Part shown: in pieces, positions 1 through 64,000 of the stretch
Position numbering within the stretch: position 1 is the first letter of the stretch
Layout of the letters: the number at the start of each line of letters is the position of its first letter
Assembly: GCF_000150275.1 (NCBI RefSeq)
Contig: NW_002060950.1
Location: 3,057,346 to 3,121,345 of the forward strand
Length of the DNA stretch: 64,000 bases
Reading direction: 5' to 3'
DNA from: Trichoplax adhaerens
Taxonomy: Eukaryota > Animalia > Placozoa
The notes under the pieces: generated by a model
What the model was told of the DNA's origin: nothing
The model's database searches: none
The model's input: the letters and a program-made list of their open reading frames with translations, nothing else
Position numbers and translations under genes: made by a program

Positions 1-3000
1 AAATAAAGTGGAAAAAAAAGTCAAAGATGAAATGATAGCATTAGATCGGCTTCGAGGAGGCTGCTTTTATGCAATGGAAACAGAAATCATGTATGTCCAA
101 TCTATTTTTAATTAACCTTCTGGCTGATGATCATTAAGATTGATAAAGTAAATTGATGTAATTGGCCTTTAGATTTAAGTACGTTATGACAATGTTGCCA
201 AAGGATTTCTTTTAATTTCTGCACTTACAGAAAAGCTTTCGCTAAAGAAAATTTACCATCTGACACTTTAAAGAATTTAAGAACAACTATCAAAGTGAAT
301 AACATCCCAAAAGCAATAGAGCAGGTTTTACCCTAGAATAATAAAGATTTTCAATTCTTAACGACACTATAGCATATAGGTCAAGCTTACTATACTCTCA
401 TCAATATGATACTATTTATTTTACTACTACTAAATCCAGATGGAACTATTGCATTTGTTTGGCCAAGTCGGAAAAGTAGAAGAGCTGTATAGACTAAACC
501 ATGAAGAAGTGTAGGGATTGAATTTATAGTAGTTAATAATCATGTTACTAAATTATATGAAGTCATTTTTGCAATCTTACGTGATACTTTGGGGTTGCAC
601 GTCATCACTTTGATAACCTTTATAGAAGTCTATCTGATGCTTGTTTAAATAATGTCTTTTTATCTTAATGCATTTAATAGATTAATTAGTAATAGCTCTG
701 AAGCATCGATACAAGTACTCGAAATAAAGAATTATTACAGTAATCTAATGCGCTCAGTCAATCTTAGTTATTGAATTTTATAACTTGAAGGATATCAATT
801 TAAGCTGGCGAATTCGAATTTAGAATTTTTCAAGCTCCAGTAAAAAACATTTTCTCAAAATTATTTCCAATCTTTTAGGCTAGTTGCGTATCGTCAGCAA
901 TCGGAAGCGGCTATTGCTATGCTGTGCCTAGAAAACTTTGAAATTATTGATGACAAGCCGATATCACTGGAAATCCATGATAATCCCATGATTGCTGATA
1001 CTATCAATGAAGTAGTTTATAAAGTACGTCAAAAGATTAACACGGAAGATAGAAAGCAGTGGTACGAAGGGACTCAAAAATTTCGATTCAGTAGAGATTC
1101 TCCCCTATCTGCAACGCTTTTAAGTGATTCTGAGAATATGGAAATAGAAGATTGTGAAAGTAAGTCAAGTCGATTGCAAGTAGCAGAAAATGAGCTAATG
1201 GTTAAGCATGAAGACAAAAAAGCTATCTCGCAAGTATCCGAAGATATGCCTGTAGCGAACCTTGAAGGTAAAAAAGGTATTTCTCAAGTATCCGAAGAAG
1301 TGCCAGCAGTGAAGCATGAAGATAAAAAAGATGTTCGAAAAAATGGCCACCAAAATCTGAAAGTACACGAAAATAATGAGAAAACACCAAATGACTACCG
1401 AAACTGCTCCAAAGGTACTGTATATAACCTATTAAGGAAATGAGTCATGCACCAGCAATTTCGGATGATGATGATGAAAGTCCTAAATAATTAATCAGTA
1501 TTTGACAAAGTGGTCAACCGAATTGAATTATTAGGAGTTAAAACTTGGAGTATCCTCTTCGAAATCAAGCAATTTCTAATTTAAATATAACGTAGACAGT
1601 TTAATTCATAGTTACCGTAATAATCGTTTATGTAGAGGGATAGAATCTCTTAGCTGCACCTAATCAAAATAATATGGAAAAATCGAGCCTAAAGTCATTG
1701 ATGTCGTCATAGATCATTCTATCGTTTTCCGAAATTGATATTTATCCTATCATCTGTGGTAATTATAGGTTATGGCGATTTAACTTGCATGGCGGTACAA
1801 TATCGGCTTGCTCAAGAATGTAGTAAAGCGAATGATAAATTAACAGGTGTATCAGCAGATTGTGATCAAATGGGAATAGATTTTTCCGACCAAGTCGATT
1901 CGGAGTCACACGGCAATGTCATAATGGTTCAACAAGAACTTGAAATATCCACTGTTGTGCATTTTCTTATTCAGCAGACTGAGTTAGAAGAAAGATTAAA
2001 GGAAAATGGCTGTGATACCCGTTTCCAGTATACTGATATAAATAATGATAGAAGTATTCGATTGATTGTGCATATGGCCCCTGAAGATCAAGAGCACATC
2101 AGTAAAATGCTATCAAGTTATACTAAATGCTTTATTTGCGATAGCCATAAAGATTTACAACATCAAATATCAACTTTTATAGCTTTAAGTCTTGAAAAGC
2201 AAATGCTAATTAACGAATATCTGCGGTTTAATGACGTTAAAGCTGGTATCATGTCTAATGGTGGCAATCAGTCGGTGTCCATCGTTGCCCTTAACGCAAA
2301 GGCCTATCAGCAAGCTCTCTCTAGTATGAGAGAAATGTTTTGCAGCCAAGTAACCAGAGTCGATATTGATAACCTATTCTCTCGGCCGGATTTCCATATG
2401 TTTATGAATGGATTAAGAAATTCTTTAACTGCAAGTAATGATATTCATCTGGAAGGTGAATGCAGCGACAATTTTAACTTCTGTAAAATTATCGTCACTG
2501 GAAGTCGATGCGATGTTTCTAATGTGGTTAAAATCATTCAATGTAACTTAAATAGTTATAAAGTCATTGATTATATAATTCCGAATGCTCCAACATTATA
2601 CACGAAATATTTGCAATTGTATTTGCCAGAAGAGCTTCAATTGCTGGAACAATTATGCGGCTGTAATGTTCAATTTGAGATGATCAATGAACACTATGCA
2701 AACATATCCATTAAATGTAGTCAAGTATTTTCATCAGTCATTGCTAAGAAGATGAGAGAACTGATTGATAAAAGCAGTGACATAGAAAGCAATGAAATGC
2801 TGCGCGCAAAATTAATGTCTCAGGACATTTTTGGTGATGATGGTAAAGTCAAAGTTTCGCTAAATGAGGAAGAAGATGCAATTGCTACGACTTATGTTCA
2901 ATGCCAAATGTAGGTAGCATAAGTGATTCCCATTAAATTTTGATCGCCATTAAGTCTTTGTTCAAATTTTTAGGTCAGGTTGAAATTTAGATGTTAAAAT

Positions 3001-4678
3001 GAATAATTTCAGTGACGCAAGTAATGCTGCATCATGCAGAATTGCTAAAAATGATATTTTTGTGGCTTTCTAATTATTATGTATAAATTCCAATTAATTC
3101 TAGCGACATCAATCAGCGAGACGAAGAAACCACAATTCGACAAGGCAACGATACTCATAATTTGAACACAATGTCTGAAAACACTTCTCATTGCAATCTT
3201 GAAATGGATCAGTTAAAAGATGAAAAACGAATTTTTGCTGATGTGAATAAAGATAATTGCGAAGAGTGAGTACAGCCGTTTGCAGTTTCACTTAAGAGGA
3301 TTTTAAATGTCAGTAAAAGCACAGCTATACTATTATGAAATTGATAATTCATATGAGATATTTTGACTGAAAAGTATTCAGGCGCATTACATAACCAGAG
3401 TCATGCTCTGATCAGATTTGAAATAGTCATTTGTTACTAATAGGACTACTATAATTCAATACAGACAGCCTAATCAAGCTACTGTTTCGTGCGAGCTCAA
3501 GGAACCAAATAACCAAAGCAGAACTGATGGAGAAAATAGCGAAACCATTTGTACAAGAGAAGCTGCTCAAAGCATCGATGGTAGCCAAGCTGAATTAGGT
3601 AGTTTACAAGATGAAAAAGAAAGCGTATATGCGGTGATATATTATGAACGTGAAAAGTAAGTAGGAAACGGATTAGATTATAGTCAAATATCTAACGGTA
3701 GAGTAAACCTATAAATAATGAAGATTATGTAGCTTATATCTGTCTATATTCATGCTAATTTATTATCGCTAATACTTTGCTATATTTATAATGTGATGTA
3801 AAATAACTGTACTTTTTATATTAGTAATCGAAGTAAGATCAGTTATTCCAAGAAAGATACGAAAGTAAGGGGAAGAAATTATGCTAATTCTGAAACAACC
3901 GAAAATCTTTCGAAAGATAATACCAAAGTAAATCTTTATTCATCGTTATTGGCCCATAATGGTTATAATAGGAGCGATAAAGTCATTAAATTAGTAAAAG
4001 GAAATCTTGAAAAAGAGGGTACTAAAGTACGTACATACAGTGAACTCTGAGTATAAAGCTCATTTAATGATGTTATGAAGGTGATTAATGTCCCTCCAAT
4101 TATTATCATAGGCAGATGCTATCATTAACTTCATAAAATTGAAAAAATATCACATTGGGGAAATTGGAAAGGTATTACATCGCATTGGCGGGCTCGAGTA
4201 CCGTTTTGATTCCCATCAAAATTTAAAACATCTTACTATTGATGAAATTGGAACCAGTAAGGGTTGTTATTTTGGCTGCAAGAGAGTTTACCATATTCCA
4301 TCTTTAGGCTTCAATCACTCGATATCGGTAAAGTATAGAAAATAATTATGATGCCTTATGTTTAACGAAACACTTGTTTAATATCACTAATAGCCGATCG
4401 TAAATTTTTAGTGGTTCATTGATCGAATTGAGAATTGCTTGGAAAAAGCCCATACAGACTCGATGAATTCCATAGCAATACCAATGTATGGCAGTCCTGT
4501 GTTTTGTTCTGATATCAACAACCTATCTCAAGAAATAGTCATGATTATTTCCAAATTTTATGAAAAATATCAGCAAATGTCGCCATTACAATCTATCCAT
4601 CTTATTATTCCACCCAGTAAATTAGACTGCTATGAGGCTGTAAAGTCTGTGATAATGTCTTTTGAGTTGCTTGTTTAA
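1..4678 (+). CDS. PARP14-family paralog A, 5'-incomplete: RRM(s), KH-like region and a single macrodomain; no WWE or ART domain
   Basis: Predicted exons <1-90, 231-324, 440-510, 879-1414, 1769-2909, 3465-3656, 3825-4026, 4112-4327, 4412-4678, all GT-AG with compatible phases. RRM-like sequence: TTIKVNNIP..LLHLFGQVGKVE..LVAYRQQSEAAIAMLCLENFEII. Macrodomain: IKLVKGNL..ADAIINF..YFGCKRVYHIP..SIAIPMYGS..LQSIHLII. Several exon lengths match paralogs (94, 71, 192, 216 nt). AATAAA at 4797-4802. Confidence 0.8.
1177..1332 (+). repeat. Coding tandem repeat, 3 x 54 bp (18 aa), in the linker of paralog A
   Basis: Units start at 1177, 1231 and 1285: QVAENELMVKHEDKKAIS / QVSEDMPVANLEGKKGIS / QVSEEVPAVKHEDKKDV. 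Confidence 0.85.
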
Positions 4679-7600
4679 TCGTCGAGATGATTTAGTACCG
4701 ATTAGTGACTGACTTATTGGTAAACATGCAGTGATATTATGAATGAGTAGTGAAATATAGTTCTAACTTTGATGCAGTACATAAAATACTTACTTTAATA
4801 AACATCTATGAATTTGATCAACTTCTAAGAAATCAGATTTAGCAGGTGTACAGTGTTTTCAATTAATGCGATGCTTTGCAACTGTAATTGCTGCTGATTG
4901 CACATTATGTTTTATCGAAATGCTATCAGGATTGAACTATAGCAATTTCCAATAGAACTACTTGACTATTAGAGCTTAATTCAGTTTTAAACTCTTTACG
5001 AATTGAATCATTGACCTAATCATGACCTTCTTACAATAATATATCGTTACTAATTGATATGCTAGATCTAGTTAATAAATTTTGAAGTTTAGAGGAGCGA
5101 ATATAGTTTACTCTGTTTGCAGGTTCTATTTTTCAAAACATAGTTATAATGAGATGATAGAGTTACGTAATTATCTGGTTAGACTAGGATGCAACTAAAA
5201 TTTCTAAGTAGTTATTTTTAATGTCTTATTTCCATGAGTGCCAATCAGTAAGTAAATTTGAAGCATATCATGGTTAATTCGACGACTGGTGTTTAAATTG
5301 AATAAAAGACAAATTCTCTTATAAATGCAAGAATTAATAAACTGATGTTGCCACAGAATACTTTCTGGCAAGTTTGCTCGTCTATCGTAAAGCACTTATT
5401 TTCAGTTGTTTCTATTGATTACTACCCTAGTCTGCCTAAAGAACTAGTAAGAATATAGCGCTGCTACTATAACACCTAAGAACTACCCTTCTGAAAGGTT
5501 CACAACCAACTATAATGCTAAAATACTCAGTATAACAATACTTCCTTAAACTCTATAATTTAGGTAATATCATTCCGTAATAGATGTGTTTTTCTTCTAT
5601 ATTGTAAGTTGAATATGGTTTAGCCACTGCAGAAGTATTGTAGAATGTTTTATAATTTCATATAGAAATTGATCATTTGTTCATTGAAATAAAAGTAAGC
5701 ATATACTAGTATTGAACAGTTGTCTCTTAAACCATTCTTAGTTGTTATCCTATCTTGCCTTTGATAAATAGTTGAAAGAAATCAAAATTGCATCATCAAA
5801 GAAGGAGCTATCCCAACGTAAATAAGAGCAGTGCTTACACGTAGATACTCATAGCTTGATTGATTAGACTAAACTGGCAATGGAATAACTCGACTATTTT
5901 TCATACGTTTATTATCATACGATGTCGTAATACTTTTAATTACTAACATCCTAGAATAGACAGTGCTGGTAGCAGTATTAATTCGCAGCTTGGACGACGT
6001 TAATTTAAAGAAAATTTTTGAAATCAATTTTTAAACATCGTAAAAAATTGTATATGGAACGTGAGTTATGGATAGACTGCCTATTTCATTTACATCTCAA
6101 TAGCATTCAAGTTGTTCAACATTGGTATTCACGTTTGTCAGAACCAGTATATGATTGCTAGCATATTTGACTTTAAAAAGTTACTTTTACATTAGTATCG
6201 TTGCTTTTGAAGTCATAATTCTTATATCATTTCGCGATATAAGAAAAAGTTGTTTTTTTATTAAGAATTGAAGGAAATATTATTATCATGCTAGTCTTAA
6301 TTTTGTGATTCATCTTTTAACTAATGTTGATTTTGCATTAAATCAATGTAAAATTTGAAAACAATGATATCATAAAATACATTCTATTCGTAATAGAATT
6401 AAAATTAGAATTACTTAATTAGTCATTACGTCTTTCATAACTAAGCTATAATTACAATTCATCAATTATCAATAATGCTATCTCTATTACTTGTTTAAAC
6501 TTATGATATATCTACTTCATCTATTCGTTATTGTGAATCTTAGCTGAGTTACGGATGTAGAGTAGTCTTGTAGTCTTTGATCTATCGAAAGTAGTAACTT
6601 TACAGTACAGAATTCTCCTAGTTTTAAGAGCATTGATACTAAATGCTTACAGTAGGGGACATAATAATTAATTTTTTTTCCAGGAGTAATCAGAATATAC
6701 CGAAACATTTACATTACTATTACGATTTTACTCTCGAAGAATTATAGTAATAGAAGAAGTTCTTCTAAGTAAAATTACTTAGAAGCTATAGCATTGTAGG
6801 TAAGCGAAGGTTGTTATTTTATTAAGGTTATCCTGGCGGTCAATATTTACAACATTATTCTATAATTATTTAATTTTAGAATGTAAACTGTATTTACAGT
6901 AAATAAGTAGGGGAAATTTGCCTTCTTTAGTGAAATAGTGATAGACACTTTGAGTAGACGGCGAAATTTAAGGTACCCAATAAATTTGTAGCGCTTACAA
7001 TTCGAATGATCTATCCAGCTCAATTTTTAAGCTTCATGAATTAATCATGAAATTGATCAATTATACAAAACTTCTGCTCCATTCGAAAGTACGAAGTATT
7101 TGCTCAAGATCGTCGAGAGGTATAATTTTAATTCGAAATGCAGACTAAAAGCCTATATTAATTTCATAATATCATAACTTCTGTAATGCCTAAATAGCAC
7201 GATCAATCGGAGCTATTCAAACCTAAATTGACTGATTAGGCCTTATTTTTAGTAATTGTTATGGTAATCATGATAAATCGCCTACCCTATAACTAGTCTT
7301 ACCCTGAAAAACTATTCTCAATCAGCCTCATAATCTTCTCTGTCACAATTTGAGGTACTACCCATTCTATTCATTTGGTGCACAAATAATACAATGCTGC
7401 ATATGGTGTGATATCAAACAAAAGTGCCAATATAAATGTGACAAAAGTGATTGGGGCTCGATTAGCCTTAATTATTATTGTAAAAAAGATTCTATTTACA
7501 CAGACTGGCTACTCGAAAAATGAGTACAATATCTTTCTATTCGGTAAGAACGAGTTCAAGGAGTTACTTAATGTAGACCTTAGAGGTAATTGTAATTCTT

Positions 7601-8877
7601 ATATAGAGTAGTCTTAAAAGCACGCATACTGCATAAGGTGGAGTCTAAATTGGGTTAAAAAAAACCTATTTCGATTGTTGGACCAACCCATAGACTCTAT
7701 TTAAGAGCACAACTAGCCAGTCAGTATCAAAGGCCATCAAAAATAAAAAAGCCCCATGCAAATTTATGCACGCTGCAGGGGTTATAGTATTCAAAGCCTG
7801 TTTAGAACTTGATAAAAAACTCAATCTAACGATTCCTAATGATTCCCTTAGCTTAAGCTGAGTTATCGTTACGCTATTTTTCATCCGTAAATTATTTTTT
7901 CTTAATGTACAATTTCTAAAATTGCTAACCTTTTAAGATTGAAATCAAGATTTAACGCCATCTTCAATATTGGTAAATGGCTTTCCCAAGATTTGCCTTT
8001 ACTCAGCCGTCGAATCCACGGTAGTGTTGCGTGCATAAGATTGCTATAACTAATCAATCCAATCTTGTAGAATATTTAAATTGTTTCGAAAGTTTTTCAG
8101 CTAGAATACGTTAGAAATGATGATGTTGAATTATAGCACATAAAGTATTTATATTCCATCAAATCTCTAATAGTCTCCTGGAGCTACAGCCAGCTTACAA
8201 GTTATGCTTTCCATGATTATACTGTATACATATGTTTAGACAGTATTACTGTGGCTTTTAGCAGTACATATTCAGATGCGAAAGATTGCTTATTATAACA
8301 GTGCATTTATTATCAATTTGTTAGTAGTCAGATTACTTTTAACCCCTGCAACGCTTAGTACTATCCTTAAAGACTGCTTCATACTCACTCAATGGCGTAA
8401 ATATTTCAAAAACTTCTTATTTTCTCATACATTATAGACTACCACCAAATCATTGCTTGTACGTTTGTGGAATTGAATCTAGTGTTCTTGAGGTAATGTG
8501 GTATTAAAAATAGACTCAGATGATGATACTTGATGAATTGCTCTACTATATTAATTTATGTCATCAATTTGACAAGTTACGAGTATGAGAGTATCTATAC
8601 TAAGAGTTTTAATTCACTCTTTCCTTCAAATTAATTCAGTTAATCGACTATAATAAAGTGAACCATCTTTCTTATGTTGGTAGTTTCTGTTCAAATTTAT
8701 TAACGATTACTTTCGATAAAGTTTCAATGCCTTGCACTTACCGCTGTAAAGTAGAAGGTAGCTTTGCAAAAAGTGATGTTATGTAATAAAAAAAAAATGG
8801 AAGCAATTTTGTTACCGATCAATTTCAAATGCCCTCATAAATTTATTATATTCAAACACATTGATTAATATCTTTAG

Positions 8878-11800
8878 GCATTTGAATATGAAGTCTGTAA
8901 AATTATAAATCGAGCCCAAATTATATTTTATCACTATATTGGCATTGGAAAAGAAAATTGGCGATTTGCGTAAGCATAGTGTATAAAATTTAGTAGTTAA
9001 ATAATTTTAAAAGTTTTATTATCACTTCAAGTCGTACATATTGCTGTACTAACAAATTGAGATAATGATATATAATAAACTAATGTTATCCGATGGTTTA
9101 ATCGCCGGTTTAACCAGAATTTAATAATATTCAAAGTCGGGATCAACGATCTAGAAATAGTCTTGTGTGCGATTATATACCTTACCAGAATTAAAATTGA
9201 TTCTGTTTTACATAGAATGTTGTACTGAAAGAGCTGCTTGGCACTACAAGTATTCATATATATTGCACGTTTTCTTTTATCTGGAAATAGACAAATACTG
9301 GTAGAAGAAAGAAACCAAGTCATCCAGTTGAACATAAATTTGAGAGGAATCAAAGTTGGAAAAAGCAAGTTAGGTTTAACTGTTTATTTACCGCCAGAAT
9401 TGCCCCTAAATATCAGAAATGGCATGGAAAAGATAGTTTATGATCAAATGAAAGCCTTAGGATTGCGTAGATCTGGTTGTATGTATGATACGGAAACACA
9501 AAATAGGTGAGTTTTAACTTTCATCTACTCTAGAGTACCAATTTTGCAAGTTAGGCTATATACTTAATCGGTTGATACAGGAATATTCTAATTTGAAACA
9601 CCATTCGTCATCTCTATATTAAGAATAAATGAAGTCAAAGAAGCCAAAAAAGCTTTTTCAGACGATGAATTAAAAGAGTTGACCGAATTAAGAACGCTTG
9701 TCAGAGTCATTAATATACCAGAGGCAATAGCACAAGTTTGTAAAAATTCTTGCATGATGGAATTTCGAATACTTAGAAATACTACATTACGCCTAAATTG
9801 AGAATGTTTCATAATTACATGTCATTTATTTTCTTCCTTTAGATAGAATTAATGCACATCTTTAGCCAAGTTGGAAGAGTAGATGATCTCATTAGGGCAA
9901 GATCCGGCGAAGTGTAAGAAGTTGATTGATAAAAGCTTTTAATCAAATTGTAGATCGTTGCTGATTTGCTCTGCTCTCCTACATGATGATTGAGGACATG
10001 TAGTGTATTATGATCTGTACTGAAGTTTATAGGATGTGTATTTCATAGCATAATCTGTACTAGGTTTGCAAACTTAATGTAATCGAGGTTATAGCTTTGC
10101 AAAGAGCTGGTTTCTTGGATGTTCGATATTAATATAATTTCACCTAGAACTGTTACAGTAATTGTTAACTTTACAGCAATACAAGTATGTAAGACTGATT
10201 TTGTCCTTAAGATTAAAATCACAATTAGTGTATATTTACATTGCCCGTAACAAGTATACTGTATACTGTAGTGAATTGATCATGCACAAACGGCTTGGAT
10301 CTGCAATTAAAAATTATCATTACATCATTTTTCAACTATGCAGAATCGTAGTGTACCGACGGCAATGGGGTGCCGTTATGGCCATGTTGTGTCTGAATAA
10401 GTATAATATTATCAAGGGCAAACGAATAACATTAGAAATACATGAGAAGCCTAATATTGTAACTTTGATCAATAAAGTTATTTGCAGCGTGCAACAAAAA
10501 CTTAAAAGTAATCGTCGAGACCAATGGCTCTTAGCGACTAAAACACGTCGTTGGACTCGAGATTCTTCGTTATCCTCTATTCAATCTGGTGATCTTAGAA
10601 AGGATAAATCCACGGATTTCGTAAATAAGTCGAATGTCTTCCAAGTTTCTGGCGATAACAATAACACTGAAAATACTGAGAAATCTAAAGATTGCAATTC
10701 AAAAACACAAGAAAACAGTAAGGAACTCTCTAGCCTCATTAGCAATGACATTATAGACATATCAATTTTTAAAGCATAAGGTGAAATATTTCAAGTTTCT
10801 TTCTGGCAATTTCTTAAAAGGCTATTTTGAGTATTGTACTCTCTCGTGATTATAAGATCTGAATTATTAGAACAATTATGATGTATATCATTACATATAG
10901 TTGTGTATTATGCAATTTTTATAACATTTGTTGTAGTCAAAGCATTTTTAAATAGTAATTCCTAAGTTTTGATATTGATCCAGCCATATATCTGTCAACG
11001 TAATTTTAGGTCAAGATGATAAATTAACTACCATGAAGGTAAAGCCTCAAAGTGCTGAAGAATATAGGGAAGCTAATAGCCAATTTCCAGTTGTATCTCC
11101 AACGGATAATATAGACTCAAGAATTTCTGATCCAATCAAATCAGAATCAATGAACAAAGGATTAAGGGTTAAACTAGAAATCGAGTTATCTACTGCGGCT
11201 CATTTTCTCATTCAAGAGACTAAGTTAGAAGAATCGTTGCAGCAATATGGTTACGATGTCTATTTCCAATATATCCACATTGAAGGAAATTTTCGATTAA
11301 TCGTTCACATGCCCTCTAAAGATCAAGGGTATATTGGGAAAATGTTATCCAGTTATACTAACTGCATTATTAGCAATAGCAGTCAAAATCTGCCTCATCC
11401 TTTATCCACTTTTATTGCTCGTCATGATGAGAAGCAGGTACTAACTAATAAGCATCTGCGATTTAATGGTATCAAAGCTGGAATTATGCGTCATGGTGAT
11501 AGTCTATCGGTATCTGTTGTTGCCTTAGACGCAAAAGCCCATCATCTAGCTATTTCTTTATTGAGAGAAATGTTTTGCTGCCAGTCGACCACAGTCAATG
11601 TTGATGGCCTATTCGTTAGATCCGATTTTCATATATTTATGCATGGATTAAGAAATCATTTAGCTGGAAACTATGATATTTATCTGGAAAGCGTATACAG
11701 TAATAATTTTGATTCATGTAAGATTCTCGTCGCTGGAAAACGAGCTGATGTTTCTAACGCAACCCACATTATTCAGAACCATTTAGATAAATATAAAGTC

Positions 11801-13837
11801 GTTGAATACGTAATACCTCATGTTCACTTAATAAATGCAATAAATCAGCAATTGTATTGGCGAGAAGATCTCCAATTACTAGAAAAAGCGTACGGTTGCA
11901 ATATTCAAATTGAGAAGACCACTAATAAGGAAGCGAATATTTTAATTAAATGTAGTCAAGTTTATGCAACAAATATTTATCAAAAGATGGAAGAACTTAT
12001 TCAAAGAAGTTCAGAGGTAGAAATAAGTGAAGTTTTGAATAAAAAAATAACATTAAAAAATATTTCTGGTCGCAATTTCGAAATGGATCGTACACAAGAC
12101 AAACATGAAAATTTAATTACCGCATTACCCAACGAATGTGAACGGTTGGTAGCTCACAGTTGCATTTGTTACGTTTAGTTATAGATGTTGACTTGTCGAC
12201 ATATTTTATAGTACGAATTGAGATTTTTGCTGTTCAATGAATCTAATTAGTCAAGTAAACGATACTATACGTATATAATGCTAAAGTACATTTTTAAAAG
12301 TGCTAATTTAAAAGATGAAAAACTCAAAATTTTGTTGCTATGATCAATAGTAGCCATATCGAGTGGGAACTTCGCTTGCAGTTTAACCTTAGAAATGCTG
12401 GATGCTAGCAATAGCCGTAGTTTATATTAAATGTTACTATACCGTAAAAGAAGTATGTGGACTAAATATTATGCGATTGAATTGCTAGAATAAACCCCAG
12501 TTCTTCTTCAATTGGGACAGTGAGTCAATATTTATCAATTTTTTTTCAATCGAACGTAGAAAACTCTGTATAGCTACTGCTTCATACAATATCAAGGAAT
12601 CAATTAACCAGAATCGAGCTAATGAAGGAGGTAGCGAAACGAAGTTTGAAAGTGAAATAGGTCAAAACATGGTTGATGGCAAAGTTAACCTGGATACTTT
12701 ACAAGATGAAAAAGAAAGTACCTTCATTCTAACATGCGATGATTGTAACAAGTAAGTAGGGTATCGCTAATCTTAGTCCATAATTAGCAATAAATTATTC
12801 CATCAATAATAAGAAATAGTTATCTATTAGCGTTAATTTTATAGTATACTTATAATATATATATAATTGGAGGAAGACAACCGTACATCCACTTAATATT
12901 CGATTTTGAGAAGTCAACAGGATATCGCTAATTTCCGCTAATAATTAATCAATGATGTATAGTGCCTATGGATAGACAAAAAATAGTTATATGCAACATG
13001 AGGAAAACATTATTATTCTGTGTTTTGGCAATTGAAGTAGGATCACTTATTGTCAGGAGGGTACAAATTCTAAAACAACCGAAAATCCTTCTCAAGTTAA
13101 TCCTGCAGTACATGTTTCTTCTCTATCATCGGCTACTAATGACCATGATAAAATCTCAAAAATTATTAAATTAGTAAAAGGAAAGGTTGAAAAAGAGGGT
13201 ATTGAAGTATGTATGATGAAGTAAATTTCAAGAGTAGCGTTCATTTAATGATTACTGTCTATGCAATCATTCTTAGGCACAAGCTATCGTTAACTACGTA
13301 AAACTGGAAAAGCACCATAAAGGAGAAATTGGAAAGGCATTACATCGCCTTGGTGGATTCCAGTATCAGCTTGATTACTACCAAAATTTGCAACGTCTGA
13401 CTGTGGATGAAATTGGAATTACTAAAGGAACTTACTTTGGCTGCAAGAAGGTTTATCATATTCGGTTTTTAAGCTCCAATCAGCCAATATCGGTAAGACC
13501 CTAGGAAATATATTTCGTAATTTAAGTTCATATATTAATTTTGTTTACAACCGATTGTAAATTTTAGTGGCTCATTGATCGAATCAAAAAATGCCTTGAG
13601 AAAGCCCATTCAGATTCGATAAACTCGATAGCAATCCCCATGTATGGTAGTCCTGAATTTAGTACTAATATTGACGAATTATCTCAAGAAATGGTCAAGG
13701 TTATTTCAAAATTTTATGACGAACATAAGCAACTAACACTTGTGAAATCTATACATCTAATTATTCAACCTAGCGACTTAAAATGTTATGACATTTTTAA
13801 ATCTGTGTTAATGTCTTTCGAGTTGCCCGTAATTTAA
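8878..13837 (+). CDS. PARP14-family paralog B (start exon not located): RRM-RRM, KH-like region and a single macrodomain; no WWE or ART domain
   Basis: Predicted exons 8878-8969 (tentative), 9291-9506, 9624-9735, 9843-9913, 10344-10717, 11010-12144, 12560-12751, 13038/13041-13206, 13277-13492, 13568-13837. Colinear with A, e.g. FHIFMHGLRN vs FHMFMNGLRN, YFGCKKVYHI and SIAIPMYGSP. First RRM-like segment: WRFAQILVEE..LNINLRGIKVGKSKLGLTV. AATAAA at 13930-13935. Confidence 0.8.
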
Positions 13838-14162
13838 TTCTGAATATGAATTTGTATGAGTACTTTCAAGGCATAGCGATGGACTCCATTGCTAGCTAGC
13901 CAACTATTCACTATTTAGATAGCAACAAAAATAAATTCAGTTTTAATTTTTATGCTGTGGTTATTCAGGAAATTCTCAGATAATTTCAATGTCTATGATT
14001 AGATTAGCTGCGACTACTTTATTTTATTTTCTGTACTATAAATGTTAAGAAACCCTGATTTTCGACACTTTACGCTCAAAATATGATCAGAACTGAGTCA
14101 AATTGGGCTATAATATCTCATGTACCTGTCTAAACTACATATTAAACTGATCTACACTAAAA

Positions 14163-14251
14163 CAGGGACTCCTACTGGAAAAATTTGAATTGCAAAAAAT
14201 CAAAAGTTAAACATTTGCTATTCGTTGAAATTTTACCGGCAGGAGTTCCTG
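14163..14251. repeat. Imperfect inverted repeat / possible MITE remnant
   Basis: cagggactcctactggaaaaattt (14163) and aaattttaccggcaggagttcctg (ends 14251) are 20/24 complementary. Inner gaattgcaaa/tttgctattc also pair. No target-site duplication seen. Confidence 0.55.
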
Positions 14252-14964
14252 ACAAAAGTCATGCTATAGAGGTGGATCTGCTGGGGTAAACCTATTTTAA
14301 TTTCAATACTAGGGAGCTCTGTAGATCGGATCTCTTACATTTAGTATAGAGCGGGATGAGAATTAAAAAGCAATTCTTTATTGAGTACCTACTTCTACAG
14401 GTAATGATAAGCTAGTAATTTTAACCTAATTAAAGTCGCCTATTCAGTTTTATCCGCTTACTGCCAAGTTAATAATTCATTCTATTTGGCTAAATTCTCA
14501 CTCTAACTTATCAATTTTAGTTACTATTGTAAAAAAGTAGATGACTCGGTTTATGAGCTCCTGTTAGTCGCAATGCCTTCAAATTTGTACTGCAGTGAGT
14601 TAAATAAATCTCTGAGCGTTTACAACCCTCAGAAACCCCGTACTAAATCGTTTCTATGACTAGTATCCTAATTCTCGAACAAAAGCTGTCCATCGCAGTG
14701 TAAAATATCCCAATTTATTTCCAAGCAAGCGCGAACATTTTCTCCTACATCTAAATCGAATTTTACATTTATAGAAATCTTTAGACTAAGATAACCTAAA
14801 TTTGCATAGATGAGTTATCCATTTACATACTGGCAACTCATGCAAAATGCTTCAAATACCCCTTTACTAAATCTTCAAATCATTTAATTACTTATATATT
14901 TCAATAGTATAAGCATTAACAAAGAGTAAAAGTGCAAGCCTTTAGTATAACTCGGTTTTATCTA

Positions 14965-15355
14965 GTCTAAGTTGGATCCATTGATTCGGTAAAGCAAAAG
15001 AGAATAGTATCATATTACTATTCTGTAATCCGCTCCTCGATTTAATTATATCTATGTTCGATCAATTGATTAAGATAAGAAAAGCAAAATAGGAAGGCTT
15101 TATATTTCTTTTCTGCAGCCCATTACTTAATTTTGTCTAAGCTTGATCTTTCATTGCGAAAAGCGAAGATTGATGGTATGCTATTGCTATTCTGTAATCC
15201 ATTTCAGGATTTAATCGTGCTATAGCTTGATCATTCAATTGAGAATGCAAAGAGGATACTATTGAATAGCTATTCTGCAGTCCATTGCTCGATTCTAACG
15301 TACATTCGTGTCTAAACTTGATCGATTGATTCAGCAAAGCTAAAGAAGATAATGT
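14965..15355. repeat. Diverged ~80-90 bp tandem repeat, about 4 units
   Basis: Recurrent ttctg(t/c)a(a/g)(t/c)cc at ~15020, 15111, 15190 and 15273, each followed by an (aagc)ttgatc...aaagc-like block. Confidence 0.6.
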
Positions 15356-15474
15356 CTCACTACCGTTCTATAATTCATCATTTGGTTTTATTATGTTTAA
15401 GTTTGAATAACAGTCAAATAATGAGGAAAGTAAAAGATCAAAAACAAAGAAAAGAAATTAGAGAATTACTTCAT

Positions 15475-15531
15475 GAATAACAAGCATGGTGAATAAAGAA
15501 TAACAAGCATGGTGCATAATGAATAACAAGC
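15475..15531 (+). repeat. 23-bp minisatellite, 2.5 units
   Basis: gaataacaagcatggtgaataaa / gaataacaagcatggtgcataat / gaataacaagc. Confidence 0.8.
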
Positions 15532-16481
15532 GTTATATATGGTGCTTAATTGTAGTAAATAATTATTCAAGGAATGTGCATACGTCGGCACATTTTTTAA
15601 ATAAATATTAATTAATCTTCTCTGATCGTGAGCGAAGTGACTGCTTTAGTGGAATTCAAGCCTAATGATGGAGTGCAGTAATGTTTGATTGATTTTATGA
15701 TTTACATTATTCCAAATTATATCGTTAAAATATGAGCCATATACAGTGGTGCTATCCATTAAAATCACTTGCATAGATAGCGTAGATCTCATTTTATCTG
15801 CTATTGGTGGTATTTTACTTTCACTAAGAAGCGTCATAAATCATTGTATTTTTGCTATCCCCATATTTTGTTCTCCCAGTTAGCCATGTTAAGTTTTACA
15901 GTGCTTGATCGATCGTTATAGATGATGTTGATAGCGGCAATCAACGTCTTATTTATAACTGGCAGTAATAAAGATGAGAATAAAAGCTAGACACTAGCTA
16001 TTAAACACGAATTATAGTCGAATATCAAAGTCCATCTTGCCAGCAGAGATTTCTTTGGAAACTGTTTGTGTGAAACTATATTTAACACCTTGGCAGTAGC
16101 CAAGATGTGTTTGGTGCTGGCATAAAGAAATTTTCAAACCCCTTGCTAATCAAGTGATTGTTCAAGATATATATTTTAACGTTTCAATATTAACTGTACT
16201 ATGTGAACAGCGCAGTTTCTGTTGAAAATTAGAAACTTGTGAGGACTAAGTTCGCGGACTAGTACGGACAGTACTGTAGACATTTGTAGATACTATCATT
16301 TACTTTGGATGGCAATATAATAAGACAACAAGATTCAATTGTTAGTCAATAGACGGTACCATCAGAAAGAAGACGACAGGAGAGGATAGATCTTTTATGG
16401 CGAGTTAGTTAAAGATCAGTTTTATTAAGGTTGGCCAGTAGGATTGTCAGTCGCGATTAATCTAATTAAAAAAATTCGTCA

Positions 16482-19400
16482 ATGATGAATAAATCAGGTG
16501 AGATCTTGCAAGGATGCTACAACATATTAATGGATGCTTTATGGTGCATCACATCTATTTTTTAATAACTATGCTGGTTATTTTTGACCTTTTCTAGGTG
16601 GGGTTAGCGGTAATAGTGACGGAAAAGAGAATGAGTTTTCTTTAAGGTGGTTGGAGGATGTGTTCGAGCAAAGTAAGGGTTATACTGGTGCAAATGAAAA
16701 AAACGAAAATAAACAACAGAAAGATCCTAAACTTATAGAAAATATGACTAAAAAAGAAGAAATTCAAAGACAAACATCAAATGATATATTAAGTAAGGAA
16801 ATGATTCATCAACCAGGGAATATCAGCACGAACAACAGTGATAAGGATATCTCTCCTTCGATACCGCTGCATTTATTAGATGATGTAATAGATCAAAATG
16901 AAAACAGTACTAGTGGAAAAAATATTGCTTGTAGGGAAATATCCAAAGAGACTACTAAGCAAAAACATACACACGAAACCTACATAGATGACATAATAAA
17001 CGAAATAACCGATACTACAACCAGGCTGGATAAAGTCAAGGGTACGAACAGTTTGGGCGGCCAAACATTGGCTCAGACTTGTACTGAAATGGCCACTTGT
17101 CAAGATCGTAACGCTATTTTTACAGGAGATGAAAACTTGGGGAAAGCAAGAAGTGGTGTAGAAAACTTGAAAAATAGGGATAATTTGCTACCATCTTTAA
17201 AAGAAAACAGCATCGAGGATCGAAGTAATGCCCCAAAGTTGGTAAAGGGTAAACTATTAGACTCGCAATTAGATGCAATGGACACTGTTATGAAGAAAAC
17301 AGCACATACTGAAATGAAAACCCCAAACGTCGATGTAAAAGATGCAATACTAATGGCTATAGAGACTGAATATAAGGACGTCAATTTAGATCCAAATTTT
17401 CGAGCTATGCCTACAAGTTTAAAGGATTCTGCTAAGAATATTGATGAGATGAATGTCAAGACAGGACAGTCATCAAACCAATTAATCACAGAGAATAATC
17501 TAATTGCACAGTCTTTGGACGGTATGATTAAAGATATCCAGAGTAACATCGATAATAACTCTAATCAAAAAACGAAGCTCATTCTCGCTAATGAAAAATG
17601 TCAAAAGGATGTGAGCGAAACAAGCAGCGATAATGACCATGTAGGCAAACTTGGTACTGTACAAGATAGTGAAAATCAAGCCGGAAGTGATGGTAAAGAT
17701 GATAAATCAATAATCATAGATGGATCTACCCAGGTGGCCAGTCATCATTCCATTCCAGATTTATCTAAATTGGATCTTGAAGGAAGGGAAGAGATCGATC
17801 ATGATGTCAGATTTCTTGTAGATGAAATAAATACAGATATTCTGGATTTGGACAAAACCATCGTAGAAGGGGATGCTACAGCTCAGAAAATTGAAGAGAG
17901 AACAGACGCTTTTGAGAAGGATAAATTTAAAGTTAATGATAGTTCTAATAATGAAGATAGGAAATGTGATACAAAGCTAGACCTGGCAGATACAGAAGTA
18001 TCCGGCAATAAAGGAAAACAAAAACTAGTTGACCAACAGTCGGTTCATCAAGACCTAACTGTAGAATCGTCGAACTTATCGGAAACGTTGGACAACCTTT
18101 TAGCGACTGATTTTGATCAATCGAAAATCAGCCACGATCAAAAAGTATCAGCTAAACAGCAAAGAAAATCTATTGATAAATCGAAATCGGTTAGACATGG
18201 ACAAACTCAAGATTTTAAAGCTAGGTCGATCAATAACAGTAAAGGAATTGTAGAAAGGCACGATCGTGTTAGAGCTAAATATTCACAAGAGAAAATATCT
18301 ACAAAGACTAACAAGCTAAAAGGTGATCAGAAAGTTTGTATGTCATCGGCAGAAGTTGTGTTACTTCGGCAACTTGGATTACAAGAAAAGTTACTATGTA
18401 TGGGCTTCAGGGCCGATGTAAAAGCTACAGGAAATCAGTATACGCTGATGACGAACATGAATAATCCTAAAGCACCTAGGGAACAGCTGGCAGCCATTAA
18501 AAATAGTCAAGATGGTATATCGGCCAATTTATCCGCTTTCCTACGTCAGTATTCTCATTTAATCAATGATATCAATAGAATTTTGCGAAATAAACGAATT
18601 TTAGCTGGAGTCTATCTTGATAATGAGGCAGTCTTTGTTATTGGAATCAATAATGAGGAATACGATAAAGCAGTTGCCTTCCTGAAAGAACAGTATCAAA
18701 CCAAAGAGTTTAAACTTCATTACAAAAAAAATCTACTGGAAGATTGGACTAATGTTCATCAATATTTCACTCATAAATTTGCACACTATCATCGAGTTTT
18801 CGTCGACTTTTGCATTAATACCATCGATAAGACTGTTAATACTACCGTTGTAGGAGTGCTTAATGAAATAGACTATGTTGTCAGTAAAGCTAAGAAGTAT
18901 CTAATGGTATATAAGGGTAATGCCCATCATCATACATCCTTTGACGATCGATTCGATGAATTTGTGATTGGTAAAATGAAATTATTAAAAGTTGAATTTC
19001 TTCAACGCTTTTGTAACGATGATTTAATGGCAATACAGAATCGCTATCAATGTCAAGTTTTATTTGAAGCAAACAAGGGAGAAAGTAGCAGTGAGGATAG
19101 TAAAGTAATAATCAAATATCGCCATAGCCAAATATCGACAGCCATTAGTCAGATTGATGCGGAAATTCGTTCCATTCCAGTGGTTTGCAAATCAATTTCG
19201 GTTGGAAAGAGTCAATTTTCAAAAATTTTACGCTACGTTATTTCAGAAAAGGATAAAGGAAAACTGGCTAATTTAAAAGACAGCCTGCAATTCTCCATTG
19301 ACGTTGCTGATGTCCAAATTCGCAGGTATGTCTAGAATGATCTGTAAACAATCGAGCATATTTTAATCAATAAATATATCTAGAAATACGTGTAAATAAA

Positions 19401-22400
19401 TAGCATCAAGAATAATCTTCTAAATAGGAGGATATTTAGAATGACTTGTAAATTATCAAGAATATTTTGTGTGATTCTTTTTAAAGTGTACGTTCTCAAT
19501 CTCGTGGTACGCCTGATTTATAATAGGATAACCAAGGAGAATTCTAAACTTCGTGCTCCAGCGTGGAAGAAAGTAAATCGAGGACTACGGGTAACGTGCC
19601 CTTCATTGAAGTATAATAATACATCTTTTTCACAACAGGCATCTTCATTCACGTACCTGCCTAGCAAAATGTCCTCGATGCTATTGCTTAATAAACTCTC
19701 ACCGTCAACCTTTTCAAGCTGGTCGTGTAACGTACCAATTATAGATGATAATCAAAAGATTGATTTCAATGGTAAAGTTATTACTGTTTTGAAAAGGCCA
19801 CTACAAGCTATAAGTAATAATGTAAGTATCGACAAGATTTCACGAAGATTTATACGCTGAATGGTTGAATTGCGGCTAGGATAGATTCTATAGAATAAAC
19901 TAAATTTAAATCTTTATATTTCTCTCTTCGGTATCTTGTACATTAGTTCGATGTCATCGTAAATTCTATAATGTTATGGAATTATAGCGCTGGACAAATT
20001 GCATCAGCTTTATATCAATCTGGTGGCGCTGCATACCGACTTGAATGTCAGAGGAAATTATATACATTAAGTACGACAAGTATAGGTTGCACAAGTGGCG
20101 TTCACTTCGGATGTCAATACGTCTACCATATTCCATTTCTAAGTTCTTCTAGGCACTTATCGGTAAGCTGATTCATTTGCATAAGTAAGTGATCTTAATT
20201 AAACTTCAATCCTGATACTGAAACTTTTCATGGTAGTGGTTAAAGCCTAAAATTGGCGAATGCTTACGAAAAGCTAGTAAACAGTCTATGCAATCCATGG
20301 CAATACCAGCGATTGGTGCTGGCCACGTTGGTATTAAAGCGCAAGATCTTGCTAGAGAAATGATATCCACCACTTGTAAATATTTGTTAAAAAATGCTGA
20401 TACAAGTTTGAATGTCATTGCTTTTGTCATTTTGGATCAAGACATCTACGATGCGTACACGAAATCGATCGATGCTGCTCAGATTGAGCTGAATTCATAT
20501 TGCCAAGAGAGTAACTTCTCTACGAATCAACTAGATAATGGATTGGTTGATCAGATAACTAAATGCAAGAAAATTCCGGGTAAAATTGAAGAGGAAAAGC
20601 TCGATACACTATTAACAGTAACCTCAGAAAGCAATGCCAAATTATCTTGCAATTTCTGTTTTGGAGTAATGCATGCTGTACAAACATCAGCAGTCATTAA
20701 TACAACTCATATCTGCCATCTTCATCAATCAGAAGATCATTTATCAGCAAGACTAGATTCCACTGTCAAAAACCATTGCTTAGAGAGTATTCATGTGGAT
20801 AAAAGCACACAAAGTGACTGTAGCATTTTTAAAGTTTGTCCATATGGCCTGATTGATGATTTCGGCTCTTTGTTAGCTTGCGTCAATGCTAATGAAAACA
20901 CGTCGATATCATGTCCTCTTGCCAGTACAGAAATCACCGAAGAAGATATCAAATTACTCATTCAAGCTATCTATCTATTCTTAGATAGTCATAAGAAATC
21001 AGGAATTAGTCTTCAACGTATTGATTTTATCACTGGAAATAGAGAATTAGCATATGAGATTGCGAGTTGGGCACAGCACCAGTTCGAGAATGCACACAAA
21101 TCTTATTCAGATTATACAATCGCATGGCAGATAACTCGGCCATTTTCCTACAACAATTTTGGCAAAAATGTTACCATTGTAGCTAGTCGGTATGAAATTA
21201 TTGAGCAAATTGAATCACTATTAGCAAGTTACGCTCCAAGTTGGACATGTGTTGTTTTCGCTGAAGAAGATATGCTTGGATATGATGAAGAAACTTGGCA
21301 TGCACTAATTCAAGATTGGTGGTGCCACCACAGTACCTTAATGATCAGAAATACAAATACAAAACAACTGCAAATCTACGGCTATAAAAATGACATCTTC
21401 ACAACCTATAGCAATTTTCAAAAATCATCCAGCCTGAAAACATATCAGTCAGCTATGGAGGAGAACAGAAAAGAACTTTTGGAAACTGTTCAATGGAATG
21501 TCAATATCAAACAAGCTGTGCATCAATTTGATCTTGTAATGAATTATCAGCTTGAAATAGATTATCAAGCATATTTGAACGATAAAACAAAATCAAACGT
21601 TATTTTAGATGGTAAATCAATCGATTTTATCAGGATGGCAATTACAGTGGATACTGGAATGTCTTATCCAATCTGGCGCAAGTTTGCATTGGAAGGTTAG
21701 TCAATCCGCCTACTCTTAAAATAAGCCTTGATTAACTATTCGCTTTAACGTAGCACGTAAATGTCCATATGCAATCATTTAGTGAAGACACGAGTTTGTC
21801 TCAAAACTTTTCAATCTGCTATGCACTCATTATCAAGGCACAAAATAGAAAACAGCTTCACATATTCATAGAAACTACGATCATACTGCTATTTAACTTT
21901 ATACGTAAACGAATTGGAAAAATTGGGTATATCTCCTATCACTTTTAATTTACTTATAGTAGGTTAAATAGTAAGTTCAAAATAATGATCACTTTCTAGA
22001 TTTTGGTTGTGCAAAGGTCTCAATCTTGCTGCTGGAAGAATTTACGATACTTCGAAATCATTTAAACATGATATTGAAATAAAAAAAAAAATTTACAATG
22101 GCTAAGATTGCAAAAAAATGCGTAGTTTAGGATGGCATTCTATAGTCTCCCTTTGATCGTAACATGTAATTACTCATATGTTACAATGTCGAGACCTCGC
22201 ATATTGTTTATACCGTATCAATAGTTTTAATTACTTAATGAGTAATAGTCAAGCTACTAAATAGCGTGTAATATTAGATTATCTTTCTTCCAGCATTTCA
22301 TGAAGTTTAAACATACTTTGATTTTGCGAATCAAAAATTGCATTTAGATTGTTTTAAGATTTTGGCAGATTTCTTTTAGTTAAGATCAGTTAAAATTTCC

Positions 22401-23357
22401 CTTAATTTTGATTTTGCGAATCATGACCTTGAGTTTGACTAATTTAAAATCTTGTACATTATTAATGCAACCTGTTAGTGTGCACCGATGTCAAAGTCGA
22501 ATATATCGTTGCAGATTAATTAATTAATGCAGTTCTTATTAAATCCAACAGACCCTACAGATAGTTTAAAATCTGGCTTACGAATGTTTCAATTCTGTTA
22601 TATTAAATTATCTAACTTTCCAAATGAATTTGATATATCAATAGATTCATTACCAGCAAGTTGGCAATCAGCTGAAGCAGATACCCAGAAAGATGAACTG
22701 AAATTAATAGTGGAAGTGAGGAATCAGGCAGAAATACAAGAAATTTCCGAACTAGTGCGAGCTAAAGGAATAGATCTAATAAAATTACAGCGTATCCAAA
22801 ATAGGAATCTGTACCGGAGGTATCAGCTACAGAAAGCAGAAGTAACACAAGACGTACAGCAATATCAGCCAGGAACTGTAATTGAAAGGCGATTATTCCA
22901 CCGGACGAATGAGAATAATGTGAATAGTATTTGCAAATCCGGCTTTGATCGAGATTACTCCGGTAAATCTCATGGTAGGTTCAGCTTAAAATAAGAGTTT
23001 TTATCAATGTTAGCATTGATAGATGAGTAGAGCACACTCATTTATGTAGGCTCAAATTAGAAACAATTTACTAAATTTTGTCCAATATATCTACGATTAG
23101 GATCCGCATTAGGAAATGGAACTTACTTCGCCACTGAACCATCCACTACCGTCGGCTATGGGCGTACATTAATTCTGGCTCGCGTACTTACCGGCATCTG
23201 CAATACTTCTGGTAATGTCCGTAATTTGCAATATATTCCAGGCAGTCAGAATAAAAGAATTCATTCTGTAGTGAATAGCTTGTTAAATCCTACAGTATTT
23301 GTAATATTTAACGACAACGCTGCATATCCGGAATATATATTACATGTTCGGCAATAA
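16482..23357 (+). CDS. PARP14-like: PARP14-like paralog C (~1766 aa): long low-complexity N-terminus, KH-like region, 2 macrodomains, KH-like, WWE and ART domain with H-R-T
   Basis: Predicted exons 16482-16497 (ATG micro-exon, tentative), 16598-19325, 19527-19821, 19947-20162, 20237-21695, 22645-22974, 23101-23357; total 5301 nt, open throughout. Macro: FDVIVNS..HFGCQYVYHIP..MAIPAIGAG. WWE: VQWNV..FDLVMNYQLE..IDFIRM..YPIWRK. ART: LPASW..LQRIQNRNLYRRY..ERRLFHRT..GFDRDYSGKSHGSALGNGTYFA..ARVLTG..NPTVFVIFNDNAAYPEYIL. Confidence 0.88.
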
Positions 23358-26300
23358 GGTCACAAATAGCCTCTAATTGTAATGCTTACTCAAATGTAAA
23401 GGCTGTATCAGCTCTCTTTCGTCAAATTAATGAATCACCACCATATTAAGATTTCGTTGTAATTGTGCTTTCATATCTTCGAATTATTTTGCTCACACAT
23501 ATTAATGGCTTTAGCCTTAGTTTGTACGACCTAAAATCTTGAAATAGTAATAGGACAATTTGTCCTGCCTAGGATGAGAGAGTTAAATTATACTAACGCG
23601 ATTGTTAATACGTAAATTAGGCCTAATTAAAACCTTAACTTTAGTATTTGACTTTACCATTTGATGCATTGCCTATATTTGTATCTATGATGCTTACAAA
23701 GCTTCAAATTTCGTTACTTAATCTCCAATTTTGTAAATATTTTAGGATATACATGTTTTGCACAGAGTATCTGCTTATAATTAATATCTAAGCCTATTTA
23801 CTGAGCATCGTATTATTTTGAACCAGGCCGTAATATAATGTTCATTTCTTTGTACTAGTTAATGATCATATTCTATTCAATAAAGCAGCTGACAAGATTT
23901 TATGAGCAGATGGAATTTACTAGCACGCGATAATACGAGTATCGAAATTGCTCATTCAGCTCATTCTACATCAGTAATGATATAATGTGTACGAATACAG
24001 TAAGAATGTAAATAAAAAGGCAAGCTATGTAAATTGTCATTAAAGTACGCACATTGAGGCATGATCTGTTTCCAAATCTCAAAAATTTCATAGATTTATT
24101 AGTTTCAATTATTTTGATAGATAAGATAGAATCTGTCTCCAAAGCAGTTTCGTAATTGGCTCGCAGATGGAGACTGCATTCAAATCTTACAACAATTTAC
24201 AAGTTTGTCATATCTGTGGATATGATTAGCACTACTCGAATGTGATTCTTTTGATCATCCTTTAAAATGTTTTAAAATTAATGTTGGAGATTGATTCTGA
24301 ATTTACTTGTAATCTATGTTAAACGAAACCAAAAGAAAATAGTTTGATTCAACACTTTCAGATAACATTACATAAATTATTAAGGCATCAAGGCTCGATT
24401 AGAATGAGTTGTTGATTAGGAAGAATTCGAACATCCTTTGATTCTATCACAAAGCAAAAAATCCAGTTCTTTACAATCTATTTAAGAATAGGCTATTTAC
24501 TAAGATTCGAAATTATCGGATTGTACTAAAATAGATGAATTAAACGTTTCATTGTAAGCTTAAGATTTAAAATTATAGAATTATACAAAAACGGATGAAT
24601 TGAACAAGTGATTGTAAAATTAAACATTTAATTGAATCAATTTCGTACAACCGTATAATTTTAAATCTTGAGCTAATTTGGTACTGCACTGAATCATGAT
24701 AGAATACACGCATGATCTCTCGTAACTCCGATAGATATCTTCTAGATATTAAGAATATCAACTTAGTTTAATAAATTTGGTTTTGATGCCAGACAAAATC
24801 TACGTCAAAAAATTTGAAAAATTCTTTTCTATTTTTGTCTAAACAGACAAAATTCTATCATAGAATTACAATTTAGCATCGAATAAACAGAAAGAATTGA
24901 AGCATTGCCTTATTTAACCCACTATTTGCAGTCTCATTTGTATGTGTATTCATTGTGTAGTAGATTAGCCATCCTATTAGCAGCTATTGCTATTACCTTC
25001 CAATATTACAGCAATTGTACTTGTCACGACTGCAAGTTAAACTTAAAAAAAAATTTCCTTTATTTACACGTTACCAACGAGCAACAACACACAGCAAATT
25101 GCCAAAAAGCAATTTAATGACTTATTCAAATTTAACATAAGCCGAAGTCTCCCTTTTTTCTCTATCCCCTTTTATACAATTATAGTTAATATATCAATAC
25201 TCTATATTTGTAAGATAAGTTAATGAAACCACGACAACAGTAAATAAGTTTTAAAACATAATCTCACGACAGTAATTATCCCTAAATGGTAAATATAACA
25301 AGTAATAATCCTTAATATGGAAATCAATTAAACTTAACAGCACTATTCTACTGTAAGATAGACGTATAATGAGAAATAACTTAAGCAGACTAGAAGTTGC
25401 ACTATTAGTTATACTAGTGCAAACTCCCGTCGCTTTGCTGATTCATATGTTGCCTTTACATAATAATTATCTATTTACACTCGAATCATCGAAACTGTGT
25501 ACGTCCTTATTTAAAATTGAATCAATTTTATACAATTCTATTCAATAGCATTTAATTCTGTTGTTGATTTTAACTACCTATAGCATTAGTTTCTATACAA
25601 GTCGCATAAATTAATAGAACGATGAATAGACGAGAGAGAATAGAAATGACATAGAAAGCTTTTATGATAATCATTTTGTTATAGAAGAGAAATAACATAT
25701 TACATTAAGGCAGTAGTAGCGCGAGCTTAAGTTTTCAAGGCAGTATAATAATCAAGATCTCATAGCTTGTATTCTTTGTGGCAAATATTACTCATCGTAG
25801 CTATTAAGACTCATTAAAGGTAGCGTATTTCAACATGATCTACCTCAACGGTCTCCATTAGCTTCACTTTAGAACAATCATAATTGTTTTTGATAACACG
25901 CATGGAATTTTGCCCTTAACATTGATTTAAATTAATTTTTCGACTTTGAACTTGGTTCACCAGAATGACTTATAGAAAGAATTTCTATGTTATTGATTAT
26001 CGAAACTTAAACGACGACAGTTAACGATTGAAAGCATCTAAGAATCGAGAAAGTTGTTTCTGCCGAAGAATAAAAGGTAACTATTTGCTATAATTAATCG
26101 CTGAGCATCTCTTTTACTTAAATAACGACATTTAGCAATAGAAAGTACGTAGGAATGAAGAATGCATTTTTATCTTAGGTTAGAACTTAATTATTTGCTA
26201 GTAATCAATTTCTAAGCATCACTTAAAGGTTTAAAAATTTTTTTGCCTTAAATGTGATTATTTAATCAAGACAATTTCGATCGCTGCTTGTTATTGAACT

Positions 26301-27169
26301 AATTTACCGCTCCCTTGAGTGAATGATTATTTATACAAACTTGTTCCAATCATTTTATACCCAATTTGAAAATATAGTACAGCAGTAAAGATTGTTCGGT
26401 TTGAAACTGCAGCATTAATTCTATTCAATTGAAGAATAGAGTACAGTAGTGAAAACTGTTCGCTTTTACTTGAATTATCAATTTAACTAATTTATAATTA
26501 TAAGTGACGATTCAGAAGGTAATAAATCCTACATAGTCAAAACTGGTTACTTCATTTTTGTAATTTTAACAAAAGTGAATACTTCAAAACACTTTAGCGT
26601 CGAGTGCTGTAATTTTATCAATGATGGGAAAATTTTTAATAATATAGGAAAAAAGCTTTATCCCAGCATACTTATTTTACTCAATCTAAGTGTAAAAATA
26701 TTATTGAGACAGCAAAATACGTAGCCAATTGATTAAACTAAATAGCATACAATGACTAATATTTGAAATTCGATAAATTACTGTGTGTATAACTGGAGAT
26801 CCAATGCTTTGAGCTGGTGCTGAAGTTTGTATCTTTCAATTGGTAAGGTAGCAAACATATTAGGATCATAAATGAATAACAAGAATAGAGAGGCTGTAGT
26901 TGGGTGTGATGAAATTCATCTAACCGTTTAAATGGATGTGTGTTAACTTCAAGTTACATTTTATGGGGATCTCATTGGCATACTTAGCTAATTTAACGAC
27001 TACTTTGAGCGAAAGAGAATCATGAAACAGGCTACAACACTTAATAACGCCAAGTAAGAGCATTCATACCATTTATATTAGTGTATAGAGTGAGATTTCA
27101 CTGACATTACACTGTTCTAAATCTTGATAGAATAAGTATGGTGATGACTAAGAGACTTTGCTCCAAGGA

Positions 27170-27610
27170 ATTTTCATTTTTTCGTAGTGATTTTCGATAA
27201 TCGTACTAAAATGAATTAACAGTGCATTTATGATTATTTATTACACTGTATGTAATACGATATTAGAATTATCTTCTGAAGCTATTTCAATTAACGACTC
27301 CATTGTTTTTGCTGAGAATATACTCCTAGTTATATATTGTTGCAATGCAATATTCGGATAATTTTGTATAGTAATTTCACTTAATAATTCTAATGCGTGT
27401 GTTGGAGTGTACTCGTAGTCCTAAATTGGAAATATAAACAATATTGCAATAATCTTCCGTGGTGATCTCAGCTAATGTTTCCAATAAGTGTTCAGAATGC
27501 ATTAGTAATTATTTGACTATAGTGGATGTAGTACAACATTAGAATTATCCTCTGTAGTGATATCAACTAGAATTTATGTTGAGGTTGTACTCGTAATTAT
27601 ATATTGGTCT
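27170..27610 (-). pseudogene. Decayed ~90-bp (about 30-aa) Thr/Ser/acidic tandem peptide repeat, possibly a relic of a repetitive (mucin-like) gene
   Basis: Minus-strand translation gives related units ILVDITTEDNSNVVLHP, ETLAEITTEDYCNIVY, ELLSEITIQNYPNIALQQYITRSIFSAKT and MESLIEIASEDNSNIVLHT, broken by stops and frameshifts. At DNA level ttagaattatc and tactc(g/c)ta(g/a)tt recur. Confidence 0.45.
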
Positions 27611-28238
27611 CACAAAAGAGCTTTGCAGCAAGATAAGGGAATTTACGATCAATAAGTGAATTGCTTGAATCACGTATCAAGGAGCGATATATACACAATC
27701 AGGAACACTTTTACTCTACTAGCAGACAACACAAAGGCTTAGACGCCTCTTATTTTACGTTAAACACTAGGTTTCACAATTAACTTCATTACACGATATA
27801 TTGCGTTTACATACTGTACTCCTCCTTAATAGTTCATGAGTCATAGTTAGTATGGTTAACTTTGGAATCATTGGCAGTTTTATATGTTAATTTAAGCTAC
27901 TTCTCCCTAATGCAGACAACAGTATTTACGAACATAGACATCTGATGACTAATACAGAATAGTCAGATTACGATATGTCCTATCACGGGACATTTCCATG
28001 ATAATTTGCAATCTACCATAAGTAAGCTACAATCATAATGATTTGAACTGTAAGTAGATAATTCGCATTGCCTAATATAACTATTAATTTCAGTATATGT
28101 ATATATGCCACTGTCATAAAAAGCCAGTGCTATATTAAAATACATTATATCCAAATTAGAAATTAACTAAATAAGAATAGGCTAACAAAATTATCTTAAC
28201 ATAGATATTTTTACTCTAATACAGTATATAAGACTGTC
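27610..28238 (+). repeat. Dispersed ~625-bp repeat, copy 1
   Basis: Aligns colinearly with 45160-45782 through shared blocks cacgtatcaagga, taatgcagacaacagtatttacgaacatagacat, gactaatacagaatagtcagattacgat and taatacagtatataa. Confidence 0.9.
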
Positions 28239-31213
28239 ATAATTGGATGTAGTACAATGTAAGAAATAAGCGATATCGTAGCTCTCGAATCATATCTTTC
28301 TGAAGTGCTATATGCGGTCAGTGTTGCAACATTGCTTAGATTAAAGTAAAAATTTAAAAGCTACGCTTTAATTATACCCGGTAAAATATAGCTACATCTT
28401 TACGGGGCATGCGTATTGGTTCATTTTGCCCAGCAAGGTTATTAAAGTATTGATATTGAACATGAACTCAGCAATATAATACTACTGTAATTGTTTGATA
28501 CATTAAATAAAGCTTGGGCTCATAGTCTAATCTTTTGAGGGAAGTATAGTTATCCTGTACCCTTTTGATGATGAAAAATTGTCATTAATTGAGTGATACT
28601 ATTGGTGGATGACGAAAAGGATAGGTCTGCCCAGTGGCCTTATAAGTACATCTAATTTCTAAGTAATAGTTTACATTTACTTTGTTGCAAATCGTAATTT
28701 ATAACAGAAGTAAGGGAAGGAAGATAAAGCCTTTGCTAACTCTTGCAATATGAGGAACCATTATTTGATTACCATATTGCAACCGTAAGATTGATTCTCT
28801 GATCTACCCTGTAGCAGATCAAAATTTGATTCAGAAGCTTAGAAATAGCATAATTTTTTAATTTAATCATTTGTTAATACTTGGAGTTACTAGAATATCA
28901 TGTATGCTAATGTGACATTCATTAATTAATGCATCATCAATATTATAATTTTGTTGTGTGATGAATCATATGTTGACACCTAGCTACTAATTAACTAATA
29001 TTAAATGTCATAGAAAGTGTGTTGTGATTCTGGCTATAATAAGTATGTAGACTGGGTTATTAATTAATTACTGTTTTTGCACCAACGAAGTTGGTGAGGA
29101 TATATAAAGTCTCAAAGTTCTTAATTGAGAGTTAGTTACGTTAGTCGATGACAGCTGGTTATCAGTTGCTAGTCGTAATTGTAAGTTGTGTGTTCAATCG
29201 GACATTTTAATAAAATAGCTTCTAGAATAAAGTTTTGATCCTTAACGTGAGTAATCTATCGTCTAAGACTCGAATCTAAGTTTGGTTGATTAAAGAGTGC
29301 TTAGAGTTAGTTGCTTAGATAGTTAAGTCTACTTTAGAGGAAAGAATCCCGTTTAATTCTTGTGTTACAATCTCGGTTGTGACAGCTAATACTACTTGCT
29401 TTGCTAAAAATTGCTGTATTTCATCATATTGATAGAACCTAGTTAATTGCAATACCGATCAAATTTTTAGCAACTATTCAAAATTAATTGCCAGTAACTT
29501 ATGAGTACTGTTATATATATACGAGCATACGCTTTCTCAGTATGGTTAGAATTATCTTAAAATTACAGAGAAACTCAATACTTTTGTTTATTATCTAATA
29601 TAGGTTTGAATTATCGATCCTTTCTATATAGGATAGAGTTTTGCATATTTTCAAGCTTTCCTTAGTATCCCCTAAAAGATGGCAACGACAAATTCTCTCA
29701 GGTCTGCTCTTTCTATATTACAATATTATAGCTAAAAAAAAGCAAATCGTAATTTTTTAATGCGTTAAACAGCTAGTTAAAAACTTTTAATTATCTAATC
29801 CATTCAGAAGCATTTACAGTATTGCTTTAAAATATCTTAGAATAAGTATCATCATTTCATAACTTTAACAGATAACCAAATACTAATTTCAGTGCATAAC
29901 AAAAGCGATTAAATGGTTCTTGATTCACTGTCAATAAATTCAAGTTGCACAAGCATCTAAGATTTAGGCATTTTATCCTCAATTATAGTTTTATTGAAAT
30001 AATATTAATGCATTTAGTTCTGTATTAATTAATCTTAATAGCTAAAGAATTATTAATCAGAAGTCCATCTATATTTTAACAGAATATTTACTTCAAATTA
30101 ATACTACCATGAATTATCTACATAATCAAGCGTAATAATTTTATGATCTGATTGATAAATAAGTTATAGTCTTTAATAGCATGGTAAAAATTCACTGTAA
30201 ACTCTATGACTTAGAAAATGATTTAGTTTGACAGAATCCAGTAGATTATTAATTACCAGCAGCAGAAGTGTCTTTGTTTATTTTTGATTTGCAAGACATT
30301 AGAAAGTTTAATAAACTGTACATTATAATTCGTAACGTTATTAAAGTATTGGTTAATTTAAGAAGACCTTAAATCGAAATATATGCTGTACCTCTTCATG
30401 CTACCTTTCGTTGGAGGCATCGAAGATAATTGTAGTGAAAATTGTAGAAACCATCATTTGTATCACCTAAATTTTATTAGTGATTGGCTTTTTATATGTC
30501 ATCACTAAAATTAAATAGCTACCAAAAATTACCGTCCTATTCCAATTTTAATATGAACTTATTTATAATTTATTAGCATTCATCAATTAAATAGTAATTC
30601 GTACGAAATATGGGTTTGTGAGATGGAAGAGATCGCCTTAAAGGTAGAAAAATTTACCGTATGTGATATAGACGAGTAAAGACTACTTATTTGCTGATTG
30701 TTAAGCTAGATTAGATGGAAGTCGATTTCCTTATTTTCTAAGGATTTATGTCGACAATTTAAGACTTACGATAATCCTACATGATATGAAACTGTAATAA
30801 TTTTCAGTTTATTATAGCAATTATATGCTTTGAAAGTATGGTAATGCTGCAAAAATATCAATTAGCTCTAGCCGTTTTGTAAAAAGCACTTTTGCAAACA
30901 ATGAATTAATAAATCATCAACATTAAATTCTATGTTTAATTTGATATTTTAATATCTACTTGGTCCCTTCATTCTAGATGAAAGACTAAGTTTTTACTAT
31001 AGATCACTATTAGCTGATGAAACTTGTAGACAAATACAGTCTGAAGTAGTAATCTTAAAACTTGTGTATGCATTCATTTATTTTGCAATGTATTTTAAAA
31101 TAGAAATTTTTGATTAAACTATGGATAATCGAAAATTAAAAATATACTCTAAAAATAAACCTGCTATTTCATTATGAATATAAATACATAAAATCTCTTG
31201 ACATTATGGTTAG

Positions 31214-34200
31214 AAATTTATAGGACAAGTAAACACCCTAACGTCCTCACGTAGTAGTATCAAATTCGGAAAATATGTTCATTATAAAAAAAAAGAACGA
31301 AATTTTGCGTAAGTAGTTAAAAATAACATTGAGGCTTTGTAAGGTTAAAATTTTATCAGATTCATATGATAAATGTATAGGAACAGGGAAAAAATATATG
31401 ATAAATTTGATGCAAAGTTACTTTTTGGTTTGTTAATGGCTATAGCATATCATCAGACATAATTGTTAGTATCATTTCTTGTTATTGAGGCTTAATGAAG
31501 CCTATAATGCAGAAATCACAAGCATTAGTTAATTGCTTGACTCCGCTAAATACATTAAATCATGCCAGCAATCGCTTTCTATTCAAACTAATTCTTCATC
31601 ATGCGTTGACACAGAATCCTTCAGGTCTTCTCCGAAAATGATGCTGTGACGGTAATGGCAAATCTTTATGGCAGAAGGCTTGAAGGAAGTCGATTATCTT
31701 TCCGAGTTTATTGGTCTTTGGCAATGCCGTTGGGCTTGCGCCAACGATTAAATGAAATGCTATTTCAAAAGAGAGAGAAAGTAAAGGCTTGTAAAGGCAA
31801 TTTTTATGATAGCTTGTTAGAAAGCAGGTGAATAATGCTTATTGGTATTGACATTAATATCTGAAGAAAAATAGTACCGATATAAGAAAGCTTTTTACGT
31901 TTTCGTAAAGAATTGTTAAATAAGTATGGAAATTAGATTCTTACTGATTGATTGACAGATAGAAATGGTCATTCAATTTCTATAAGAGCAAAAAATTAGA
32001 ACCGTGTCTGGATATGTATATGTATATATATATGGAGAAAAGTCTAGCTTTATCTAACTATAATATCTTTTCCATTATTTTTTTAGAAAAATCCTCTACC
32101 ACAGGAAATTACGGCATTTTACAGGCGAATCTAAACCAATCACCATTCATGTATCACGATTGCCAATATCGATGAGCATAGTAAGCCCTTTCGTCAATTA
32201 ACAATAATATACTAGAATAATATCATCGTGTTTGATACCTACTAAGTGTGTAAGGGTAAACTGAGCTCTCTAAAAGATTAGTTTTCGTTATTTATAGGTG
32301 GAATGTATTCACTGCTTTAGTCAAGCTGGAGAAATTATTGATTGCAAAAATGGCTCTTCTGATTGCATGTAAATATAGATAAATGGGTTTTTAATAGATC
32401 GGTCGTCTGATAGTACTAGGAAGTTAGATAAACTTACGAATATCAGAGACTAATTATAATATGTCTACGGTCGAACTGTACACTTAATTTCATCAGTGCC
32501 TAAGTTGATATACAGCAAATAAATCTATTCTTACTTAACAACTTGCGCTCAATTTTAAATTATTTTAAATTAAATAGTAGATCAAAACCTTTGCTATACT
32601 TGCCGTACAAAAAATATCAGCAAAATACTGTCATTATCCTAAATTTCGTAACATTTATCGCTATTTTAATATACAGAAGCCTTACGTATAAAGATGACAA
32701 GAGCGGCTTAATTGCCTTACTTTGCTTTCGATATTTCAACATTGAACCTGGCAAACAAATTAAGGCATTTCTAGCAGACGAATGTAAAGATTCTTTAATT
32801 TTTAAGAAGTTAATATCAATGATAATAAAAAAAAAGGAATTGAAAGTAAATATGAACAAAATTAACCGTATTCTTTTAATATTCACTATGTCATTTACTT
32901 CAGATTTGGAGTTAACATTAAGGATTTTTAAAATTAAACATAGCTTTTCATATAGCCTTAAAATTAGTCATTTACTGATAGCGTAAGGGCTTTCTGATGT
33001 ATAGCTAATGGAATATTTAATTTCGCTAGGATTCTCCCAAAAGTGAAGCCCAACCTGAAAATGCCATGGAAATCTTTGAATCTGAAGGTACAGCAGCTAA
33101 TATAAAAAGTAGAATTTATTTCTGTTCCAGGGGGCAATAAAAGTAGTAAATAATGAAAAGGTGCAATTAACTTTTCATATTATTTTTTAGCGCTTTTAAT
33201 CATAATTAATGAAGAATACTACAAAAATTAACTTCGATTAATATTGAGAGGCTAAGAATAATTTTCTCCAAGATCTGTAGTCATTGAAAACTATTCTATA
33301 AGAAGGAGACCTGATTTCATAAATAAAACTTCGTTTAATTAAGAAATTAACGCCTTTTTAACGAAATCGTAACCTTTAATCATGGAATTTCGTATCTAAG
33401 GCCTATAATATTGCAATCAGCTAACGTTACAATGATTCATAATAGAATGACATCCTCATCCATTACCTATCGTACTTCTTATTGTAAAAATTTAATATTC
33501 GGATTCAATAGAGTAGATCTTTACCTGGTTAACAAGCATTACAAATTTAAATTTTGCGACGAAAAAAATACAACTATCATAGAAAACTAAACGCTAATAG
33601 CCTACAGTAAAACTTGCCCTTGACGATGTTTACCTACAGTATGACTCTAAATAATGACGATCTCCTAGTATCAGGAGGAACGGTAGTTACTAGTCTCCTC
33701 AGACATAACTAAACTCAAACTTATTTAAAAACCAGTTGATTTATAGCCAATTTACATAAAAATTTATTATAGGTAATTGAATAAAATTATAAAACTATTG
33801 ATTTATCTAATAAGAAGGTATAAAATCATAGATGATAGTGTTTCCAACAAATACCTACATACGTTATTTGATGAAATTAGATCAGCATTAGTTAGTGAAA
33901 GTCACTTCTAAAGAGTAAGACATATTAGTAAAGAAACGCCTGTAAATTGTCTATTATTACTTAAGACAAGACATAATTATGCTTCTTTAACTTTATACTA
34001 TGATTTAATAAGCCAATTTAAGTTTAGCGATCGTATTAACGTATCAAAAAGCTATCGAAATTTCTATTCATATTAGCTTTCAGAAATTACAGTACCGCTA
34101 TCATATTATTAATCTTAATCAAAGGCTTGGCTTATCCTCTAGTTATTAATATTCAAAGTATACCAAACTCATAGAATTCTATGTTATCTCGGCATTCCGT

Positions 34201-37200
34201 AAATTTCGCTTAACTTTTACCCTTTTCCATTATAGACTTTAGCCATAATATTTCTGACATGAGTGATTCAGACGATTTTTCAACCGCATCCCAACATAGC
34301 CAGAAAGAATTTAAAAGTGACACGGAAAGCATTTGCGATCAAAGGGAATTATGGGGGGAAATAGATGGAGAATTAGAAGAGTTTCCTATAGCTCATCATG
34401 TCAAATTCTTATTGCAACTCATTGAGCTAGATAAGAAATTACGTCTAAAAGGCATTCCTGTTTATTTTAAATTTTTTCAACGATATGGTTATCCTATCAT
34501 AGCCATTAAAATGAATGAACATTATAAACTAATTATTATGCAAGAATTAACAGCACTTATTGGGATTGAGATTAGTAGTGCTGGCTTGACAGAATCGATG
34601 ACGAGCTTTTTATCCAAATATGACGACAATCAACATCATCTAAATAGAAAATTAATGGAGCAATCTATTCAAGCAGGAATTTATAAGAATCAACAAGATT
34701 TCATTTCCATCGTTGCTCTCAATCACTCAGAATATTCAAGAGCAATTTCTTATTTACACTGTGAAATTTCAACCCAATCGATTAAAATTATTGGTGATAG
34801 TTTTAATTTAGTGTTAGATGGTAAGGTCCTGAAGCCCGATTTCCTTCTTAATTTATCGGATCAGCACAAAGTTTGTCTGCAAACCGAAATTGATACCCAA
34901 TCCGCTCATTGTAATATTATTGCGATTGGCTTGAAGGATTCTGTGAAACAAGTTTTAGTTGCTATCAACAAGAGCATTCTAGACTATAAAATGATCCAAT
35001 TTTCGATTGACCAAAAAATCGAAACTGGATCATCTATTTGGTTAGAATTTCTTCGACATCATTTTCATCGTATTGAGGAAGAATATCACTGTTACGTACA
35101 TTGCAAAAATGTTACAAATGACACCCCCGCTAATCAAGATGGTCGAGAAGGAGATATTATTATTCAATGCTATCCTCATGATCAGCAACTTATTTATTTC
35201 CAAATTAAAAAGTTATTTCGTTATTCGTTCGTCCACGAGCAATCAGGCATTAGCCAATTTTCTAGAATGGGTCGATTTCTCACCGAAAATGATGGTCAAA
35301 TTAAACTGCAGAACATTCGAGATGAATTTGAATGCAAAATTGACGTCCATTTTCCAACGGTTTCAGAGTAAGCTTCTTTATATGTAAATGTTGATAGCTA
35401 GAAAGCTAATTAAATAATATCGGTAATTGATATTTTAAACTACGGATTAGTTTTATCACTTTTAGCAATTGTAATACGCATATGATAATTATATTCCTTT
35501 TATTATAAGATAGCCAATTTTGAGCACGTATAACTCATGTTAAGATAACAAATTTAGACATTAGGGACTTTCGCAGCCTAAATCAAACATCATCATCATT
35601 TTCTTCACTATACGTAAGAAATTTCGAATTACGAGAAAATTTATGTCGTTATTTCCGATGAATATCTCAAAATCGAATATTTGAATTAGCTTTCAGATTA
35701 GTAGTAAAATGATACTGAATGTGCAGTAGTTCTACATCGATCTTTATGCGAGCCTGACGCTTTTAATAATTATAACAAAGTTAAAGATTTAGAGCTATCA
35801 AATTGAAATGTATAAGTGTGTGGCAAAATTCCTCACTCTTAAATCTACACTTTTTTTTAGCTTATATCTATCTAGCACTATCTTTAAATTACTAATTTGA
35901 GACTGATTGCTATTACGCTACTGCATGATGCCTAAACAATTTGCTTTGCTTGAACAAAAACTACAGGTCTATGACTGTGGCGGTACTGCAGTACATCATA
36001 ATCTTCAATCACGTGAAATTAATCTTGTACTATTAATTAACGCTAACATAATTTTAATATGACGCAATTCGTACGCAATATATATGTATAGTTAGTTTCA
36101 CTCTCATTTAATATGTAGGTTAGCAATAGCAATATACTACAATTCCAATATAAATGCAGCATTGATTGCTGCTGTCTATCTGAAGTGATTTTCATCGAAG
36201 AGTTCTATCCGAAAAATTATCTTAAAATCACAAATTTCTTAATCTTCATTATCTACCGTAAATGCAATATTTGTTTCACTCTTATATGATACGTAGTTTG
36301 ACCATAATGGTTAACTGTAATTTCTTATGTATAAATACCGTACAGTGGTGATTGCTTCTATCAATTTGAAGTTATTATCTCAACTCAAGAAATAATTTTG
36401 GGTATATTTTTTCCGGAGAATATCCGTAAACCGATATTTCTCCCACGTTTTCTAGACCTATTTCTTAACCATATAACAATCCTTACTAAGGCTTACATTA
36501 CTTTATAAATTCGTCGTGCAGGCATATTACTGAAAAGTATTCTATCCTAAAATTATCAATTTTAGAAGACAGTCTTAATTTGATTATTGGCTAAATTTAA
36601 AATATCCCTTGAACAAAATCATGAGTCAAGATATGACTTCAGAAAAATTTCTCGATTTGATAATGCTCAAAACTTCGTATTTTACCTAGTAGTTTTGGTA
36701 ATATGGGCCAAATTATAGATGAAAAGCATTAGATTCTTCACTCATCGAAAGATTACCGTAGCTATTTGCTGCTAAATGATTTTAATTTGTTTATTAGGCC
36801 TTCAAATCTACTTGTCGATACTCAATACTGCAACTCCTCTACGTCAGAAATTGAAACAACCATTAGTGCAAAGACTCTGCCCTTTAAGGATGTTTTGTAT
36901 CTCACTAGAGATCAAATAATGATCAGCGACATCAAGATAGAACTTATACAAGGACTAATTCAACAACAATCCAAATATGTCAGGATGAGAATAGTAGTTT
37001 TATAGTTCAATTATACCTGCTATTTCAAGCAGTTACTTTCTTTCCAATATGTTAACGATGCTCATTTTGTGAAATTAGGTCGATGCTATTGTTAATTCAG
37101 TCCATTTCAAGCAACATCATGAAGGAAATATTGCAAGTAGCCTGTCTAAATCAGGCGGAAAAGCATACCAAACGGAATGTAAAAGTGCTTTTAAGAAAAT

Positions 37201-40200
37201 GACTAATGATGATATTGCAATCACTGACGGCAAATACTTTGGTTGTAAGAAAGTTTATCATATTCCATTCTTAAGTTCTGACCGGTCATTACAAGTTAGT
37301 GTTAATTCGATAAATATAAATTATCCGATCTTTTTCGTAAACCTATCACTTATCCTATTATTAAATATCAGTAGCTTTGTTGCTATAAGAAATGTTTTCA
37401 CTTTCTTTACTATAGTCGCTGAAAGCTAAACTACTAGAATGTCTACGTCTTGCTAGCAAAGCTCAAATGAATTCAATAGCTATACCTGTGATAGGAATTG
37501 ATGAAAATCATTTACATTATAATCAAATAGCAAGAGAAACATTCCGTGTCATTATAAACTTTGCTCAAGAAAATCAAAGTTCGCAAAAACTAATCCTAAT
37601 ACAAATTGTTATCGACAATAACGCAAGATGTCATCAGGCTTTCCAGAAGGTTTTGAAAGCAGTCAACGAGCAACAATTAAGCCTAGACGAAAATACTGAA
37701 ATTTCACTTATAACACAAAATTTTAACCAGACAACAAAAGAACAGAGTCCGCTATCGAATGCTGTCTTTATAGCAGAGTGTGATAACTATCAAGAATCAT
37801 GTAAAGTATGCGTGGAATATGGTACAACCCTGCACACCGAAAGTCAAGTTTTAATCGACATTACAAATTTGTGTAGTCAACACTTGATATCGAGTAAATT
37901 AACGGAAAATTTTCGATTTCCGACATCTGACCATACTTCAGAAACGATACAATTCGATCCTAGTTGTACAGAAACACCGCAATTATGTCAAGTTTGCCCC
38001 TACGGATTAATAGCCGGTTTTGGTGTTTTATTAACTTGCCTTAATGCAAGTGGTAGAAAATCAATCTTATGTCCCTTATTAAATGTCGATTTTAGTAGGG
38101 AAGATATACACAAATTGATATTGAAGTATGAATTATTCTTAAATCAGCATAAATCACATAAAAGTAAAATTAATTGTATTCGTTTCTTAATGGGTCAAAA
38201 GCAGCGTGCTTTAGAAACTGCTACTTGGATTCGGCAGTATATCAGACAAAATCCAAAATTGCAATGGAAAATCACTCACGACATTCATGAAGATGTTGAT
38301 GGTATTAAGATTTTGATTGCTGCATACGATCAAGAGACGATCTTTAAAATTCAATCGAAGATAGAAGAATGTGTTCCATCGTGGACTACTCAAATTCTTC
38401 CGGTTGATAATTACATATGTAATATGGAAAATGATCACTGGCATCGTTATGCACTTGAACTATGGTGCAAATACAACACCTTCATTAGTAGAAAACCTAA
38501 ACAAGATTCTAGTAGGAATTTACTACTTTACGGCTTCAACAACGATATAACCAACGCAATATCAGAAATTCGTCAACTCACAAAGTTAAAATTAGAGCAA
38601 TTTGCTATAAAAGAAGAGCAAGAATTGAATGTCAATTCTGTCGCATGGGTACTTAAAGTTGGCAATATAAGCTATCCTTTCGATCAAAAATTAAACTACC
38701 AAATAGAAAAAAACTACAAGAATTTTGAAAAAACTAAAAATTGCCAACGTATTAATAACTTTAGCTTTTATATCAGAGCCATAGATTACAAAAATATGAA
38801 GATAGAAACAAGATATGATTGGCAATATAGTATAGACAGAATTATTTACCAAGGTATTTACATGAACACTCTAGATCTGTAATATAATGAAGATATTTCT
38901 TTAAAAAAAGTTGGGCTCATTGCCTGGAGTACGTGATCGCATTTGCTTCATAAAACTATTTCATAGATGACTGGTAGCACAGATTTATTGTTAGTAAAAT
39001 TATACCTTTATTTTAATCTTGGATGACAAGGATTGAATTATGTAGGGCGATACCTTAAGTGTGTTTCTGTGGGTTAGTTCAAATATTCGGTCAGTTTATA
39101 TTCGACATCTAATATATATAGGTATTTTTAATAAGACAGAACATAATGTCTTTATGTATTGCAGCTCAATGCTACTCGTATTCCTAAAGTACTACACGAA
39201 AATTTTCGTTCATGCTAAAAAAAGTAGCAGATTTGTATGAAGTAGTAGTGTACGAATATGTTGGTATGCCAGTTTGTCACGAAGCTGGTTCGTGACAAAG
39301 ATAGTGTAAAACAAATCTCTAAATTACTATAATCTCCGGGATTCAGTATCCCTTAACTATCCCTCAAGAATTTAGACGCCTTTGACTCTACGTTAAACTC
39401 AACTAGACAATTGAGAACTACTTTATTCAACTATCTGACGGGCTTATATACCCTTCTACAGAAGCTAACATTCATGAGTCATCTTATAAAAATACTTAGG
39501 TGAGAACATTTACTAACTAATTTTTCACAGTCGGACTACAACATGTCCATTCACAGAATCGTTTCAGTGCACATTACAGCACAGCATTAAATTTACTGTA
39601 ACATATTTATAACTAGAGTAATCCCTATTGTAAGTAACTAGTTGTAATATATTATCACTATATTATATTAACCAAATTTAGATAGCTATTTCTTCACGGT
39701 AGTTCGTACCGTGACACAGTTTTTAAGAATTCCATAGCCGCTGCTTACTGCATATTTCTGAACATACGAGTATGATACGATGAAGTAATGTATATAGGTA
39801 ATGATTTCCTTCATTATATTATAGAAGATATCGATGTGCCGGATTATTGGCAATATGACTCTATTGACGAAGTCAAATATGGACCTCCTCGGATTATGGA
39901 TGTGGTAAATGAGAAAGAGCGAAAAGAATTATTTGATCTCATAGGATCACGAGGCATTAAAGTTACTAAATTTCAGCGAGTGCAAAATTGGAATTTATAT
40001 TATCATTTTCAACAGAGAAAAAAAGAAATAGAAGCTTCAGTGATTAAATATAAGGCTTCAGTGCCCGTTGAAAGGCGTTTATTTCATGGAACCAAGAGTC
40101 AAAATGTTGAAAATATTTGTAGAGCAGGATTTGATATTAATAACTGTGGTAATGCACTAGGTGAGGGCAATAAAATTAATTTCTACTAAGTGAAATTCTA

Positions 40201-41090
40201 GTAAAAGCTGACTTATATCAGAGTAGGACAAATTTGTAATTATGAGAATTACAGCTCAAATAAAATACTGGCATAAAATAAATTGAAGCAAAACGTTAAT
40301 GGAGCGAGAAACCTATCGTTCATGTCTCAGTGAATTGTAGTTGTCTTGCTATTGTTAGATATTGAGCTAATTCAGAGACTAATTATTTTCCAAGACAACA
40401 CACGGACGTCAGTATCTAAAATTAAAAGAGATTTGCAGAATATAGAAATCTTCGATTTTACTTTTATCCTACATGCTATCATATCTAAGGTTTTGCTTTA
40501 TTTTATATCTATATTTTCGTAGTAATCGAATCATAAATTAATAATCTAACATACAACTACTAGAACTTAAAATAACGTATTCTTTATTGCAATTTAAGGA
40601 TAGCTAATGGCAAAGAATTATTACCACTTTATCCGATTAATTTTAGTACTGAGTAACAGTATTATAATATCAAATAAGAGTAGAATGTCTAAAAGTAGTT
40701 CTATATCTAAAAAGCTATTTAAAATGATAATTTATTGACTTAATTTACTAAATGGCCTATAAAATCACTAATAGTTGTTCTTCAATTAAAGATCGTATTA
40801 TTGATTATGTTGTTATCATTACTACAGGTTTTTTGTATGGTAAAGGAGTCTACTTCGCAAATCAGCCGAAAAAGGCCTTACGTTACGGCAATAAGTTATT
40901 ACTTGTTCGCGTCTTAACTGGAATTTATGCCCAATCTAACTGCAGAGATAAACCTAACTTGCAAACAATTCCCGGTAGTCCAGCAAAACGCGTTCATTCT
41001 TCTGTTGATCAGTTTCGTAATCCAACGATTTTTGTTATCTCTAATGATAATGCAGCTTATCCAGAATACATTTTGCATGGGTACTATTAA
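31214..41090 (+). CDS. PARP14-like: PARP14-like paralog D, full length (start not located): RRM-RRM, KH-like, 2 macrodomains, KH-like, WWE and mono-ART with intact H-Y-I
   Basis: Predicted exons 31214-31308 (tentative), 31615-31827, 32087-32180, 32298-32368, 32677-32845, 33030-33087, 34236-35367, 36798-36978, 37079-37294, 37416-38853, 39825-40160, 40828-41090. Macro: VDAIVNS..YFGCKKVYHIPFL..SIAIPVIG. WWE: VAWVLK..PFDQKLNYQIE..IDYKNM. ART: VPDYW..QRVQNWNLY..ERRLFHGT..YGKGVYFA..VRVLTG..NPTIFVISNDNAAYPEYIL. Confidence 0.88.
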
Positions 41091-44000
41091 TTCTTTTTAG
41101 GCTTAGATCTGTTTGCAGGATCTATCTTAGAGTAACCGCTGAATGTAGTATTGTTAATTAAAATGATTTAAATTTTCTTCCGAGCAGGTCGATATAACTG
41201 TAGAAACAGGCGCCTGATATCGAGATTAACTATCGACAATGTCGAGTACGATAACTTCGTAAAATGAATAGAAGAATTTGCCTGTAATCATAATAGCATT
41301 GTTCAATTTCAATTTATGATTAGGATCTATCCAGAAAGCGATAGTACTTAGATTAAAAGATGTGGTAATAAAAGCAATTAATCTATTCTAGCTAATCTAT
41401 AAATCTACTGTACACAAAATGGTAACAATCTCACTCAAGGTAGAATTTAAAGAAAGTTTTCATTTCAAGGTTTTAAAATAGTGAAGTAATAATTAACCAG
41501 TAAGCAAATGTAAAATAAGATATCTTGAACTAGATTCAAATTGCCAGCTCCTGTCGTTAGTTCTTAGATAAATATGTATAGCTCAATGCATATACTACAA
41601 TAAGGTTACCTAAAATCAAGCATAAATCCCTAAATAAAGCATTTAAACCATCATCAAAATATATAAGGTCGCAAGAATCGAACTGTTCAGGATATGATCA
41701 CGCTCCTATTAATGGTATCGGGTATCATTATGATTACAGTGCACTTATTCACATATATCTTACGCCCTTAGCTAACGGACTACCGGTTCTATTACTTACT
41801 AATAGTGTCTGATAGTTATCGAATAATATTAAGAGTAAATATTCTTCTAATATTAGAAATATAACAGATCTTTCTTTGAAATAAAGAAAAAGTACGTGAC
41901 AATATTGTGCACTACATTCTTAATTAATTGTATAGAGTACTAACAGATCTTCAGACTTTCAAGTAGACAAAATGGCGTAGATATATAATCTGTTTTACCG
42001 CTATCATATATTCTGTACCTTGAAAATTCCGATAAATGTGGATGATTTCCATAATTTTGAGAGTCTTTTCTAAAAGTCAATCTGCAAGACAAGACTTGAA
42101 AGTGTATTTAAGTTCTTTAGCCTTCTAGAAGTTCATTACATAGACGATTGCGAGTAGTTTTGCATGATCTTTTCGTTTTGCTACAATTTAAAGAATTTAA
42201 TATCTATGTTTTATATTGACAGTGAGTTTATTCGTAATCACATAAATTACACTTATATGATCATGCCCTTTTGAATTTTCTTCATGCCAAAACATACCAT
42301 AACTTGCTATAGCTGTAATATATAAATGGAATTGATTCTTAAAAATATGTACAATGTCCAAATGCTTTAAAATTCTTTCTTAAACAAGGAATTTGATTAT
42401 TCTATTACTGAGCCAAATTGTCGCGTATTTATATTTCATTTTAGTCTAAACATAATCTTTAATATATTAGTATAGACATTTTGCATTGTATCAAATATAG
42501 AGATAACTTTACATTCTATTACAATTACAATTATACTGAAATATAGCTTGTTATGTTTAGTTAATTGTAGCACCTACAGTCTTCGCTATTTCATACAATC
42601 ATTTTATTATTACTTTGTCTGTTTATGGTAAATATCATATTTAATTCTGCTGTCCTGCTCTCTGCATGCATTCTTATCTCTTAATATATAAATATAGATT
42701 ATTTCTGCCTCAGATTTGTTAGTTACACTTGTTAGTGTTAGATAATATTATTAATTTTCAATCAAAATATCTAGTTCGATACACGCATCATGTGTACAAA
42801 CTTACAATAAATAAGTACATTTGATAATTTTGCAGTTTAGATAGCGTCGCTAATAAATAAGTAGGTGTGACGGAGCTCTATCCGAAATGAATAATATTTT
42901 GATCTAATATGTGTAATAATGTTACTATGGAGGTTACCGATCTCGGCAACAACCTAGTTGTTAATTGAATTTTGTTATTAATTATCGTAGTAGAATACAG
43001 CGTGACACATGAAACTATATATAAGCTTGAATATTACTTTTTAATCTCAGTTCCACTGAGGCTAACGTAGGGTACACTGGTACAAACGTAAGCAAGCTAG
43101 TAATAAATGTATTTATTAACCTAAACCTATCGTTTTGACTTGATTACTATAGTATAGGAATAAGTTAGTTTTCTCTTACTGAGGATCTCCAGACTTAGTC
43201 GGAGAACCATAAGGTAGATAGACTAGTTTAGGTACGTTCACGAAAGATGTTTTGTGACAGTAGGCCATAGCACTAAAAGAATAAAAGCATTATCCACACC
43301 TAGAAGAACTATAGTTACTTTACTTTAATAAATGGAAGAGCAAAAAATCAAGGAAATATACCGACTAATAGAAACGTTTTGTAATAGCTTGCAAAGCTGT
43401 ATAAAGAGATAGAGCTTAAAATATCATTATAGGATATATGAGTCAAGTTCGATACCTCAAATTAAAACGTTAAGATATTAGTTAGGAATTTAGGATCTAG
43501 CAAAAATTGCTGAATGCACGACATTTTATAGAAATTATTGCAGCAATAAAGCTAATTAAATTGCATCCTATTCAGAATTTCGTTTACTCATAGAAGGTTC
43601 TGAATACATGCTGTTCTGTAGCTAAAAATAAATTGTAAATTTTAATTAAAAAATTAAAATTTACTATTTATTTCGTAAAAGTGAATGATAGTGAATTAAA
43701 TACAAAGCCTCTGTCGTAATGTAAGGATAACTAGAATGAATTCAAAGTCCAAAATTCTATATTATTGAAACATACAGAAGATGGATATGATAATCTCGAG
43801 CGTCTATAACCTAGCAATATTTTATGTCTGTTTGTTTATTGACTAAGTTACAATATCAGCGATTTATAAATTAATTTCATAATCTTACAATTAGAATTAG
43901 CCATTGGACACCCTTAACTTCAATTTAAGAACATAAATTTACATAAAGATATAATTACCTTATCTTGTTGATTGTAAAGCTTTAATCCGATGAAAACAAC

Positions 44001-44154
44001 ACGAGGAAATTTGATTGAAGGCGATTACGCTCCGACTACTATGTATTACTACCTGACAACACATTAGCTTATCAATTCTGACATAACGTTATTAACATGT
44101 GTATTTTAATTAAACAATGAATTAGTGCTTACAATTAATTTATTCATTTTATAG

Positions 44155-44411
44155 GGAGTTTGCATGGTACAGGAACCTATTTCGCATATCAGCCTCAAAA
44201 GGCCTTACAATACGGCAATATGTTACTATTCGTTCGTGTATTAGCAGGAATTTATGCAAAATCTACCGGCAAGGACAAACCTAATCTGCAAAGGATTCCT
44301 GAGAGCCAATCAATACGCGTTCATTCTATTGTAGATAAAGCACATCATCCAACAATTTTCGTTGTCTCTAACGATAACGCAGCTTATCCGGAGTATTTTC
44401 ACTTGTCTTAA
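44155..44411 (+). CDS. Duplicated terminal exon encoding the C-terminal half of the ART domain (alternative last exon of D, or an orphan relic)
   Basis: Acceptor ttcattttatag| at 44154 is in the same phase (1) as the acceptor for 40828. Open frame GSLHGTGTYFA..VRVLAG..PTIFVVSNDNAAYPEYFHLS*, 56/81 aa identical to the 40828 exon. AATAAA at 44493. Confidence 0.75.
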
Positions 44412-45159
44412 TATTGATCATTTAGGTTTAGATATCACTACAGAAGACATAGCTTAGAAAATGATAACATGTCAACGTAATTGATACGGTGCAATAAACG
44501 TTAGTTTAATGATCAGTACAAAAATTTAAATGTAATGAAAACTACTAATTAGTTTAATATGACGTGCCAGATAATTGTATAGGAAGTCATAATCACAGAT
44601 ACTTATCAGACATACGTATTATACTCTACAAATGTTTCGTCTATATTATCGTCTATGTTCCTACAAGCTGTTCTTACCCAATTTTTTCTTTATATTGAGA
44701 TAATAAGTCCATTAACTCTTTCTAGATTAGGGATGCTTTATTGTACGCAAACAAATATTATAATTTAGATAAATAATAAAATATTATTATCTAATTACAT
44801 TTGGATTTATACTGAGTCATGCAGTGTCGATTTATTTTGGTGATACAAATGTAAATCAAGACCTTATTTCTGTAAGATAGTCCAAGTTCATCGACATGAT
44901 CTCTGCTATAGCAGGACGACCGATAATGATTAATTATCCTTAAAGATGCGTGATGCAGAAAAAATACTTCAGACCAAAATTTTATTTCTTTAACCATTTT
45001 AGATTAGTATGACTCAATTCAGGCACTGATAGTAGATAGATGCTTCTAATTATTGTTTTATATTATTTAGTCCACTCATTTCTACACGTGGATCCATTCA
45101 ATCCCGATAATGGATATCAATGGCTACAATTTCGTGCAAATAATAGAACTACCGTACTG

Positions 45160-45782
45160 TCACAAAACAGCTTTGCAACAAGATAACGCAATATACGATG
45201 AATAAGTCAATTCCTTGAACCACGTATCAAGGAACGATATCTGCACTATCACGAACACTTTTGCTCTTCTAGCAGACTACACAAAGACTTAAACGCCTCG
45301 TATTTTACGTTAAACACCAAGTTGGATAATTCTTTATTTCACAATATACTGCATTTATATACTACTTCTCAATAGTTCATGAGTCATAGTTAATACAATT
45401 AACATTACAATCATTTACTGAATTAGATATTAATTTTAGCTACTGCTCCCTTAATGCAGACAACAGTATTTACGAACATAGACATGTAATGACTAATACA
45501 GAATAGTCAGATTACGATCTGTCCTATCACGGAACATTTCCATGATAATTTACAGTCTACCATAAGTAAATTACAATCACAATGATTCGAACTGTAAGCA
45601 GATGATTTGCATTCCCTATTATAACTATTAATTTCAGTATGTGTATAAGTGTTACTGTCATAAAAAGTCAGTGCTATATTAAAACCCAGTATATCCAAAT
45701 TAGAAGTTAACTAAATAAGGATAGTCTAATAGAATTATCCTAACATAGATATTTCTACTGTAATACAGTATATAACACTGTA
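45160..45782 (+). repeat. Dispersed ~625-bp repeat, copy 2
   Basis: Diverged direct copy of 27610-28238. Confidence 0.9.
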
Positions 45783-46860
45783 ACACGTACCTAAGATTGC
45801 ATAAAAATGCCTTGAAAATCATTACAGTCGCTATATCTCTAATTTAAGTCAGAAATCCATGTACTTTATACCGTATATCTGTTTAAATCTATTTAAATTC
45901 ATTAATAAAGTAGTATTAACTATTAAATAACGATTACTTCGTTATAATAAAACGATATTAAAATTAAGAAGTAAGTGTACTGTATTTAATTCTTGAAATT
46001 TGAGAAATACTTCACTAAAAATTTTAGCGTGGCCAAGCTACTATATAGTATTATTAAGTTTGCTTAAGACCTACCCTTACTAGCTAAAAATTACGGTATG
46101 TTTTGGTAACCTTAGCTATTATCTTTGAAAAATCTGTTAAGCTTTGGCTGTATTGAAGTTTTCAATTGCATGTTAACACAATTGTAGCAAGTAACCACTG
46201 ATAACATTTATGAAAATCCCAAATCTTGTAATTTACATAATGTTACTCTTTAGTGAGAGCGGATTTCATACTAAAACATAAAACATATAGAAAAAGCATC
46301 GCAATTTCTAACAGACAACATGGCTCTTCATTAGATATCAAGTATATATATAATAGAAAACAATTATTCAATTAGGTCAGGAAACATCAATAATTACTAT
46401 TTAATAATCGTTAAATATATCATTACGTAAATATAAAAATAGTTTTACCTTTAATTATTGTAATGATCTCAGCTGATTGTAGTAGTACAGTATGTGGCTA
46501 ATAGGGTCAAACGGCGCACTTGAACTATTTCTAGTATGAGACTGTAACAGCAGAAGACTATGACACGGTCATTACAATTTATATAAAGCTAAAAAAGCGT
46601 AACAATATATTTAATAATTTTTAGTTCTATATACAGTTGTACGATCAATCGTAGGACAAAAGCTTTCAATATCCTATTGCTTGTGCATTATTCAATATAT
46701 AAAATTTTAATAAAGATATTTTTGGATTTCAAAATATCGTATGTATAGTGCTTTTTGTCGTTAAATGTCCTAGTATCATGTTTGAGCTTCAATGACTAAT
46801 ATAAACTATTCCATGACAATAATTCTATATTCCTGAATTCTGAGCACTCTCCGAAGTGAG

Positions 46861-49800
46861 TCATGATACTAATTTTTCAAATTTATGCAAATAATCATCT
46901 ACATATGTTAACAATTTCCAATAATCGGTAGCAATTACAAATTTTATGTAGTGATCTAAATGATGATAACATTTCAGTAAAACATGATATTGAGGCGGAA
47001 GATACCAGCCAATCCAGATCTCATCTGCAAAATTTTGATATTTAAATTTAAAAGAAAGACTAATCATATACTTGGAAATTAAAACAATACACCTTAGAGA
47101 CGAAATTTAATAATTACCAGTTTGATCAATAACATAAACAGAAAGTGTTGATACCAAAGTATCCTGCAATTCTTGAGAGTCAGCTTGATTTAGACAGCAA
47201 ATTGATATTGCACCAAGTTTTCCATCTCCAGCCCTAATAGAAATTTTTTCATGACAAAACTTAAAACAATTTGAAATCTCTAACAAGTATGTATTATAAT
47301 ACATTTTGCATTGGTTTCCTTCAATGTATGACCACAGCTGCTCGAAAAGGATTCTTTTCGAAAGGACCTCATTATCATTCTAAAGATAAATGGAAGACAC
47401 TTGATATTCATATCGTTAAGAATATATCCTTAACTAATTGCAGAAGTTACAAATTATAGCCATAACCAAGATCATCTTTTGATATTAAATCTGAACATAC
47501 TATAAAGTAATCTGTTGGCAAAGCTAAAGGAAGAATAACATCTTGAAATTCAATGGATAATGGATCCAGCGGGGCAATACATGTTCTATTTTCGTTGTCG
47601 GTAACTGTAGCTCTTAAAGAAAGTATATACGCGTAAGTTATCAGTAACTTATTATCACATAGCAAAGAAGCTAAGTAATGAGTTCTTAAAATAACTTACT
47701 TAATATTCAACGTGCATGGCAAAGGATCAACACTTTGAATCTTAAAAAAAACCGTTTGACAACCTGTGCAAATGAGCGTACAAATCAATTTTGAAGTTAC
47801 AATAACCAAAATATGAACATTTTATCAAAGGCTTGCAACTATTTTCATAACAGAGCGATTTTATAACATTATTCACCTGGGTTAGGTGCGCTAGATATCT
47901 CCTTCGATAGGAATGACACTGTAACATCTAGTCATCAATGGGAAAATTATCACTTACAATATAGTTGGTGACAATGCAACTTTACAAACGCTAAAAATTT
48001 CTCTGCAAGTATTGAAATAATTACTATCCTCATACCATTAACGCTTTTGTAATTGCTATTGCTTTCTAACTCCAGTACAATAGCAACATACTTCTTTTCA
48101 TAGTCAACGGCTAAATCTTCCTTCTATTTTGTGAAAGATAAATACTAATTCAATCTTAAAAATAAATTATACTGCATACAGTAGAAGACAATAACGTCAA
48201 TATGTATATTTGAACCAAATCAGCTTGATTTACATATCCAATTAAGAGATCGAATTAATCCTATACTTACGTAATAGATAAAACATTCAACATTTATTGT
48301 CCACAACTCTTCCGAGCTAGTTAGTTGTTTAAAGTAATGATCTAATAAACCTATTAAGTTTTAGTAAGGGCCTGTGTCAGTAGATGCCTATTACTGCTAG
48401 ATATATTATGGTTATGACAAACACAAACCTTCTTCTCGTACAATATCTCCGTAACTTATAACTAAGCGATCGCGTTTGCTATTAAAATCGACTGCTGTAT
48501 ACATATTTTTAGGAACCCTATCGGTATGCCAAGAATCCAGGTATAAATTATGAGCATCTTTAACATCAGATTAAATACAAAGACAGCCTAATTTTTCACA
48601 TAAAATGACAGCAATAGCTTACTTTGCCAATGATATTCCTAAATCGTCGACTTCTATGACCGGCAAATCAACTTCTTTTGATAGTTTCGAGATATCGTCT
48701 ATTACCATAAAAACAATCTTTATGCTAGTAATCTTAAAATGCTACTAAGTTACCAAACGTTGGTGTACAATAGCAAATCTTACCTACTACAATTTTTGAA
48801 ATTAATTCTAACTGATTATTACTTGAACCTGCCGACAGAATAGTTCTCAACTATAATAAGAATTCGAATAATTGTCCACAATGTAAATTTAACCGTCAGA
48901 CCAATGAATCATGTAAAATAATTTACCTTATCATTAGAAACGCTTGTTAGCAAACAATAGTACATATACGCTTGATCTTTAATATCTTAATAAAACGTGT
49001 TAAGAATAAACTTTTTGAAATATGAGGATTATCAACTACTAAAACTTATGATTTGAAATAGCGAGAAAGTAAAAGGATACCAACATCATTAAAATAATCT
49101 TTCATCTTCATCAAAACTTCACATAAATCTATAAAAACAGTACATCTTGCATTAGCTAAATATATTTTTGCGCTATTCATACACATATTTCTATAAAAAA
49201 TTTCTCTTGTTACCTTTCAATATGTATGTCGTATCATGGTTTATCATTATGCAACGGCAAATAGAAAGTACTGCTTGACCAGTTTTCCACATGCCAAACT
49301 GACATATATCACTGGTTTCAAGAAGATTTTGAAGAAATTGCACGATAACCTTTATATAACAATTTTTAATATCATTGAATTACAGATATAAATAGTAATT
49401 ATTTATCTAATTTTACTATAGTTCAACTACAAAAAGCATGTAGATGTTTCGTGTTTAAGTTTCAAGGCAATTATACCATCGGTTTGATTTCCTTTTCTTG
49501 TGCAGAGACTTCTAGCAATCGTAAATGATCTAATAGATTGGGCAATACTTGGGTCATGGGTATTACAGAGGCAATATAATCCGTTAAAGATTTCAACACG
49601 TTCAGTTGAAATCCGCTAAGTAGAAAAGTAAATTTACACAAAATTATAATTTAACGTGAACATTTTTATCTCTAAAAAACATAGAAAGTAACCGTCTATA
49701 ATGGCAGGTTTGAATAATTACGGTACCTGCCAGTATGCGTGTCCGAAATGCAACGAATAAAATTTAGTATATGGATTGTGAAATTAGGATGGCGCTTGAC

Positions 49801-52800
49801 AATTGTTAGGACACAACTGCACATACTGCTAGATAAAGACTTGTTGCTGTCAAGAAACCTTTGACAAAAATTGTAGAATACACGTAATAGTGTCGTTACA
49901 GCTAAAGAGCTAGCAGCAATGTCAGTACGCTGCATAAGTCCAGTTAGACAGCCGATAAGGATTGTCGTCGTCTCTACAGCAAATAACGTCAGCAATGTAA
50001 ATTTTTACCATTAGTTGAATTTAAGATAATTAATTTAACATTGTATCATGATTTCTATCGTACCTCTAGATTCACCCAATTCAAAGGAATGGTTTAATAT
50101 GATCAATTTACGTAAAATTATGTCTAAAAGGCAATTTTAAATTTTTAATGTCATTGAAAATAGTAACACGAATAGGTAACAGCAACTTTATTTATTACCG
50201 AAATTGTCATAGACTTGCGGATAAAACCAGACGATAAGGTTATAATCCCAGAAATAGGGTAAAGAAATGTCTTTTGTGCAACGCATTCCAATCGGCTACA
50301 ACGATTCAAAGTCATATTCTTTTATTTAGCCTGACGAGCTAAGTTTTGCAATCGTTATCATTTACGACTACAAATACCGACCTTACTATCATCCGGAAAG
50401 TGCATGATCCATTCGCAATAAATCAATTGCTGTTCTTGCGAAATCATAGGAGACCGTATCATCAATACTAGTCTAGAACACAATTCAGAATAATTAACTC
50501 AAGAGTAGATTTCTAGTACATTTAATCATCTGAATGCGGTCCATTTTTAATAACATTACCGTTCTAAAAGGTAATAATCGTCGTCTTGATTAAATAATTC
50601 GTCCCCACATTTCATCTACTCATGAAAGACAAATACTGTATATTATGTTGTTTACTTCTTACCTCAGTTACATGTGCAAGATTATAATCATAGCTAGAAT
50701 ACTTTAATCGATCATAAATGGTTACCTTAAGTAGCATTACTGATTGAAGTGAAGGTAAATCGCAAGTAACCATCTTTTGTAAAATAAGTAATTTAAAGGT
50801 CTGAAAAATTAAGCATAACATAGTATATATATATTATCAGTCTAAATTGTGGAGCTTATAGTATTAGCACAGATATACTTGATAGGAACATACCTTCTGC
50901 GATAGTCTGGAAACTGTAACACATTCTACAAGCTGAACGATAAAGATTAGATTACCAATAGGCTAATTTTATTTAAAGACAGCAAAACACTTATTACCTT
51001 AAGGACTACCAGCATTTGCCCAGTTGGCGTTAACAGCATAAAATTATCGGAATCCATAACAAAGGAGATGATTGCTTTCAACTGGTTGCTGTCATCATCA
51101 GACAGCAGTGGCTCAGCACTATTAACCATTTCAAGATTGGACGTAAAAGATAAATTCTTTTCCAAAAGAGCCTAAATTTCAGAATTAAGTAGCAAATATA
51201 AATTTACCGTTAAAGTTTAATGCATACATAAATTATTTCTATTGCAGAAAATTAATGGGAATTGAAATATAAAACCACCTTAGAAGACTCTAGTTTTCCA
51301 TTGAAAAGATCTTTCAAAGACAAATTGCTAAAATATATTTACAGAATAATGGAATACAATTTTGAGCTAATTAAATGAATGCCAGAGGAGCATAATATCA
51401 CAGTAAATCATACTTGCGTGGTTCATGAATAATGCATTGAATGGCATTCTTTAAAACTGTAGTGAAAAGAATCTGCGGTGACAACAGTCGATCAATGTGT
51501 TATGAAAACGTCACAGAATAAGAATTTCTGATCGATAGAATTTAGAATAAACGATTTTCATGTCAACTTTAGAAAATGTATTAGCCTTCTACATTATTCT
51601 CACGACATCAAGTACTGCCTCATAAATTGCAAGATAAATTCTTGGCATATCTCTAATATTATGCTTTAGTCGTAATTATCTCACCCAATAGTGTTGAAAA
51701 ATATGGCTGCATTCCGCTTGGCATAAGTTGTAATAATAGTCCAGACGATGGCCAAGTAAGCCCTTGATATAAAAATTAAAAATAGCACATTAACAAATTG
51801 ATGTACAAGGACGTAATAATTATCAAACATTCATTTCTACTAGGCTATAAGAGATATAAGAAATGCATGATTAGTTTTCGGTTTAAGCACCGGGTATAAT
51901 TGCTCTATTTCTGTCAAGCATTGACAAGCCAAACCCCTAAGAATACGATCAGTTCCAGAATTGATCTGTCGAATGATATAAAAAGAAATTTTTAGACTAG
52001 AGACTAGAATCGCAAATATGAAATAATCAATGCTACACTTACCCTATCAATTCTATTCAATAAAATTTGGATTAAGGTTGCAAACAAGTCAGGAAAAACA
52101 TTCTATATAAAATTAGGAGGAAATTTTGATTATAGCAAGTATTACTTTCAATCGATTTTAGGATTAGAATAAGAAACGATATTGACCAGTACATCTAGCT
52201 AACTCTTCCATTGATTAGTATTACCCAATGACTACCGATCTTTGTGCATATTGGTATATACCACAAACTCTTTTTTAATTGTTGGTGCACAATAATAATA
52301 ATCAATTACCTTGATATCAAATTGAATCACTAGCGAAGTGATAGTAATCATAATCTAGACGGTGAAACGAAAGTTAGTAATGCAATTGTACTGAAGAGAG
52401 AAATAACATTATTATGCGATATTAGATCGTTTATACTAAAATAGGCAACATATTCCTCATTACTGTGTATCGTTACATGCTATGTTAGGTTACTAACATA
52501 AGTAGGGAATACAGTTTCTGGAATTTGGATTTGCTGTAGAACTCCTAATAGTGAAGCAATAGCTTGTTCTTGACTATTCGATGCATAAATAAATTTAGTT
52601 AAAAATAACCAGATATACTTATGTAACAATACTATACGTAAAGCATTACAAAGAAACAATCAGAGTCGTATGTGTAGTTGATATTCAATTGGTATACGAG
52701 TATCGTAGCTTTTTTCCATTACCTGGTTTCATCCACTAATAGAATGTCAGCCTGAAATAAATAGTCGGCCCATCGTTAATTAGAATTTGCATAACATAAT

Positions 52801-54013
52801 CTGGTATAGTATCTCTAGCTTTCGACTTGGTCAAGTATACGGATTATTACTGATACAATGAATAGGCTAGAATATATTACAGGTGTATTTATAAGTTTAT
52901 TAAATATGTCAAGCTTCAATTGCAAATGGCAACCTATTTAATGGTCAGTATAAGTTACAATCAATCCCTAAGACAGGAATGACAAATAAAGGGTAGAACG
53001 CCAGTGACCGTTCCACCAATGCTATCATCATATGGATTCTTACCCTTTCCTGTAAGAGTGACATAGCTTTGATTTTACCATTGATATCCTTTGAATCCGA
53101 GCAAATCAACTGAAATTCGATAAGGATACGTCAGTCAAGCTACACTTGAGTGTGTATGATTATATAAGATTACAACGACTCATTTAGAATTGATGATTGT
53201 GCGCGTATTTTCACTGCATGGTGTCAACACCAGAAGCAAGATTAAGCCTTCCGATATAAAAGTCAGGCAAGTTAAAGTACCGATCGAATCTGGCAAACAT
53301 GTCATTGAAGGTGCAAGCATTTAATCATAGATATCCTTTGAATCCAAGCATAACAATTCAGATTGAATAAGGTAGGTAAGGCCAAGCCAATCGACTTGAT
53401 GCTGTTTGACATTAAGTAGGATTACTACAACTCATTTACAACCTATGATTATTATACGTTTTATTTTGACTACAAGGGAATACAATAGAAGTAGGACTAA
53501 GCGTTCCTCTATCGAAGTCTGGTAAGTTAAAGAACCAATCTAACCTGATAAGCATGCAATCGAGCATGCAAGCAAATATGAGTATTTACGCGTCACATTG
53601 TGTATTAACAGTAGAGTATTTCAAAATTCTCTATTCAATTTTATGACAAGTAGGTACGCTTTCTCTTCGCCTCTTCATGACCGTACCTGCAGTATATCTA
53701 GTAATAAATCTTGTAAGTCGATCCCTTGGCGTTGCAAGCGTAGAGTATCCGTTGAATAACGAAATGTATCAATTAGTTGAGACCACCTATCCATCTTTCA
53801 CATTAAGCCAATTGCAGTACTCGCACAATTGCAGAAATTTCCTCCTACTATCCAAGTGTATAATATATAGTATTATATACTGTATATAAACAAGATTCAG
53901 CAAGGGTACAGTCGATTGGTTACGATCCTACCTGGAATAAATAGCAATATACAGACTTCCTTCTACTTACGGAGAGTTTGAAATGAATGCAGTATTGAAG
54001 CATTTTATCAGGC
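46861..54013 (-). CDS. AP5B1: AP-5 complex subunit beta-1, many small exons; 5' end uncertain, may extend to ~54200
   Basis: Minus-strand exon peptides match remembered AP5B1 motifs in order: QGIDLQDLLLDILQ (~53690-53740), ASNSQEQAIASLLGVLQQI (~52520-52585), DRILRGLACQCLTEIEQLYP then GLLGHRL (~51890-51950 and ~51740-51765; cf. ACECLRELESCKPGLLG), ATVTDNENRTCIAPLDPLSIEFQDVILPL (~47520-47612), and the terminal exon YLPPQYHVLLK..IATDYWKLLTYVDDYLH..* (stop at 46861; cf. LPP..LLL..TDDW..DYL). Not all exons were resolved. Confidence 0.8.
53083..53577 (+). repeat. Diverged tandem duplication, 2 x ~247 bp, probably intronic in AP5B1
   Basis: Both units begin gatatcctttgaatcc (53083, 53330) and share actcattta, aagttaaag(t/a)acc and tgcaagca blocks. 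Confidence 0.8.
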
Positions 54014-54208
54014 CTAGAATCACAGTGGACTAACCAAAGTAGACGAGACTACAACGATCAGTAAACGAGGCTATTTGCATCTATGCAATGACATTCAATT
54101 ATTTGCCACTGGTGGACTCTAGTTCTGGCATCCACTTGTGAGCAGCGCCACCTTGCTTCCCCTAGTACAGGAATGGACCAAGGAAGATTGCGCCATCAGC
54201 AAAGACAT

Positions 54209-54605
54209 TACAGTACATTGTACACAGTACTGGACAGTATGGTACTGTACACTGTACACTGTACGGTAGTCGCCGACAGACCGAATGCGGTTCACATTTT
54301 GTCCGTCCAGTACAGTACAGTATAGTACAGTACAGACCAGTACACAGTATTTCAGATATTTGATGGCAAAGTACTGTACACTGTACACTGTACAGTCAGT
54401 AATACAGTATGCGGTATGCAGTACTATAGTACTGTCCAGTACTGTACAGTACAGTAGGATTGTATGGAGCACTGACTGAGAGTACAGTACTCACTCAGTA
54501 CAGTACAGTACTTTATCACGAGTGTACAGTACTGTACAGTACATACAGTACAGTACAGTACAGCACACTACTGTACTAAGTACAGTAGTATGTACTGTAC
54601 CACTG
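54209..54605. repeat. Degenerate (ACAGT/ACTGT)n microsatellite in mixed orientation at the AP5B1 5' end
   Basis: For example cagtacagtacagtatagtacagtacag, gtactgtacactgtacactgtacagt and acagtacagtacagtacagc. Confidence 0.9.
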
Positions 54606-57600
54606 CACCTGCGTATTTGGTTCTGCTAGGAATTGACCTTCCATGCTGTCCACGAGCAATGAATGAATTCTATCCAAGTGCTTTCAGGGTGGACTGATTC
54701 TACTTACACATAGTTTTAAATTGATGCAGAATGGATACATGTTATCAGGCCAAAATTGCAGTAGACAGATCAAGTCTACAGTCGTCCATCTTGACTCTTT
54801 CTTCCATTTTATAGGGGTCTTTACGATAGACTATCCAATGATCAATGGCTTAAATATGCAAACGATGATTCACAATTGCCTGTAATAGACTGCACTTTAG
54901 ATTCTCGATAGGACCTGATATCAGTTCTGCTAGGGATTGATGGCCCATCTGGCCAAGCAATATTCAAGACCCGTATAACAAACATGATAATTCGATTGAA
55001 ATATGCCTTCATATCAAACTGATTGGTTGGGATGATGGCCTACTCTTCAGCTACGACTTCAATAAGGGACTACTGAAGAAAGAGAGAGAAACCAGTAGCT
55101 CATGAAGCCGGCTCAATGTCTTCAGTAGACTACTAGATACAATAATCTCCTATATTCTACCTGTACTATATACTAATACGTGACTAACCTTACGATGACA
55201 TAAACGAATCGAACTGACAGGTTTATTCTAAGTAACAACTAAATCTGCTTTAGTTCGTTATATTACAATTTCCTAATTAGCTTTACATTGTTCTACACAT
55301 CATACAAGATTGATTACTTGACTCAAGCAGTATTACGAACCGCATATAAAGCAATTATGTAGACCGAAAAGCAGAAAAATAACTACAGAAGAAAAAGCAT
55401 CTACAATATTTGGCCCAGTGGTTGTCCGTAATTTGCAGCGCAAGAGTACGCATGCAATGACACACTCAGGCTAGAATAACAAGTCTCCGCCATAGTATTT
55501 CAATGAATAGTTCCTGAGCGACTAAAAAATAAAATAATATTTAATAATAATTATAATAAAAAATAATTAAAATAACATTTAACTGACAAATATGGACAGT
55601 AAATGAACTCATAGTAACTTCAGAACAATGAAATTGAACTGATTATTGATACTGTTGATAGCAAGCTATTATACTTCCAAAATTGTGTCAATAAATATTT
55701 CATATCATTGATATATTGCATAATTTCACATTACTGCACTTATATACGGTATTTTGTTTACTGCTGTTATAGAAGGCAAAGCTTATTCAGCGTAGTATAA
55801 ATAGATTGATATCGCTAAAATTGTTTTTTTGCATTGATTTTTAGAGAAAAGGCATTAAAATCTGCGATTATGTATTATTAGGCAATGAACTCATCACTCA
55901 CTATACAGTATATAGCTCCGGTCTGCACTAATGTTCTGTGTTACTCTAACTGGACAAAAACAGTAAACGGTAAGCGCTTACAGTGCTTATTCCTACTTCT
56001 ATTCTTATAGAATAGCGTACGCGTATGCAAAACTTGATTCTCCTGCTATCATCGAGCAGACGAGTGCTTCTTTCATATGGAAACCAATAAAAATCAATAT
56101 TGCAATCTGTATCCATGCTTATTGCACTGATTTACGAACAGTTACCGTTGTTTTATTGTAAATAACTCCGATTCACAATTCTTGTTGAATTTATTCAATC
56201 ATATTGTTTTTTTACATTTGGAGAAACATCTTCTACGATACCATAACAAATCATTGATCGACGACACTTAAAGTTAATGTGATTTGATAGGCCATATATA
56301 GTTCTCATCCTCTTTAAAGTAAATAAGCTATTTTATTTCGTCAATCAATTTACGGTATCATCATAAAAGTAGAATAGCCAATGAGCCGTAGCGTTTTTTT
56401 ATTTCATTGTAAAATTGTACAATCTACGATATAAATGTACTGATATAGAAATATCTTCTCAAGATTGAAAGTCTACTTATAAGGCAGAATAATAGACGTT
56501 CTACTAGTAGTACTACAGCATCGCGCTGAATGTCTAAGTAGCGTTCTAATAAAATGAATGATACGCTTATACACAGATTAGCGCTAATTTTAATGGTATG
56601 AGGGAACTAAAATGGTTTAAGGCAAGTAATAAGTTTACATGTACTGTATTAAGTTAACATGATGCCACACTTTAATTTTTTAAATATTCATGTCTTGCAT
56701 TTAATCACCCACTGATGATTTACTTAATATACAACATTTAGAATGTATCATTATTCCTTTCTTTAGTTTTACAAGTCTTCACTTCTTGAACTCAATCATT
56801 CAGCCATGCCTTAATTAAATACCACATTTACTTTAAACCTATCTCGAGAGCCGATAAAATAATTTATAACCGTGCAGCTTTTATAGATAGAGATAACATG
56901 TACACAAAAACCTACTATTATTTAATTTGTTGATATTGTCTATCTGTAGTATAAATATCATGAATCAATTTGAGTGATCCTCATTTGCATTATCATTATT
57001 GCTGTGGATATTTTTTCCATCTCAATTGGGCGGTAATACCAAGTTTATCAAAATATCGGTTGCTGTATCATAAAATTACTATGACAATTGAATAATATTG
57101 ATAAATATGACAGAGAAATCAAGCAGTTTAAAATTCTTTAAAGTTATCGATGCTACAGCATATACACTTTATTACCATCTACATCATTCAAATCGGTCTT
57201 CATATCATTTAACCTATAGTTTAACTTATAATATTTCTTTTATTTATTGATTCATCTACGTAAGGACAAGGGTCAGCTAGTGGGCCTAATTGAGACTGTA
57301 ACTTTGTATTCAATTCACTATGACAATTGCAAATGTATATCGATTATTTTATATATATAATTCTTCCTACCACTAAAAAATTAGGATTACTCTTTATAAA
57401 ATGAATCAACTAGGCTTTTCTTATTTGTAATTATCAGATGAATTTTGCATTGAGTTCCTTGGCTGATTCTTGTCTAAATTAGGTATATTCTATTTTCTAC
57501 TTTGATTGCAAGCAGATTGTTATACAAGGATTTAACAATTACACTATCCGAAAATTTGCAGTTGTATAAAACAAACTAGAAATATACGACAGCCTTAATA

Positions 57601-58623
57601 AAAAGCAGTAGAAAACATACTGAGAGCCAAATTTGGACCATTATGTCATAAAGTTGATTTGTAGAATATAGTTTTTGATCAACCTTAAGTATCAGTTTTG
57701 TAGAGTTGGCACTTGTTCGCTACAGCCTAGCTATTATTAACAAGAGAATTGCATCATAAATCATAAACTATTAATTGATAAACAACAAAATCTTAAACCT
57801 ATGCATATCAAATAATGATAGTATCTAATAATTCAAAAACAAGACTTTTCAATATACTGCATAACTTGCTTTTAAATACTATTCGTGATTTACAATTAAA
57901 GCACGTTAATTAATTACTACTACATTAATGTATTAAATGAGGACGGAACTTTTATAGCCAATTTAAATAAGAATTAAATTTATGCTTGGATCAGGGTAAT
58001 GAAGATTGATGGATTTGAATGAAAGGCCTTATTAGGAACAACTCTTGCACGCAATAATTAACAGTAACTAAGCTACCTTCCATATCATTCATAGACAGCA
58101 ACTTCATCTGTATTCACAGCAATTACCTTATCAAATATAATCAATTCTGACCTATTTTAAGCATGCATTTACGTGTTATGTGCCATGGAATCCAACGAAG
58201 AATAATTTAATATCATCGTAAACTCGATACACTAACTTAAACGTGCCCTTCACAAATCTTAGCCCTACATTTATTGTAAAGTTTTAAGACATTGCATTCT
58301 TTGCAAGTTAAATATTACCTCTATCCATTTAATTATATATACGCGCATATATTATCAAATGGAAAATTAACTTGAAATTAATCAAATTTTAAATGACAGT
58401 AACAATAATTATACGTCATTGTCAGAGAAAGTGCTTCTTAACAATTATTATCATCGACATTGACAGCTACAGTGCAAAATGAAAATCAATAAAAGTATTG
58501 AAAACAACATAGGCCTTAATACCTTATAAAGACTCTTTTCTCTGATTTTATGTTCATTACTCGAATAAAGCTTTCGGCAACTTCACCTTCGTACCATCAT
58601 TTCCCTGATTTTTATTTAGGAGG

Positions 58624-59688
58624 ATGAATAGTCTAAATGTTACTAATACATCCACCAATAACACTATTAACCGTCTAAGTACATCAGCAGAATTACTTGC
58701 TAGATTAGGAGCGATAACTTTGGTAATAATTGGCGCTGGTATCATCCTGAACATTATTTTAATTATTGGCACCCATTTTAAGAAATCATTACGTAAAAAA
58801 ACATATTATTTTATGGCTAATCTTGCTGGCTGTGATCTACTTTTTTCTCTGTCAATTATATCTACCGTAATTACTGCAATTAATACAAGCAGAGCTCCAA
58901 TACCATCGCATATTCACACAATCCTATGTAAAGTCTGTATCGTCTTCCCTGCCTATTGGTCTTATACAGCCTCTGTGCAAACGTTAGTTATAATTAGTCT
59001 CGAGCGCTATAGAGCTATCTTTCGGCCTACTAAAAAAATAACCCCTAAAAAATGTAAAATGTTATGCGCTTTAGCCTGGATTATTTCATTATTTATTTCA
59101 CTTCCATTCCTATTCACTGCTAGGTCTATTGAAAACCAATGCCTTCCTTTTCCAATTTATTCTCACTGGGTCATTATTGTCAACTTCATCTTGATTATAT
59201 TTCAATTTGTTATTCCAACCATAGTAATGATTACTGCTTATACTTTGATATTGCATCAGCTTACCACGAAAACGACTGCGATTGGACAGGAATCCACTAA
59301 TAGTAGAAATCTTAAGCGTAAAACCGTTTATATGTTGCTAGTAACAACTATTACATTTTTATTATGCGCTCTGCCTTGGACCTTAACATTACTTTTCGAA
59401 GCTACTACAGGCAAGTTTGCACCTGAGTTACTGCTACATGATAATAAAACCAATCCAGCAATGAAAATGATCGTTACATTTAGTAGGATAACTTTATCGA
59501 TATCAACCGTCTACAATCCAATAATTTATTGTATATTCAATCGTGAAATCCGATCACTATTTTTTCCATGCTATTATCGACGCAAAAATAACGCAGTAAC
59601 TACAACTAAAGTTTCTTTCGCTCCAGAAAAAAGCAACTCTTACCAGACAATCTCAGTAAAACCGGTGATAAACCCAATGAAAGCCTGA
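58624..59688 (+). CDS. Single-exon class A (rhodopsin-family) GPCR, orphan, peptide-receptor-like
   Basis: 354 aa with seven hydrophobic segments and N-terminal NxT sequons. TM1 GIILN, TM2 NLAGCD, TM3 CK..SLERYRAI, TM4 W..SLP, TM5 FVIP, TM6 FLLCALP, TM7 NPIIY, helix 8 NREIR. Confidence 0.95.
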   Translation: MNSLNVTNTSTNNTINRLSTSAELLARLGAITLVIIGAGIILNIILIIGTHFKKSLRKKTYYFMANLAGCDLLFSLSIISTVITAINTSRAPIPSHIHTILCKVCIVFPAYWSYTASVQTLVIISLERYRAIFRPTKKITPKKCKMLCALAWIISLFISLPFLFTARSIENQCLPFPIYSHWVIIVNFILIIFQFVIPTIVMITAYTLILHQLTTKTTAIGQESTNSRNLKRKTVYMLLVTTITFLLCALPWTLTLLFEATTGKFAPELLLHDNKTNPAMKMIVTFSRITLSISTVYNPIIYCIFNREIRSLFFPCYYRRKNNAVTTTKVSFAPEKSNSYQTISVKPVINPMKA

Positions 59689-62480
59689 TCTAGTATAACT
59701 TTAATTTTAACTATTTAAAATGATCAAATTGGAATTAAAACCTAAGAATGTTTACTGTCAAAATGAAAAAATGTTAATAATTAAATTACGATAATTATAA
59801 CTTTTTATAGGAATATTACTCATTCAATGTAACAGCATTAAAATAAGTTTATTGATCTAAATTCTAAGTTTTATTAGCATTTTTCTAGTATATAAAACCC
59901 CAATAGATTTTTATTAATTAAATATAGAAAAAATTTAAACGTTTTTAAAAAAGTAATTACACCGATATCCTAAGATATTAACTTGTTACAATAATTTACA
60001 TTAATACCTTACGAAATTAAATTTTGTTAATTCGTATCAACTTTATGCCAATAAAATTATCCATCGGTAACGTACAGCAGATATATTGATATCAGGTAAT
60101 TTATTCAAAATAGCCAACCTTTATCATAATATGAACGACGCTACATATATAATTGCTCATATATTATGAAAGTCCAACCCATTTTTAATATAATTAAAGT
60201 AATTAATCTAAAATCCGGTGCAATGACGATAAATGCATTGCATAAAAGGATATGCAATTAGACTATTGTACTAAATGGTACGTAGAAAATTACAGTATAT
60301 TATAATTATTATTATTTTATATTTCTTATAGAATCTAAGTTATATCTTGCACTGATAAAAGACTTTGGATCCATTCGCTTGACTCGCAAAAAAATAAAAT
60401 CACGCGTTACCGAAATTAAAAGAAAAGTGCGCTATTCAATGGTTTTTCATTGTTAATACGTCAACGTACTCGTTCATTTTAATGCCATATCAAAATATTT
60501 TCGGTAATTAATTTAAACAATACGTACGCGAAATAGATACTTATACTTTTTAGTAGTTTCCGCCTTAAATTGTAATTGATCAGGAAGCAACTTATTATGT
60601 TAAATATTTAAATATTTTACTAATACAATATTTAGCGATTGTCAAGAAGTGAATATAAAGTTCTGAAATCAATATAACGAAATAATACAGTATCATGAAA
60701 ACGATTAATCATAAATTTGATTTTGCGTTAAAGTAAGATAAACTAGTTCAGTAACTTTATTGATATTGCAGAGGCAAGAAGAAATTGCATTTCTTCAAGA
60801 AAATATTCGCAAAGCACGGAGTTGCTTTTAGTTATCATAATACTGATTTTTCGTATTACGATACTAATTGTGACTTAAAGACCAATAACTGTTGCTAAGC
60901 TGGCACATTTTACCTTTACTTGTATCAGTATAGAAATTTTAAATGCTGGCATAGGAAACGCTATAATGACAATTAATATGATTTCGCGCAATTAATGTAA
61001 TTTCGTACAGCCTAATAAGTGGAACTTGTTTACTATCTATATAACTCGTTATATCAGAGCTTATCAAGTAAGATATGGCATTAATCGTAAGTTATACTCT
61101 TTTCCAACCAATGCAGCTAGATTGACTTTCATGATGTTACTTTTTGCAATCATTTATGATAATTATACGTCATATCGACTAGTACTAAGTGCGATAATAT
61201 TGACATACATTCATTCAAGATGGTTATTTAAGACAATACTATTGCACAGACTCCATACTACGCATATACTAAAATACAAATTGACACGAAGATGGTCTTA
61301 TAGCTGCTTACAATAGTTTAAATGAAGTCTAGTGTTCGTTTGATTGCATCTCCATTTTTATTATTTTCATCTTTATTTCTAGCCGTTATATTCCTTAGAT
61401 TTCTGCTAAGATTTAGCAGTAGCATAATCTTGCTGTACAAATCTGATAAGACAACAAACGAGAAATGCATTTGGTTCTAAAATAAAGTGAGTAACGTCAA
61501 GGATTACAAGTTTTGCCTTTAATTGCATTGTGAACAAATTAGATTAATTAGCTATTGTATAGCTACTTTTTGGTATTTCTGAATTTATCTTAGTTGAAAG
61601 ACATATAAATACGTATACGAACATATTAGGCAATTTAATGGAAACCTTGTTTAGATGATATAAAAGGCAGATAAGATTATTTAACTGATGAGAGTGAATT
61701 ACGAATATGATGTATATGGCATATACGACGCACTACTCATTATAGAATATCGCAGTAATTAATTGGTGTAACGTATACCAAACAAAATCGACACAAAATT
61801 GCAATAAGTTGTTACTCAAGGAATTTAACGTAACATAGTTTGAGATATAGATCGCCAACTATCATCAAGATAAGTAATAATGACTTACAGTAAGAACTAC
61901 GATAGTTATTATTTTGTTTCAGTAAATTATGCTTTATTGTAGTAAGAGTTCTTATAAGGTAATTAATATTAATTGATGTTAGTGTTATGTCTTGTAAAGC
62001 TAGTGATGAATATCCTGAAGATATTCAATTATAGATGATACTATAAATAATTCTGTGTGCGAACATACTGAAGTCTAATTATCTAGAATCGTTCAGTATA
62101 TGTCCAAAATTATGAATAATGTCCGTATTAATTTAGCTATCAGATATGAGCTAGATTTCATGAACTATTATAACTCATATATGATAGCTGCTGCCGAAAG
62201 GTATTTAAGCTCGGCAGATAGTTGAATAAAAGAAGAGTTATATAGTTGTTTTAAAGTAGAAACAAAGGCATCTAAATTCTTGTGAGTTAGTTAAGGGATA
62301 CTAAATTTCGGAGACTATAGTAATTTATAGACTTGTTTAACGTTTTCTTTGTCATGAAGCTGGTTTAAGACAGGCATGAATATTAAAAATTTAGAAGTTT
62401 GCTATTGACACATAAGGAACTTACCGCTATTCTTTCAAATAATTAAATTAGGAACACGTGTAACAACTAATAACGATCTT

Positions 62481-62530
62481 NNNNNNNNNNNNNNNNNNNN
62501 NNNNNNNNNNNNNNNNNNNNNNNNNNNNNN
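62481..62530. other. Assembly gap (50 N)
   Basis: Run of n characters. Confidence 1.
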
Positions 62531-63503
62531 TTTAGACTTTATTCACTATAACGATGCTGAGCATACATCACAAACTTTGCGAAAACTCTCTTCTAAATCG
62601 TGTTCAAGTATATATCAAGTTTGTCCTTACGGTTGCTTATCTGGCTTTAGTACTATATTAGTAACCATTAATGCCCGTGAAGAAAAATCGATCGCGATTC
62701 CGTTGTTAAGTCATGAAATGGATTTCACTCATGTTTATAGCTTAATAGATACTATAGAGATATTTATAGCTAATAATCTAGGTACGAGAACGTATCTAAA
62801 TTGTTTTAATTTTGTCATTGGATATAAAGATCGAAGTCGAGAATTCGCAAGCTGGATGCAAATTGTAATCGTCGATAAGCCTTTACAGTTTGGGTGGCAA
62901 ATTACTCAACACGTAGCAGTTAAAGAACTTGGTTTTAATGTAACTTATGTCGCTAAAGATAAATCTATCATTACTAAGATGGAATCAGAAATGGAAGAAC
63001 TTACAGATGCTTGGACGAGTCATAAGATGACTGAAGAAGATTATTTTGATTCAGTAGATCAAAATAGTTGGTCTGAGCTTGCGTTACAATTTTGGTCAGA
63101 ATATAACACAATTCTAGTAAAGCAAGGTCAAGATAAAACTGTGTATATATACGGGTTCGAGAACGATATACTGAATGCTGTTTCAAGTATTCATAAGCTA
63201 AGTAAAACTTACTTTGAAGAGAAAGCTCAGAATGAAGTAGAGAAAGTTACAGCTGAAACAGCTAAATGGTATGTAAAAGCTGAAGAATCTAAGACTTACT
63301 TTGAAGTGAAGCTAAACTACGAAATTGAAAAAAACTACAAGATTTATACTAAAGATAAGACCAAGAAGACTTTTGTAATCGATGCAGGAAATAAAACGAT
63401 CGATTTCGGCGAAATGAATCTGAAGTTTGTTGATGGAACAGAGTATCCTATAGGAAAATCGTCAATAACAGGTGTAGCAAAGTATTGATATCTCATCAGT
63501 AAT

Positions 63504-63538
<35 letters not shown>

Positions 63539-64000
63539 ACACTTATAGAATTTTTATAATTATTAGCTACTTTACTTGTATAATTAAAAATAGAATATAT
63601 AATTTCGAAAGATTTCGATTAAGTCTATTTCCAGAGAGAAATTCGAAACTAGAAATATATCTAATTTATCATAGTTTGATAGTTATCTTTATTTATTGCT
63701 TTACTTGTATAATTAATTAATTGAATTAAAGATCGAATATAAAGTATAGAAAGATTGTAGTCTAATCTTATGTATGAATTGGTAGCTAGTAGCTTATCAA
63801 ATTTATTATAAGTTACTAATTTATGAAGGAGTTAGTTATTCCTTACAGCGATCGTGATTTAATCTTATGATGGCATTATAATATATATGGCTTGCTGTTT
63901 ATTAGAATTGGCTATACCTACTAACTGGGAATACCAAAATCAAGAAGAGATCAAAGATGGCTACTTTCGCATAGCCGATGTTCAAATCAGGAGGAAATAA
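62531..64000 (+). CDS. PARP14-like paralog E, partial: second macrodomain, KH-like, WWE and start of the ART exon; possibly a frameshifted pseudogene
   Basis: Exon <62531-63471 is homologous to C and D (QVCPYG, SIAIPL, WQIT, IYGFENDI, AKWYV..LNYEIEKNY..IDFGEM..YPIGK). The next exon starts at 63906 (LAIPTNWEY..) and runs into TAA at 63998-64000. Confidence 0.8.
63507..63534. repeat. (AT)n microsatellite
   Basis: About 14 AT units just downstream of the donor of the large exon of paralog E. Confidence 0.9.

What the first reader, a model, noticed from the sequence alone, without database searches (positions are those of the whole stretch)
1..64000. Tandem array of five PARP14-family genes, diversified by domain loss and active-site change: candidate ADP-ribosylation immune locus in an early-branching animal
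Seen: five co-oriented paralogs share intron positions and phases, for example an invariant 216-nt macro exon in A-D and 71-nt RRM exons in A, B and D. They are nevertheless highly diverged and fall into distinct architectures. A and B are RRM-KH-macro only, C lacks RRMs and has an altered ART, D is complete with two candidate last exons, and E may be disrupted. Established: vertebrate macro-PARPs (PARP9/14/15) are antiviral, evolve rapidly, and undergo duplication and loss. Inference: this is an independent, lineage-specific birth-and-death expansion that recreates writer, pseudo-enzyme and reader/decoy roles.
Basis: partly seen in the sequence, partly recalled or inferred. Interest (0 to 1): 0.85.

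Follow-up and report, generated by a model that had tools for sequence, protein, structure and literature searches.

The report
Placozoan PARP14-like gene array
The window holds part of a 14-locus, roughly 211-kb tandem array of PARP14-like ADP-ribosylation genes in Trichoplax adhaerens, a family expansion already noted in the literature, with two expressed-looking copies that lack the enzyme domain and one "copy" that may be an assembly artefact.

Summary
The exon-level observation is accurate. A, B, C and D are real, co-oriented paralogs in Trichoplax adhaerens. They share a 216-nt macro exon, and A, B and D share a 71-nt exon.

The window shows only part of the locus. Eleven full-length copies, the two ART-less copies (A, B) and the fragment E span about 211 kb of the scaffold.

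E begins exactly at the N gap and lacks all 5' exons. It is 98.5% identical, intron included, to a paralog 135 kb upstream. It is a very recent partial duplicate or a misplaced allelic contig. An AP5B1 gene and a GPCR gene separate D from E.

Fold prediction adds a cryptic second macro domain, a WWE domain and KH-like repeats. The architecture is therefore PARP14-like, but Pfam finds no RRM or KH.

Catalytic triads vary: D has H-Y-I, C has H-Y-V with HG changed to HR, and upstream copies have Y-Y-T and H-P-T. RNA contigs show that B and C are spliced.

All placozoan ARTs form one clade beside PARP14 (100/99), which supports a lineage-specific expansion. Most duplications look old.

Placozoan PARP14-like duplications were already reported (Citarelli 2010, Perina 2014). 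The immune role remains untested analogy.

The parts
1..4678 (+). Paralog A, 3' two thirds (the gene starts about 5 kb before the window). Second RRM-like module in exons 229-327, 440-510 (71 nt) and 865-1185. KH-like exon 1702-2910. Linker exons 3454-3636 and 3832-4029. 216-nt macro exon 4112-4327. Last exon 4412-4675 with stop TAA at 4676. No ART domain.
   Evidence: KH-like fold. dN/dS against B.
8409..13837 (+). Paralog B (ART-less, RRM-like x2, KH-like, macro). Exons 8409-8501, 8881-8970, 9286-9501, 9646-9738, 9843-9913 (71 nt), 10330-10650, 10979-12175, 12549-12751, 13038-13207, 13277-13492 (216 nt) and 13568-13834, with the stop at 13835-13837.
   Evidence: A spliced RNA contig joins 12751 to 13038 (GT..AG), its loose end matches the start of the 216-nt exon, and another contig runs unspliced across the stop to 13908.
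16187..23357 (+). Paralog C. 5' exon 16187-16497 (ATG at 16482), intron 16498-16597, large exon 16598-19332 (about 580 aa of low-complexity sequence followed by KH-like repeats), exon within 19396-19857, macro exon 19947-20162, large exon 20237-21697 (end of macro1, cryptic macro2, WWE), ART exon 1 at 22650-22976 (HG changed to HR), ART exon 2 at 23100-23354 plus stop. Triad H-Y-V.
   Evidence: Public models P0001 (TRIADDRAFT_58772) and P0010.
31610..41090 (+). Paralog D (3' part is TRIADDRAFT_58775, UniProt B3S3M3). RRM-like exon 31610-31828, 71-nt exon 32298-32368, KH-like exon 34214-35368, macro exon 37079-37294, large exon 37416-38879, ART exon 1 ending at 40162, proximal last exon 40827-41087 plus stop. 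Triad H-Y-I.
   Evidence: Structure model and fold matches.
44154..44411 (+). Second candidate last ART exon of D. It has an intact frame, an acceptor ag, the same phase as the proximal exon, 68% amino-acid identity to it, and its own stop.
   Evidence: dN/dS of 0.23 against the proximal exon over 81 codons. Its use in RNA was not tested.
62481..62530 (.). Assembly gap (N). The sequence on its right starts in the middle of an exon. The sequence on its left is unrelated to that exon.
62531..64000 (+). Fragment E. Last 318 codons of the large exon (62532-63485), an intron, and the start of ART exon 1 (63908-64000). It is 98.5% identical in DNA to paralog P4 at C1407:2985667-2987133.
   Evidence: The 30 kb downstream of the window is withheld.
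46864..51171 (-). Unrelated gene: exons of AP5B1 (adaptor complex 5 beta subunit). Not part of the family.
58609..59688 (+). Unrelated gene: single-exon rhodopsin-type 7TM receptor ORF. Not part of the family.

Best explanation
The window covers the right-hand part of a placozoan-specific tandem array of PARP14-like macro-PARP genes.

The array has 14 loci in about 211 kb of Trichoplax adhaerens scaffold C1407, and 13 of them are on the + strand. The inferred ancestral gene encoded N-terminal RRM-like modules, about four KH-like repeats, two macro domains (the second too diverged for Pfam to detect), a WWE domain and a clade-3 mono-ADP-ribosyltransferase domain. This is collinear with macro2-macro3-WWE-ART of animal PARP14.

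Repeated tandem duplication, mostly old, produced copies that kept their intron positions but diverged to 23-31% identity. They then changed in several ways:
- A and B lost everything after macro1 through one shared truncation.
- C replaced the RRM region with a long low-complexity N-terminus and changed the Gly after the catalytic His to Arg.
- D keeps the full set with an H-Y-I triad and has a duplicated last exon.
- Upstream copies carry Y-Y-T and H-P-T triads.

Inferred, not shown: copies with an H-Y-hydrophobic triad mono-ADP-ribosylate targets near bound RNA or ADP-ribosylated partners. ART-less or triad-defective copies would then act as non-catalytic binders or regulators, as PARP9 and DTX3L do for PARP14. 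A role in defence is plausible only by analogy.

E is either a very recent partial duplicate of paralog P4 or an assembly artefact.
For: Species and locus.
Paralog map and shared exon bounds and phases.
Array size: (profile of the large exon: 11 full-length-type exons on C1407 between 2,911,136 and 3,096,215, plus E, plus the truncated A and B; 3 more on other scaffolds).
Domains:
- Macro and PARP by Pfam in exons and public models.
- Second macro fold at residues 111-284 of the D exon model (pLDDT 81), Z 12-14 with rmsd 2.6-3.0 A over about 143 residues to macroH2A, PARP9 MD2 and PARP14 MD1-3. The top Foldseek hit is human PARP14 macro1-2, E 1.6e-8.
- WWE: phmmer match to the WWE region of a mollusc PARP14, Foldseek hit 1ujr, weak Pfam WWE in paralog P0038.
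- Collinear BLASTP alignment to the mollusc PARP14.
- KH-like: four beta-alpha-alpha-beta-beta-alpha units. Tandem KH domains are the top Foldseek hits (E 4.8e-4), and single KH domains give Z 8-9 with rmsd about 2.2 A over about 74 residues.
ART affinity and triads.
Placozoan monophyly.
Old lineages and H1-H2 1:1 pairs.
A and B under constraint: pooled dN/dS 0.40 over 958 codons, all 11 compared exon pairs open.
RNA: B and C are spliced, C's start is defined, and B reads through its stop unspliced.
Against: - Pfam detects no RRM or KH domain in any exon or in any public full-length model of the family.
- A profile of the KH-like exon does not align to a real PARP14. The mollusc PARP14 N-terminus finds nothing in the window.
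- The KH-like repeats lack GXXG loops, and their fold scores are only moderate.
- RRM support is limited to motif inspection and a language-model lead of 0.82 on an upstream paralog, below that tool's trust level.
- Only two macro domains were found, not three.
- The ART tree has few outgroups: two PARP14-like and three PARP12-like sequences, with no PARP9, PARP10 or PARP15.
- The sources of the divergent partner sequences (P0002, P0004, P0008, P0012, P0014-16) are unnamed, so 'other placozoans' is an inference.
- No enzymatic, binding, induction or selection data exist for any copy.
- Expression was examined only for B and C, and only from assembled contigs.
Confidence: 0.75

Rival explanations
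1. E is not a fifth gene. It is a misplaced allelic contig (haplotig) of paralog P4 that the scaffolder placed next to a gap.
For: - E starts at the first base after the N gap and in the middle of an exon (profile position 165 of 485).
- No 5' exons of E lie in the 17 kb to its left.
- It is 98.5% identical to P4 across exon, intron and next exon (17 mismatches and 2 gaps in 1471 bases). dS is 0.011.
- This divergence is close to the 0.6-1% difference seen between the reference and other Trichoplax data in gene C.
Against: A real, very recent segmental duplication would look the same. The tree places E outside the H1+H2 pair of TRIADDRAFT_58761, which is a different paralog, so it does not bear on this question. 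The 30 kb downstream, which could show where the similarity ends, is withheld.
Confidence: 0.4
2. A and B are decaying pseudogenes, truncated relics of full-length copies, and not functional ART-less proteins.
For: Both lack the distal 400 codons of the large exon and all ART exons. Their macro1 diphosphate loop is altered (YGSP instead of IG[TA]G). RNA depth for B is low, 2-5.
Against: The truncation lies at the same place in both copies, so it predates their split (dS about 0.86). Since then all 11 compared exon pairs have stayed open over 958 codons, with pooled dN/dS of 0.40 and 0.23-0.30 in the macro exons. Splice sites are kept. B yields a correctly spliced RNA contig and a contig that runs through its stop into a short 3' end with a poly(A) signal about 95 nt downstream.
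Confidence: 0.12
3. The array serves a housekeeping or regulatory role, such as RNA metabolism, stress granules or transposon control, and expanded without any link to pathogens.
For: Pairwise dN/dS values are all below 1. Most duplications are old and retained as 1:1 pairs between H1 and H2. PARP14 and related clade-3 PARPs also act in stress granules (PMC4245714). No immune data exist for placozoan PARPs in the papers searched.
Against: Orthologous lineages are extremely diverged: D is 48% identical to its nearest partner from another source. Some lineages have no counterpart in this genome. Catalytic residues were lost repeatedly. These patterns resemble those of vertebrate antiviral macro-PARPs (PMC4038475, PMC13224862). 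This is analogy, not a test.
Confidence: 0.35
4. The distal last exon of D (44154-44411) is the only surviving piece of a lost neighbouring paralog and is not an alternative 3' exon of D.
For: Tandem copies do decay here. P3 has a split frame and an interrupted ART exon. The public model of D uses only the proximal exon. An interspersed repeat lies just downstream.
Against: Its closest relative is D's own last exon (68% identity, against 51% to C's), so it arose by local duplication. It keeps an acceptor site, the same phase, an open frame and a stop. dN/dS is 0.23. No other remnant of a lost paralog lies in 41100-44139.
Confidence: 0.4

Closest known systems
Vertebrate PARP14 (BAL2/ARTD8)
   Same: Same order of modules: RNA-binding-type N-terminus (RRM, KH-like), tandem macro domains, WWE, and a C-terminal mono-ART with an H-Y-hydrophobic triad. 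The best solved-structure matches for the ART exons are PARP15, PARP10 and PARP14, and for the large exon human PARP14 macro1-2. A collinear alignment to a mollusc PARP14 covers macro2, the start of macro3, WWE and ART.
   Different: Two macro domains, not three, and the second is not detectable by sequence. Pfam's PARP14-specific RRM and KH models do not match. The KH-like repeats lack GXXG. The third triad residue is I, V, M, L or T instead of L. The placozoan genes form their own clade, so none is a 1:1 ortholog of PARP14.
PARP9 with DTX3L, and PARP15 (partial duplicates of PARP14 in vertebrates)
   Same: Partial copies of a PARP14-like gene carry only some modules or an inactive ART. PARP9 has Q-Y-T, and PARP9 plus DTX3L together resemble PARP14's domain set (PMC13224862). 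Here U4 has Y-Y-T, U1 has H-P-T, and A and B keep only RRM-like, KH-like and macro modules.
   Different: These are independent events in a different lineage. No ubiquitin-ligase module is present. A and B lack an ART domain entirely, whereas PARP9 keeps a dead one. No interaction among the placozoan copies was tested.
Published Trichoplax macro-PARPs: 'Clade 3B' (Citarelli 2010, PMC2964712) and 'PARP14-like duplications in placozoan and sponge' (Perina 2014, PMC4245714)
   Same: The same genes. Gene D's model TRIADDRAFT_58775 (B3S3M3) is one of the two Trichoplax sequences in the 2010 alignment. Perina 2014 notes frequent PARP14-like duplications in the placozoan and clustered copies in lancelet.
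   Different: In what I could read, those surveys do not describe the 14-locus array, its shared exon structure, the ART-less members, the cryptic second macro domain, the KH-like repeats or the triad variants.

Membership tests
PARP14-like macro-PARPs (PARP clade 3, macro-containing) | C-terminal PARP-type ART domain with an H-Y-(hydrophobic) mono-ART triad | tested here: met
   D has H-Y-I and C has H-Y-V (with HG changed to HR), by alignment to PARP15 and PARP14 chains. Pfam PARP matches. Not met by A and B, which have no ART exons. Unknown for E, where only the start of ART exon 1 lies in the window.
PARP14-like macro-PARPs (PARP clade 3, macro-containing) | [quoted passage not shown] | tested here: met
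   Pfam Macro in the public models of D's paralogs and in exon pieces. Second macro fold at residues 111-284 of D's large exon, Z 12-14.
PARP14-like macro-PARPs (PARP clade 3, macro-containing) | Three tandem macro domains, as in vertebrate PARP14 | tested here: not met
   Only two macro folds were found. Residues 285-375 of the model are a small alpha/beta unit of unassigned fold.
PARP14-like macro-PARPs (PARP clade 3, macro-containing) | WWE domain between the macro domains and the ART | tested here: met
   Residues 371-465 of the D exon match the WWE region of a mollusc PARP14 (E 1e-5). Foldseek hit to WWE structure 1ujr. Pfam WWE at E 0.011 in paralog P0038. Each line is weak on its own.
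PARP14-like macro-PARPs (PARP clade 3, macro-containing) | N-terminal RRM domains of the PARP14 type | tested here: inconclusive
   Pfam is negative for the exons and for full public models, and phmmer is negative. RNP-like strand and helix motifs are spread over three exons per module in A, B and D. The protein atlas lists RRM_PARP14_3 clusters first for the N-terminus of paralog U2, but at 0.82, which is only a lead.
PARP14-like macro-PARPs (PARP clade 3, macro-containing) | KH-like repeats between the RRMs and the macro domains | tested here: inconclusive
   The predicted model of A's exon has four beta-alpha-alpha-beta-beta-alpha units. Tandem KH structures are the top Foldseek hits (E 4.8e-4), and single KH domains give Z 8-9. 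However, Z near 8 is middling, there are no GXXG loops, and neither Pfam KH_PARP14 nor hhalign gives a match.
PARP14-like macro-PARPs (PARP clade 3, macro-containing) | ART domain groups with PARP14 rather than with PARP12/13-type proteins | tested here: met
   The placozoan clade plus two PARP14-like proteins is separated from three PARP12-like proteins at 99/96. The best non-placozoan database hit is a fish PARP14-like protein (E 6.5e-20, against 2.4e-12 for the best PARP12-like hit). Sampling is thin.
Immune (antiviral) macro-PARPs | Induced by infection or nucleic-acid sensing | not testable with these tools
   No challenge data were available. The single reads call showed only that B and C are transcribed and spliced.
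Immune (antiviral) macro-PARPs | Recurrent positive selection at macro or ART surfaces | not tested
   Only pairwise dN/dS between paralogs was computed, and all values are below 1. No codon alignments of orthologs from several placozoans were available.
Tandem multigene family evolving by birth and death | Adjacent co-oriented copies with shared intron positions, duplicates of different ages, and losses or disabled copies | tested here: met
   Adjacency and orientation. Shared exon bounds. Ages range from dS 0.011 (E and P4, if real) through about 0.8-0.9 (A and B; D's two last exons) to saturated. P3 has a split frame and an interrupted ART exon. One clade has no close counterpart in this genome.

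The most novel reading that the evidence does not exclude
Placozoans independently split a PARP14-like gene into a catalytic 'writer' (D-type, H-Y-I), catalytically disabled copies (U4 with Y-Y-T, U1 with H-P-T, perhaps C) and stand-alone RRM/KH/macro proteins (A, B). These would work together as one complex or circuit, a convergent counterpart of the vertebrate PARP14-PARP9-DTX3L module, used in nucleic-acid-directed defence in an animal without interferon.
Probability: 0.2. Interest if true: 0.65.

Novelty: new member of a known kind. Interest (0 to 1): 0.4.

Why it matters
Macro-PARPs are central to the conflict between vertebrate hosts and viral macrodomains. It is an open question how old that system is and how it diversifies.

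This locus gives a concrete map, verified exon by exon, of an early-animal expansion. It has 14 loci with defined variants, including natural ART-less and triad-mutant copies, which could be expressed and assayed side by side.

It also shows that two PARP14 features, the tandem macro domains and the KH-like repeats, persist in placozoans below the detection limit of sequence profiles. That corrects the impression from databases of a 'single macro plus PARP' protein.

The basic fact of placozoan PARP14-like duplications is already published, so the gain is detail and testability and not a new kind of system.

Tried and rejected
- Pfam on the ten largest exons and on twenty smaller open frames gave only partial Macro and PARP hits. 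No RRM, KH or WWE was found.
- hhalign of the KH-like exon profile against a real PARP14 found no match.
- phmmer of that PARP14's first 900 residues against all open frames of 144 kb found nothing.
- A search with C's 915-aa exon in the 5.8-billion-protein set returned only its own public model.
- The 30 kb downstream of the window is withheld and reads N, so E could not be followed.
- I considered that B and C, or A and B, might be one gene. I rejected this because B has its own stop and an unspliced 3' end, and C has its own 5' exon and ATG.
- I considered that the 27575-28238 / 45125-45782 similarity marks a segmental duplication tied to D's second last exon. I rejected this because it is a high-copy interspersed repeat.
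- One search contained an off-by-one error in a script. It was corrected, and the output is not used.
All searches were exon by exon, by reference, or used public protein models. Pooled dN/dS is a sum of per-exon counts. The only translation across a splice junction was inside a script, to locate C's start codon.

Full report
**Source and setting.** The window is Trichoplax adhaerens scaffold C1407:3057346-3121345, + strand. The 915-aa open frame at 16588-19332 is 100% identical to TRIADDRAFT_58772. GC content is about 30-35% throughout.

**The gap.** The N run is at 62481-62530.
- To its right an open frame starts at 62532. It aligns to positions 165-480 of a 485-position profile of the family's large exon.
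- The 480 bases to the left of the gap, and the whole stretch 45000-62480, hold nothing homologous to the missing first about 164 codons or to any 5' exon of the family.
- The two sides are therefore not continuous parts of one exon. At least about 0.5 kb of exon and everything upstream is hidden or absent.
- The right side (62531-64000: exon, intron and next exon) is 98.5% identical to C1407:2985667-2987133, another family member that I call P4. dS is 0.011.
- This divergence is close to the 0.6-1% difference between the reference and other Trichoplax data in gene C. E is a very recent partial duplicate or a misplaced allelic contig, and I cannot tell which. The 30 kb downstream is withheld.

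**The observation.** Comparing all + strand open frames with each other gives four solid paralog units, A to D.
- The 216-nt macro exon has identical ag|...|GT bounds and phase in A (4112-4327), B (13277-13492), C (19947-20162) and D (37079-37294), and in four more copies upstream. The public model of D uses exactly these bounds, and an RNA contig's loose end matches B's exon start.
- The 71-nt exon is at 440-510 (A), 9843-9913 (B) and 32298-32368 (D).
- The junction between ART exon 1 and ART exon 2 has the same phase in all copies.

**Size of the array.** A profile of the large exon finds 19 places in the genome. With the flanks fetched and mapped, the order on C1407 is:

| Locus | Public model or note |
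|---|---|
| P1 | 58758, the only copy on the minus strand |
| P2 | 58759 |
| P3 | 58761 |
| P4 | no public model in hand |
| P5 | no public model in hand |
| U1 | 64129 |
| U2 | 58766 |
| U3 | H2 ortholog P0042 |
| U4 | H2 ortholog RDD38020 |
| A | ART-less |
| B | ART-less |
| C | 58772 plus a second model |
| D | 58775 |
| (AP5B1, minus strand; a 7TM receptor) | unrelated genes, |
| E | fragment at the gap |

That is 14 loci in about 211 kb. Three further full-length-type exons lie on other scaffolds, and one more truncated piece lies 725 kb away.

**Domains.**
- Pfam sees only Macro and PARP, both in exon pieces and in full public models of paralogs.
- An AlphaFold2 model of D's 488-aa exon was built with 14 aligned family sequences (pLDDT 81). 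It shows the C-terminal half of macro1, then a complete second macro fold at residues 111-284. That fold gives Z 12-14 with rmsd 2.6-3.0 A over about 143 residues to macroH2A, PARP9 MD2 and PARP14 MD1-3. The top Foldseek hit is human PARP14 macro1-2, E 1.6e-8.
- After the second macro fold come a small unassigned unit and a WWE-like domain (1ujr). The same stretch matches the WWE region of a mollusc PARP14.
- BLASTP of a paralog against that mollusc PARP14 is collinear over macro2, the start of macro3, WWE and ART.
- A model of A's 403-aa exon (pLDDT 73, about 90 in the core) has four beta-alpha-alpha-beta-beta-alpha units. Tandem KH structures lead the Foldseek list (E 4.8e-4), and single KH domains give Z 8-9. 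This is moderate support, and the repeats have no GXXG loops.
- The RRM call rests on RNP-like motifs split over three exons per module and on a weak language-model lead. Pfam, hhalign and phmmer are all negative.

**Catalytic sites.** Triads were read by alignment to PARP15 and PARP14 chains, using the translations.

| Copy | Triad | Note |
|---|---|---|
| D | H-Y-I | both last exons carry Y and I |
| C | H-Y-V | Gly after the His changed to Arg |
| U2, P2, P3, P4 | H-Y-M | U2 has Cys, not Gly, after the His |
| U3, P1 | H-Y-V | |
| P5 | H-Y-L | |
| U4 | Y-Y-T | |
| U1 | H-P-T | also has Arg, not Gly, after the His |

The diphosphate loop of macro1 also varies: IG[TA]G in most copies, GIDENH in D, and YGSP in A and B.

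**A and B.**
- Both end about 88 codons into the large exon, right after the last helix of macro1. Their stops are one codon apart. No ART exons follow.
- Over 958 aligned codons in 11 exon pairs, amino-acid identity is 51%, dS is about 0.86 and dN/dS is 0.40. dN/dS is 0.23-0.30 in the macro exons.
- The truncation is therefore shared and old, and both genes stayed under constraint afterwards.

**RNA evidence.** The single reads call used assembled contigs of three RNA-seq runs and one DNA-like run.
- B: a contig joins 12751 to 13038 (GT..AG) and continues into the 216-nt exon. Another contig crosses the stop unspliced and ends at 13908, before a poly(A) signal at 13930.
- C: all three RNA runs join a 5' exon (from 16187) to the large exon across a 100-nt GT..AG intron. 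The reading frame opens at an ATG at 16482, with a stop upstream in frame. C therefore has no RRM exons.
- C's first about 580 residues are hydrophilic and low in complexity, and they are unique to C.
- A, D and E were not examined.

**Evolution.**
- D's large exon has only 29 hits at E up to 0.001 among 1.84 billion representatives. Of the ten looked up, nine are Trichoplax H1 or H2 proteins or exon-sized ORFs from unnamed assemblies, and the tenth is the mollusc PARP14.
- In a tree of this exon, H1 and H2 copies pair 1:1 with almost no divergence.
- D pairs with P0002 (100/100). P0002's best match in this genome is D at 48%, with the next best about 30%.
- C, P1 and the P3/E group also pair with unnamed sequences. 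One unnamed clade has no close counterpart here.
- An ART tree puts all 12 placozoan sequences in one clade (100/99) next to two PARP14-like proteins and apart from PARP12-like ones (99/96).
- Together this supports a placozoan-specific expansion whose main lineages are old and fast-diverging. More recent events are the A/B split, the duplication of D's last exon (dS about 0.8) and possibly E.

**What is known.**
- Citarelli 2010 placed Trichoplax macro-PARPs in 'Clade 3B'. Gene D's model B3S3M3 is in their alignment.
- Perina 2014 reports frequent PARP14-like duplications in the placozoan and sponge, and clustered copies in lancelet.
- A 2026 review repeats this and links such duplications to antiviral adaptation.
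- Trichoplax sp. H2 models of the family are named PARP14, PARP9 or PARP11 in GenBank.
- I found no paper on placozoan PARPs in immunity.
- The kind of system is known. What is new is the map, the ART-less pair, the hidden domains and the triad variants.

**Limits.**
- Function is inferred only.

Noticed in passing
window 27575-28238 and 45125-45782: Two copies of an interspersed repeat of about 630 bp. The first-look search found 652 candidates genome-wide, and the 40 scored are about 86-89% identical. It lies in D's upstream region and just after D's distal last exon.
   Followed up: partly
window 46864-51171 (- strand) and 58609-59688 (+ strand): An AP5B1-like gene and an intronless rhodopsin-type 7TM receptor ORF lie between D and E. 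E is therefore not adjacent to the A-D block.
   Followed up: partly
G000:C1407:2969581-2973089 (loci L012, L013): Paralog P3 (TRIADDRAFT_58761) has its large exon split over two frames near 2970324-2970338. Its ART exon 1 is interrupted by about 1 kb. The H2 ortholog's protein reads straight through. This is either a disabled copy or sequence errors in this assembly.
   Followed up: partly
window 16598-18340: The first about 580 residues of C are a Ser/Asn/Asp/Lys/Glu-rich low-complexity region with no counterpart in other copies. RNA contigs from three runs carry different variant combinations here, with about 1% differences.
   Followed up: no
window 4412-4675, 13568-13834, 37416-37680: The diphosphate-binding loop of macro1 (IP.IG[TA]G in most copies) reads YGSP in A and B and GIDENH in D. 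ADP-ribose binding by macro1 may therefore differ among copies.
   Followed up: no
L001 (window coordinates about -18145): The H2 ortholog of upstream paralog U4, the copy with the Y-Y-T triad, begins MGQLFCLAC.
   Followed up: partly
G000:C1389:557967-626092: Four PARP-domain exon hits cluster on another scaffold but have no match to the family's large exon. This may be a second, different PARP cluster.
   Followed up: no

What the first reader, a model, noticed from the sequence alone, without database searches (positions are those of the whole stretch)
40161..44498. Two alternative catalytic C-termini for paralog D: duplicated last ART exon
Seen: the His-containing exon ends at a phase-1 donor (40160). 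Two downstream exons, 40828-41090 and 44155-44411, each have a phase-1 acceptor, an intact frame, a stop and a nearby AATAAA (41367, 44493). They are 69% identical (56/81 aa). I see no second copy of the LFHGT exon between them. Differences fall at the D-loop end (GFLYGKGVY vs GSLHGTGTY) and in the loop just before the third triad residue (SSVDQFRNPTI vs SIVDKAHHPTI), while core motifs are kept. Established: these loops shape acceptor and substrate recognition in ART domains. Inference: alternative last-exon use could give one sensor scaffold two enzyme specificities.
Basis: partly seen in the sequence, partly recalled or inferred. Interest (0 to 1): 0.85.

Follow-up and report, generated by a model that had tools for sequence, protein, structure and literature searches.

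The report
Duplicated last exon of a placozoan PARP
A PARP14-like gene of the simple animal Trichoplax has a second, intact and selectively conserved copy of its last catalytic exon 3 kb downstream, which most likely serves as an alternative ending of the enzyme, but no RNA evidence could be obtained.

Summary
Paralog D of a Trichoplax adhaerens PARP14-like cluster ends its His exon at a phase-1 donor (40160). Two homologous terminal exons follow: E1 (40828-41090) and E2 (44155-44411). Both have phase-1 AG acceptors, open frames and family-typical stops. Genome-wide there are 15 such last exons but only 14 His exons, and E2 is the only orphan. No decayed upstream exons lie between E1 and E2.

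E2 evolves as coding sequence:
- dN/dS is 0.27 (p=6e-5 against 1).
- Amino-acid change is symmetric against an outgroup (9 for E1, 8 for E2).
- The two exons align without gaps over 237 nt, while the flanks share no detectable similarity.
- Differences sit in family-variable columns.
- E2's acceptor is strong and family-typical.

A copy that was neutral since the duplication is rejected.

No annotated or transcript-derived protein carrying E1 or E2 was found. A recently orphaned relic of a deleted tandem paralog remains a serious rival. "Two specificities" is inference only.

Verdict: a plausible alternative terminal exon (about 0.55). It is a new variant of a known kind and moderately interesting.

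The parts
34259..38882 (+). Upstream body of paralog D. It is PARP14-like, with a KH-like region, a macro domain and a middle region, and consists of several exons.
   Evidence: tblastn of the family proteins P0040, P0002 and P0007 gives collinear hits at 34286-35347, 37079-37294 and 37437-38858. Open frames are 34259-35371 and 37467-38882.
39798..40160 (+). His exon of D. It is the N-terminal half of the ART domain, carries RRLFHGT, and ends at a phase-1 GT donor at 40161.
   Evidence: Translation. Pfam PARP PF00644 scores 29.2 bits against a cut-off of 26.7. The acceptor AG at 39796-39797 was read, and the exon start is inferred from it.
40828..41090 (+). E1, the proximal terminal exon. It is the C-terminal half of the ART domain with GKGVYFA ... 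NPTIFVISNDNAAYPEY and a TAA stop.
   Evidence: It aligns to residues about 105-195 of the PARP15, PARP10 and PARP14 catalytic domains. The acceptor PWM score is -1.0.
41367..41372 (+). AATAAA 277 nt after the E1 stop. It is a candidate poly(A) signal and weak evidence.
   Evidence: The hexamer occurs about once per 620 nt in the window.
42855..43262 (.). Fragment of a dispersed repeat between E1 and E2. The genome holds at least 40 copies at 85-95% identity.
   Evidence: Query positions 1756-2163 of 41100-44150 match the repeat. In other copies the two halves are separated by about 180-450 nt.
44155..44411 (+). E2, the distal orphan terminal exon. It is the C-terminal half of the ART domain with GTGTYFA ... 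HPTIFVVSNDNAAYPEY and a TAA stop.
   Evidence: It aligns to PARP14 residues 125-184. The acceptor PWM score is 11.0, in the top 0.1% of AG sites. dN/dS against E1 is 0.27.
44493..44498 (+). AATAAA 82 nt after the E2 stop. It is a candidate poly(A) signal and weak evidence.

Best explanation
E2 is a coding exon kept by selection. It arose by tandem duplication of the 3' end of paralog D, or of a whole D-like gene. It is most likely used as an alternative 3'-terminal exon of D.

Transcripts would splice the phase-1 donor at 40160 either to the weaker proximal acceptor at 40828 (E1, with its own stop and poly(A) site) or, skipping E1 and its poly(A) site, to the stronger distal acceptor at 44155 (E2). 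Either choice completes a PARP14/PARP10-type mono-ADP-ribosyltransferase domain with an H-Y-I triad. The two versions have different C-terminal halves: the end of the D-loop, the Tyr strand, the acceptor loop and the strand carrying the third triad residue.

Shown here: the anatomy, the orphan status, and the selective constraint on E2. Inferred: that the splice happens, and that the two isoforms differ in function.
For: - Both exons are intact with the same phase and family-typical stops.
- E2 is the only one of 15 last exons in the genome without its own His exon 100-1300 bp upstream.
- No other + strand gene lies between D and the convergent AP5B1 gene, which ends near 46861.
- dN is 0.20, dS 0.81 and omega 0.25 by NG86, and omega is 0.27 by GY94 maximum likelihood. 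The likelihood-ratio test gives p=6e-5 against omega=1 and p=0.0096 against 0.625, the value expected for a neutral E2 with E1 at 0.25. This omega lies within the 0.10-0.36 range seen between complete paralogs.
- The relative-rate test against the outgroup P0001 gives 9 E1-specific and 8 E2-specific changes. Tree branch lengths are E1 0.48, E2 0.40 and P0001 0.11.
- DNA similarity covers the coding part only (40832-41068 against 44159-44395) and is ungapped.
- In a neutral simulation at 0.4 substitutions per site, only 3% of copies keep the frame open and amino-acid identity falls to 44%.
- Differences prefer family-variable columns, p=2.5e-4.
- E2's acceptor is family-typical and in the top 0.1% of AG sites, and is stronger than E1's.
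- E2 scores 115 bits against a family HMM. Annotated paralogs score 90-144.
Against: - There is no RNA evidence of any kind.
- No annotated or transcript-derived protein carrying E2, or E1, was found in 5.8 billion proteins or 1.84 billion representatives.
- The required intron of 3,994 nt would be the longest in this gene family. The corresponding introns in the other paralogs are about 140-1250 nt.
- E2 carries three of the four E1/E2 changes at family-invariant columns: T35A, G56E and I88F. It also scores 12 bits below E1 against the family HMM.
- The test against omega=0.5 is only borderline, p=0.057.
- A recent loss of function cannot be dated out.
Confidence: 0.55

Rival explanations
1. 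E2 is an orphan relic. A whole D-like tandem paralog, the normal mode of growth of this cluster, lost everything except its last exon in a fairly recent deletion. E2 was constrained while that gene lived. It is now unused and has simply not decayed yet.
For: - The cluster evolves by birth and death: 12 last exons lie on this scaffold, spaced about 9-12 kb apart, and paralogs A and B have no ART exons at all.
- E2 has three substitutions at family-invariant columns and the lower family-HMM score.
- No protein model or transcript fragment contains E2.
- With 0.05-0.1 neutral substitutions per site, an open frame is still kept in 29-51% of simulations.
Against: - Change in E1 and E2 is symmetric, 9 against 8. 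This limits any neutral phase to roughly the last quarter of the time since duplication (my estimate).
- E1 is itself accelerated relative to P0001 (0.48 against 0.11), which is not expected if E1 had stayed the only functional ending.
- The deletion would have had to remove about 7 kb cleanly and leave no trace, yet spare the acceptor, which is still in the top 0.1% of AG sites.
Confidence: 0.35
2. E2 is a dead-on-arrival partial duplicate that has been neutral since the duplication. Its likeness to E1 reflects only a young age or gene conversion.
For: Partial 3' duplications do occur in tandem clusters. Poly(A) hexamers near both exons are expected by chance.
Against: - omega of 0.27 is far below the minimum of 0.5 expected if one lineage were neutral.
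- dS of 0.81 is not young.
- At 0.4 substitutions per site only 3% of neutral copies stay open.
- There are no indels over 237 nt although the flanks cannot be aligned.
- Differences avoid conserved columns.
- Conversion would give identical tracts, not an evenly spread excess of synonymous differences (19, 16 and 27 by codon position).
Confidence: 0.04
3. E2 belongs to a separate transcription unit. It would be either the last exon of an unrecognised gene whose upstream exons are unlike the family, or a non-coding or antisense transcript. Alternatively it is an assembly artefact.
For: 3 kb of unannotated DNA lies upstream. The draft assembly has a gap elsewhere in the window, at 62481-62530.
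Against: - 84 residues that form only the C-terminal half of an ART fold cannot fold alone (established knowledge of the PARP fold; alignments).
- There is no ORF of 70 aa or more, no family exon and no Rfam match in 41.1-44.15 kb.
- There is no N run near E2.
- E2 is 22% diverged from E1 at the DNA level, so it is not a collapsed or duplicated assembly copy.
Confidence: 0.06

Closest known systems
Human PARP14, PARP15 and PARP10 catalytic domains (mono-ADP-ribosyltransferases with an H-Y-L or H-Y-I triad)
   Same: E1 and E2 each align to the C-terminal half of these solved domains, including the RVLTG strand, the acceptor loop, the strand with the hydrophobic third triad residue and the AYPEY tail. 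The His exon passes the Pfam PARP threshold. Full-length paralogs in the cluster carry macro plus PARP domains, and their best non-placozoan matches are vertebrate PARP14. Trichoplax macro-PARPs were placed in PARP clade 3B, next to PARP14/15, in PMC2964712.
   Different: As far as I know (own knowledge), no vertebrate PARP14, PARP15 or PARP10 swaps half of its catalytic domain through duplicated terminal exons. D is a divergent lineage-specific paralog, with a His exon only 38-46% identical to its neighbours.
Mutually exclusive tandemly duplicated terminal exons, for example Drosophila pipe and the 3' variable regions of the immune receptor PGRP-LC
   Same: Homologous terminal exons lie in tandem, each with its own stop, and are chosen one at a time. 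[quoted passage not shown] As here, the swapped part is a functional half or domain of the protein.
   Different: Those cases are proven by RNA and have more copies. Here there are only two copies and no transcript evidence, and the enzyme family is different.
ZAP (PARP13) long and short isoforms
   Same: It is an antiviral PARP-family protein whose C-terminus is set by alternative terminal exon or poly(A) choice (own knowledge, not tested here).
   Different: In ZAP the choice is between having and lacking the inactive PARP-like domain. It is not a choice between two homologous catalytic halves.
Orphan exon relics in birth-and-death gene clusters
   Same: An isolated homologous exon sits next to a complete paralog in a fast-evolving tandem cluster, which also contains truncated members (A and B lack ART exons).
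   Different: Relics normally show omega near 1, stops and indels. E2 shows omega of 0.27, an open frame, no indels and a strong acceptor.

Membership tests
PARP catalytic domain (Pfam PF00644), PARP14/PARP10-like mono-ART type | Significant match to the PARP catalytic domain profile | tested here: met
   The His exon scores 29.2 bits against a cut-off of 26.7. E1 scores 25.1 bits and E2 16 bits; each is only a half domain and falls below the cut-off on its own. E1 and E2 match solved PARP14, PARP15 and PARP10 domains at E of 2e-6 to 9e-6.
PARP catalytic domain (Pfam PF00644), PARP14/PARP10-like mono-ART type | Catalytic triad of His, Tyr and a third residue, which is hydrophobic in mono-ARTs | tested here: met
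   His sits in RRLFHGT. Tyr sits in G-x-G-x-YFA in both E1 and E2. Ile in P-T-I-F-V aligns with the Leu of PARP14 and PARP15. The assembled domain was not folded, because the joined sequence was left out by rule.
PARP catalytic domain (Pfam PF00644), PARP14/PARP10-like mono-ART type | ADP-ribosyltransferase activity | not testable with these tools
   This needs recombinant His-exon+E1 and His-exon+E2 domains and an NAD+ automodification assay.
Macro-PARP (PARP clade 3B/3C) architecture | [quoted passage not shown] | tested here: inconclusive
   D's exon at 37079-37294 aligns at 51-56% identity to the macro region of paralogs that carry PF01661. Pfam found nothing in the two large D open frames scanned alone.
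Tandem-duplicated alternative (mutually exclusive) terminal exons | Two homologous exons in tandem with the same phase, similar length, and each with its own acceptor and stop | tested here: met
   There are 84 aligned codons, phase 1 and an AG acceptor in both, and TAA stops.
Tandem-duplicated alternative (mutually exclusive) terminal exons | Purifying selection on both copies | tested here: met
   omega is 0.25-0.27, with p=6e-5 against 1. Amino-acid change is symmetric at 9 against 8. Differences sit in variable columns, p=2.5e-4. A recent relaxation of selection in E2 is not excluded.
Tandem-duplicated alternative (mutually exclusive) terminal exons | Transcripts that join the common upstream exon to each alternative | not testable with these tools
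Protein searches found no spliced fragment of D.
Tandem-duplicated alternative (mutually exclusive) terminal exons | A separate poly(A) signal for each terminal exon | tested here: inconclusive
   AATAAA lies at 41367 and 44493, but the hexamer occurs about once per 620 nt by chance.
Tandem-duplicated alternative (mutually exclusive) terminal exons | Both copies conserved in related species | tested here: inconclusive
   Only one D-clade exon from another organism was found: P0001, from ENA, 70% identical to both E1 and E2. Its contig could not be fetched. Two metagenome scans gave no placozoan D-clade locus.

The most novel reading that the evidence does not exclude
One PARP14-like sensor scaffold in a placozoan makes two mono-ADP-ribosyltransferases. 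It does so by swapping the C-terminal half of the catalytic domain (Tyr strand, acceptor loop and third triad residue) through duplicated alternative terminal exons. This would be exon-level diversification of an immune-type ART, comparable to PGRP-LC or pipe in flies and not described for any PARP.
Probability: 0.45. Interest if true: 0.6.

Novelty: new variant of a known kind. Interest (0 to 1): 0.45.

Why it matters
Macro-PARPs such as PARP14 evolve fast and are tied to host-virus conflict. They are usually thought to diversify by whole-gene duplication. If D really uses both endings, a basal animal diversifies the catalytic and acceptor-loop half of an ADP-ribosyltransferase by exon choice on one scaffold. 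That would give a natural pair of chimeric domains for asking which half of the ART fold sets target choice. If E2 proves to be a relic, the locus is just a snapshot of birth-and-death evolution in the Trichoplax PARP14-like cluster.

Tried and rejected
- Protein searches for spliced D fragments or gene models all failed to find any protein with E1 or E2. The E2 query found only P0001. The His-exon ORF found nothing. The representative search gave a best hit of 60% identity, a different paralog, plus a spurious repetitive hit, P0008. The ART region of P0002 returned other paralogs only.
- Two metagenome scans gave nothing, then only matches of 34-39% identity.
- Remnants of upstream exons between E1 and E2: none above chance.
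- Similarity of the flanks of E1 and E2: none.
- Rfam on 40161-46800: no match.
- Long-range inverted repeats that might loop out E1, for example 40756-40771 with 44140-44155 and 41260-41278 with 44133-44151: they are short, AT-rich and not tested against chance, so I give them no weight.
- The exons were searched separately by reference.
- Branch-specific dN/dS was not possible. The only close outgroup is a protein without DNA, and other paralogs are saturated at synonymous sites.
Full report
**Setting.** The window is G000:C1407:3057346-3121345 of a 105.6 Mb, 1414-contig genome with about 31% GC. Exact cluster look-ups show that the family proteins are Trichoplax adhaerens models (TRIADDRAFT_58766, TRIADDRAFT_64129 and others, on a 3,375,187 bp contig) and their Trichoplax sp. 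H2 orthologues, which are named PARP14, PARP9 or PARP11. The organism is therefore the placozoan T. adhaerens. The window holds part of a tandem cluster of PARP14-like macro-PARPs. Mapping seven full-length family proteins onto the window gives these units:
- A at 883-4687, with no ART exons.
- B at 9289-13825, with no ART exons.
- C at 18202-23354.
- D at 34286-41081.
- The isolated exon E2 at 44151-44405.
- A further paralog from 62532 onward, directly after an assembly gap at 62481-62530.

**The observation.**
- D's His exon (RRLFHGT) ends at a phase-1 GT donor after 40160.
- E1 (40828-41090) and E2 (44155-44411) each follow an AG, each complete a Gly codon with the G at 40160, and each run open to a TAA.
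- They share 56 of 84 aligned residues and 77.6% of 237 ungapped nucleotides.
- AATAAA stands at 41367 and 44493. With 103 copies on this strand of the window, that is close to chance.

**E2 is the only orphan.** A six-frame search of the whole genome finds 15 last-ART exons but only 14 His exons. Every last exon has its His exon 100-1300 bp upstream, except E2. All 15 keep an AG acceptor in phase 1.

The 3.06 kb between E1 and E2 holds no trace of upstream family exons. tblastn with 158 open frames from paralogs A-E gives a best E of 0.002, from an intron frame, while ten shuffles of the interval give 0.001-0.015. The full-length proteins give nothing there. The interval does hold a roughly 400 nt fragment of a dispersed repeat at 42855-43262, and it has no Rfam match.

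The next gene downstream is a convergent AP5B1 homologue on the minus strand, whose C-terminal exon ends near 46861. E2 therefore lies in D's 3' territory, with no other + strand gene available to use it.

**Is E2 under selection?**
- DNA similarity between the two copies starts at the acceptor and fades before the stop (40832-41068 against 44159-44395). The flanking intron and 3' sequences cannot be aligned.
- Nei-Gojobori gives dN 0.20, dS 0.81 and omega 0.25.
- A pairwise GY94/F3x4 likelihood fit gives omega 0.27. It rejects omega=1 (p=6e-5) and 0.625 (p=0.0096, the value for a neutral E2 with E1 at 0.25). It is borderline against 0.5 (p=0.057), the floor if E1 never changed. Complete paralog pairs in the family give 0.10-0.36.
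- P0001 is a D-clade exon from another organism, a 95 aa ENA ORF that is 70% identical to both copies. Polarised against it, E1 has 9 private changes and E2 has 8. Seven other outgroups also show no significant asymmetry.
- On a protein tree the three form a weakly supported clade (81/35) with branch lengths E1 0.48, E2 0.40 and P0001 0.11. Both Trichoplax copies are accelerated, and E1 is no less so than E2.
- In neutral simulations at half the observed dS (0.4 substitutions per site), the frame stays open in 3% of trials and amino-acid identity falls to 44%. At 0.05-0.1 substitutions per site it stays open in 51-29% of trials.
- E1/E2 differences fall in columns that vary across the other 13 paralogs: mean majority fraction 0.54 against 0.76, p=2.5e-4.
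- E2 scores 115 bits against a family HMM built without the D clade. E1 scores 127, P0001 136.5 and annotated paralogs 90-144.

From these results I conclude that E2 has been a translated, constrained exon for most of the time since duplication. My rough bound from the 9:8 split is at least about three quarters of that time. A dead-on-arrival copy is excluded.

**Points against full health of E2.** Three of the four E1/E2 differences at columns conserved in 90% or more of the family are on the E2 side: T35A in RVLTG, G56E in IPGS and I88F in PEYI. The fourth, T7V in GTGTYFA, is in E1. This could mean functional divergence or early relaxation of selection.

**Splice signals.** A crude acceptor matrix built from the 13 other family acceptors scores E2 at 11.0. 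Leave-one-out scores within the family range from -8.8 to 19.5, and E2 is in the top 0.1% of the 3,791 AG sites in the window. E1 scores -1.0, in the top 7.5%. A weak proximal site with a strong distal site is the arrangement that allows alternative use, but the matrix is small. The distal choice needs a 3,994 nt intron. That is longer than the corresponding intron of any paralog, which run about 140-1250 nt.

The protein collections do contain spliced Trichoplax transcript fragments, such as P0004, which joins the His exon and last exon of another paralog. No protein of any length carrying E1 or E2 turned up. This says nothing about E1 versus E2. It only suggests that D is poorly represented in these collections.

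Joined models (His exon plus E1 or plus E2) were neither searched nor folded. Each exon was handled separately by reference.

**Mechanism and comparison.** Both endings align to the C-terminal half of the solved PARP14, PARP15 and PARP10 domains. Both keep the Tyr of G-x-G-x-YFA and an Ile where PARP14 and PARP15 have the third-triad Leu. With the His of the upstream exon this gives an H-Y-I mono-ART, as established for PARP10-type enzymes. That the two endings change target choice is inference only.

Trichoplax macro-PARPs were placed in clade 3B, beside PARP14/15, by PMC2964712. The closest known systems for the proposed mechanism are tandemly duplicated, mutually exclusive terminal exons. 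PMC9013439 cites Drosophila pip for these, and the 3' variable regions of PGRP-LC.

**Verdict.** The interpretation survives two of its three own refutation tests, and the third could not be run.

| Reading | Probability |
|---|---|
| Alternative terminal exon of D | about 0.55 |
| Recently orphaned relic of a deleted tandem paralog | about 0.35 |
| Neutral since duplication | about 0.04 |
| Separate transcription unit or assembly artefact | about 0.06 |

If true, this is a new variant of a known kind, with moderate interest.

Noticed in passing
window 42855-43262: Fragment of a dispersed repeat with at least 40 copies across many contigs at 85-95% identity. Elsewhere its two halves are separated by about 180-450 nt that are missing here. 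It is probably a small non-autonomous element.
   Followed up: partly
window 46861-52700, minus strand: Multi-exon homologue of the AP-5 complex beta subunit (Pfam AP5B1_middle and AP5B1_C hits on several minus-strand frames). It is convergent with paralog D and bounds D's 3' territory.
   Followed up: partly
window 58624-59688, + strand: Intronless 354 aa rhodopsin-family GPCR ORF (7tm_1, E=1e-39). It sits between the AP5B1 gene and the next PARP14-like paralog.
   Followed up: no
window 62481-62530: A 50 nt run of N (assembly gap) directly before the first detectable exon of the next PARP14-like paralog (62532 onward, 66% identical to TRIADDRAFT_58759). Its upstream exons may be missing from the assembly.
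   Followed up: no
window 54119-54600: GC-richer patch with a CAGTA pentamer and 19-mer tandem array (54308-54344 and 54496-54600). It creates long spurious ORFs on both strands.
   Followed up: partly
window 22527-22994 (paralog C): C's His exon reads RRLFHRT, with Arg where the family has the Gly of H-G-T. This agrees with an earlier first-reader note.
   Followed up: no
window 40828 and 44155: By a family-derived acceptor matrix, the proximal exon E1 has a much weaker 3' splice site (-1.0) than the distal orphan E2 (11.0).
   Followed up: partly
paralog D as a whole, window 34259-41090: No annotated T. adhaerens or Trichoplax sp. H2 protein carrying D's last exon appeared in any protein search, although models for neighbouring paralogs did. 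The public models of D may stop in the intron after 40160 or may be missing.
   Followed up: partly
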